Origin: Malacoraja senta
Taxonomy: Eukaryota
Reading direction: 5' to 3'
NCBI GenBank assembly: GCA_038087875.1
Contig: CM075989.1
Coordinates: forward strand, 25,050,001 to 25,110,000
Length of the DNA stretch: 60,000 nucleotides
Shown: positions 1 to 60,000 of the stretch, one piece after another
Layout: every line of letters begins with the position of its first letter
How positions within the stretch are numbered: the stretch's first letter is position 1
The notes under the pieces: generated by a model
What the model saw: only the letters and a program-made list of their open reading frames with translations
What the model was told of the DNA's origin: nothing
Database searches by the model: none
Position numbers and translations under genes: made by a program

Positions 1-1409
1 ATTACCCAATCATTAGTTCTATCCTACACACTAGGGACAATTTACAGAAGCTAATTAACCTCCAAACCCGCACATCTTTGGAATGTGAGAGGAAACTGGA
101 GCACCCGGAGGAAACCCACGTGGTCACAGGGAGAACATACAAGCTACATACAGACAGCACCCATAGTTAGGTCTCTGGCGCTGTGCTGCCTAGTTGGAAG
201 TATTAGTTGGAAATTATAACAGAATTGTTGCTAATGGGAACTAACCAGCTTAGTGTTAACCAGATACCATGCCTTAACCTTCAGCAGCAGTGACACAGCA
301 TCTGTATGCACAAAAACAGTCGACAAAACAATGTGGCACTCTTGGGAAATCATGAGAAAGTTCGATACTGCTGGAAATGCTCAGCTGGTCGGGCGGCATC
401 CGTGGACAGAGAAACAAAGTCAACATCCAAATTGATCCTTTGAGGATTAACACATAACTGCCAACAGACTGATCAACAACCTTTCTGTATTATTCATGAT
501 TGAACACGGCCCAGACTTCTGCCGCAATCAGCGATCATGGACGCGTTGGGTTGGCTGGCTTGGTTTCTGGGATGTTGGTCTCAGCTGGAGATGCCGGGTC
601 AGGATGTAGAGGGTTCGTAGGGAAGTTTTCCTAGATCAGTGGTTGATGCAGAGAGCAGATATGAAGGCAGCGATGGCACAGGATTGAACAAAGTGGGATG
701 CTGCATGGAATAAAATGGTTGACATTGCCATAGAGTGCAGATGCAAAGGAATCCAACAATGTCTCTGATCATCAACAGATCACCACAGCTCAGCCACAAG
801 GGCTGTTACTGGGACTCTCGGCTGGTTTAGTGAACAGATCTAGCTTCAGACAATTGGAATTGCAGATTGAGCTGCTGTGTTATTCACCATGTTTTTGTTC
901 CCTCAGTGGGTTGTTCCAAACAGGCTTCAACTCAAGCCCAACAACACTTTATGTCCTCACCTGTGCTGGCGGTGGAAATCTAAGCCTTTGATGAAGGCCC
1001 TGGAAGAACAACAATTTGATTCAAGAGAATGTGAGTTTCACATTTTAAATAGTCTTTGTGGTGGGCAGGGTATTACCTGGGTACTTTGTTCCAGAAGGCA
1101 AGCTTGAATGATGAATGAAGAATTATCCAAGTCAAGACAGTCAAAAGAGTGAGTACAAGCGAGACAGGCCAGGACATTCTGAAGCCATTTCCCTCTCCCC
1201 TGACTCTCAGTCTGAAGAAGGGTCTCGTCCCGAGACATCACCTATTCCTTCTCCAGAGATGTTGCCTAACCCGCTGAGTTACTCCAGCACTCTGTTAAAG
1301 GGTCCCCACCCGAACCGTCGCCTATCCATGTTCTCCAGAGTTACTCAGCGGGTCAGGCAGCATCTGTGGAGAACATGGATAGGTGACGTTTCACAGAGTG
1401 TTGGAGTAA

Positions 1410-1635
1410 AGGGCCTGTCCCACTTGGCCGGCATTTGGGCGTAATTTACGCTAAATCATTTACGCGTCACGACGCACGACACGCGCGTCATGACACGCAC
1501 GTGATGCTCGCATGGTGCGCGATGACATAGGCAGTGACGCGCGGCCACGCGCGGTGTTGCAGGATTTTGTGATGTACAAAATCTTCGCGCGCCATCTGCG
1601 TGACGCGCAAATGACGGCCAAGTGGGACAGGCCCT
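1410..1635. mobile_element. PIF/Harbinger-type MITE
   Basis: 21-bp TIR AGGGCCTGTCCCACTTGGCCG; TAA TSD (1407-1409, 1636-1638); removal restores host GGAGTAACTCAGC. Confidence 0.85.
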
Positions 1636-3251
1636 TAACTCAGCGGGTCAGGCAGCAATTGTGGAGAACATGGATAGGTGACGTTTTGGGTTGAGACCCT
1701 GCAAGCCAGTTTGCCTGGCATCAGTAATAAGGAATATGATGGCATCTATTATAACTGAAAAGTGGTTACATGGTTCTAATGCTGAGTAATCTCTGTAAAC
1801 TGAGTAAAAGCAACAGGTTTTTGTACATTAAGGAAATCAAGGGGCCTGGTTGGTGGAGGAAGGGGTGCTGAGGTACCAGATCAGCCATGACCTTATTGAA
1901 TGGTAGCACAGGCTGAATGGTCCACTCCTCCCTGGTCTATAATCAGGGGAGTCGTTCTGAAATACTGTGATTGTCATAATATTGGAAAGACGAGATCTAA
2001 ATGAGCGTTGAACTGCAAATTAACATCTCTGTGAGTGGTTTATAATGATGTGATCATGGGCTTAATGAGCCAAAGCACCACATTCCTGAGGAATTATTTG
2101 ACTTTAATAGCTTAAATATACTCCCTAATTAAGGTGTGGGAAATATTCCTCTTTCAACCAATAGATACCTTGTTATTGCTAAGTTATGGTTTGTGGGACC
2201 GTGCCACATTGCTGAGCAAGTTTCTCACCAGTACTAGAGCGACTACATTTTAGAAAGACTGTAACTTTCTGAGGTTATGAAAGCTGCTACATAAATGCGA
2301 GATTTGAATCAAAGTTGCTACCTGAAGAGATCAATATTATTTCCCATTTTTGCACTTTGCATCTGACTTAGAATCAAGTTTCTGATGAAATGTTTGCAGA
2401 AATATTGCATAAGGCTTTTTCTAAAGTTGGAATTGGTGGGGGGACAGTGGACAGTGGTGGGGGGGGGGGACAGTGGTGGGGGGACAGGGGCGGGAGGACA
2501 AAGCCGGAGGGACCAGGGGCGAGGGGGACAGGGGCGGGCTTACTGTCACGTTGCACTTGGCATGAGACTGGAGCAGGAATGGTTATTGGCAGACTAAAGA
2601 AGGCACAAGTCATGATTTAGAATGAAAAAGAACTTGCTTTTTATAAAACCGGCAGACACATGCTGGTTGGTCGCTTACAGCCATGAGGCCGCGCTCTCAA
2701 TATCCTGGTGGTCGCCGTGTGTGGCGAGGGTGAATGAACAGGAAATGAATTACACTGCAGTTTGTGCCAAGTGTTTTGAGCAGTCAATGTGCCTGTGTTG
2801 GTGAATTATGGCAGAGTTGGTGGGGAGAATGAAATGGGATTAGTGCAAATGGCTTCTCAATGGTTCGCAGAGACTTCGTGGTCCAAAGGCTGTGTACCGG
2901 CTGTACAATGCTATTATAGTTAGAATACAAAGAAAATGGTGGAGGCTGATGTTGTGAAGCCTGGTCCACAATTCCAATGAGTTATATATACCCTGCAACT
3001 AGCTGGGGGTCCAGAGGATTCTGTCTTCAACATTGATGTTTGACACTGCTATTCAAGGTGAATACTTGTAGACTTTCCATACAGAGCAGCTTCTTCTGTA
3101 ACTCCAAAGCTGGCGGTGCACAAAAACAGGAGTAGGTAACGCTCACTTCTCCTCGGATCCACTGACGGTGTGAGACTTGTTGCTAAAGCTGCAGCACTCC
3201 CAGCTCTGAAGATGTTTACACTGCCCGCTCAGAGCTGACCTCCTCCCAGGG

Positions 3252-3365
3252 TCAGTGATGGCTGTTCACCGACAGACGGCCATTGGCACCAGTACCATTC
3301 TTCATGCCCTCTTCTTCACTGCTCTCCTCACATTCCTCCATATCACTCCGATCGTCTCCATCCAG
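3252..3365 (-). CDS. CERS3: Ceramide synthase last coding exon (LDGDDRSDMEECEESSEEEGMKNGTGANGRLSVNSHH*)
   Basis: TTTCAG acceptor; DxRSDxE motif and acidic tail; TGA at 3252-3254. Confidence 0.92.
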   Translation of the reverse strand: MDGDDRSDMEECEESSEEEGMKNGTGANGRLSVNSHH

Positions 3366-4890
3366 CTGAAAGACAAAGTTAGAAAATGTGGATAGGAAAG
3401 GTTGCAAGGATGCAGGCCAAGCTCGAGCAGGTGGGACTGGTGTAGATGAGGCACCTTGGTCGGCATGGACAGTTTAGTTTAGAGATGCAGTGTGGAAACA
3501 TGCCCTTTGGCCCACCGAGTGCGTAACGCCCAGTGATCCCTGCACACTAACACTATCCTACACACACTAGGGACAATTTTACCAAGCCAATTAACCTACA
3601 AACCTGTACATCTTTGGAGTGTGGGAGGAAACCGAAGATCTCAGAAGAAACCCCCACGCAGATCACGGGGAGAACGTACAAACTCCGCACAGACAGCACC
3701 CGTAGTCAGGATCGATCCCAGGTCTCTGGCGCTGCATCACCGGTTAATAGGTTGGGTCAAAGGCCCTGTTTCTGGGCTGCATGACTCTGACTCTAAAGTT
3801 GGTCGGTTTAATGGACCAACTGCAAAGAAGTGCTTGTCTAAAAAAACAGAATGACATTGGAACTCGACTCTTGAATCCCTGCATGACTCACAATGTGAAC
3901 TCAGGTCAATGAGGCAGCTGGAACACATGCAGCCAGAGCCCTGGCTGATTGGAATTATTTATGTGGAGCAAGGAGTCATGAATAAGGTCAGAGAGAGATA
4001 CGGCGTGAATAAATCACCATGTGATACCATGTGCACAATCACCAGCAACCACCATCCACATTAATCCATATTTTATTCTCCCCACATTCTCATCAATTCC
4101 CCCCAGATTCCACCACTCCACTACACACCAGGGACAATTACAGTGGCCAATTAACTTGCCAACATGTAGTTTTGAAATGTGGAGAACGTACAAACTCCAC
4201 ACAAACAGTGCCCAAGGTCAGGATTGAACCCGTGTGTCTGGTGCTGTGAGGCAGCAACTCTATTAGCTCCACGTTGTACACCACAGACAGACAGTAAAAT
4301 GGAACAGGTTTCAGTCTTGCCAAACGGCTTGCCAGTGAATTCAAGTGAAGATCGTGGCTTGGACCCGTCAAATACAGAGGGGTGAAAGTCTGGTGCCTCC
4401 AGCAGCTTTAATGATTTTAGTTTCTTTCTAATTCAGCAGCCAGTGAGATCATGGTTGTTATTGGACTAGCTGTCAGTGGTAAATTGACCCTAGTGTGTAG
4501 GTTGCAAAAGTGGGAATACATGGAACTAGTGTGCGGGTGATCAAGGGGCAGTGTGGACTCAGTGGGGTGAACGGCCTATTTCCACGCTGTATCTATAAAC
4601 TAAACAGAGTCTTTGCTGTCTCCTTGGTTCAGGGACAAGAAAGGTAAATCGTGTCGATGTCCGCATATCCTGAACACATTGTTGCTCAGTTTCCTCAGTC
4701 AGCTTAACGTAAGTAAGAGGGATGATATGGGAAGCTATTAGTAAAGGAGATTCAGCAGAGCATTAAAAAAACTGAGGGTAATCATGCATAGTTAAGTGAA
4801 GGGCTGTATGAGTATGTGTGTCTATGTGGATTCACAGGTGAACTACAGGTGATTCCAGCCTTCCTACACAGGTGATATAAAACCGCTTAC

Positions 4891-5044
4891 CTTACTGAAG
4901 AGAAACTTTAGCAGCATCTGCAGGATGAGGTACGCCCAGAAAATGTGAAGCATCTGAAGGACAACCAGCATGACGTTGAAGAAATAATATCCGAAGAATG
5001 GAGGGTAGTGGTGAACGGGATAGACCCAGGTACAGTGGATGATC
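4891..5044 (-). CDS. CERS3: Ceramide synthase coding exon 9 (IIHCTWVYPVHHYPPFFGYYFFNVMLVVLQMLHIFWAYLILQMLLKFLFSK)
   Basis: 154 bp, CCACAG acceptor and GTAAGC donor. Confidence 0.94.
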
Positions 5045-5677
5045 CTGTGGACAAAAAGAACAGGTCACTCTCAAACACAATACGCTGCAGGTCAGGGCGC
5101 ATCTGCGGGAAGAGGAACGGGCATCAGACCCGAGACGGAGACTGAAGCTTGGAAAGGTACAGGGAGGGTGGGACAGGGAGGGTGTCTGACAGGGTGAAGT
5201 GGAGTGAGCACAGAAATAAGCTGTGGTCAGTGAGTGCATGGGGACAGGTGGACAGGGAGAACCTGGCCAGAGGAATGTGGGAGGTGAGGACACGGGCAGG
5301 TGGGAGAGAGGAGAAAGTAGAAGCCAAACTCAGCTGATGTAACAGACACATGATGGACACAGACTGAGGAGTCACATCACCTGACGGTGGAGAATTCAAC
5401 GTAGAGTGCGGAGGCTGTAAAGAGCCCAGACACAAGACATGGTGCTGCTCCTCAAGCTTGCTTTGGGCATGACTAGCGGTGCAGGAGGCCACAGGCAGAG
5501 TGCCAGACGGCAGTGGGATGGAGAATGAAAGTGCAGCAACAGGAAGCCCTGCGCCTAGAGTGAGGCAGGTAACAGGTGGATACAGGTAGACAGCTGGGTG
5601 AGGGGAGAGGCAGGTAACAGGTGGATACAGGTGAGGGGGGTTTGAAAGGCAGATAGTTGGAACAAAGACTGGACAAA

Positions 5678-6525
5678 GGGGGCGCTGTCCTGTGTGCAGC
5701 TGCCCAGCCAGCAGCTGTCTGTCCTTTCATCTTTATTTTTTATTTTAGTCAGTAAAGTGTTTTGTTTTGGAGGTCTAGACATTTTTGTGTGGGGGGTGGG
5801 GAAGGGGGAAACTACCTTTCAGGGTCCCTACCTGGCCGGAGAGGCAGCTTTTCTCCGGGCTGCAGCTTCGACCCGTCCTCGCGGCCTACCAGCGGGCCTG
5901 GAGCGCCGTTTCCTGTCGGGGACCGCCCAGTACCTCGGCTTCGGCGGCGGCACAGCGCTGGAGCGCTATCGCGGAGCGGGCGATGCCTTGCCCGGGTCGC
6001 CGCGCTGGAGCTCCGGTGAGCTGAGGATCGCTGGGGAAAACATCGCGGAGCTGCGGGACTGTGGAGCGACCAGCTGCGGGCGGCGGCGCTGAACTTTACA
6101 TCGGGAGCCTGGGATCTCTAGATGAGATCGCCAGTTGTGGAGCTCCAACCGGCGCGGCCTTGTTGGCTTCGGAAGCCGCGGCCCCCAGTGCGGAAGCGGC
6201 CGTTCCAGGGTTCCCAGGCCGCTGGGAGGACTCTCCCGACGCCAGAGCAATATCACCCGGCGAGAACGGCCTGGAACATCGGGCCTCCGTAGAGGCAACT
6301 GTGGAGGCCTCAATGGGCCCGACTATGGGTGAACTGGGGTTGGGGACTGGACTTTGTGCCTTCACTCATGGTGGGAGCCATTGTGGGGGGATGTTCAGTG
6401 TTAAGACTATCTTGGTGTTGTGTCTGTATTCTCTTTTTTGTGCTGCATAATGGCAAGAAGCATTTCACTTCACTACACCTGGGTGTATGTGAATGTGACT
6501 AATAAAAATACCTTGAACCTTGAAC
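5678..6525 (+). mobile_element. GC-rich non-autonomous retroposon, same architecture as 22271-23108 but a different family
   Basis: GGCGCTGTC head, T-rich then GG-rich linker, CpG-rich body, AATAAA and (CCTTGAA)n tail. Confidence 0.6.
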
Positions 6526-6595
6526 ATATTCAGCACCTTAACATCACTCCCCTATTACTGGCGAAACTCCGGAATGTTCCGCAGGGTTTACTCAC

Positions 6596-6702
6596 CAGAA
6601 AGGGAAGATGATGAGCCTGGTAATTATAAACACAGCGGCAAACACGATGAAGATGGAGTTACAGAGCGATTTCCACCCGGCGTAATTAAACATCTTGGCC
6701 GA
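6596..6702 (-). CDS. CERS3: Ceramide synthase coding exon 8 ([36 protein letters not shown])
   Basis: 107 bp, canonical sites. Confidence 0.95.
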
Positions 6703-6765
6703 CTGCAACAGAGGGACGGAGAACTCAATATAAATCACCTTAAACGGATCAAAACATCCAGTCCG

Positions 6766-7231
6766 TCACATCACTGAACACCTGGTGCCACACCTGCTGC
6801 CACACCTGGTGCCGCACATGGTGCCACACCTGCTGCCACACCTGGTGCCGCACCTGCTGCCACACCTGCTGCCGCATCTGGTGCCGCACCTGCTGCCACA
6901 TCTGGTGCCACACCTGCCACCACCTGCTGCCGCACCTGCTGCCACACCTGGTGCCGCACCTGCTGCCACACCTGCCGCCACACCTGCTGCCACATCTGGT
7001 GCCGCACCTGCTGCCACATCTGGTGCCACACCTGCCACCACACCTGGTGCCACACCTGCTGCCAGATCTGGTGCCGCACCTGCTGCCACACCTGCCGTCA
7101 CATCACTGAACACCTGGTGCCACACCTGCCACCACACCTGCTGCCACATCTGGTGCCGCACCTGCTGCCACACCTGCCGTCACATCACTGAACACCTGGT
7201 GCCACACCTGCCACCGCACCTGGTGCCACAC
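6766..7231. repeat. 12-bp minisatellite (CACCTGSTGCCR)n filling most of ceramide synthase intron 7
   Basis: About 35 units, with a higher-order GTCACATCACTGAA spacer near 6766, 7097 and 7179. Confidence 0.95.
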
Positions 7232-7235
7232 TTAC

Positions 7236-7364
7236 CTCCAACAAGATGTCCGAGGCGTCATGTACGGCCATCACCAGCGTTCCCACGCGGATGTAGTTCG
7301 CACACCAGGAGAAGCTCAGCAGGATGATCGTTGCTAAATGATGAATTATTTGTTCTTGAAAATC
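7236..7364 (-). CDS. CERS3: Ceramide synthase coding exon 7, Lag1p motif ([43 protein letters not shown])
   Basis: 129 bp; catalytic HH and HDxSD motifs intact. Confidence 0.96.
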
Positions 7365-8704
7365 CTGGGAAATGAGGAGTTATTTCACTTGGATGAGAAA
7401 CGTCACTCTCTGTTGATGATTTCAGAACTACTGAACCTGAGGATATAATCTCTGCCCCATTACATGCTCTGACCCATGAGGGTGACATCGAATTCAGTTA
7501 CGTTACAATTCTCTCACTCAAGTTGCTGAGGCTTGGAGCTGATGGAAAAATCCAACAACTTAGATGGGTACAATTTTATTAGTGTCGTTTATTTAGTTTA
7601 GAGATACAGCGTGGAAATAGGCCCACCGGGTCCACGCCGACCAGCAATCACCCCGCACACTAGCACTATCCTATACACTAGCGACAATTTACAATTTTAC
7701 CAAAGCCAATTAACCTACAAACCTGCGCGTATTTGGAGTGTGGGAGGAAACCGGAGCAACTGGAGAAAACCCACGCAGGTCACGGGGAGAACGTACAAAC
7801 TCCATACAGACAGCACCCGTAGTCGTGATGGAACCCGGGTCTCCGGCGCTGTGAGGCAACAACTCTACCGCTGTACCACAGTGCCGCACTAGTTTAGAGT
7901 ATGGAATTTATGAGATGAAGGTGAGTAAACTATATCAGGATGCAGGTCAGTGATGGAGCTATTTACCCATCGGTCACTCAGCAGGGGAATGCAGTACCAC
8001 TGGTCACTGGCAGCTCCACTCCATCCCTCAGCTGCAATAATGGTGGCAGGACAACAAAGAACAGGGGGCAAATGGGAAACACAGAGTGCTGGAGTAACTC
8101 AGCGGGTCAGGCAGCATCTGTGGAGAACACGGATAGGTGTCATTTCGGGTCGAGTCCCTGCTTCAGACTGAATGCAGCAGAGATGCTGCCTGAGCCGCTG
8201 AGTTACTCCAGCACTTTGTGTCCTTTTGTATATTAACCAGCATCTGCAGTTCCATGTTTCTAAATTAGAATATGAATTCCACCTTCAACTATCAAATTTG
8301 ATTTCTTAAACCTTATGGAATTTTCTTTCATGACATTCATCAATTAAAAAGGTGCTGGAGTAACTCAGTGGGTCAGGCAGCATCTGTGAAGGGGATGGAT
8401 AGGTCGCATTTCAGGTCTGGGCCCTTATCAGACATTATCTGTCTATTGCCTCCACAGCTGCTGCCTAACCCACTGAGCTCCTCCAGCACTTTGTGTCTTG
8501 CTCAAGATTCCAGCAACTGCAGTTTATTGTGTATTTTAGTTCAATGTTAATTAATGTTCAGTTATTTTTTTTCAATTAACTCCACAATCCCATTGTCATT
8601 ACCTAGTGGGTTAAAAACAGAAGTCCAACTGCAGTGTTGGTTTGACACCAAACCAACAGTCAGATCCAAAGATACTCGAGCAAGATGGTCAGATCCACAC
8701 ATAC

Positions 8705-8797
8705 CTTTCTTTTGACATCCGATGCAATGCTGAACAATAGCGACCAGTAGAAACTCAGTTCGATGATGTAGTACCAATATTGAGAGGGTAACAATGA
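8705..8797 (-). CDS. CERS3: Ceramide synthase coding exon 6 ([31 protein letters not shown])
   Basis: 93 bp, canonical sites; TLC domain. Confidence 0.95.
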
Positions 8798-9341
8798 CTA
8801 GGGAGAACATAGAGACATTGATCAATGAGGCAAGCTGGCTATGTCATTGCAACCCATGAGTGTACAGAATGACCGCAGATCCACGGCACACTTGATCATA
8901 TTGTTCACTGTACAACCATTGTCTGCACAACAAGGAGAGGTGGTTCAATCTGCACTCGACAACAATAGGACCTCGCATTGATCAGCAAGAACATTTCCTC
9001 ACCACCATTCAACAACATGCTCCACAGCAGAGTTAAATGTGAGCACACAAAATGTGTAGGAAGGAACTGCAGACACTGTTTTATTGAGGTGACGAAGGTG
9101 ATCAATAAAGGTTCGGCAGTGGATGTTGTCCACAAGGATTTTAGTAAAGCATTTGATAAAGTCCCCTGTACACTGGTCAAGAAGATTGGGACTAACAGAC
9201 TTGATCGTATGGATTCAGAACGAGCTTACTGATAGAGGACTTTGTTTAGGCTGTATGTGGAGTATTGTGTGCAGTTCTGGTTGATTTGGAAACTGTGGGA
9301 ACGTACAGTTTATGAGGCCGGGATTACAGGGTATTAGCTAC

Positions 9342-9538
9342 GTTGCGGACTGAAGAAGTGGGGCCTCTCGGACTCTGACAAGTGCAACTGCGGAGAGGTA
9401 CAGACAATGGCCCACCTACTGACTTGCGGCAGAGAGGCAGGCACTGCGGATGATCTCCGCAGAGGCACAGATGTGGCACTGGCTGTGGCAAAGCAATGGC
9501 AGAACGTCGTCTGGCACAAGAGCGAACGAACGAATGAA
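9342..9538 (+). mobile_element. 3' end of an I-group (Vingi/Ingi-like) LINE nested in an old CR1
   Basis: LKKWGLSDSDKCNCGEVQTMAHLLTC zinc knuckle; (GAAC/GAAT)n tail; CTAC duplicated at both ends. Confidence 0.65.
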
Positions 9539-10009
9539 CTACAAGGGGAGGTTGGACAGACTTGGATTGTTTTCTCTGGAACACCAGAGGTTGTGGGAGA
9601 CCTGAAGAAGTTTATAAAATGATGACAGGCATGGATAGGGTAGACAGTCAGAACCTTTATCCTAGGATGGAAAATCAAATATGAGAGGGTGTAACTTTAA
9701 GATGCGAGGGCCAAAGATTAAAGGAGATGTGCGGGGCATTTTTATATTTTACACAGAGGGTGGTGAGTACCTAGAACACCCTGCCAGGGGTGGTGGATGG
9801 ACCAGACACATTAGTGGGATTTAAGAGACAGATTGATATGGAGGGATAGGGATTATGTAGATCAGCACAGACATAGCGGGCCGAAGGGCCTGTTCCGGTG
9901 CGGTACTGTTGTGTCCTATGTTGGCATCGTATCCTGGTTTACCTTACAGCAGTGGAGGTGTTCAGATATCGCCTGCTCAGTCGACACAGCGGCTATCTGA
10001 CGCACTCAC

Positions 10010-10060
10010 CTGTTTGGGGTATCCCACCCAGACTTCCCAGGTGTCGTAAAACCACGGTTT
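10010..10060 (-). CDS. CERS3: Ceramide synthase coding exon 5 (KPWFYDTWEVWVGYPKQ)
   Basis: 51 bp, TTGCAG acceptor and GTGAG donor; KPWFYD..VW.GYP.Q motif. Confidence 0.93.
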
Positions 10061-10596
10061 CTGCAACAGAGCCGGAGAAATACAGCCCAGTTAACCGACT
10101 GCACCATACAGGGGTCACAGTGGGCATGAGAACACAAATACAATGCAAACCCCACCGCCACCCCCTCCCCTCCCACCACCTCCCTTCCCATCCCCCTTTA
10201 CAAACAGAACATCGTCAGAAGGTCTCACCTTCCACTTGCTTGAGATGGTCCAGGTAACTTCTGAATCAATGGATGAGTTTTGTTTCTGGCCCCTGTTGGT
10301 GTGGAGGTGAAAGACCCCCCCCCCGTACGAGCACAGTGTCCGTGCATGGTCACTGAGACCACCCCCCATGTATGTCCCTGCTGAATATGGCCCACCCAGG
10401 TACAGGCTTGGTGAAGAGTACAAGACAAACCTGTGTCAGAATCATCCAGCCCAAACCCAACTGAATCGGGTTTGTTTGAAAAATTGGGCAACAACTTGTC
10501 TTTAAAGGGGAATGTGTCCAGCACACGTTTACCACAGTGGAGTGTGAATGTGTCCAGCACACGTTTACCACAGTGGAGTGGGAAGTGAATACTTAC

Positions 10597-10654
10597 ATCA
10601 ATGAGGACAGCGATCCCACCAGTAAATGCCAGCAGATAAAAGGTACATCGCCAG
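10597..10654 (-). CDS. CERS3: Ceramide synthase coding exon 4 (WRCTFYLLAFTGGIAVLID)
   Basis: 58 bp, TTTCCAG acceptor and GTAAGT donor; WRxTFYL motif. Confidence 0.93.
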
Positions 10655-11384
10655 CTGGAAAACAAGAGAGCGTATTGCTTACGTCATGGTAGAGACACAA
10701 TGCTGGAGTAACTCAGCGGGACAGGCTTACGTCTGTCATCTCTCTAAAAGCAAGAGAGAGAACCTATTCTGTAGGTGCTGGATGGAATGGGAGTCACACT
10801 GGTTCACTTTCATACACGCAAGAGGCTATTCAGCCCAAGTCTATCCAGGTTCTCTGTGGTTTCCTATCAGTCCCATTCCCGTTATTTCCTTGGAATCTGT
10901 TCTCTCTCACAGAAGGACACAAAGTGCTGGAGTAACTCAGCGGTTCAGGCAGCATCTCTGGAGAACATAGATAAGTGTGATTTGGGCCAAGACCCTCCTT
11001 CCTTTAATGTATTAACCAACATCTGCAACTCTTTATTTATATTGGAGTGTGCGCCATTTACAGGATTCACTGCAGTTACACACCAAGGCTGAATCAGCAC
11101 CTCTCACACCCACATCCACAGCAACAACTAGACATAATCTCTGCCATCTCAAGGGATATGGGGAGAAAGCAGGAACAGGGTACTGATTTTGGATGATCAG
11201 CCATGATCATATCGAACGGCTGTGCTGACTCAAAGGGCCGAATGGCCTACTCCTGCACATACAGTATTTTCTATCTTTCTATCTCTGAGCCCCATCATTA
11301 TCTACTCCTTATGACCTCATTAGTTCATTTATTTCCACGAGGAACATCCTGTTTATGGCGAAGGTAGACACAAAATGCTGGAGT

Positions 11385-11415
11385 CTGAAGAAGGGTCTCG
11401 ACCCGAAACGTCACC
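11385..11415 (+). ncRNA. Minimal type I hammerhead ribozyme motif, intact core, within a 154-bp Penelope-derived insertion (11360-11513)
   Basis: CTGAAGA-A-GGGT(CTCG)ACCC-GAAAC-GTC-ACC; 16-bp TSD ACATCCTGTTTATGGC. Confidence 0.7.
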
Positions 11416-11568
11416 CATTCCTTCTCTCCAGAGATGCTGCCTGTCTTGCTGAGTTCCTTTGTGCACTTTGTGTCTAACTTCGTTTTAAACCAGCATCTGC
11501 AGTTCTTTCCTACACATCCTGTTTATGGCAATACACTCATGAGCAATATAATTTTCAGGACCAGTGTC

Positions 11569-11885
11569 GGCACCCAGTGGCGCAGCGGAAGAGTTGCTGC
11601 CTCACAGCGCCAGAGACCCAGGTTTGATCCTGATTACGGGTGCTGTCTGTGTGGTGTTTGCATGTTCTCCCCGGGACCACGTGGTTTTCCTCCGGGTGCT
11701 CCGGTTTCCTCCAACATCCCAAAGTCGTGTGGGTTTGTAAGTTAATTGGCCATTTGTAAATTGCCCCCTGGTGTGCAGGGAGAGGATGTGAAAGTGGGAT
11801 AACATAGAACTAGTGTAAACGGGTGATCGATGGTCAGCGTGGACTGGGTGGGCCGAAGGGCCTGTTTCCACTCTGTGTCTTTCAG
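11569..11885 (+). mobile_element. tRNA-derived V-SINE (HE1-like). Further copies at about 1-190, 3475-3735, 4060-4275, 7590-7890, 19420-19840, 30120-30395, 30880-31180, 42495-42750, 58995-59160
   Basis: A box TGGCGCAGCGG, B box GGTTTGATCC, V-domain GTTTGCATGTTCTCCCC...TCCGGTTTCCTCC, CR1-like 3' tail GGGCCGAAGGGCCTG. Confidence 0.85.
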
Positions 11886-11946
11886 TTCCCATAGGTTAAG
11901 GCAACACAGGAAGGATCGGATCGGATCGAACCTCAGTGAAACTCAC

Positions 11947-12065
11947 CAAGCTTCGCGAAACTTTTTCATCAAACTCGGTCTGTCCTGGTTCCTCCTCCTC
12001 CTAAACCATCGCTCCACTTGCCGTACAGAACAGCTGCATTTCTTAGACAGCCCTTCTAACTGTGA
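11947..12065 (-). CDS. CERS3: Ceramide synthase coding exon 3, Hox-like domain ([40 protein letters not shown])
   Basis: 119 bp, canonical [20 protein letters not shown] motif. Confidence 0.95.
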
Positions 12066-12676
12066 CTGCAAACATTATGGACAATTACAACAATTCATTA
12101 CCTGATAACCTCGATAACAATTCCCCGTTTAACAGTTGCACACCATTCAAAGCAATACATGTTGCCTAGCTTGGGCAAATGTTGTATTGGGACAGGGAAT
12201 GTGAATAAGTAGTGGGAATAAAGGAACATCATGGGCAATACTGCAGGAAAAGAATCTGGGAAAATAGTTCATAATCTATTAGGCATGTGCAAAACTGGGA
12301 CCAAGCAAGATGGTTCATAAGCCGAGAATAGGGTTTTGGCCTCCGTAGTTAAGGAGTGACACACTTATATTGGCAGCGGTTATTGAAAGTTAGTAAGAAT
12401 GTGTTTGTGAAAATTAATGTTGTTTGATTACTGTGGGAGGTCATACGGAAACATTTTTTCCCCCTGTACTGTTTAAATCCAAGACATCTTTTTTTCTGTT
12501 TGCCAATTTCCAAGGTATTCCAATGGCTCTTATCTTAAGTGGGTGGAGGGTGGGAAGGGAGGTGGTGGGGGTGGGGAGGGAGTGTGGAGGGAGGTGGTGC
12601 GGAGGGAGGGGGTGGCGGTGGGGACCCTCACTACTAACTTGCCAGAGTGCACGTTCAAATCAAAAAGAAAGCTCAC

Positions 12677-12794
12677 CTTGTTTGGATGTTTGGAAACTGA
12701 GACAAAAAAGTTTTCTAAAACAGGGTTATGTGTGGCCTTTAACCGGGCTTGGTCCTTAACGCCCATGACTTTGGCAAGTGGGGTTGCTACGAGC
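12677..12794 (-). CDS. CERS3: Ceramide synthase coding exon 2 (LVATPLAKVMGVKDQARLKATHNPVLENFFVSVSKHPNK)
   Basis: 118 bp, CAG acceptor and GTGAG donor, phase fits neighbours; start of the Hox-like domain. Confidence 0.92.
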
Positions 12795-13229
12795 CTGTGG
12801 GTGTAAGCACACACAACAGTAAACACAGAGCTACAGACAAACACAGACACTTCGTCCTGCTGCAGCCAGAAGCACCTCACCCCTCCCCGTGACAGACCCT
12901 GTCTCCCACATTTGCAGCCTGTCCCCACTCAAGTATTTATTCAGCTTGCTTCTGATAGCTGCTCCAGGTGTCCTTTCCAGTCCCAGGCTGTGCCTGCCCA
13001 ATCAAGCCCAGCCTGACCCGCTGAATTACTCCAGCATTTTCTTCGGTTATAAACTAGTATCTGCAGTTCCTTCCCACGCAATCACCACCAAGCCTGCCTC
13101 CATCGTGTCCCCTCTGGACAGAGACTCATCTGCCAGAGAAAACAACATAGAAACATAGAAGGTACACAAAAATGCTGGAGAAACTCAGCGGGTGCAGCAG
13201 CATCTATGGAGCGAAGGAAATAGGCAACG

Positions 13230-15350
13230 TTTAAAGACTGCATGGATGAACTACAAAAATTGTTCATCCCAGTTTGGCAAAAGAATAAATCAAGGAAGGT
13301 AGTGCATCCGTGGATAACAAGGGAAATCAGGGATAGTATCAAAGCAAAAGATGATGCGTACAAATTAGCCAGAAAAAGCAGCATACCAGAGGACTGGGAG
13401 AAATTCAGAGACCAGCAGAGGAGGACAAAGGGCTTAATTAGGAAAGGGAAAATAGATTATGAAAGGAAACTGGCAGGGAACATAAAAACTGACTGCAAAA
13501 GTTTTTATAGATATGTGAAGAGAAAGAGATTAGTTAAATCAAATGTAGGTCCCTTGCAGTCAGAAACAGGTGAATTGATCATGGGGAACAAGGATATGGC
13601 AGACCAATTGAATAACTACTTTGGTTCCGTCTTCACTAAGGAAGACATAAATAATCTGCCGGAAATAGCAGGGGGCCGCGGGTCAAAGGAGATGGAGGAA
13701 CTGAGTGAAATCCAGGTTAGTCGGGAAGTGGTGTTGGGTAAATTGAATGGATTAAAGGCCGATAAATCACCAGGGCCAGATAGGCTGCATCCCAGAGTAC
13801 TTAAGGAAGTAGCTCCAGAAATAGTGGATGCATTAGTGATAATTTTTCAAAACTCTTTAGATTCTGGAGTAGTTCCTGAGGATTGGAGGGTAGCAAACGT
13901 AACCCCACTTTTTAAGAAGGGAGGGAGAGAGAAAACGGGGAATTACAGACCAGTTAGTCTAACATCGGTAGTGGGGAAACTGCTAGAGTCAGTTATTAAA
14001 GATGGGATAGCAGCACATTTGGAAAGTGGTGAAATCATTGGACAAAGTCAGCATGGATTTACGAAAGGTAAATCGTGTCTGACGAATCTTATAGAATTTT
14101 TCGAGGATGTAACTAGTAGAGTGGATAGGGGAGAACCAGTGGATGTGTTGTATCTGGACTTTCAGAAGGCTTTCGACAAGGTACCACATAAGAGATTAGG
14201 ATACAAACTTAAATCACACGGTATTGGGGGTTCAGTATTGATGTGGATAGAGAACTGGCTGGCAAACAGGAAGCAAAGAGTAGGAGTGAACGGGTCCTTT
14301 TCACAATGGCAGGCAGTGACTAGTGGGGTACCACAAGGCTCAGTGCTGGGACCCCAGCTATTTACAATTTATATTAATGATCTGGACGAGGGAATTGAAA
14401 GCAACATCTCCAAGTTTGCGGATGACACTAAGCTGGGGGGCAGTGTTAGCTGTGAGGAGGATGCTAGGAGACTGCAAGGTGACTTGGATAGGCTGGGTGA
14501 GTGGGCAAATGTTTGGCAGATGCAGTATAATGTGGATAAATGTGAGGTTATCCACTTTGGTAGCAAAAACGGGAAGGCAGACTATTATCTAAATGGTGGC
14601 CGATTAGGAAATGGGGAGATGCAGCGAGACCTGGGTGTCATGGTACACCAGTCATTGAAAGTAGGCATGCAGGTGCAGCAGGCAGTGAAGAAAGCGAATG
14701 GTATGTTGGCCTTCATAGCAAGAGGATTTGAGTATAGGAGCAGTGAGGTTCTACTGCAGTTGTACAGGGTCTTGGTGAGACCACACCTGGAGTATTGCGT
14801 ACAGTTTTGGTCTCCAAATCTGAGGAAGGACATTATAGCCATAGAGGGAGTGCAGAGAAGGTTCACCAGACTGATTCCTGGGATGTCAGGACTTTCATAT
14901 GAAGAAAGACTGGATAGACTTGGCTTATACTCGCTAGAATTTAGGAGATTGAGAGGGGATCTTATAGAAACGTACAAGATTCTTATGGGGTTGGACAGGC
15001 TAGATGCAGGAAGATTGTTCCCGATGTTGGGGAAGTCCAGGACAAGGGGTCACAGCTTAAGGATAAGGGGAAAATCCTTTAAGACCGAGATGAGGAAAAA
15101 CTTTTTCACACAGAGAGTGGTGAATCTCTGGAACTCTCTGCCACAGAGGGTAGTTGAGGCCAGTTCATTGGCTATATTTAAGAGGGAATTAGATGTGGCC
15201 CTTGTGGCTAAAGGGATCAGGGGGTATGGAGAGAAGGCAGGTACGGGATACTGAGTTGGATGATCAGCCATGATCGTATTGAATGGCGGTGCAGGCTCGA
15301 AGGGCCGAATGGCCTACTCCTGCACCTAATTTCTATGTATCTATGTATGA
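13230..15350 (+). mobile_element. Young 5'-truncated CR1 (HER1-like) LINE; uninterrupted 670-aa ORF2 remnant (13242-15254) with RT domain, 3' UTR and (TCTATGTA)n-type tail
   Basis: Motifs [39 protein letters not shown] and the CR1 C-terminus; no endonuclease domain. Confidence 0.95.
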
Positions 15351-16562
15351 AACCCTTCTTCAGACATAACATAGAAAATGGGTGCAGGAGTAGGCCATTC
15401 GGCCCTTCGAGCCTGCACCGCCATTCAATATGATCATGGCTGATCATCCAACTCAGTATCCTGTACCTGCCTTACTTGGAGCGTAGAACAAAGAGCTGCA
15501 CAGCACAGGAACAGATCCTTCAGCCCACTCTGTTTGTACCAAACATGATGCCAAGTTAAACTGATCTCATCTGTCTGCACATGATCCATGTGTGCCTGTC
15601 TAAAAGCCTCTTAAAGACCACTAACGTATCTGCCTCCACCACCACCCCTGGCAATGCGTTCCAGGCCCCCACCACCCTGTGCAAAATAACGATGCGCACA
15701 TCTCCATTAAACTTTCCCCTCTCACCGTATAGCTACGCCCTCTAGTATTTTGAATGAATGAATGAATGATATCTTTTATTTCGAACGATTAAAAAAAGAA
15801 AAGAAAAGATGAAAATAAATAATAAATAAAGGAAAATTATATATATACATATATATATATACATACACACATACATACATATACATGTACATATATACAT
15901 ACATACATATACACACATACACATATACATAACATATATGTACATACATAAATTAATAAATCAAAAGCCAATTTCAACATAATACACATTAGACTCGTTC
16001 GAAAAGGAGAATGGTATTGGACATCTCCACACTGGGAAAATGGTTCTGACTGTCTACCCTATCTGTGCCTCCCATCCTTTCACATACATCTTACTCCAGG
16101 AAAACCCTCCACAGTTATATATTATAAACACAATATTCAGACCACGACAGAATAACCCCGTCTCTCCATAATCCACTCTCCATATCCTTATGTCTTCTGT
16201 ACAAATACAGGAATTAGTAGACCACTCAGCCTTAAACCTACTCCACAATTTAATCAGATTACAATCAGATTGGTTCTGATTTTATTGTAATCACAACTCC
16301 ACATTCCTAACTACCAACATTGACCTGTCACTTCTTTGCTTATGAATTTATGAAAATATCCCAAAGATTCCAAAGACTCACGAGGTTCAGAAAAAATATT
16401 TTGCCTCATCTCTGTCTTAAAGGGGCAACCCCACATTTTGTACACAGCAATCTCTAGATTCTCCCACCAGAAACACCCTCCCTGCACCCACCCTGTCACA
16501 GCCCCAATCATTTGATGTGTTTCAATCAATTCCAACTCCCTCATTATTCTGAACTCCGGCAG

Positions 16563-17085
16563 ATACAAGCCTAACCTGGCCTTGTGCCAGCCGAACCAGA
16601 GCCTGTACCAGCCGAACCAGGGCTTGTACCTGCCGAACCAGGGCTTGTACCAGCCTAACCAGGGCCTGTACCAGCCTAACCTGGCCTTGTGCCAGCAGAA
16701 CCAGGGCTGTACCTGCCGAACCAGGGCTTGTACCAGCCTAACCAGGGCCTGTACCAGCCTAACCTGGCCTTGTGCCAGCAGAACCAGCGCTTGTACCAGC
16801 CTAACCAGGGCTTGTACCAGTGTAACCTGTGCTTGTACCGGCCTTGTGCCAGCAGAACCAGGGCCTGTACCAGCCTACCCAGGGCCTGTACCAGCCTAAC
16901 CCGGCCTTGTGCCAGAACCAGGGCTTGTACCAGCCTAACCAGGGCTTGTACCAGCCTAACCAGGGCTTGTACCAGCCTAACCAGGGCTTGTACCAGCCTA
17001 ACCAGGGCTTGTACCAGCCTAACTAGGGCTTGTACCAGCCTAACCAGGGATTGTACCAGCCAAACAAGATACCAGCATAACCTGC
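16563..17085. repeat. 21-bp minisatellite (CCAGCCTAACCAGGGCTTGTA)n
   Basis: About 24 units; translates as YQPNQGL / RACTSLT repeats. Confidence 0.95.
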
Positions 17086-17889
17086 ATGATCTTTCACCGT
17101 AAGACAACCTGCCTATTCCTGCTGTTGGACCAGGGAACCGTCCCACAGTGCTCCCCGTACACTGACCCACATATCACCGTTCCCACAGTGCTCCCTTGAT
17201 ACTGACCCCCCGCCAATGTTTCACGTTCCCTGACACTATAACACTATCACAATAACTCATCTCAGCCACTGGAACCAGGACAAGCGTCCAAACGCACGTG
17301 ACCAGAAATGAAGGCATTACTCGGGCGTACCCAGTAATTTTCATGGTTCAAGACAAATACTATTGATTTTCACTCTGCACTTGTTTGCACAAAGGTAGAG
17401 ATTGAACAGTCCTTCCAACCACCAGGCCTGAGAGAGCCTTGTCTGTCTTTTAGGAAAATCTTGAGCATTAATGCAGCCTCTCGGTTATAAAACCTGCTAA
17501 TAATCCCTGTATGAGGAAGTGATTGGAGATGTATCACTCCAACTTAATGCATATAGAGACACGGATAACACACACAGATCTGCCCCAGGCTACTGTGCCT
17601 GCATCCGACGTCCCCTACACCATTGGTCTAACAACCAAAGTGTCACTTCATGCATCTATGAACATCTCAGATCTTGTCAGAGTTGGATGCAGTGTTGCCA
17701 CGTACGTCTGGCAGCAGAGGTGTTTGCTGTAAGAAGTTTGCTTCTTGAAGCCACTGCCATGGATTGGGATTTTTTACCATTTGGATACAGAAAGAATTTG
17801 AGGAGGAGTTACATTTCCGATTTTAAAACTGTAACGTCTGAAATTAACAGGAGATTCCTAAGTAGTTCATCATAAGCAAGAAAATTCTA

Positions 17890-18360
17890 GAGACACAAGG
17901 AACTGCAGATGCTGGTTTACAAAAGTAGACACAATGTGCTGGAGTAACTCAGCGGGTCAGGCAGCATCTGTGGAGAACATGGATAGGTGACGTTTCGGGT
18001 GAGACTTCTTCAGACTGATTGTGATGGGGGTGGGGAAGAAAGCTGGAAGGGAAGAGGGGCAGGACTAAGCATGGCTAATGATAGGTGGATACAGGTGAGG
18101 GAGGTATTTAAATGGACAAAGTACAGAGATGAAAAGACAAAAGGTGTGAGATAAGGATAGAAGTGGGGTGAATGGTGGAGACAGGAAGGAATGTGGGTGG
18201 CAGGGGAGGAGGAGGGGAAGGGAGAAATATGTATGGGTGAGGCACAGGGCAGGGGGGAGGGAGGAGGGAGGAAAAACAGTGAGCTCTTTATAGGTTAGTT
18301 ACCTAAAATAGGAGAATTCCATGTTCATACTTTATGTTGTAAGCTACTCAAGCAGAAGAA
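17890..18360 (-). mobile_element. Penelope-like element 3' end: decayed GIY-YIG C-terminus, pyrimidine-rich UTR and pseudo-LTR with a damaged hammerhead motif
   Basis: Minus strand reads CLSSLQHKV*TWNSP, a decayed LGSLQP..MNIEFSNF-like end, and continues into the CTGAAGA...GAAACGTC repeat. Confidence 0.7.
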
Positions 18361-18659
18361 CATCGCATAGAACTAACAACAACTGGGAGCCTGCTCTCTA
18401 TTGGAAAACCTCAGCAAGGTAGCCTCTTTTTATCAAATGTGAGTGAATGAGGAAGTTTGACAGAAATATAACACCCCAAAATTCATGTGAAACAGAGCAA
18501 GCCACAAGGAGTTCATGTGGTTGTTTAGGTTGGGCTGCCAGTTTACACACAAAGCTGTTTACTACATGACCAAAGTCTGCATAACCCTTGGTGTCAATCA
18601 GTTTTAAACTGATCATGGAAGATGTGGTCCTGAGTGTTTAAAGCCCTCGGATCATGTGG

Positions 18660-18915
18660 GACACACGCACAACGCTCTCACACACAGGCATGTCATACAT
18701 GCACACACACACGTGTATACTCATACTCAGGCATGTGCACATGTAATCACACACGCATGTGCACACATGCACTCACAGGTATGTGCACACGCTCACACAC
18801 ACGCTCACAAACACACACGCTCACAGGTATGTGCGCACGCTCACTCACAGGTATGTGCGCATGCTCACTCACAGGTGTGTGCGCACGCTCACACACTCAC
18901 GCTCACACACACACT
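18660..18915. repeat. CA-rich compound repeat with a 26-bp unit. Other simple repeats at 15838-15950, 31890-32000, 38820-38900, 49250-49415
   Basis: Direct inspection. Confidence 0.9.
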
Positions 18916-20159
18916 CTCAGCGTTGGCGGGCTTGTACAGCAGAGTGGCACCTGATGAAGGATTAACCAAACATACGGTCACCACCAGGTACCAGTGACGT
19001 TGTCTGTAGATAAACAAACTGTCCAGGTGGACTGTACGCGGACAGCGACTCTGAGGAGGAGGTGGAGCCACGGTGAACAAACACTTCGATTATGACAGCG
19101 GTTAGTTACCCATCAAGCCCAATGGGAGAGGGTCAAGCTCCCAAGAAGCAGATAGGAGGTTCACGAGGTTCAAAAGCTCGTGCAAGTTGAAGGAAGGGCT
19201 GGGCCAGATGGGATGTTGGTTCAGCTTTGTGTGTTTGGGTTCGATAAAGAGAGAGAGAGAAACAAACTGGAAGCACAAGTTGCCACTCCAGTGAAAACCA
19301 TCAGTTTATTGACAAGGCTTAGGAATTCTGTTTTATAATCATAATATTGTGCGAATATTATAATTCATGTTCACTTCAGAAACTCTTCAATGTTAATAAG
19401 CAAGTCTAAAATACAAGCTTAGTTTGGAGATACAGCATGAAAACAGACCCTTCGACCCACCGAGTCCATGCCGACCATCGATCACCCATTCACATTAGTT
19501 CTATGTTTTCCCACTTTCTCATCCACTCCCTACACACTAGGGGCAATTAGGGGCGGCACGGTGGCGCAGCAGGTTGAGTTGCTGCTTCGCAGCGCCAGAG
19601 TCCCAGGTTTGATCCTGACCACGGGTGCTGTCTGTGTGGAATTTGCAGGTTCTCCCTGTGACTTCCGGGTGCTCCAGTATCCTTCCACATTCCAAAAACA
19701 TGTGGGTTTGTAGATTAATTGGCCGTCTATAAATTGGCCCATGTGTAACGGGATAACTAGTATGAACGGATGATCAATGGTCAGTGAGGACCCGATGGGC
19801 CGAAGGGCCTGTTTCCACGCTGCATCTCTAAACTATACTAAATTCCTCCTCTGTGCTAGTTTCCCGGAACCCTCAATACCCAGATCTTACAAACATTTAA
19901 TTACTTCCTCTTTAAATACCCCAATGATCTTGCCATCACGACCTGCTGGGGTGAAAGGGTTCAAAACTAAATCAAGGCCTGCTCTCTGGGAGTGAACAGC
20001 ATTTCACAAGGTCTGGAATGAAACCAGGAACTGGTGGCCTAGTCCTGTTGGATGTCGTCACACCCTTGGTGTAACTGTCCATATCTGATTTGATATTCTC
20101 ATTCCCATTGCAAGAGAAACAGTTCATTAATGGCAGAGTCCTGGCGTACACTAGCTGCC

Positions 20160-20313
20160 GTTTCGCTCGTTCTGCCAGAGCCGGCTGGGTCTCCCGGTTG
20201 CCAACCATTTCAACTCCCCTTCCCATTCCCACACTGACCTTCCTGTTCTGGGCCTCCTCCATTGCCAGAGTGAGTTCACACACAAACTGGAGGAACAACA
20301 CCTCATATTTCAC
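20160..20313 (+). mobile_element. Penelope-like GIY-YIG endonuclease fragment
   Basis: LPVANHFNSPSHSHTDLPVLGLLHCQSEFTHKLEEQHLIF from 20191; similar fragment at about 5370-5530 on the - strand (KLEEQHHVLCLGSLQP). Confidence 0.75.
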
Positions 20314-20365
20314 ATGATATTCTTATTAATCAAACTCTCCAGCATTAGACAAGTAAAAGATTTAC

Positions 20366-20538
20366 CTTTCAAAGAAATATCGGGCCACTATAAGGAGCAG
20401 GGCGTAGATGACGGTGACGTATAAATGAGAGACCGTTGCATATTCATAGCCATCTGTGTCCTGCAGATCGGCCCACGTCACATTCCGGGGAAGCCACAGG
20501 TGATCCCACCAAAACCAGTTGCTCAAAGTCTGCAACAT
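20366..20538 (-). CDS. CERS3: Ceramide synthase, coding exon 1 of 10 (MLQTLSNWFWWDHLWLPRNVTWADLQDTDGYEYATVSHLYVTVIYALLLIVARYFFE-R)
   Basis: ATG at 20538 preceded by a TTTCCAG acceptor; AG|GTAAAT donor; typical CERS2/3 N-terminus. All 10 exons splice in frame to 1116 nt (371 aa). CERS3 identity rests on synteny with LINS1/ASB7. Confidence 0.9.
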
Positions 20539-20953
20539 CCTCCTGGAAACAAGTCAACAACTAATCAAATACACATTTTTAAATTGTACACGATATCCTT
20601 ATGAGTTGAATTGAGTGAGTTTAGTTTATTCGGCCCATCAAGTCTACTTTGCCATTCAATCATGGCCGATCTATCTTTCCCTCTCAACCACATTCTCCTG
20701 CCTTCTCCCCATAACCTAACACCTTTACTAATCCAGAATCTACAGTATCTACCTCTGCCTTAATAATATCCATTGACTTGGCCTCCACATCCTACCACAT
20801 GTACCTAACCCTAACCCTAAAGCTTTTGTCACATGAAACCAAGCCTTATGTTTGTTTCAGACTCATCCACCAGTCTTCACTGATGACATCATAACACCCG
20901 GTCAGGAGAGAATCCCCCCTCCCCCCAACCCCCGCCCCCACCGGACTAGGACT

Positions 20954-21208
20954 AGGCAGCATCTGTGGAGAACATGGATAGGTGACGTTTCACAGAGTGC
21001 TGGAGTAACTCAGCGGGTCAGGCAGCATCTGTGGAGAACATGGATAGGTGACGTTTCACAGAGTGCTGGAGTAACTCAGCGGGTCAGGCAGCATCTGTGG
21101 AGAACATGGATAGGTGACGTTTCACAGAGTGCTGGAGTAACTCAGCGGGTCAGGCAGCATCTGTGGAGAACATGGATTGGTGATGTTTCACAGAGTGCTG
21201 GAGTAACT
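20954..21208. repeat. 66-bp tandem array (about 3.9 units) of a Penelope pseudo-LTR segment
   Basis: GGCAGCATCTGTGGAG recurs at 20955, 21021, 21087 and 21153. Confidence 0.95.
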
Positions 21209-21693
21209 AAGAAGGAGAATGGTGGGATATGGACATATACAGGCAGATGAGATCTGTTAAACTTGTCATCGTGTTCAGCAGGAACGTTGTAGGCCAAGGA
21301 ACCGCTCACATGTACTGATCTATGTTCCATGTTCTAAAATGCTGTAAATACTCAGCAAGCCAGTCAGCGTCTGACCAGAAGTGTTCACTTTGTTTCTCTT
21401 TCCACAGATGCTGTGGTGAATAGCACTGAATGAAAACACTTCCAGAATGGTAAAGCACTAAATAAAATACTTTCTTGTGCTCATGACATTCAAATTGCAA
21501 GCTCCGCGACAGGACAATAGGCCCATGTATTAGTCACTGGGTAACGATCACAACTTATTATTAATAACCTGCCAGAATTGCCCTGGGCCGGCTTCTATTA
21601 AACTGATATGGGAATATTTTATACCAGACCACACCTCACATTAAACAATTATGCAACATTCTCTGAAAGGCATTTTGTAAAGACAGAGTTATA

Positions 21694-23292
21694 CAGTGCC
21701 CTGCATAATGTTTAGGACAAAGACCCATCATTTATTTATTTCCCTCTGTACTCCACAATTTGAGATTTATAATACAAAAAAAATCACATGTGGTTAAAAA
21801 TGTATATTGACAGATTTTAATAAAAGCCATTTTTATACATTTTGGTTTCACCATGTAGAAATTACAGCAGTGTTTGTACATAGTCCCCTCATTTCAGGGC
21901 ACCAGAATGTTTGGGACACAGCAATGTCATGCAAATGACAGTAGTCATGTTTAATATTTTGTTGCATATCCTTTGCATGCAATGACTGCTTGAAGTCTGC
22001 GATTCATGGACATCAACAGTTGCTGGGTGTCTTCTCTAGTGATGCTCTGCCAGGTCTGTATTGCAGCCATCTTTAGCTTATGCTTGTTTGGAGGCTAGTC
22101 CCCTTCAGTTTTCTCTTCAGCATATAAAAGGCATGCTCAATTGGGTTCAGATCGGGTGATTGACTTGGCCACTCAAGAATTGACCATATTTTAGCTTTGA
22201 CCATTTTATTGGTTTTATTAGCTTTGATCATTTGTTGCTTAGCAGCATGTTTGGGATCATTGTCTTGCTGGAAGTGGCGGCGCTGTCGAACAGCAGCGGC
22301 TCGCCTGAAGTCCGTCTGTTTTTACTTTTTTTGTTGTTTTCTTTTGTCCTGTTTTAGTTAAATTTTAGTTTATTGGGTTGTGTATGTGTGGGGTGGGGGG
22401 GGTGAAACATGATTTTTGTCTCTTCCTTCGGGGGAATGCGACTTTTTCTTGTCGTATCCCCCTTCTCTGCCTCCGTCTGCGCTGAGGCCTAATGGCAGAG
22501 CTGCCGGCCTCCAACTCCAACTGCGAGCGACCGACCTCGAGGCTCCGGAGGCAGAGCCAGGACTTACCAGCGCGGGGCTGGCCTGCTTCGGGGCTGCGGT
22601 GGCGTTCCGGTGGTGGCGACCGAGGACACTGGTGGCGACCTGAGTCCGGAGGCTCGGCCGCGGGCCCGGTGGACGACATCGTCGGGAGCTCGCAGGTCAC
22701 AGGTGGGTGACCTGTTTTTCTGGAGCTCCCGCAACTACAGCTGCGTCCGCTGGACTGGAGGGCGGCAGCTTCGGCAGCTTCGACCACCCCGGGCCGCGGA
22801 GTTTGAACCGGCCCGTCGCGGAGCACGGATTCAGCCGCGGAACTGACTTACCATCACCCGGTGGGGTCACAACATCAGAAGCCTGGATCACCTCAGCGCA
22901 GAGGAAGAACAAAGTGGGAAGAGACAGAGACTTTAAGACTTTTGCCTCCATCACAGTGAGGAGGTGCCTGGTGAACTCACTGTGGTGGATGTTAATTTGT
23001 GTTTATTGTGTGTTTTGTTATTTATTATATGTATGACTGCAGGCAACGAAATTTCGTTCAGACCAAAAGGTCTGAATGACAAATAAAGGAATCTCTAAAT
23101 CTCTAATCTCTTGCTGTAGAATGAATCGCCGGCCAATGAGTTTTGAGGCGTTTGTTTGAACTTGAGCAGATAGGATGTGCCTCTACACTTCAGAATTCAT
23201 TATGATACTACCATCAGCAGTTGTATCATCAATGAAGATAAGTGAGCCAGTACCTTCAGCAGCCATACATGCCCAGGCCATAACACCCCCAC
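21694..23292 (-). mobile_element. Tc1/mariner transposon fragment (3' half of transposase plus one IR/DR-type terminal repeat), interrupted at 22271-23108
   Basis: TA|CAGTGCCC terminus with an inner direct repeat near 21895-21920; minus-strand translation gives [17 protein letters not shown] and [13 protein letters not shown]. Confidence 0.9.
22271..23108 (+). mobile_element. GC-rich non-autonomous retroposon with Rex-like 3' tail
   Basis: 8-bp TSD TCTTGCTG (22263-22270, 23109-23116); ends in AATAAA and short simple repeats; near-identical partial copy at 47432-47927. Confidence 0.8.
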
Positions 23293-24000
23293 ACACAGCA
23301 CCTGAAGTGAGGGTCAAAGGTGCTGTGAGGCGGCAGTTCTACCTGCTGTGCCACGTCTGCCCACACTGGTTTGGAAATTTATATTGCTCATGAGAGTACT
23401 GCCATAATCAATGGGTGTTCCTTGTGACAGTGCCGCTCTGTGACACCCACCCCAGCAGGTGGGGCCCACAGCAGGCAAGGGGCTCGGTCCCAGCAGGCAG
23501 GGGGCCCTCTGTAGCCATCATTACTTGGAACATTTACTAACAATGGGAAGATCTCAGAGGAAGTCCAGTTTGATAAAGTGCTGCGGAATACTGAGGCAGA
23601 CATGGACTAGCTGCTTTGAGTTGCAGGTATGGAGACCTGGGGACAAGCTGCCACGATGTGTTGGTACAACAGAGCTCAAGTCCTGACTCTTACAAAAGGA
23701 GGATGGACAAAAAGATCTGCTGATGCTGCAAACGTGAGCAAAACTCAAAGTGCTGGAGGAAGTCAGCTGGTCAGGCAGCATCGGGGTCGGGATCTTTCTT
23801 CAGTGATAGGGGGTGAGACAAAGCCTGGCAAGTGATAGGTGGATATAGGTGAAGGGAGTTTAAGTGACAGATGGATGGAGTAAGTGACAAATGTTTGAGG
23901 TGAAGGAGAGATGCACATATATGTGGTAAAAAACTGAACAGATGGAGATTTACAGTAAGCAATGCTTAGGGAAGTCTAAGATATAATATCAGGAATATTA

Positions 24001-27000
24001 AAAAGGGAGGGAGAGAGAAAACGGGGAATTACAGACCAGTTAGTCTAACATCGGTGATGGGGAAAATTCTGGAGTCAGTTATTAAAGATGGGATAGCAGC
24101 ACATTTGGAAAGTGGTGAATTCATTGGACAAAGTCAGCATGGATTTATGAAAGGTAAATCATGTTGGACGAATCTTATAGAATTTTTCGAGGATGTAACT
24201 AGTAGAGTGGATAAGGGAGAACCAGTGGATGTGTTATATCTGGACTTTCAGAAGGCTTTCGACAAGGTCCCACATAAGAGATTAGTATACAAACTTAAAG
24301 CACACGGTATTGGGGGTTCAGTATTGATGTGGATAGAGAACTGGCTGGCAGACAGGAAGCAAAGAGTAGGAGTAAACGGGTCCTTTTCAGAATGGCAGGC
24401 AGTGACTAGTGGGGTACCGCAAGGCTCAGTGCTGGGACCCCAGCTATTTACAACATATATTAATGATCTGGACGAGGGAATTGAATGCAACATCTCCAAG
24501 TTTGCGGATGACACAAAGCTGGGGGGGCAGTGTTAGCTGTGAGGAGGATGCTAGGAGGCTGCAAGGTGACTTGGATAGGTTGGGTGAGTGGGCAAATGCA
24601 TGGCAGATGCAGTATAATGTGGATAAATGTGAGGTTATCCACTTTGGTGGCAAAAACAGGAAAGTAGACTATTATCTGAATGGTGGCCGATTAGGAAAAG
24701 GGGAGATGCAACGAGACCTGGGTGTCATGGTACACCAGTCATTGAAAGTAGGCATGCAGGTGCAGCAAACAGTGAAGAAAGCAAATGGTATGTTAGCATT
24801 CATAGCAAAAGGATTTTAATCTCGTCAAGTGAGTTTATTGTCATGTGTCCCTGGTAGGACAATGAAATTCTTGCTTTGCTTCAGCACAACAGAACATAGT
24901 AGGCATTGACTACGGCATTCTATAAATATATACACACATGAATAACTATACTGATCAAGTGCAAATAACAGTATTGGCTAATAAAGTTCAGTGTTATGTC
25001 CGAGCCAGGTTTAATAGCCTGATGGCTGTGGGGAAGTAGATGTTCCTGAACCTGGTCGTTGCAGTCTTCAGGCTCCTGTACCTTATAACTGAAGGTAGTA
25101 GGGAGATGAGTGTGTGGCCAGGATGGTGTGGGTCCTTGATGATACTGCCAGCCTTTTTGAGGCAGCGACTGTGGTAGATCCCCTCGATGGAAGGGAGGTC
25201 AGAGCCAATCATGGACTGGGCAGTGTTTACTACTTTTTGTAGTCTTTTCCTCTCCAGGGCGCTCAAGTTGCCGAACCAAGCCACGATGCAGCCGGTCAGC
25301 ATGCTCTCTACTGTGCACCTGTAGAAGTTAGAGAGAGTCCTCCTTGACAAACCGACTCTCCGTAATCTTCTCAGGAAATAGAGGCGCTGATGTGCTTTCT
25401 TAATAATGGCATCAGTGTTCTCGGACCAGGAAAGATCTTCTGAGATGTGCACGCCCAGGAATTTGAAGCTCTTGACCCTTTCAACCATCGACCCATTGAT
25501 ATAAACGGGACTGTGGGTCCCCATCCTACTCCTTCCAAAGTCCACAATCAGTTCCTTGGTTTTGCTGGTGTTGAGGGCCAGGTTATTGTGCTGGCACCAT
25601 ATGGACAGTTGCTCGATCTCTCTTCTATACTTTCAGTGATATGTCCCACAACAGTGGTGTCGTCAGCGAACTTGATGATGGAGTTCGCACTATGTCCGGC
25701 TACGCAGTCATGAGTATAGAGTGAGTACAGCAGGGGGCTGAGCACGCAGCCTTGAGGTGCTCCCGTGCTAATTGTTATCGAGTCTGACACATTTCCACCA
25801 ATACGAACAGACTGTGGTCTGAGAGTGAGGAAGTCGAGGATCCAATTGCAGAGGGATGCGCAGAGACCCAGTTCTGCGAGTTTGGTAACCAGCTTGGAGG
25901 GGATGATTGTGTTAAATGCCGAGCTGTAATCGATGAATAACAGCCTGACATATGAGTTTTAGTTGTCCAAGTGGTCCAGAGCGGAGTGGAGGGCCAGCGA
26001 GATCGCATCCGCCGTTGATCTGTTGTGGCGGTAAGCGAACTGCAGTGGGTCCAGGTTTTTGTCGAGGTAGGAGTTGATCTGCGTCATGATCAACCTCTCA
26101 AAGCACTTCATTACCACAGGCGTTAGTGCCACAGGTCGATAGTCATTGAGGCACGTCACCTTACTCTTCTTGGGCACTGGTATAATTGATGCCCTTTTGA
26201 AGCAGGTGGGAACCTCAGACCTCAGAAGTGAGAGGTTGAAAATGTCCGTAAAAACTCCAGCCAGTTGGTCCGCACAGGTTTTTAGAACACGACCAGGTAT
26301 ACCATCAGGTCCAGGCGCTTTTCGAGGGTTCACCCCTCTGAAGGATTTCCTGACGTCGGCCTCTGTGACTGAGACTGAAGTACCATCACAGCGAATGGGG
26401 GCTCGGCAAGGCACATCGATGTTCTCCCTATCAAAGCGTGCGTAGAACGCATTGAGCTCATCAGTGAGTGATGTTTCGCCGACATTCAAGCAGCCTCCTG
26501 ATTTCGCCTTGTAAGAGGTGATTGCATTCAGGCTCTGCCACAGCCGCCGAACATCTGTCTCTTCCTCCAGTTTGGAGCAGAAGTCCCTTTTGGCCTTTTT
26601 GATGGCCTTACCAAGGTCGTATCTGGACTTCTTGGAGGCCACTGTATCATCAGACATGAATGCCCGGTGTCTGGACTTCAGAAGAGTGCGGATCTCAAAG
26701 TTCATCCAAGGTTTCTGATTGGGAAACGCTCGGAAGGTTTTGGTGGGGATGCAGTCCTCCACACACTTCTTAATGAAGTCTGTAACGACTGTGGCGTATT
26801 CGTTCAGGTCCGTAGCCGAGTCCTTGAACATTGCCCAGTCTACAGACTCCAAACAGTCCTGGAGTTGTTCCTCTGCCCCCCCCCCCCCCCCCCCCGACCA
26901 GCTCTGTACTGTCCTCACCTCTGGGGGTGCGCTCTTTAATTGCTGCCTGTAGGCAGGAAGTAGCAGCACCGCGGTATGGTCGGATTTACCGAAGTGAGGG

Positions 27001-28025
27001 CGAGGGATAGAACGGTAGGCATTCGTTATGATCGTGTAGCAGTGGTCGAGGGTGTTTGGTCCTCTGGTGCAGCAGGAGACATGTTGGTGGAAGTTAGGGA
27101 GTGATTTCTTTAGGTTTGCCTTATTGAAGTCCCCGGCTATGGTGGTGAACGCCTCGGGGTAAGACGTCTGGTGTTTGTTGACCACGGCGTGCAGCTCCTC
27201 CAGTGACAGACGGACGTCTGCCTGGGGTGGGATGTAGACCGCGGTCATGATGATGGAGGTGAATTCCCTTGGGAGGTAGAAGGGACGGCACTTCACCGCC
27301 AGATGTTCGAGGTGTGGAGAGCAGGAGTTGGACAGGACTGCCACGTCTGAGCACCACGCAGAGTTGACCATGAGGCAGACGCCCCCTCCTCTCCCTTTCC
27401 CAGATTTGAGTATAAGAGCAGGGAGGTTCTACTGCAGTTGTACAGGGTCTTGGTGAGACCACACCTGGAGTATTGCGTACAGTTTTGGTCTCCTAATCTG
27501 AGGAAAGACATTCTTGCCATAGAGGGAGTACAGAGAAGGTTCACCAGACTGATTCCTGGGATGGCAGGACTTTCATATGAGGAAAGACTGGATAGACTCG
27601 GCTTGTACATGCTAGAATTTAGAAGATTGAGGGGGGATCTTATAGAAACTTACAAAATTCTTAAGGGGTTGGACAGGCTAGATGCAGGAAGATTATTCCC
27701 GACGTTGGGGAAGTCCAGAACTAGGGGTCACAGTTTAAGGATAAGAGGGAAGTATTTTAGGACCGAGATGAGAAAATCATTTTTTACACAGAGAGTGGTG
27801 AATCTGTGAGATTCTCAACCACAGAAGGTTGAGGCCAGTTCATTGACTATATTTAAGAGGGAGTTAGATGTGGCCCTTGTGGCTAAAGGGATCAGGGGGT
27901 ATGGAGAGAAGGCAGGGATGGGATACTGAGTTGGATGATCAGCCATGATCATATCGAATGGCGGTGCAGGCTCGAAGGGCCGAATGGCCTACTCCTGCAC
28001 CTATTTTCTATGTTTCTATGTTTCT
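24001..28025 (+). mobile_element. CR1 LINE of the same family, split into 24001-24816 and 27403-28025 by a Rex1/Babar insertion
   Basis: Near-identical to 13917-15340; removing the insert restores ...GGATTTGAGTAT...; frameshift near 24530. Confidence 0.93.
24817..27402 (-). mobile_element. Rex1/Babar-type LINE, 5'-truncated in the APE endonuclease, with RT, C-terminus and AATAAA tail
   Basis: [55 protein letters not shown]; in-frame stop at 25959-25961 and a frameshifting deletion near 25630; GATTT duplicated on both sides. Confidence 0.9.
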
Positions 28026-31000
28026 AATAGGACCCCCACAATTCACAAAGAAGTCAAGAGAGTTTTATTGTCATGTGTCCCAGATAGGACAATGAAATTC
28101 TTGCTTGCTACAGCACAACGGAATATGTAAACATAATACAAAACGGAAGATAAAAGTTCAGTGTGTCTATAGAGCATATATACACAATAAATAAGTATCA
28201 GGAACATTTGCAATTGTACCAGCATTACTCAATGTGCATAAATGTTGCAAAAGCAGGCTGGTAGACGACAAATCTGGGACACACCCATGGTTCAGACTGG
28301 ATTAACAGGCATTTCGCGAAGTGAAGGAACAGGGGGAGGTGTCGTAACAAAGTCAGGAACAACAGCCAGACTTTATGAAAGGTTCTTTGGAGGTGTGGGG
28401 ATGGGAGAATGTGAGGAATTCCAGGAGGCAAGGGCATCTTGAATCAGGCCAACAGTGATGGGACGGGGGAGGGGGTGGGACACAAAGTGGCCAGGCTAGT
28501 AAGGCCAGATATCTGCAACAGAAGGCTGGGGAGGCAAAGTCAATGGATATATTTAAGGCAGAGATAGATAGATCCTTGATTAGTCCGGGTGTCAGAGGTT
28601 ATGGGGAGAAGGCAGGAGAATGGGGTTAGCAGGGAGAGATAGATCAGCCATGATTGAATGGTGGAGAGACTTGATGGCTCAAATGGCCTAATTCTGCTCC
28701 TATTACACAGGATTAGTGAGGTACAGGTACAATGAAAATCATGTTTGCAGCAGCATCACAGGCATGTAGACTCAATAAACTCTCAAAAACATACATAAGG
28801 TACACACCAATTGGTACAGGGTTTGGAGTACAAGGGGTCATTGTTGAGGTTTGTTGGGAAGGCCAGTTATATACACGGGTAATGTTGCAGCTTCCATTCA
28901 CTACTGTTGTACTCAATAACAATGAATCTCCAGCTAATGCCACTCACATCCTGTGCGTCTCTGAGGGTCAACTCTAAAGAACTCCAAGTCTGGAAGATGT
29001 TGGTGAGCCATAAACACACCAGAGTTCCCCGACTTCTAATTCACTCTGGCTCACCGACTGACCTCTTTCTTGTGCATGTCACAAATGTTTGCTGCTGACT
29101 TTATCCAAACAAACAGTAGCCTGACCTTGACTTTGCCTGACCTTCATGAAACAATCTGAGATCGGCCCGTTCCAGTCCCTTCCAGAGGCTCTATCTTTGT
29201 TCTACAATCTCATTCCATACTGTACTGTTGTTGCAAGACAGCTGTTCTCTTCACAAAAAAAAAGACAAATGGAAAATCAAGGCTAACAAGTGTATAAATT
29301 GTTTCTCCTGCGTCATGCTGAATCAGACCTGCGTTTGACAGAAGTTGGCAGCCAAAATGCAAGACCCCACAAACACCAGTTACATTAATTACCAGGCATA
29401 CCTTTAGAATGGAAATAAGGAATTTCTTGAGCTAGAGGGTGGTGAATCTGTGGGATTCATTGCCACAGACAGCAGTGGAGGCCAAGTCATTGGGTGTTTT
29501 TAAATCAGAGTTCCAGGCATTCCTGGTGTGTGTGAGTGGGGGGGGGATGAAAGTATCCAGATTAGTCTCTATGAAATAGAATAGTTGTAACCAGGAAAGT
29601 ACCAACGTGGAGGCAGACCGACAGAGACACAAGGAAATGCAGATGCTGGTTACAAAACAACACATACTGCAGTTGGTCAGTCTGAAGAAGGGTCCCGACC
29701 CCAAACATCACCCATCCATTATCTTCTAACGTTGGCTTGCTGAGTTACTCCAGCACTGTGTGTTTTTTTAACATGAAGGCAGATGTCCACAATGTGGTTG
29801 ATGTAAATGAGAAGGAAGAATAAATAGAATTAAGAGGAAGAAATGAGTTTATAAGTTGAGAAAAGTCTAATCTACCAGGGCAGTCTTGCTTAGTGTGATA
29901 ATATTGAACAATATAGTTAGAAGCAAATAATGGGAACCATGACCAAACCATACAAGTGAGCAGAAACTGTGGATACACACAAAATGCTGGAGTAACCCAG
30001 CAGGACAGGCAGCATCTCTGGAGAAGGAATGGGTGACGTTTCAGGTCAAGGCCATTCAACAAAAACCATGACCAGTTCTAATCAGCAAGAGAAATGTGAA
30101 TCAATGGGTACCAAAGTTGTACAGCATGGAAACCGGCTCTTCGGCCCATCAAGTCTACCGTCACCTACTTGTTTGCGCTAATCCTACATTCATCTTATTT
30201 TTATTCTCTCTAATTTCTCATCAATATTTCACCCCTCACCTACACACTAGAGGAATTTAACCTACCCACCAATGTGATACTCCTGGGGAAAACCCAGTTA
30301 CAGGGGGATCGTCCAGAGACAGCACCTCAGTCATGATCAAACCCGGCCTCTGGAACCAAGGCTGCTGCTCTACTAGCTGCACCACTGTGCCGCCCACTGA
30401 GCAAACATATTAATAACCTTGATAAAATGTTAACCCTTCGGCATTAGTGGCTGCTGGACAAAGAGGTGGAATTTGTTTTTGAGCACTGCCGATTTCTGGT
30501 AACAACCCATCTAGAGTCTGCAGATACAAAGCACCAGATGTAGGAATCTGGAATAAACAGCAGGATTGTGGAGGAACTCAGTGGGTCGAGCAGCATCTGT
30601 GAAAGGCATGTCTTTTATTCCTTCCACCCTCTCCCTTCTTAACCTCCCCTGGCTGCTGTTCAACCCGCTGAGTTGCTCCAGCGTTTGTTTTGTGCCTCAT
30701 CTATTTTGTTCCGTTCTGGGCAACACAAGACAGGAGGAATAATAGTGATTGAGTAAGGACACGTACAAGTTGATGTTTATACCAGACCGTTCAGAGAAGC
30801 ACATTACTCCAGAAACATTGTGAACGTGGGCACAGGTTCTTAATGGATGGAACAGGAGAAAAAGTGAGAGAGGGGGAGAGCACAGTGGTGCAGCGGGTAG
30901 AGTGGCTGCCTCACAGCGCCAGAGACCTGTGTACAAATATAACTTTGGGTGCTGTCTGCCTGGAGTTTGCACATTCTCCCTGTGACCACGTGGGTTTCCT

Positions 31001-31599
31001 CTGGGTGCTCCGGTTTCCTCCCACATCCCAGACATGTGGGTATGTAGGTTAATTGACCCTCTGTAATATTGCCCCAAGTGTGTAGGGAATGAATTTGAAA
31101 GCACGATAATTACGAGTGTGAATGGGTGATGAATGGCCGATGTGGACCAGTTGGGGTACAGGGCCACTTACAAGGTATATTTTCTATCAATCAATCAATA
31201 AGGGTTCAATTATGTCAGATTCCATGGCTCCTTGGCTCTTGATTATAAATACAGAACATTTATTAAAATATGATAGAATTAAGATAGAACTAAAAAGTTG
31301 GTCAAAGTAGCTGAACTATTTCCTCAGGAAAAGGCCACTCCAGGTCAATGATGGACTGACTACCCCTTTCCCCATACAGTCTGGTGACTGGGCGGCAATG
31401 GAAGATCTCAGCAGTTTACAGACTGATCTCAGCATGATTGAGAGGTCCCAAGGTGGGTAAATATAGTCAGTGTTGGGTTTTCCAATGGTGGCCACCCAAA
31501 ACGTCACCCATTCCTTCTCTCCAGAGATGCTGCCCGACCCTCTGAGTTACTCCAGCACTCTGTGTCTGTCTTTTGTTCCAATGGCATGATAGGCTGTGA

Positions 31600-32520
31600 T
31601 CAAAGGGCCGAATGGTCTCCTGCCGTTCCCATGGGAAACAGAGACCCCTGGCACGGAGAGCGTGTGGTGTGGGGGGCCAGGGGGAGAGCTTGGTGCCCGA
31701 CGTCATCTCCCCAACTGCCCAGACTGGACAACACACGGTGGGTGACCTGAGGTCCGGGGAAGTGGACTGGCCACGCAGTCAGTGCCCGGAGCTTGCTCTC
31801 TGGACAGGGGGAGGGCTCGCCTTGTGTCCCCAGCCCGGGACTGACCATTGCCCAAAACTGCTGCTCACTGCCTGGCCCGGGACGGGATGGGGGAGAGCAA
31901 AGGGGGGGGGGGAGAGAGTGAGGATGGGGGAAGAGAGAGTGGGGGAGAGAGTGAGGATGGGGAGAGAGGGAGGGGGAGAATGAGAGGGGGGAGAGAGGGT
32001 GAGGCAGGCAAGCTGGCGAGGCAGCGCCGCGTTTCCCGCTCCCTCCGCGACTGGTTCGGCGGGTTCGCCGCATTCCTGGCTGCGGAATCCGCAGTTGTCT
32101 CCACGCTGGGGGGGGTGGAGACGGCGTTGAAACCCAAGGTCCGGAGGAGACCCGGTCCCCAAACCGCAGCCCAACACCCGCCGGGGACCCGCTGTACCTG
32201 GGACCTGGTCTGAAGAAGGGTTTCGGCCCGAAAGGTTGCCTATTTCCTTCGCTCCATAGATGCTGCTGCACCCGCTGAGTTTCTCCAGCATTTTTGTGTA
32301 CCTTGTACCTGGGACCCCGCTCTGTTGCCCCACTCACTCACTACCCGGGGCCGTGAACCCGCCGACATTCCGGCCCCCAGCCAGCCGGCGCTGGCGTTTT
32401 ACACACTTGGATCAAATTTGAGTGCGGACGATACAAACAAATATTGGTCTCACCTTCTCTAGCGCTGTGATTGCGGGACTACGCTGCTCCACACGTGTCC
32501 AGCGCACACACACACACACC
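31600..32520 (-). promoter_or_regulatory. CpG-rich region; candidate promoter / non-coding first exon of the ceramide synthase (possible donor AAG|GTGAGA, exon ending 32454)
   Basis: CpG-dense, mostly non-repeat sequence upstream of the ATG exon. That exon has an acceptor, so an upstream exon must exist. The assignment is inference. Confidence 0.45.
32206..32303 (+). mobile_element. 98-bp Penelope-derived hammerhead mini-element inserted in the CpG-rich region
   Basis: 13-bp TSD TGTACCTGGGACC; stem II variant GGGT(TTCG)GCCC; GAAAG-GTT in place of GAAAC-GTC. Confidence 0.75.
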
Positions 32521-32625
32521 CAGCTCACACACTAGCTCCAGTACCTCCCCCAGCGTGGACCTCTGCAGATAGACATACAATGCTGGAGTAACTCAGCGGG
32601 ACAGGCAGCATCTCTGGAGAGAAAA

Positions 32626-32667
32626 TATGGGTGACGTTTCGGGTCGAGACCCTTCTTCAGACTCACA
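32626..32667 (-). ncRNA. Minimal hammerhead ribozyme motif, intact core, with 6/7-bp helix I
   Basis: Minus strand TGTGAGT-CTGAAGA-AGGGTCTCGACCC-GAAAC-GTC-ACCCATA. Confidence 0.7.
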
Positions 32668-35498
32668 GGTTTTGTTAGATCCTGTGTGTTTTGTTGAGAT
32701 CTTAATATCAGACAAATAAGAAAATAGGTCACTTTGGCACGGGATATTTAATGACACCTGTTTAATGTAAGTCTACCCACTGGAAGTACAGGCGAGTCAG
32801 AAACAGCGCACATTCCTTGTATGTATACATACTTGGCCAATAAATACATATATTCTGAAATGGAAGTGACTGACATATAAAATGCTGAAAGTCTCGGGAT
32901 CTGTGTCAACTCATTCTCCATCACCTCACTAAGATCAGACACCTGCCCCGTCTGTGGGAGAGGATCCAGAGTGGGATTAGTGTAAATGGGTGCTTGACAG
33001 TTGGCATGGACACGATGGACTGAAGGGCCTGATTCCGTGCTGTGAGACTGTGACACAAAGCTTTTCACTGTACCTCAGTACACATGACAATAAACTAAAC
33101 ACATTGGGTTCTGTCTAAGTAAACCTTCACGCCATCCATGGGTCCAACTCAGTCTTATGGTTCCAACCTACAGACAAGGCAGTTCAGTTTATTGTCACGT
33201 GTACTGAGGTGCAATGAAAAACTTTTGTTGTGTGCTAACCAGTCAGCAGAAAGACAAGACATGATTACAATTGAGCATGAACAAAACAGCCACTCCAAAT
33301 GGGAGGCACTTTGTTGGAACTGTGTGTTTTGTTGAGATCTTGGAGTACCATGCAACACTGCTTCATCAGCCACTGTAGTAAGTTGGGTGCCTTCCATCAG
33401 ATAGTTTGCAGGTAGCTACACCTCTCCCATGTGCCTTATTAAGCAGAGGTATCGCCCACAGAGCATACAAACGCCACAGTACCTGTGGCTGCTATGTTTA
33501 TTAGGCACTGTTGGTTCCCTTAGATAGCAGAGCAGCAAGGAGAGTCTAGTCATGGCGTGAGCTGGGGCAGAGATGGTGATGCAGACTTTCCAAATCAAGT
33601 GTCTGGAAAGACAGGCTGGACCTGGCATTACAGGACTTCATGCATTGCAGCTGGGAACCTATGTATTCCTGAAAGAAACAATGGGAAGGCAGACATTCCC
33701 AAGGCTGAGGCTGGGAACACGGACATTCCCAAGGCTGGGAACACGGACATTCCCAAGGCTGGGAACACAAACATTGCCAAGGCCAAGATTAGGAGCAGAG
33801 AGATTCCACGGGCTGAGTTAAGTGACGCAGCCATTTCTGGGGCTGAGATTGGATTCCTGGAGCTGATCTTGGGCACATGGGTTCCTGGGACTGACTTTGG
33901 GAACACAAACATCCCCAAAGCTGGCACAGGTGTTGGTGGGGCCAAGACTAAATTCCTGGATGGAGTTTAGGAACAGGAGCAGAGAGGTTGGTGAGATTGT
34001 AAACTCGGGCCCAACCCCACTCTGATATTCATGACAAAGCAGAAAATGCTGTTGCAGCTTTCCTAGCACTCTCACTTCCTGATTTATATCTTTAATTTCT
34101 GAGTTCCAGTATCCACTTTGTTTAATGTTTGACTTTCTTATCTGCTCTTATGTTGAATCTTTTTACGTGCTTGTTGCTTTTCCCCAACTATTCTACTTAC
34201 ACAATCATTAATCAGCATGACAACTAAATGAAGCAGTGCCTCATTTTTTGATTAAAGAGAGATTCATTTCTGAAGCTGTTCCAGATGCATTCAAAAACAT
34301 ATTTTCTTGATGGCTTTACATATGTTTGTTCTAAATTGTTGTGTGATATTTAAAATCACCCATTACTAGTTGCATTCATAGATTCACATAGCATGGAAAC
34401 AGGCCCTTCGGCCCAACTTGCCCATGCCAACCAAGATGCTCCATCTACACTAGTCCCTCCCGCTCACTTTCGACTCTCTAAACCTTTCCTATCCATGTAC
34501 CTGTCCAAATGTCTTAAATGTTGTTATTATACCTGCCTCAACAACACCTTCTGGCAGTTGTTCCATAAACTCACCACCCTCTGTGTAAACTCTCTGAAAC
34601 GTCTACAGATCTACACCCCCAACATCTCTCCATGCATTGATAGCCCAGAACTTAGACATGATGTTATTCTATTCTTAACTGTCCATGTGGATTCATGCAA
34701 TTCCATCCATTTTGTTCACCAATATCTTCCTGCAAACTATTAAAACTACAAGTGTTACAATTCACAGGACAGAGAGCGTTGGCAAATTGGATCCAAAACT
34801 GTCTTGGAAGTAGCAGGCAGAGGGTGATGATGGAGAGTTGTTCGTGCTTGGAAGCCTGTGACCAATGGTGTTCTTTTACAAGGGTCTCGACCCGAATCAC
34901 CCATTCCATCTCACCAGAGATGCTGTCTGTCCTGCTGAGTTACTCCAGAATTTTGTCTATGTTCAATTTAACCAACATCTGCAGTTCCTTCCTACACATT
35001 TTGTTTGTTCCTTTACTATTTGTTAAAGGCATTAAAAGTTTGGATATAAATGTAGGAGGTATGATTGGTAAGTTTGCAGTTGATACAGAAGTTGCTGGTT
35101 TTGTTGATAGTGAGGATCGCCTCAGGTCACAGGGGGATATTGTTCATTGGTAAGATGAGCAGAGCAATGTCAGGTGGAGTTGAATTCCGATACATGCTGG
35201 CTGACGCACCTTGGCTGGACTAATTAAGATAGGATAAATCTGTGAATGGGAGGTCCAGAGTGTACAAGTTCAAGAATCCCTGAAGGTGGCACTACAGCTG
35301 GATATGGTAATGAGACAGGCTTGTGGGTTACAGAATATAAGAGCAGGGAGTTTATGTTACAACTTTATAAAACACTGGTTCACTCTCAGTTGGAGTCCTG
35401 TGCACAATTCTAGTCATCACATTACAGGAAGCAAGATTTGACACAAGTTCTTCCCTCAAACTTGAAACCAGCACATCGGTTATGTTCAGAATGCTTGT

Positions 35499-35688
35499 TT
35501 AAGAAAGAACTGCAGATGCTGTTAAAATCAAAGGTAGACAAAAATGCTGGAGAAACTCAGCAGGTGAGGCAGCATCTATGGAACAAATTAATAGGTGACG
35601 TTTCGGGTCTCGACCCAAAACGTTACCTATTCCTTCATTCCATAGATGCTGCCTCACCCGCTGAGTTTCTCCAGCATTTTTGTCTACC
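35499..35688. mobile_element. Palindromic (head-to-head) Penelope pseudo-LTR insertion
   Basis: About 160-bp imperfect hairpin centred near 35610; 14-bp TSD TTCAGAATGCTTGT. Confidence 0.75.
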
Positions 35689-35900
35689 TTCAGAATGCTT
35701 GTGGAGCCCTCCACCATGAAGATAACTATGCTATTTCCTTGTTCGCCATTCTTCATTTTCTGGTTTAACACTTAGCAATCCTCTTCCTTTGTATTTACCT
35801 ATGGAGTACTCCTTGCCAGTTTATCCTCCTTCCGAGTCCTACCTAGATTGTTAGTGGCTATATGGAGCATAGAAACAGAATCATCTCCTATCCTAGAAGT

Positions 35901-35931
35901 CTGATGAAGGGTCTCAACCCGAAACGTCACC
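35901..35931 (+). ncRNA. Minimal hammerhead ribozyme motif with canonical CUGAUGA core, within an 87-bp insertion (35899-35985)
   Basis: CTGATGA-A-GGGT(CTCA)ACCC-GAAAC-GTC-ACC; 13-bp TSD TCCTATCCTAGAA. Confidence 0.72.
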
Positions 35932-37031
35932 TCGTCCTTTTCTCGAGATGCTGCCTGACCCGTTGAGTTACTTCAGCATTTTGTGTCCTATCCTAGAATA
36001 CTTGTTCTTACCCCTGTCAATACAGACTTCATAACCCTATCTTTGTTGTAGAGGAGTGGCTGTTCACCCAAATATGCGCTTTCCTTATGATTACTACATT
36101 TCTAATCTCCTCTTACTGGAACCGTATTGTTTAGTTTGCAGGTCCTGCCTGAGTCGAGGAAATACTTTTTCACCCAGAGAGTTGTGAGTCTGTGGAATTC
36201 TCTGCCTCAGAAGGTGGTGGAGGCCAATTCTCTGGACGCTTTCAAGAGAAAGTTAGATAGAGCTCTTGAAGATAGCGGAGTCAGGGGATACGGGGAGAAG
36301 GCAGGAATGGGGTACTGAATGTGGATGATCAGCCATGATCACAGTGAATGGCGGTGCTGGCTTGAAGGGCCGAATGGCCTACTCCTGCACCTATTGTCTA
36401 TTGTTCCTGATTGCTGATCAAATTTAAGGTGATTAATCTAAGGGAAGGGGCTGCCTCTCAGAATACAGCACACAGGTAACACCCATCACTGATACGGACA
36501 GTGTCTGAGCTCATTAACATGGGCTGAAGTTCCTTGTGCAGCCAATGCCTGCTGTAGGTATGGTCACTATGAACCATAAAGTCTCCATCAGCTCCTACTT
36601 GAAGCCGTTACAACACATCACCTGCCCAGCCATCTCATTCTATTTAATTAATTGGTTGGGATTTAATTATTTTGAACATTCACTTCTTAGTTGTACGTCT
36701 AAACCAAACAGAGGAGTTGGGAGAAATAACCAACACTCACCTTTCTGCTGTGCTGTGACGCCACACTTTGGCACAGAAGACAGGAACAAGTTGTGGCAGA
36801 GCCTCTTCCTTCTCTCAGTCTCCACTGTCTGTCTCCTGCTCCTTTTAAACTCTCTAATCTTCTCTTCTTGCTCTTTTTAAACTCTCTGTGACTCTTCTTC
36901 CCAACTCTTTTAATCTCCAATTCTAAAATGAAAAAATCTATTGTAAAAATAATTCATTTGCAGTTAATTAGATTTAAAGAGAGCATTAGATTAAGAGGAA
37001 TTTATAATCTGCACAAGATCAGGACAATGAA

Positions 37032-38253
37032 GTCTATGAAGAGGATCCTCTTCATAGACTTCAGCTCTGCTTTTAATGCAATCATTCCGCAGCAGCTGGT
37101 GGAGAAGTTGGAGCTATTGGGGGTTGATGCTGGCACATGTAACTGGGTCCTGAACTTTCTATCGCAACGGCAGCAGACAGTCAGGGTGGGCAGTAGGACA
37201 TCAAAAACCATAGCCGTGAGCACTGGCTCGCCCCAAGGCTGTGTCCTAAGCCCCCTGCTGTTTAGTCTGCTAACACACGACTGTACTGCTAGACTCAACA
37301 ACAACTTCATCAACAAGTTCGCTGATGACACAACAGTGGTGGGTCTCATCAGTGACAATGATGAGTCGGCGTACAGGATGGAGGTGGAGCTGCTCACAGG
37401 ATGGTGCAAATCCCACAACCTCATTCTCAACGTGGGAAAAACTAAGGAGATGGTGGTTGACTTCAGGAGGGCGGGAAAACAACACCATACACCTCTGCAC
37501 ATCGATGGAGCTGATGTGGAAAGGGTCAACAGCGTGAAGTTCCTAGGACTCCACCTGTCAGATGACCTGACGTCCACGACCAACACCACTGGTCAAGAGA
37601 GCCCAGCAGCGACTACACCCTCTCCGAAGACTACGTAAAGCAGGTCTCCCCACCACACACCTACGAACTTTTTATAGGGGGACAATCGAGAGCACATTAA
37701 CCTACGGCATCACTTCTTGGTTCGGGAGCTGCAAGGCATACGAACGGCACCAACTAGACAGGATTGTGAAGACCGCCAGCAGGATTATTGGTGCTCCACT
37801 CCCTTTCCTGCTGGACATATACAGGAAGAGATGTATCAGCAGAGCCATCTCCATCATCAAAGACCCCTACCACCCATCGCATCACATATTCTCCATCCTG
37901 CCATCTGGGAAGAGGTACCGGAGCATTAGGTGCAAAACCAGCAGGATGCTCCTCAGCTTCTTCCCGCAGGTTATAAGACTGATAAACGGACTTTGTCCCC
38001 TGCCAAAGTATCGTGCACCAACCACCAACCTGGACACACTGCAGCAGAGCCACTGTCGTGCCGCTGCCGATCGGAACGCCTGTTGATGTTTAGTAGAGTA
38101 GTGTTAATTTGTTCATGATATATGTATTTTTACTTCTATTTATTTTTTACTGCACACTGAAATGGACACTGGTTGAGGAACGTTTTTTTGTTTCCTCTGG
38201 GTATGCGAATACTCAGGAAATGACAATAAAGATATACAATACAATACAATACA
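37032..38253 (+). mobile_element. Second, divergent Rex1/Babar-type LINE, 5'-truncated in RT, with (TACAA)n tail
   Basis: [41 protein letters not shown] near 38225; TSD ACAATGAA at 37024-37031 and 38254-38261. Confidence 0.9.
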
Positions 38254-39129
38254 ACAATGAAAACATTGAAAAAAATAGAAAAGGTAACTTAGCAAAAAGT
38301 ACAGAAAAAGTAAAAGCCTCTACAGATGTAATAAAAATAGATCAGCAAAGATATCAGTGCCTTTGAAGCTGAGAGAGGAAGAGGTGTCAAGTGGTATAAG
38401 GACATTGTTAAAAAGTTAATTAAATATTTTGTATTTGTTTTCACCTTAAAGTGAATCGAGTAAAAAATATACGGGGGCTCTCAAAAGGCATTATCATAAG
38501 TTCACAAGTGATAGGAGCCGAATAAGGCCATTTGGCCCATCAAGTCCACTCTGCCATTCAATCATGGCTGATCTATCTCTCCCTCGGAACACCATTCTCC
38601 TGCCTTCTCCCCATAACCCCTGCATTCTATAAGGGTGGTCACTGGAGGAGATTCTGTGAGACAGGATATCTCTGTATTAGCGAAGGCAAGGGACTGATTG
38701 TCCAGGTACAGGAACAGCTTCTTCCCTACAGCCATCAGGCTATTAAACACTACAACCTCAAATAAGCTCTGCACCACATAGACTATTATTATTATTATTG
38801 CACTACTGTTTGTTTTTTGTGTGTACGTATGTGTGCGTGTGTGTGTGTATGTATGTATATATATGTGCGTGTACTTGCGAGTTTGTGTATATATACACAC
38901 TGAACATTTTTTTCTCTCTCGTTTATTACAGTGTACTATGTTTCCATATTGTGTAGTGCTGCAGCAAGTAAGAATGTCATTGTTGTGTCTGGGACACTCT
39001 TGACTGTCGTGGGTAGTCAGCATGCCTCTGTGCGTGTGTGAGCCATCACGTCTCATGAATTGATTTGATATTTTTAACCACCATGACACGTTATGTTTTG
39101 AGATTGTAAACAATTAAATAAAGGGTGAA

Positions 39130-39135
39130 TTTATT
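39130..39135 (-). terminator. Candidate LINS1 polyadenylation signal AATAAA
   Basis: TTTATT on the + strand, about 115 nt downstream of the LINS1 stop. Confidence 0.55.
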
Positions 39136-39250
39136 AATTTGCTACCAAAAATAGATAAAACACAAACACAATGCAATATGGTACAAATATTACAGAACCT
39201 TTTGACAAGCGTGCAGTTTCATGATATAAAAGGCACGTTTTTTGCAGGGA

Positions 39251-40109
39251 TTAAAGACTGTTGCCTGAATCATCTGTGATATTTCCTTCATTGATGGTAA
39301 TGCTGGGCTTGCATTGGTTGCATGTCTCAATATCCAACAGCAGTTTTAGCAGCGGCGTTGCATTGTATGGAAACAGACCCCTTCCCTGCAATCGCCCAAT
39401 GGTTTTCCTCAACTCACGCAAACAGCCCATGAATTTCTTCAACATTCCTTCCAAGGATAATTCCATTTCTGGATTCTTTTCACAACTATATGTATTTATA
39501 TTTTTGATATTCCCCATTGTTTGTGCTTTCTGCTGCACTATCTTATCAGCTGTTCCTGTGTTACTCACTTCAATATCACCTTTACTGCCAATATTCAAGC
39601 AGGTGGTCTCCCCGTCATCACTATCAGAGTTGTCCGAGGTGTTGTAATCCACCAGCCTCAGTAACTGGGTCATTTTACTGTTCACCACGAGGTCAGGGTC
39701 ACAGCTAGAGCCAGGCTCTTCCTTGGGTGGAGAAGGCCATGGTATTTGAGGGCTCACAAATGTGTTTCTTGAACCTTCGCCAAGAGTTTCACTGTCTCGC
39801 TCGATCTCAGCAGTGAAAACATGGTTCTTGCAAACTTCGTTATCAGGTGGTGGACAAAATGGTTCTGAGGAAGCATCAAACTGAGCACAAATGCAACAGA
39901 AGGACTGCCAGTCCTTCCGGAGTAGACGCAAATATTTCACCAAGTACTCGAGGAAACAAGTTTCAGAGGAAATCAGAAAATCCAGCAAGACATGATGATC
40001 AAATGCTAAACTCTTCAACAACAGCAGGAAGATACAATGTGGATTGAACCATTGTCCATGGGCTTCTTGAGAGGTTGCTGCATTTTCCTGGGCATGGGTT
40101 TCCAAAAAT
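39251..40109 (-). CDS. LINS1: LINS1 last coding exon (FNPHCIFL...VLLDFLISSETCFLEYLVKYL...LFPYNATPLLKLL)
   Basis: Lines N- and C-terminal signature motifs; TAA at 39251-39253. Confidence 0.95.
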
Positions 40110-40919
40110 CTGGAGAGAGAAAAGGGATATGAAATCCTTCAAATAAATTACTGCATAGTTCAAACTTTCCAATCATATTTCAGTTATCAAAATATGATAA
40201 ACATCAGTGATTGGAATCGTGGTCTGAATGGTGGAACATTGGTGGTCCACAATAGTGGAGTATAGATCATTTGGGTTTAGTTCCGATTTTCTGAATAGCT
40301 GGCGAGATGATACTGCATTATTAAAAGCACTGTCACTAACTCAGAAATAAAAATAGCAAATGCTCAGCAGGTCAGGATAGGCTGATGGAAATTGCACCAG
40401 TCAATCTGTCACATGTGGCTGAAGGGTTGGAAAGCCTGCACCAGGTGAACTCCATCCTGTCTAAGAAGAGAAGGAGAGAGTGCAGCGGTGCAAGCAGGGG
40501 GTTTGGCAATTCTGGTAGACGAAGACCTGCGTGGATAGTCTCATCACTGGACCAACATGACAAGTCAAACTTTATTTGTCATATACAAGATGTACAGTGA
40601 AATGAAAGTGGCAATGCCTACGGGATAATGCAAAACAACAGAACAGAACAGAACCAGTATTTACATTTTTAAAAAAAGACACAGCAGTAAGACGGGGACA
40701 AAGGAAATGGGAGATGGAATGGATCCTTGTAGGAGTAAGGTTGGGAGGAAGTATAATTAAGATAGTTGTGCGTTTGTAGGTTGTAATGGATGTTTGTGGC
40801 TAATGTGTTCCTTGAAAGGAAGAATAAACCACTTTCACAAACTCAGAGCTTCATAGTGCAGAGTTGCAAAGGAATTGCTGCCCTATCTATGAAAATAAAT
40901 TGTCCATGACCAGCACACA

Positions 40920-41580
40920 GCATGCAAGTACAGCAGGCAGTGAAGCTAATGGCATGTTGCCCTTCATCACAAGAGGAGTTGAGTATAGGAGCAAAGAGGT
41001 CCTTCTGCAGTTGTACAGACCACACCTGAAGTATTGTGTGAAGTTTTGGTCTCCAAATTTGAGGAAGGACATTCTTGCTATTGAGGGAGTGCAGCGTAGG
41101 TTCACCAGGTTAATTCATGGGATGGCGGGACTGACATATGATGAAAGAATGGGTCGACTGGGCTTGTATTCACTGGAATTTAGAAGGATGAGAGGGGATC
41201 TTATAGAAAGATATAAAATTCTTTAAGGATTGGACAGGCTAGATGCAGGAAAAATGTTCTTGATGTTGGGGGAGTCCAGAACCCGAGGTCACAGTTTAAG
41301 AATAAGGGGTAGGCCATTTAGGACTGAGATGAGGAAAAAACTTCTTCACCCAGTTAGTTGTAAATCTGTGGAATTCTCTGCCACAGAAGGCCACTTGACT
41401 GGATGTTTTCAAGAGAGAGTTAGATTTAGCTCTTAGGGCTAAAGGAATCAAGGGATATGGGGAAAAAGCAGGAACCAGGGTACTGATTAGGGATGATCAG
41501 CTATGATCATATTGAATGGCGGTGCTGGCTCGAATGGCCGAATGGCCTACTCCTGCACCTATTTTTCCATGTTTCTATGA
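40920..41580 (+). mobile_element. CR1 3' fragment. Other CR1 remnants at about 9080-9920, 15369-15472, 28520-28710, 34760-35430, 36150-36405, 42750-43170, 49810-49990, 50690-51335, 52075-52485
   Basis: RPHLxYCVxFWSP and LGLYSLEFRR motifs plus the CR1 3' UTR. Confidence 0.85.
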
Positions 41581-42080
41581 GAGAATTTCATATTGAATAT
41601 ATGGGCAAGTAAATTGTCCAAAACTAGGGCACCAAACAATGATTTGGGTTGGGCTGGAAGGGAAACATGTATGGATTACTGCTGCTCCTTTTTCTTAGCT
41701 TTTGAATTCATTAGTAGAGAAGCACGTGGACTTGGCTAAAGTAATTGGGCAACTGCAATAAGAGAATAATGACGGATGATGGTAAACATTTACAAACAGA
41801 CATGTTTTCATAATATGGTTGTCACTAACATGACTGGTATTTAATGTCAAAGTCAAAGCCTCCCCATATGTGCAGCTTGACACTTCCTCTGGCGATGGAC
41901 CCATTCTGCAGTTAGTTACAGTGAACACAACATCCAAGCAGCATGTCCATGGGTGTCTGACATTCCGCAGCAGACGGACATCTGGCTCAATACACCAACA
42001 CAACTTTCAGTCAATGAGGGGAATAATAAACTGATAACTTTTGAGTTTGCAGTGCGGTTAACACAAGAGGAGATACCAAC

Positions 42081-42273
42081 CCTCGGCAGTGTGTATAGAT
42101 GGTTAGTAGTGCACTGGCAACCTCTACTAGATCATCATCCTGCTCCACAAAGACAAAGGAAACCCAGGCACATGGATGAGGCAGTTGCTGGAACTGTGCA
42201 CAGCCCTGGAGATGCATCTTCAGAAACAGCATCAGCTGAGACAGACAGGACTGGAGTTCATTCTTCAGGCAGC
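42081..42273 (-). CDS. LINS1: LINS1 coding exon 5 (...HPCAWVSFVFVEQDDDLVEVASALLTIY...)
   Basis: 193 bp, phase 1 to 2; conserved FxEQDDD motif. Confidence 0.9.
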
Positions 42274-43876
42274 CTGGAAACATCAAGGTACACTTACTAC
42301 TACTTCAAAGCTTGCCATGTTACATTACAGTGATCTGTAAAATAAATGCAGTGCTTCTTGGGCGACTATACTAAATTAAAGAATGAAGAAGGCAAGATGA
42401 TCCATAGTTGTAAGGATTTGAGTATCTGGTTTCAACCTTTGTACATCAATATAATACACTGCAGTTGCAGGTATGTCAGACAAACTTTTACAGTTTAGAG
42501 TTTAGACAGATACAGCGCAGAAACAGGCCCTTTGGCCCACCGAGTCTGTGCCAACCAGCGATCCCCGCACACTAACACTATCCTACACACGCTAGGGACA
42601 ATTTTACCGAAGCCAATTACCCTACAACCTGTACATCTTTGGAGTGTGGGAGGAAACTGGAGCACCCAGAGAAAACCCACGCAGGTCACGGGGAGAAGGT
42701 ACAACCCTTGGTCTCAGGCACTGTAAGGCAGCAACTCTACCACTGTGCCACCCCTACTTCACGGGTTGATACTTGGGACAAAGGTGTTATTATATGAAGA
42801 AAGGTTGAATTGGCTAGAATTATACCCAATGAAGTTTAGGAGAATGAGTGATGATTTCATTGAAACATTAAAGATTCTGATGGGCAATGGCAGCAGATAT
42901 GAAGAGCATAGTTACAGAATAATGAGTCGGTCATTTATAAATAAGATGACAAGAGAATTGTGAACCCTTGGACCTGTACCGTAGAGTTGTACAAAGACGG
43001 GGTTAATGAGTATTGCCATAATCATACAGACACATTTTTGGACCTTATGGGAAATCAAGGGTTATGGTGACCATGATATCAACGTGGAGGTCTAGATCAG
43101 GATCAGGTGTTGAGTGTGCAGAAGGTTTCAAGGGACAAGTAGCCAACTCCTGCTTCTCATATTCTTAGAGATATCAACTCTCTTGTTAATCATTTGTTCT
43201 CCGTTTATTCTGCAACTTTCCATGGTATGCAGTTTCTCATCCTTCCTTCCAAAGTAATTTCCCAAAACATGCACACTAATTTGCCATTTACTATTTGGAG
43301 GATGCATCTCAGAGCTCTGCACAGTTACAACAACTGCCTCATCAGTGTTGTTCATTGTTTGTTAACAGCAAACCGGTATTCTATTCACAAAGCTTACATC
43401 AGATAAACTAAAGAGGACAGTTGACCTGCCCATAAGTGCACTATTTCCAAACTCATTAATCCAATCACAATCTAACCCGTTGTTTAAAGCCAAATCAATT
43501 TCCTGCTAACCCTCTGATCCAGGCATCATTCTGGTAAACCTCCTCTGCACCCTCTCCAAAGCCTCCACATCTCTCCTGTAATGGGGCAACCAGAACTGCA
43601 CGCAATATTCCAATATTTAAGCTATTAAATTTGATTTACTGCACTAATACCTGTAGTGACTGCTGATTGTTTGCTGTAGCAGTGTGAAGTCTAACTCAGT
43701 GATTTAAAATAATTTCCCCTATTGCAACTCTCTCAAGTTTCCTGAAGCCTTCATATTATCTCTAAATCACAATGACTTTTTTTCATTTATTCTGTAATAA
43801 TGTCAGACATCAACACACAGCAAATGATATACTTAAAGTTTCCAAGTAATTTAAAGAATAAGAAGTCATTTATTAC

Positions 43877-44491
43877 CTTTATCTTTCACTGCATCCATTG
43901 TATTCTTCAGATTAATTTCCATGGCTTTGATTAATATAAGGCTTACAGTCCTCAACATTACCATGTCTGGACCAGGAGTATTATTTTCTACATCGAGTAT
44001 CTCACTGCCTCCAAAGAGACATGGCCTGGGATTCACAGGAATCCGCTTTAACCATCCCAAACTCACAGCCTGTAGCAACGTGAATGATACCTCCAGTAAG
44101 TCACCGTGTAAGTGGCTATCTTGCTGAGAACCTGCACGGCAGGGATTGCAGGCATCATCACTTGCCTGGCCAAGCATACACATTTTAAGCAGCAAAATCA
44201 GCTTCTTCTTAATGAAGTATTGAGCAGAGGAAGTGACAAAATCAAGTACTAGTGGGGTATGCAGATATAATGTCTTTAGGCAAGACAGGTTTAGTTCCAG
44301 ATGGTTTCGAATCCCAACCATAACTTCAAGCAAATGTACAACAGCAAGCTGGCTGATTGTGGCGACACTCACATCATCAGGTTGTGTAAAATCTCCACTT
44401 GTTTGGCTGCCACCAGAACATGAGGAAAAGGTGAAGAGATACAGGTTATGGAGCGCTGTATCCATCGGGATGAGAAGCTCCTGTAAAGTAC
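43877..44491 (-). CDS. LINS1: LINS1 coding exon 4 (GTLQELLIPMDTAL...FIKKKLILLLKMC...GPDMVMLRTVSLILIKAMEI...)
   Basis: 615 bp, phase 1 to 1; matches the central Lines region. Confidence 0.9.
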
Positions 44492-45956
44492 CTAGGAGAT
44501 TGAAAACATTTCAGAGACTATAGTGAAGACCGTGCATTGCCACTGTGTACAGTCAGCATGCACACAGCAGATGTTGGAAGGGGGGAGACACACCAACATT
44601 GAGATACAAATACAGACATGGAGTTGAACAATCCATGGAGCAGTAAATGGAAAATACAAAGGGAAAATGGGGTAATGATTAAGGGGATTTTGGGTTTCTG
44701 ACTAGCTGCTCAGATATTCAGGGTCTCCAGAGAAAAAGGTCCTTTTCTGGGATAAAAATAATTTGCTGGAGGAACTCAATGGCCAAGTAACACCTGTGGA
44801 GGTAAAGGGATGATTAACGTTTCGGATTGAGAACCTATATCACGATCTGATGGAGAGGCTCGACTCATTAACTTCCTTCAACAACATGTGTTTTGCTCCA
44901 TATTCCAGCTTCTGCACCTCCTGTTGGTCTCCACTGCTCTGAGCTGCCAGTTCTCTATTTGGTCATTATTTCTTTGCAATACTTACCAATAGTAAAGTAA
45001 TAAAACTACTTCAACGTGATAAGGATCTTTTTACGCACAAGATTAACTCACAATTACAAAAACAATGGAATTGCTGCTATAAATTAAATTTAGAAACTTG
45101 TTGTTCTGATCTGATTTTAATGTTTCCACAATCCCTATACTAACACTTTAATAGTAGGCTTTCATTCATCCATTTTCTCTTTTAGAATCAAAAGCCATCA
45201 TTTTTCAATTCAGTGAAAAACCCCATTAAACTGGAGGAGTAGGCCATTGTCCTTTGAGCCTGTTCTATCATTCAACACACTCATACCTGTTCATCCATAT
45301 CAGTAGTATCTGCACTTGCTTGCGTCTCCTCTCCTCTCCACACCTTCCACCCTCCCCCTCCATCCACCCTCACCATCCTCCCTCCCTTTCCCCCCTCATC
45401 CCTTGGAATCCACGGAACTGTCACGTGGGAGCATCCTCACCAAAGATGCTGCCTGTCCCGCTGAGTTACTCCAGCTTTTTGTGCCTATCCTCACCAGAAG
45501 GACGACTGTGGTTCTACATGACTCGTCATCACCTTCTCAAGGACAACGAGGATTGCTGACATCCTACAAATAAATAAAAATGATCTACAATGGAATATAA
45601 AGTACTGTGGCACAAGAGACTGCAGATGCTAGAATCATGAGCAAAAAATCAAACTACCAGGAGTCTGAAGAAGGGTCTCGACCCAAAACGTCGTCTTTTT
45701 CCTTCGCTCCATAGATGCTACCTCACCCACTGAGTTTCTCCAGCATTTTTGTCTACAGAGGATCTCAGCAGGTCAGGCAGCATCTGTCAGAATTGTCTGT
45801 CTGAAAGAGGACCTCAAGGTGAAACGTCATCTGACTAATCCCTTCACAGATGCTGCCTGACCTGCTGAATTCCTACGGCAGCTGGTTTTGTTTGGTAAAC
45901 ATAACACATGTAATTTACTGGGTTGATTTTGGGTATTGCCACAAGGATTTACTAAC

Positions 45957-46098
45957 CTGTCGTGTCCTGAGATTTTCCCTTCAAGATGTCTTTGACTATC
46001 ACTGTAATAGTTTGGACCCAATGAGCTGATTGCTGACTTCCAGGCTCTTTGGACAGAATGTCCAGGCAGCTGTTCATCCAACTATCAATGGGCAGCTT
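45957..46098 (-). CDS. LINS1: LINS1 coding exon 3 (KLPIDSWMNSCLDILSKEPGSQQSAHWVQTITVIVKDILKGKSQDTT)
   Basis: 142 bp, phase 0 to 1; TTTTAG acceptor (NAGNAG) and GTTAGT donor. Confidence 0.85.
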
Positions 46099-46725
46099 CT
46101 AAAAGTATTACAAATGAATCATATTGTTAATATTTACCAGCATAATAAACCTAAACCTAAACAGCATGGTGGACACATACTCAGGCTGCATTGTTGCACC
46201 GTGCCTACTTAATTTAAGATAGCGAAAGATGGGCCTGCCTATGTTGCCATGTAATGTTCCATTCTGATGGACCTTGCTGCTCCACCTAGCCCTACATTAA
46301 AAAACCTCCTGCTGTAACATCCCTTACACCACAAATCCACCAGACAATGGTCTGTCATCTAGTCTGTGGTGTAATATCCCTTAGGGTCGAGACCACTTCT
46401 TCAGTTCAACAAAACACTCGGAAACTATACATAGAAACTGAAGTCAGCATTTCAGATCATAAATTATTAAAGTAATGACAATATAATACATAATATTTAA
46501 AAGTAGTGTTCAGTCTGAAACGTTGCCTATTCTTTCGCTCCATAGATGCTGCCTTAACCGCTGAGTTTCTCCAACATTTTTTGTCTACCTTCAATTTTTC
46601 CAGCATCTGCAGTTCTTTCTTAATCATGTATATCAAGGTGTTGTGCAATTCAAGCAGAGCAACACCACATCAACCATGTCTTATAGCAAAATGCTCCTGT
46701 CATTATAAACTCTGTTTGTACTCAC

Positions 46726-46815
46726 CGTAAATAAAATCTGAACCAGAATCAAAGATGCGATACATTTCATTGCCATATGAGACAACAACTTATCTTGGCA
46801 GCCAAACAAGAGAGC
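46726..46815 (-). CDS. LINS1: LINS1 coding exon 2 (ALLFGCQDKLLSHMAMKCIASLILVQILFT)
   Basis: 90 bp, TAG acceptor and GTGAG donor; DKLLSHMA motif. Confidence 0.9.
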
Positions 46816-47431
46816 CTAGGGAAAGAATATATCAGGTATCATTTAGATTATTCCAAGAATGCAATAATAAAAAAATGTGCAAATCTATAGAATAATTCAC
46901 TTTCTACATTATTTTGACACTTTTTCTGTTTTCATTCTTGATTAATTCTTAATTCATAGCTTAATTAATTTTCAACGGAATTATCTTTTCATTTAAAATC
47001 TCTCATGCTTCTATGATCCTTAACTGGGCCCAATCTTGCAAGGATTTAGATTGATGATTGTAAATAAAATAAACGGAGCAGCTTTTTAATAAAGGACAAA
47101 CTTCCGGCATATGATAGTGAAGAGAGACACAAAAAGCGGGACAGGCAACATCTCTGGAGAGAAGGAATGGGTGACGTTTTTGAGTCGAGACCCTTCTTCA
47201 GGTTCACAAAACACTCAGAAACTATACATAGAAACTGGTCAGCATTTGAGATCATAAATTATTCAAGTAGTTACAATATAATACATAATATTTAAAAGTA
47301 CTGTATTCAGCTCTGGCCTCCATACTACAAGGAGAAAGTGCAGGAAGATTTATAAGCAGAATTGAGATGGTGTAGCTATCTACAAAGACTGAACAGCCTG
47401 TCACCCTTAAGAAAAGGTATCAAGGTATCAA

Positions 47432-47927
47432 TGGCCGGCTTCGGAGCTGCAGTGGCGTTCCGGCGGTGGCGACCTGAGTCCGGAGGCTCGGCCGCGGGCC
47501 CGGTGGACGACATCGTCAGGAGCTCGCAGGTCACAGGTGGGTGACCTGTTTTTCTGGAGCTCCCGCAACTACAGCTGCGTCCGCTGGACTGGAGGGCGGC
47601 AACTTCGGCCATCCCGGGCCGCGGAGTTTGAACCGGCCCGTCGCGGACGGAGCACGGATTCAGCCGCGGGACTGACTTGCCATCACCCGGCGGGGTCACA
47701 GCGTCAGAAGCCTGGATCGCCTCAGCGCAGAGGGAGAACAAAGAGGGAAGAGACAGAGACTTTAAGACTTTTGCCTCCATCACAGTGAGGAGGTGCCTGG
47801 TGAACTCACTGTGGTGGATGTTAATTTGTGTTTATTGTGTGTTTTGTTATTTATTATATGTATGACTGCAGGCAACGAAATTTCGTTCAGACCGAAAGGT
47901 CTGAATGAATCTAAGTCTAAGTCTAAG
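47432..47927 (+). mobile_element. 5'-truncated copy of the 22271-23108 element, in a LINS1 intron
   Basis: High identity to 22579-23080; (TCTAAG)n tail. Confidence 0.8.
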
Positions 47928-48222
47928 TATAATGCACTGGAAATATTTAAGATCAAGGTGTTTTATGATAGCTGTAGAGATATTGGCAAATCCAAAATTA
48001 GGGGCAGTGAATATAAGAAAGTAACCTATGAGTTCAGGAGAAATGCTGCCTTTTATTTATGGTGCTTAGAAAATCAAACAAGATGTGATGAAGGTTGAAA
48101 TAGCATTTAAGGAGAAACTAGTCACAGGATAAAGGAGCATTATTGTAATTAATTTGACCGAAAGCCTTGTTTCTGTGCCACAAAGAGAAAGAGATCAATA
48201 TTAAGTATCGATCAACACTCAC

Positions 48223-48609
48223 CAATTTAGGTATAATTTCCATATCTTCTAATAGTATTGTAATGGTCTTCAAATACGTTTCTCTGACATCTTCTCTTGG
48301 TATCTCAGAATACAGCTTGGAACTCAGCAGGTGAATCATGTTCATTTGAAGCAACAACATTTCATTCTGACCTTCAGTTGTTGATGAATGGTGATCTAGT
48401 GGCGTGCCATGACTGTCTACAGACACTGAGTCCCCATGGAAATTATATACCTGGTTACTTTTCTTCATTTCTATGGAAAAGATGGAGTCTTTTTCACACA
48501 CATCAGGATAAAGGAACACTGCTAGTTCATGACTGCTTTTACCGGGCTTCACTCCAGCCAACATCTCACTGTAGAATTGACGGAGGTATATCAGGCATTT
48601 CTCCATCAT
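48223..48609 (-). CDS. LINS1: Lines homolog 1, first coding exon (MMEKCLIYLRQFYSEMLAG...ILLEDMEIIPKL)
   Basis: 387 bp ending at a GTGAGT donor; resembles the LINS1 N-terminus; its acceptor falls in the N-gap. Six exons splice in frame to 2286 nt (761 aa). Confidence 0.85.
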
Positions 48610-48614
48610 TCTTT

Positions 48615-48814
48615 NNNNNNNNNNNNNNNNNNNNNNNNNNNNNNNNNNNNNNNNNNNNNNNNNNNNNNNNNNNNNNNNNNNNNNNNNNNNNNNNNNNNNN
48701 NNNNNNNNNNNNNNNNNNNNNNNNNNNNNNNNNNNNNNNNNNNNNNNNNNNNNNNNNNNNNNNNNNNNNNNNNNNNNNNNNNNNNNNNNNNNNNNNNNNN
48801 NNNNNNNNNNNNNN
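48615..48814. other. Assembly gap (200 N) in LINS1 intron 1
   Basis: Run of N bases. Confidence 1.
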
Positions 48815-49229
48815 TCTCCCTCCCCCTCACCTCATCCTCTCCCCGCCTCACGGTCGCGCGCACTCACCTTCCGCCGCCGCTCTCCCCGGAACAGCGCATG
48901 CGCGGCCCTGGCCGGGTGGCGCATGCGCAGGGCAGACGGGGCGGGTGGCGCATGCGCGGTGGGCCTGTCATGGCTCCGCAGCAACAGGTTGCCCAGGATA
49001 TCGCTGTAGCGCCCGCCCGTCGCCGCCCGCCCGCCCGCTAGGGCACAGCCCAGGCCTCGCCTCGCCTCGCCAGCACACCACAACCTAGTCTAGGCCAGGC
49101 CAGGCCTCGCCTCCCGCTGCCAGCCGCGCCGCGCTGGACCAGGGCCGGGCGAGGAGCGGCGCCGGTGCGGACTGTGGACATGGTGCGGGGCGGCGCGGCG
49201 CGGCGGGGAGGCCGGCCTACTGCAGGAAT
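48815..49229. promoter_or_regulatory. CpG-island bidirectional promoter shared by LINS1 (-) and ASB7 (+), with non-coding first exons
   Basis: Three GCGCATGCGC motifs (48894-48903, 48919-48928, 48948-48957) and a GC box near 48938. Minus-strand donor AAG|GTGAGT (exon ends 48868); plus-strand donor AAT|GTGAGT (exon ends 49229). Confidence 0.85.
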
Positions 49230-50029
49230 GTGAGTGTGGGGGTGGAGGCTCTGTCTGGGTATGTGTCTGTCTGGGTGTGTGTCCGTGTCTGTGGGTGTGT
49301 GTGTGTGTGCCTGAGTGTGTGTCCGTGTCTGTGGGTGTGTGTGTGTGTGTGCCTGAGTGTGTGTCCGTGTCTGTGGGTGTGTCTGGGTGTGTTTCTGTGG
49401 GTGTGCGTGTGTGGGTGGCAGGGGGTGTCCCGCTCATCCGCCGCAGCGTGGAGAGGGGGGCAGCCGCACCTGGGAGGCCTTGTCCCAGTCCATGTCCCCC
49501 TGCCTTACCTCCCCCCTACCCCCACCCCCACCCTACCCCCCCACACCCCCCACCCCCCTGTCCTTCACCCTCACCCCTGGCCCTTCTCTAACCATTGCTG
49601 TCAGACTCAGACAATGTTCCCTTCACTCTTTTTTAAATCAACCCCATGTTCCTGTTTGAGTGCAAGGTTATCTTCAGAATCAGTGATAAAATAACTAATT
49701 TTGAATAATCAGGTAAAGCTGCACTTTCAAACAAAAATAAGGCTGGTACTGGTATCCATGACCAGTGGAGTACATCATGAGAATCAATCTGGAACCTTTT
49801 ACTGCTATCTGCATTAATGCTATGGTTGTGAATGTAGGCAGTATGATTAGTAAACTTGCAGATAAGTGTGATGATAGGGAAGTTTTGGGCTGCAGTATTT
49901 TGATGATCAATTAGTAAGATGGGCAGAGCAATGACAAATGGAATTTAATTCTGATAAGTTATGCATTTGGGGGGTAAAATATGTTAAGATTACACCATGA
50001 ATGGTAGGGTTTTATGTTTAAATTAAAAT

Positions 50030-50630
50030 TAATGTTTATTATTGTCACATACTGAAGTACAGTGAAAGGTTTTGTTTTGCATGCTATCAAATCAGATAAT
50101 ACTGTACATATTGCAATCAAATCAAACACAAGTACAAAGATAGAGCAATGGGGAAGATACAGAGTGCAGAATATGGTTTTCAGCTGTAGCGCATCAGTTC
50201 CACAGACAAAGTCCAATGTCTGCAATGGGGTAGAGGTGAATCAGACTGTACCCTAGCTTGTGGAAGGACTGTTCAGAAGCCTGATACAGGGGAAGAAGCT
50301 GTTCCCGAGTCTGGCGCTTTCAAGCTTCTGTACCTTCTGCCAGATGGAAGCAAGGAGAAGGCATGACTGGGGTGGGATGAGTCTTTGATTATGTTGACTG
50401 CTTTTCCGAGGCAGTGTGAATTGTGGATGAAGTCAACGGCAGGAGGTCTGGTCTGTGATGATGGGCTACATGTACTACACTGCAATTTCTTGTGGTCTTG
50501 GGCAGAGCTGTTCCTAAACCAAGCAGTGATGTAATCCAACAGTATGCTTTCTGGTACATCTGCAGAAGTTTGTAAGTCAGAGACATGTTGAATTTCCTCG
50601 ATCTTCCAAGGTGCTGCTTTGCCTGACACA
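50030..50630 (-). mobile_element. Decayed Rex1/Babar 3' fragment. Others at about 28050-28200 (-), 38690-39005 (+), 57985-58535 (+)
   Basis: IIKDSSHPSHAFSLLPSGRRYRSLK motif and tail. Confidence 0.7.
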
Positions 50631-53600
50631 TCAGCATTGTTGGTCCAAGACAGTCTTCAGCCTCAGAATTTAGAGAAGTAAAGGACTCTCAGTGTGTGTG
50701 TCCAGACATCTCTGAAGGTGACAGTGCAAGTGGATAAGGTAATGATGATGGCATATGGAATACTTGCCCTCATTAGTTGGGCTATCGAATATACAACTTT
50801 ACAAAACATTAATTAACCACTGCTGAAGCATTGTGTGCAGTTCTGGTCACCAAGCAGGAAAGATGTAAGTAGCCACGAGAATTTGCATGAAGTTGACCAC
50901 CGTGTTCCCAGGTATAGACCGTTTAATTTGCCAGGATAGTGCGGTTAGGTTGGGTTGGTTTGGAACAGATGAAGCTGAATGGGGTCCGGATGTAAAGAAA
51001 ACCATGAGGGACATAAATCGGATAGGTAGTAAGAAACCTTTCCCCATAGCAGTCGTGTCTCAAACCAGAGGGCACAGGTGTAAGAGGAGAGCAGGAGATT
51101 TACAGAGGATCCGAGGAGGTTTTATTTCACCTAGATGGTGGTTGAAATCTGGAACGTACTGCCCGATTGTGTGGTGGAGGCAGAGACATTTAAGTATCTA
51201 GGTAAGTTCTTGATTTGACAAAGCATGGAAGGCTATGGACCAAATGCTGGTGCATGGGATGATTGTAAACGGCTGCTCGATGGTCTGCATTGATATGGTG
51301 GGTGAAGGGCTTGCTTCTGCCCTGCATGACTCTGTCAGGCCTATATATGACTCCAGCAAAACACAGTGCCTCTGCAGGTCAGATACCATCTGGGGAGAGA
51401 ATGAACAAGCGACATTGCGGGTCGGGTCCATTCTACAGACTGGTCAGGCCCCATCAGTCTGAAAATGAGTCTCGACCCACAACACCGCACGTCTATTTAT
51501 TTCCCAGCTACTGTCTGACCCGCTGCGTTCCTCCACCATTGTGTTTTGCACAAGATTCCAACTCCTGTAGTTTCTTATCTCTATATGATTAGTTCGGTTA
51601 GTGTTGTTGACATAGCTGCCTTTCCAGTTCGAGGGTAGTTTAAGATGGACCATAAATAGTGAAAAGTAAATAAATCTAAATAATTTTAAATTTCCTTGTT
51701 TAATAAATATATATTGGCCTTGAGGTTTAAATGCTGAAAATGTCCAGAAGCCTGCACTCTATTAAGAGGAAATAATTTCAGATTTTATTTACCAAATGAA
51801 AATATAATTTCTGATTTACCTGTTAATTAGCTTAGTTTAAAATTGATGATATCCCTTCATTCTGGTTAATCCACCAGTGCATTTAATTTATTTATTCGTT
51901 TCAAGTTTTTCTAAAGTCTTAAACTCAGTCATGCCTTAATGCTCTATTTTTGAAAGAATACAAACTAAATATATGCAGCCATTCCTCGTATTTTAAACCG
52001 TGGTTCCAGTGTTCACTGGCACTGCATTCACTTCAAGGCATGAACTATATTTTCAGATGCATTTTTGATTTTACATAGAAACATAGAAAATAGGTGCAGG
52101 AGGATGCCATTCAGCCCTTCGAACCAACACCACCATTCATTGTGATCATGGCTGATCGTCCCCAGTCAATAAACCGTGCATGCCTTCTCCCCATAATCCA
52201 CTAGCCCCTAGAGCTCTATCTAACTCTCTCTTAAATCCATCCAGTGATTTGGCCTCCACTGCCCTCTGTGGCAGGGAATTCCACAAATTCACAACTCTGG
52301 GTGAAAAAGTTTTTTCTCACCCCAGTCTTAAATTGCCTCCCCTTTATTCTAAGACTGTGGCCCCTGGTTCTGGACTTGCCCAACATTGGGGACATTTTTC
52401 CTGCATCTAGCTTGTCCAGTCATTTTATAATGTTATATGTTTCTATAAGATCCCCCTCATCCTTCTAAACTCCAGTGAATACACCTTGTGTGTGCTTTTT
52501 ATGCAATTACATTTTTGACCAAAAATAGTTTATGTAATTTTTGACACAGCTAGAATATGAAGAGTAGCAGAGCAGTAGGAAATTGAATCATAGGATGTTT
52601 ATGATAACTCTTTGAAAAAAATCTTTATTACAGTTCTTTACCTAAAACCTCATGATTTTTCCATTTGAAGTTTTCTCTTCATGAGTTATTTTTGAATAAG
52701 GAAGGAAATGTACTAGTTAAGGCATGCCAATTGGATTTGTAAAGGACAAATTGATTTTACCCAATTTGATAATGTTATTTGATGAGGTAACAGAGTTGAC
52801 GAGGATAATGTAGTTGATGTGGTGTTCGTAGACTTCCAGAAGGCTTTTGATAAGATGCTGCACAACAGCCTCCTTCACAAAGTCTGAAGAAGGGTCTCGA
52901 CCCAAAACGTCACCAGTACTCCAGCATTTTGTGTCTATCTTCAGGCTCCTTCAGAACATTGCAGCATGTGGCATAAAAGGGATATTGATAACACGGATGT
53001 GAAGTTGGCTAAGTAACAGTCAACAGAATGGTTGTCTTTCTGCTTTGGAGCAAGCTGAATAGTCACCTTTCCAGGGATCAGTTATAGCCAATTTAAATAA
53101 ATAATAATAACTTGGATATGGGACCGCTAGCTCCAATTTTTTAATTTGCAGAAGATACAATGGAGCAGTACGGTGAAACAAAAGGCAAACTACTGAAGGA
53201 GCAGGTCAAACAGCATCTGCGATGAAATGATGGTGATGCAGGGTCTTCAACTGAAATTTCAACCTTCTCTTTACCTCCTCAGATGCTGCTTGATCTAGAG
53301 TTAGCAGTTAGTTTTTTTTGCTACAGATTCCAGTATCTGAAGTCTGGAAGTAATTTGAGCTCTTCGTAAAGTCCAGTATCCCATATGCCTTTTTAGACAG
53401 CTTTGCCTACTTAGCATACTGCCTAGGTTTAGGTTTATTATTATCGTACCGAGGTGCAGTGAAAAGCTTTGTTCAACTTAAAATCTCAGATCTCTCTTTC
53501 TGAACATTCAAGTTATGTCATTTATTTCTTATTTCCTATTTTAATTCCCTGCGTAATACAGTATTTGATATTTCTGTGAAATGTCTGTATACTGCACACT

Positions 53601-56536
53601 CTGATATCGTGTAGTTTGTTCCCATGGTCTTCAATGTTTACTTTGATTCTGAGTTTTGTCATCTGCAAGGTTATAGCCTCTCGGTTGTTAATGATCATAT
53701 GTACCGACAATGGGTCTCTTACTTGCAGCAGCAGAGCAGGCTTGTAAATGCAATACACAGATATAATATTTTATAAAATAATACAAACAAGTCAATAAAT
53801 GAATACTATGAAACCATAATAGAGTTGGCCTGTGCAGTTGAAGCCTGACTGCAGCTCTATGCTGCAGACAATTATTTTTAATGGGAATTATCAGTTGGAG
53901 CCACTGGCAGCTGTTGGGAGGACCCTATGGGGATGGATTCGCCAATGATAAGTGCACGGCCTATTTGGGGGTTGAGCGGGGTATTGGGCATTTGTGAGAC
54001 TAACGTGATGAATGGGGATAGATTTGCTGTCTGCTACAGAGCTGCAGGCATCTTCTGCTGGATGGCATCAGCATCACCTTCTCCCCCCTTCCGCGCAGCA
54101 CAACAATTGGCTGGGTCAAGCCCAACAGTCTGGCTCACTCACTGAGCCAGGGAGGCCAACAAGCAACTGCTCTTCCCACCCCTGCTCGCTGTCCCATCAC
54201 AGCAGTTTCTGTGATCCACCCTCACTCCCTATTTTTGTTCACTTCTAACGTACAAATATTTTGGGTTACAAACCATTCTCAGGAACAGAATCCTTTTGTA
54301 ACCCAGTGACGGCCTGCAGGGGATGGCTCCTATTGGAAACTCAAATATCGCAGTTAGTGAAATCAAGATTTAAAAACAATATGCTGGAAATACTGGGCTC
54401 ATTCAGCATTTTTTTCTATTTTATTTTTATTCTCACTGTACATGCCAGGTGTGGGTGTGCTTTGAGTGTGGATGTATTGGATGCCAGTACAGCTTGTAAC
54501 ATCTTGCTGTTTAGACTCCTGTGGTCTGCTGGTGTTCATTAAGATGCACTGGGAAGAATCAATGCATCTGTCTTAAATGATAGTTGGCACTAAAAAGTAT
54601 AATCAAGCAATAAAACTTACATTAATTGTAATTCCCTGCAGCCTTACTTCATCAATATCCACTTCAAACTGTTCATAAATGTTATCAAAAATGGTAAAAT
54701 TATGCATGTTGTTTCTTTGCAGAGAAAATAGAGTTCCATTGCAATCGACCCTTTGTAAATTCATTTACACTTTACTGATTCACTCAATTCAAGAGCATCT
54801 GTCAGTATTATCTCCAATAACAAAACCCTTTTGAAATTGAAATTGCGGCAGCACTATAATTAACAGATTTTTAAAAAATGTATTAAGTGTGTTCTTGACT
54901 ATATATTTCTGCATTTTGCCAGTCTTTCTAACTAATTGTGGACATCATACCCACAGTTCCAAATCCCTGTCCATCCTTACCTCAATGTGATCTTACTTTT
55001 CCCACTGTTGGCTGTGTCCAGCATTTCTTTATACTGTACAACCACAGGCCTAGCCTCTCGAGACGCCTGTACATTAGTGTGCATTGATCATTTCCTACCT
55101 GCATCTGAGATCTTGTCAAATTCTAGGCAACGTAGCTGTGGATATTGATTTATAAAAATTAGCGTTTCTACCAACAACCGGTAGTGCAAGACTAAAACCC
55201 AACCCATCAGACGTTTCACTCTGTATCACAGCTCACTGCTTTGCCAAACATTCCGCATCCCATCTCTACACTATCAAAGGTTGACATTTTATGCAGTAAT
55301 CTGTCAGATGGAACATTGTCAAATACTTTACCTGAAATCCAAGATTTGTTAAAACCTATTTTACTAACTATGCATTCCTCAAATCTAACAAATTTGTTAA
55401 ATGTGACGTCTGTCTCAGAATAGTGTCACCTATTTGTAGTTAACTGTGCCTTGAGTTTTATAATAATATTTGTCATATAGTGCCAAACTCTTTTTCAAAA
55501 TTAAGACATTTATAGGGCTGTAATTTGACAGTTCAGTTTCAGTTTTTTGTTATGTTTATGGTTTTCTAATGATCCATTCTCATTCACTAAGTATTCTCCA
55601 GGCCTTGGCTGCTGGTTGTCACTGGGTCAAGTTGGAGAATGCCTTTAGTTAACGTCCTCAGAGGAGTGACTGTCTGTTCCAATTGGGGTTTTATGGAATC
55701 TAAACTTTAATGTTAGTACTGGACCAAAAACAGAAAACAATCAATACATTCCATTTTTAAATGTATGATTTTAAAGTTTATACCATTATTATAGATGTTA
55801 AATCCTTTAGTAAATGTACTGCAGTTTTAAAATTTATAATTTTGAGTTGACTATAGAGGAATAAAGCAGCATTCTTTTTCTCCTCTCCACAAACCCCCCC
55901 AATAATTATAGCCTGTAGGTACCAAAGATGGGGGCACAACAACGCCTGGAAAGTGATAGGTGAATACAGGTGGAGGGGAGAGAGTTTGATTGGCAAAAGG
56001 GATTAAAAATACAAATGTGTCATGTGAACAGATATGTAAAGACAAAAGGCTGTAAGAAGAGGAGTGAAATTTGAAACCAGTTATAAATGCAGCTAGTTTT
56101 GAAGTGAGGTATTTATTGATGGACTGCCTTCAATTGGTAACTTTTAAGAAGGGCGCATGGGTTGTAAAATCCTGGAAAATCCTTCAAACATGAAGATTGA
56201 GTGCTTTGCTTGAAATTAGTCTTTAGATGGAGAAATTGACACTTTATGTCATTTTAAGATTTTATTGGCACTTTAAGATTTTATGTCACTTGAAGTACCT
56301 GATTTGAGTAAAACCCGCAGTCCTGAAACAGGTTTGGGAACATTGACACTGTTGTGTTTTGATTGATGGATTTACCACTATTTTAGTTAAATGTACATTA
56401 TGTTAGTGGATTTAATTTTTCAAGTTGATATGAAGCTTGTCATTACTATGAACTAATTTGTGCATCCTTGTTGAAGCTTGATGAAGGTTTACGACATTGA
56501 CCTCATGCATCTATAGTGCTGGCGTGACTCACTAGC

Positions 56537-56747
56537 ATGTTCCATCACCACTGTAGAAGAAATCCAGAACTGCAGCAAGAACTGCAAATCCAAAATGCTG
56601 TGGCAGCTGGCGATGTTCATACAGTGCGCAAGATGTTGGAGCAAGGCTATTCTCCTAATGGTCGAGATGCTAACGGATGGACACTACTGCACTTCTCTGC
56701 AGCCAGAGGCAAGGAACGTTGTGTTCGAGTTTTCTTAGAGCACGGAG
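56537..56747 (+). CDS. ASB7: Ankyrin repeat and SOCS box protein 7, first coding exon; gene continues beyond the window
   Basis: MFHHHCRRNPELQQELQIQNAVAAGDVHTVRKMLEQGYSPNGRDANGWTLLHFSAARGKERCVRVFLEHG is nearly identical to the mammalian ASB7 N-terminus; G|GTAAGT donor. Confidence 0.96.
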
Positions 56748-59700
56748 GTAAGTGAAAGAAGCACATGAACCCTGTTATATCAAGGAACTGCAGTTGCTGG
56801 TTTATGCCAAAGAGTATTCTAAAAAATGCACTGTATGACAAAAAGTTTATCCCAAAGAATTGTTTTTGTTTTGGTATTTGAAATTATTATCATGTTGTGT
56901 TGGCAATGTTTTTGAAGCAACCTTACAATTTACTTTAGGGATTGTATTGAATGATATGGAAGTATGGGGATTTGAAGTCTTATTAAAAAAATATAGCAAA
57001 CTTCCTCAATTTATAAAGGTACTATTAATCAATTCTTGCGTAGTGCCATTTAATCATTGCGTAAGTGGTGTCAATTCATGCGTCTTTTTTTGCTATAACA
57101 GTGCATTACTCTCCACTCAAGAATACACTGTACCAAAAATCTCCTATGAACTTCACCCAGCTTTTTCAATTTTGAAAAATGTTGTTAATAAATCAATCTC
57201 CCAGGAATGTATCCCTTTTGTTAATCGTGGGTATTTGTAGGTAACATGGGTGATTTTATACTACATTATAATTGTATCATTAGTCTAACTGGTAGTTATT
57301 ATACACCTTCTCAAGCAGTCAATTTGATTTGGTGCCAAAGCAAACATCTCTTGTCATGCCTGGATTTTTTTCAGTTCTGTGCGGTCTGTGGACTATATGG
57401 TAGCAAAATACTTGCTTTGGTGTGACAATATGTGAATGATGCAATGTAAGGCCTTAGAATGGAGTGGAATAGTACAAGAGTATTGTTGCTAAATTGTTTG
57501 GCCAGTATCTGAGTTGCAGTTGTGTGTTCAATGTCGCCAATGCAGCTGGGAAATTTAAATTCAAGTAACTAAATAGGCATTGTTTAAAAAAAAAAAAAGC
57601 TAATCTCCGTATCAGTAAATGAGATATAACTAGAGTGTTGAAACATATCTCTGGTTCAGCAATGTGCTGCATGACAGAAATATGCTGCCCTTGTGCAACT
57701 CTGTCCTGCATGAGACTCAGGTCAGCGGAGCGCTGTTCAGTTCAGGGAGATCGGTTGACAATGAACTTTGCATGTGCCATTGATACTCATCCTATGAATG
57801 GATAAGATGTTGAGAGGCAGCTTACAAATTGGATGAGAAAGATGGAAATTGAATTTCCTTCCCAGATATTTAGAGTGGGAAGTAAAATTCTCTTATTGAG
57901 TATCCATCAAATATGGTAGGTGGTTGATTTGGGAAGCCTTGTGCTTAGTGTAGAGTGTGCAGATTTGATTGTTATACAATGGAGTATTCAAGATCATCCG
58001 CAACCCTTTACCTCTGAGGTTTGAGGTTCCCATCTGCTTCAAAAGGGCATCTCTGATATCAGTGCCCAAGAAGAGCACAGTTACTGAATCCACGACTGTA
58101 AGTACTTGCATCCACCGTAATGAAATGCCTTGAGAGGTCGGCCATGCCGCTAATCAACTCCTGCCTCAGAAATGACCTGGACTGCTTCAACGTGCCTATC
58201 ACCACAACCGCTGATGTTATCTCACTGGCTTTTCTCCACTCTGCTCTAGACCAACTGGATATCAGGGATACACACGTCCATCAACCATAGCTCAGTGTTC
58301 AACACTATCATCCCCTCCATGCTTTGACACCTGGGCCTCTGTAGCTTTCTTTGCAGCTGGGTTATTGACTTCCTCATCTCAATCCTCAATCAGTGTGGAC
58401 TGGTAACAACATCCTCTCCACAATGGCCATTTATGCAGGTGCACCTTAGGATCGTATGCTTAGCCCTTTGCTCAACTCTCTTTAAACCCTTGGCTATGTG
58501 ACCAAGCACTGCTCCAATGGCATCTATAAATTCACTGAGGATACTTAGAGGACTTTGCATGTACAAAGTTATGAGGGCATGGCAGAGGTGTCCAAGACCT
58601 GAGGGCATTGGGTTTAAGCATAGGAACGAGACATTTCGAGATCTGAGCAAGAATGTTTTCCTACCCAGAAGATGGTTGCAATGTGGAACATTGCTCATGA
58701 AGGTGGTTGAGGTAGATACCCTCACAGTGTTTAAACCAAGATGAGTCATGATATAAAAGGCCAAGGACCAAGTGCTAGTAAATGGGATTAATATAATTAG
58801 ATCTTGTTGGCTGGCATACACATGGTGGGCTGAAGGGTTTGCTTCTGTGAGACCCTGTGCTCTTTCTAATGCTTGTGGAGTTCCCCTTTTAAATAACAAA
58901 TCAAATATAGTTCACCACCTGACAGTGTTACAAGTCTTCACTTGTTTAGGTATAAAAAAATAAAATCTCATGCCAACTTTTGTTTTTGATTGAAAGATAC
59001 ACCATGGAAATAGGCTCCTACCAAGTCCATGCTGATCAATCAGCCATTCACATCAGTTTTATGTTATCCCACATTCATATCCACTCCCTGTACACTAGAG
59101 GGGAATTTACAGAGGCCAATTAGCTTACAAACCTGCATCACTTTGGAATGTGGGAGGAAATAATAAGAATTAAGAATTTAATAAGAATTTAAATCTTAAC
59201 ATGTATTTGGTGACCAGTCTTGTCCAGAAAGATGGATCCTGTGAGGAAATGGGTGGCACTCTACGTTGATGGAGACTGCCACGATTGCACTCATCAGCCA
59301 AGCAGCTGTGCAGCTGCAAGGAGAGATGCTCAACCTCTATAGAAGTGGGGAGCATGATTAGTCTTCTCACATGATGTTGTTGCCTTCATCAGCTTGGGGC
59401 ACCCTGCAGTGCACTTTAAGGAGATGTGGAGACCTTGCTGTGACTGCTACATGCTGCACAGTGTGACAGGCCAAGGTCTGCAGCTGGTCCAGAGCAAGCA
59501 AAGCAAAGACAGAAGCACGCCAACCAAGAGCGAGATAGTTAGAAGGAAGAAGACTGGCAGGGAAATATCCCTCCTTGGCATCCACTGTCTCATCTCACAG
59601 CTGACTGTATAAGGGGAGCATTGTTAGCACTTAGGAGATGGTGAACTATTCCAGCAGAAAGATGCATATCCTCAGGAGCTGTGAAATCATAATCACCACT

Positions 59701-60000
59701 GTAATCCATGGCATTGCAATCTCTACCAAGTGCACAATACTTCAGCAGTGAGATGGGAAATACCGACTATGCATAAAAAATGTTTCCCACCCTGTTTTTC
59801 AGATCCTTGTGCAATGATTATAGCACATGATTGAAATGCAGCTCTGATTACTTAAACTTTCAGATGTACAGTGGTGGTCTGAAGAAGGGTCTCGACCCGA
59901 AACGGCACCTGTTCCTTTTCTCCAGAGATGCTGCCTGACCCGCTGAGTTACTCCAGCACTCTGTCTATCTGTGGGCAGATTACTTTGGGATACATTGTGT

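Follow-up and report, generated by a model that had tools for sequence, protein, structure and literature searches.

The tiny hammerhead-bearing repeats scattered through the genome of Malacoraja senta are probably run-off cDNAs of one end of a Penelope-like element (PLE), primed at tail sites that sit 95-135 nt in from the 5' terminus of its RNA. The hammerhead-plus-tail repeat is the end of a PLE with intact 4.0-kb copies in the genome that code for reverse transcriptase (RT) and GIY-YIG domains, and the tiny copies share fixed ends, starting 0-6 nt before CUGA, ending at two tail sites near +93 and +130, and carrying target-site duplications (TSDs) of about 14 bp. Throughout, +1 is the C of CUGA, and the predicted cut lies between +28 and +29.

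Distribution of the repeat

The window is a 60,000-nt stretch of contig CM075989.1 (assembly GCA_038087875.1, positions 25,050,001 to 25,110,000). A 25-nt motif matched it 9 times at up to 2 mismatches, compared with 0 in 100 shuffles, and 12 times at up to 3 mismatches, while BLAST recovered 44 head or tail pieces (0 in a Markov-shuffled control). The window contains the following features.

1212..1289, plus: decayed hammerhead head and short tail (motif search, BLAST)
1338..1697, minus: junction array of 66-bp units within an old copy, split by an unrelated insert of about 240 bp (1393-1635)
8079..8261, mixed: head-to-head pair with short-tail arm (minus) and long-tail arm (plus)
8349..8532, mixed: older head-to-head pair, short tail and long tail
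11360..11515, plus: intact core (11385-11412) and long tail; ahead of them an inverted short-tail arm of 25 bp; TSD of 16 bp
13152..15362, minus: single copy split in stem II by a CR1-like fragment of about 2.1 kb
17889..18328, minus: 5'-truncated PLE that keeps the final ten ORF codons, the 3' UTR, a hammerhead with a stem II deletion, and a long tail
20954..21221, minus: tandem array of 66-bp units (GAAAC-GUC half plus tail, lacking CUGANGA and stem II)
23741..23805, minus: decayed copy
29623..29763, mixed: inverted long-tail arm and edge-starting short-tail copy
32206..32304, plus: young short copy, start -2, short tail, 13-bp TSD
32563..32663, minus: short copy, start -3, core intact
35498..35691, mixed: fold-back pair joined within stem II, long and short tail, 14-bp TSD
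35899..35985, plus: short copy, start -2/-3, core intact, 13-bp TSD
45611..45756, plus: edge-starting short copy with G12 mutated, and remnant inverted long-tail arm
46376..46621, mixed: decayed minus-strand head (near 46384) and plus-strand long-tail piece (46517-46621)
47135..47201, minus: edge-starting copy with part of the tail deleted
51370..51546, mixed: old head-to-head pair
52881..52943, plus: edge-starting copy with internal deletion and imperfect TSD
59876..59974, plus: edge-starting short copy with U16.1 mutated

An earlier note on this DNA had proposed a high-copy family with at least 15 copies here. The family is real and its copy number is high, with 28,778 exact copies of the hammerhead motif genome-wide, 335 pieces per 660 kb (about one per 2 kb of genome), and several hundred thousand decayed pieces by extrapolation, but the count in the window reaches 15 only when decayed and partial pieces are included. 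CUGANGA, stem II and GAAACGUC are all intact in only three window copies (11385, 32660 on the minus strand, and 35901); the copy at 1680 is partial, beginning at +9, those at 23785, 46384 and 51459 are heavily decayed, and the matches at 13225 and 15350 are halves of the one interrupted copy. The TSDs proposed earlier were borne out at 16, 13 (with 2 extra nt), 14 and 13 bp, as was the imperfect one at 52881. A link to a GIY-YIG end at 17890-18360, in the copy at 17990, is also real, but covers only the last ten ORF codons (18299-18328, minus).

The parent element

Of 20 loci chosen for long frames, 12 hold complete ORFs, 13 in all, which run to 1212-1290 aa and contain RT and GIY-YIG motifs. 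The ORF, which has a length of about 1240 aa and an N-terminal insert rich in repeats, matches the Pfam families RVT_1 (E 6.6e-6) and GIY-YIG (E 0.0015), each below its curated cut-off, and has 1589 relatives with the same two domains. All 10 intact copies compared are 99.1-99.8% identical, and the parent PLE is recently active. A 1318-aa frame at L081 was rejected as a parent, being a chance L1-PLE fusion. A Cx4Cx2C linker and a DKG motif are seen in the ORF, and from the linker motif alone it would be a likely member of the Neptune clade.

In having a single repeat-linked ORF with a PLE-type RT and, after it, a C-terminal GIY-YIG, the element resembles canonical EN+ PLEs, as it does in its partial-tandem pLTRs, 5' truncation, TSDs, a tail of 30-40 bp at one end and an adjacent inverted 5' copy, so far as the sections available of two accounts describe them (Schostak et al. 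2008, PMC2377424; Craig et al. 2021, PMC8557442). Truncation in those accounts is variable, whereas here it is bimodal, with a pile-up at one edge and a dispersed remainder. Every subfamily traced includes long members joined to the GIY-YIG end. The linked RT/GIY-YIG ORF thus upholds the earlier proposal of Penelope origin and mobilization by a PLE enzyme.

The hammerhead core

The repeat carries CUGANGA, a bulge, stem II, GAAA, a palindromic helix III and NUH, with a cut triplet of GUC in older subfamilies and GUU in the youngest, in agreement with the minimal hammerhead proposed before. Such hammerheads of metazoan PLEs, and their scattered truncated copies, have been published (Cervera and De la Pena 2014, PMC4209133), and in the parts available of that paper they share with ours a type I core without loop 3, a palindromic helix III, location in the pLTR, an unpaired base before stem II and a short helix I. 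As here, most motifs there lie dispersed as single copies and are "probably related to truncated PLEs", and fish, coelacanth and Xenopus have thousands per genome. The present family differs in its stem II of 4-5 bp, a helix I of 2 bp (2-3 bp had been claimed) and roughly 29,000 exact copies, and its fixed 5' edge has no mention in those parts. An Rfam scan at E up to 1 gave 14 weak matches, with no hammerhead family among them.

Two earlier expectations failed in 113 copies from 660 kb. Stem II had been said to vary while keeping its pairing; of 452 stem II cells no more than 4 carry two-sided changes, and the variation, which is not covariation, consists of CpG decay and a single subfamily change on one side (U-A to U-G). 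Excess conservation of the core was likewise absent: G12 is mutated in 27 copies and G16.2 in 28, and core and tail decay at the same pace, i.e. copies decay neutrally. The core is common to subfamilies with differing flanks, which points to selection that would act only in source elements. A hammerhead-like dimer scores about -9 kcal/mol, while the best dimer fold reaches -20 to -25, and two primary papers on the PLE minimal hammerhead, in the portions available, report its activity as low, with no in vivo evidence and no reads terminating at the cut site.

Ends of the tiny copies

In 660 kb, 118 of 287 pieces have 5' ends at -8..+3, while ends beyond -10 occur at 0.06-0.7 per nt. The cut site was rejected as the usual 5' end, +26..+30 holding only 6 of the 287. 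In the youngest subfamily 3,628 of 6,589 exact copies have the 11 nt upstream; of 52 copies read (30 in order and 22 chosen for lacking the 11-nt upstream match), 32 start at 0..-6, none at -7..-45 and 20 further up. TSDs of 9-21 bp (median 14) flank 59 of 73 short young copies, and this count, together with TSDs at 15 of 68 against a mean of 0.5 in shuffled flanks, led us to reject the edge as an artefact of missing subfamily references. The commonest boundary is -2 (972 copies), ahead of -3 (581) and -4 (428). The same edge is present in contigs of three other organisms. In 8 of 20 loci there is a joint between -4..+7 and an ORF-start end that varies in position (+212..+593, twice with an A run), and at L388 the ORF-start end +284 is joined to the edge twice.

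Tail ends are paired in the inverted copies. Head-to-head pairs carry one long and one short tail in 66 of 77 cases overall, in a census that may count some loci twice (L301 and L302 look like a duplicated locus), and in all 30 of the classifiable pairs with a TSD.

These ends can be set beside the Anolis element PAc, whose protein in vitro nicks and extends both target strands, with RT starting inside the RNA at two tail sites and requiring ORF-start sequence downstream of them (Frangieh et al. 2024, PMC11167929). The two internal priming sites match our tail, and we count the extension of both strands and the use of uncleaved RNA as main template as further likenesses. The systems differ in ORF start (163 nt after CUGA here, within stem II in PAc), in that our genomic pairs suggest one priming site per strand, and in that some arrays here start exactly at the cut site, as PAc reads did not.

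The element RNA would physically begin at about -4 to -2, most likely at a capped Pol II start on the initiator-like TCAGT, and the PLE enzyme would prime at one of the two tail sites and run off the RNA 5' end, each tail site probably priming one nicked strand to give head-to-head pairs. The ribozyme would not set the ends of the tiny copies, which are likely dead on arrival because they break off at the priming site and miss the ORF-start sequence that lies downstream. For copies longer than one unit we envisage a second template, one that does not end at the first hammerhead: either RNA cut at two hammerheads and joined, or tandem read-through.

Alternative explanations

Some observations sit awkwardly with run-off from a capped start. 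A second group of 5' joints at -28..-53 counts against it, and an mRNA that began at the edge in two-unit tandems should have left some full-length copies with their end at that point, yet none of the 21 hammerheads followed by a long ORF start begins there; on that same count we rejected a roadblock to passing RT at the hammerhead. In favour of a capped start, G is in excess just before the edge in counts made by eye (39/100, p 0.01; 45/100, p 0.0014; 35 G vs 24 A, p 0.011), but not significantly so in older copies (9/21, p 0.09), and so modest an excess can arise by untemplated addition without a cap. The copies may instead be by-products of the autonomous element whose edge reflects a processed RNA end or a cDNA event: a hammerhead, folded or bound by protein, may stop a 5' exonuclease, the end may be related to a splice acceptor, or the cDNA may fold back at the TCAG-T-CTGA palindrome. 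The favoured boundary, -2, coincides with the opening base of helix I, the palindrome is the pivot of several pairs, and a long stem, weak in older subfamilies, is predicted in the young one to pair about -2..+10 with the long-tail end. The edge bases also read as a 3' splice site, their pyrimidine tract and CAG kept in all subfamilies, and as a small palindrome aiding fold-back, and in Drosophila virilis an intron ends at helix I, according to the available part of PMC4209133. We nevertheless regard this reading as unlikely, since only 38 of the 118 edge copies are inverted, the G excess fits a cap, and splicing was rejected as source of the edge, there being no upstream exon common to the short copies and no GT..AG ends in the 15 joints listed (of 34).

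The earlier note had favoured a non-autonomous, retrozyme-like system, and a self-propagating family of retrozyme or SINE type, with its own transcription, processing and re-copying by the PLE enzyme, would suit the very high copy number, the fixed ends, the tail hairpin kept upstream of the priming sites, the tandem derivatives, and a short-copy share far higher in older subfamilies than in the youngest, of which secondary amplification of short copies could be the source. It seems to us quite improbable, given that the ends fall off the cut site, copies are mostly single, the core decays neutrally, GIY-YIG-linked members occur in all subfamilies traced, young short copies match the intact element (95 of 98 nt at 32208-32305 in the window are identical to its end), and the Anolis PLE needs ORF sequence past its priming sites. 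Non-LTR retrozymes are likewise PLE-derived with a type I hammerhead in the available parts of their descriptions (Cervera and De la Pena 2020, PMC7229834; Li et al. 2026, bioRxiv 10.64898/2026.07.22.740005). The window's tiny copies are not cut-to-cut units; they are single or in inverted pairs, with 5' ends at 0..-6 and 3' ends at the tail sites, and the 66-bp arrays lack the catalytic half.

Cut-site arrays and tandem derivatives

Alongside the tiny copies, three young arrays begin exactly at +29 and are possible fossils of in vivo cleavage. In the youngest subfamily +29 is mildly favoured, by a rough 3-4-fold: 159 matches have a non-T before +29, and the core is missing in 18 of 20 A/G-preceded loci, compared with a +27 control of 128 matches, mostly G-to-T mutants, in which 17 of 18 keep core sequence. 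Helix I microhomology is used by 3 of the +29 joints. Arrays of 384 bp (x13) and 275 bp (x11) outside the window fit the tandem definition of retrozymes, in which every unit carries a whole hammerhead. The 66-bp derivative, present in the window and missing from the earlier list of copies, is separate and patchily spread, with 14,149 junctions.

Implications

Apart from subscription journals, Repbase/Dfam and supplements, the literature searched held no prior description of the edge, the +29 arrays or the family. New here are the junctions of RNA 3' ends to the edge, the three +29 arrays, the long/short-tail inverted pairs and the 66-bp tandem derivative. More tentatively, the genome may be a fossil record of two PLE RNAs, a capped edge-start RNA as the source of the tiny copies and a second RNA, cut by the ribozyme so as to begin at +29, as that of the +29 arrays and seamless longer-than-unit copies, with the 66-bp arrays as a parasite. 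If true, this would give the first in vivo indication that the minimal hammerhead of a PLE is active in cleavage, and that fertile copies are made by this cutting, and the parasite would keep only the substrate half of a dimeric ribozyme, cut in trans, its units added, telomerase-like, into older copies.

In conclusion, the repeat is best explained as the waste of one element family, not as a new ribozyme system. With a young intact element and thousands of clean insertions, RNA ends become readable from DNA, and the element gives exact constructs for transcription start, cleavage, circle formation and two-site priming. The family is of a known kind, and offers useful mechanistic leads that bear on the role of the minimal hammerhead in Penelope elements.

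Origin of the tiny copies

The hammerhead motif occurs nine times in the window at ≤2 mismatches and not once in 100 shuffles, and the exact 28-nt motif has 28,778 copies across the 1.94-Gb genome. The window contains 44 head or tail pieces, 660 kb of the genome 335 and a shuffled control 0, and an Rfam scan of the window returned no hammerhead model matching the motif. The target-site duplications (TSDs) that the earlier note listed for window copies were confirmed, as was its proposed Penelope link: longer copies continue upstream into GIY-YIG and reverse transcriptase (RT) coding sequence, and window copy 32208-32305 is identical at 95/98 positions to the end of an intact element. A search with an N-terminal piece returned many long frames, and 12 of the 20 such loci examined hold 13 full ORFs (1212-1290 aa) with DKG, YIDD, a Cx4Cx2C linker and GIY-YIG. 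These ORFs sit in 4.0-kb units, some of them tandem, with a hammerhead 120 bp after each ORF, and the intact units are 99.1-99.8% identical to one another; ORF-linked members are present in older subfamilies too. The linker motif suggests membership of the Neptune clade (PMC8557442). In the youngest subfamily (L134 2030-5743) the cut site is GUU, not GUC, and the N-terminal half of the ORF carries a variable repeat-rich insert.

The window's tiny copies are truncated ends of an endonuclease-bearing Penelope-like element (PLE) with a minimal hammerhead, and fall outside the non-LTR retrozymes, contrary to the retrozyme-like system first envisaged. This matches the picture given in PMC4209133, where minimal hammerheads lie in the pLTRs and scattered single motifs derive from truncated elements. 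Every core base is retained in only three window copies. The stem II variation once read as pairing-preserving reflects CpG decay instead, plus one one-sided change that marks a subfamily; because both-sided changes are so few (≤4/452 cells) and core G12 is so often mutated (27/113 copies), selection does not act on the inserted copies.

The 5' and 3' ends of tiny copies

Counting from the C of CUGA as +1, the 3' ends fall at two sites ~35 nt apart, with 36/52 copies of the youngest subfamily ending at +86..+96 (short tail) and 12/52 at +128..+132 (long tail). This is the known PLE tail, and it matches two internal priming sites seen in vitro for PAc, an Anolis PLE (PMC11167929). The 5' ends cluster at the hammerhead edge: 118/287 pieces begin at -8..+3, while starts elsewhere fall below 1 per nt beyond -10, with 6/287 at +26..+30. 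Among 52 copies read in the youngest subfamily, 32 begin at 0..-6 and none at -7..-45; its commonest start is -2 (972, vs 581 at -3 and 428 at -4), and 11 nt upstream are retained in 3,628/6,589 copies. Since TSDs of 9-21 bp surround 59/73 short young copies, the edge is a genuine insertion boundary. Loose ends at the same position occur in contigs of three other organisms.

Three results point to the edge as a physical RNA end. In 8/20 loci a variable ORF-start end is joined to -4..+7, two of these with an A run, and L388 has two joints, both from +284; an enzyme that ran off the RNA 5' end and then jumped to the 3' end of that short molecule would be expected to leave such joints. A modest G excess precedes the edge at three positions (p 0.01, 0.0014 and 0.011), and is not significant in old copies. 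The alternative that a passing enzyme stalls at the edge is ruled out, since, of 21 hammerheads with a long ORF start behind them, none has its beginning there. TCAGT at the edge is initiator-like; the same bases can also be taken for a splice acceptor and form a small palindrome. Drosophila Penelope is reported to have a promoter inside its pLTR (PMC2377424). We think it reasonably likely that the tiny copies arise by internal priming, as in PAc, and that the enzyme runs off the RNA at a fixed end.

Head-to-head pairs combine one long and one short tail in 30/30 classifiable TSD-bearing cases and in 66/77 overall (a few loci may be duplicates). PLE insertions tailed at just one end are known (PMC8557442). 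This strict pairing suggests that the two nicked strands are each primed at a different tail site.

The 66-bp tandem derivative and other rearrangements

A 66-bp unit begins at GAAAC and ends at the short tail; it has neither CUGANGA nor stem II, and the catalytic half of the hammerhead is missing.

Window 20954-21221, minus strand: tandem array of the 66-bp unit
Window 1338-1697, minus strand: array of the 66-bp unit

Its junction has 14,149 exact occurrences genome-wide, spread patchily (5 in the window, 28 in the adjoining 200 kb, none across spaced stretches totalling 400 kb); the unit is regionally clustered and also lies at G000:C1:2.7-3.4 Mb. Across 38 arrays, inner units differ by 0.7/66 bases and first units by 2.1, and most are flanked by pieces of old, decayed copies, from which we infer that young units entered old copies. 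These arrays could have arisen by homology-primed reverse transcription, with a circle or a multimer as template, or by ectopic gene conversion.

Other features of the window are:

13233-15345: CR1-like RT fragment dividing one hammerhead copy
20190-20309: lone GIY-YIG piece
~20805-20825: a few telomere-like hexamers
48615-48814: 200-N assembly gap

A GC-rich element, ~240 bp long and bounded by short terminal inverted repeats (window 1393-1635, L046 near 5300, L045), lies at one and the same TTA site in the tails of several copies. At L081 2122-6075 (plus strand), a truncated PLE lies in frame inside a young L1 ORF2, giving a chimeric open frame of 1318 aa that combines AP endonuclease, two parts of RT and GIY-YIG; in L098 a PLE lies close to a member of that L1 family. 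L082-L088 (contigs C4647, C2090, C48, C1573, C9, C4) are tandem 5.4-6.1-kb units, each combining a PLE piece with a CR1-like one. L416 and L417 (G000:C6:71.12 and 71.67 Mb) share a scrambled 62-bp tandem derivative, each locus having its own 3' tail and flanks, a hint that a short rearranged copy was re-mobilised.

Possible ribozyme cleavage

The ends of the tiny copies are not determined by the ribozyme. Single copies from +29, the first base past the predicted cut, are only ~3-4x commoner than those from +27, and edge starts are tens of times more frequent than +29 starts. Young arrays with units from +29 are found at three loci:

L350 1370-2907: young array, units from +29
L378 545-1205: young array, units from +29
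L396 201-545: young array, units from +29

Among 19 distinct junctions, from loci selected only for spanning tail and ORF start, two belong to arrays starting exactly at +29, one of eleven 138-bp units joined bluntly to +166 and one of four 165-bp units whose joint is ambiguous by 1 nt. The third, from a search targeted at +29, has five 61-62-bp units, all from +29 with a variable extra base; the short tail site and the cut site share 4-5 nt of homology, which may have aided its formation. Five further single-locus tandem arrays (L268, L376, L377, L391, L395; 254-384 bp, up to 13 units) have units with an internal deletion and an intact hammerhead, and four of them are joined at -34..-51.

Seamless longer-than-unit copies would fit RNA cut at two hammerheads and then joined, as proposed in PMC4209133; tandem read-through is compatible too. 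Fold prediction places the hammerhead-like dimer far from the best fold. In vivo cleavage is therefore no more than hinted at. Together with the end-to-end joints and the 66-bp arrays, the +29 arrays bring ribozyme function within reach of a test.
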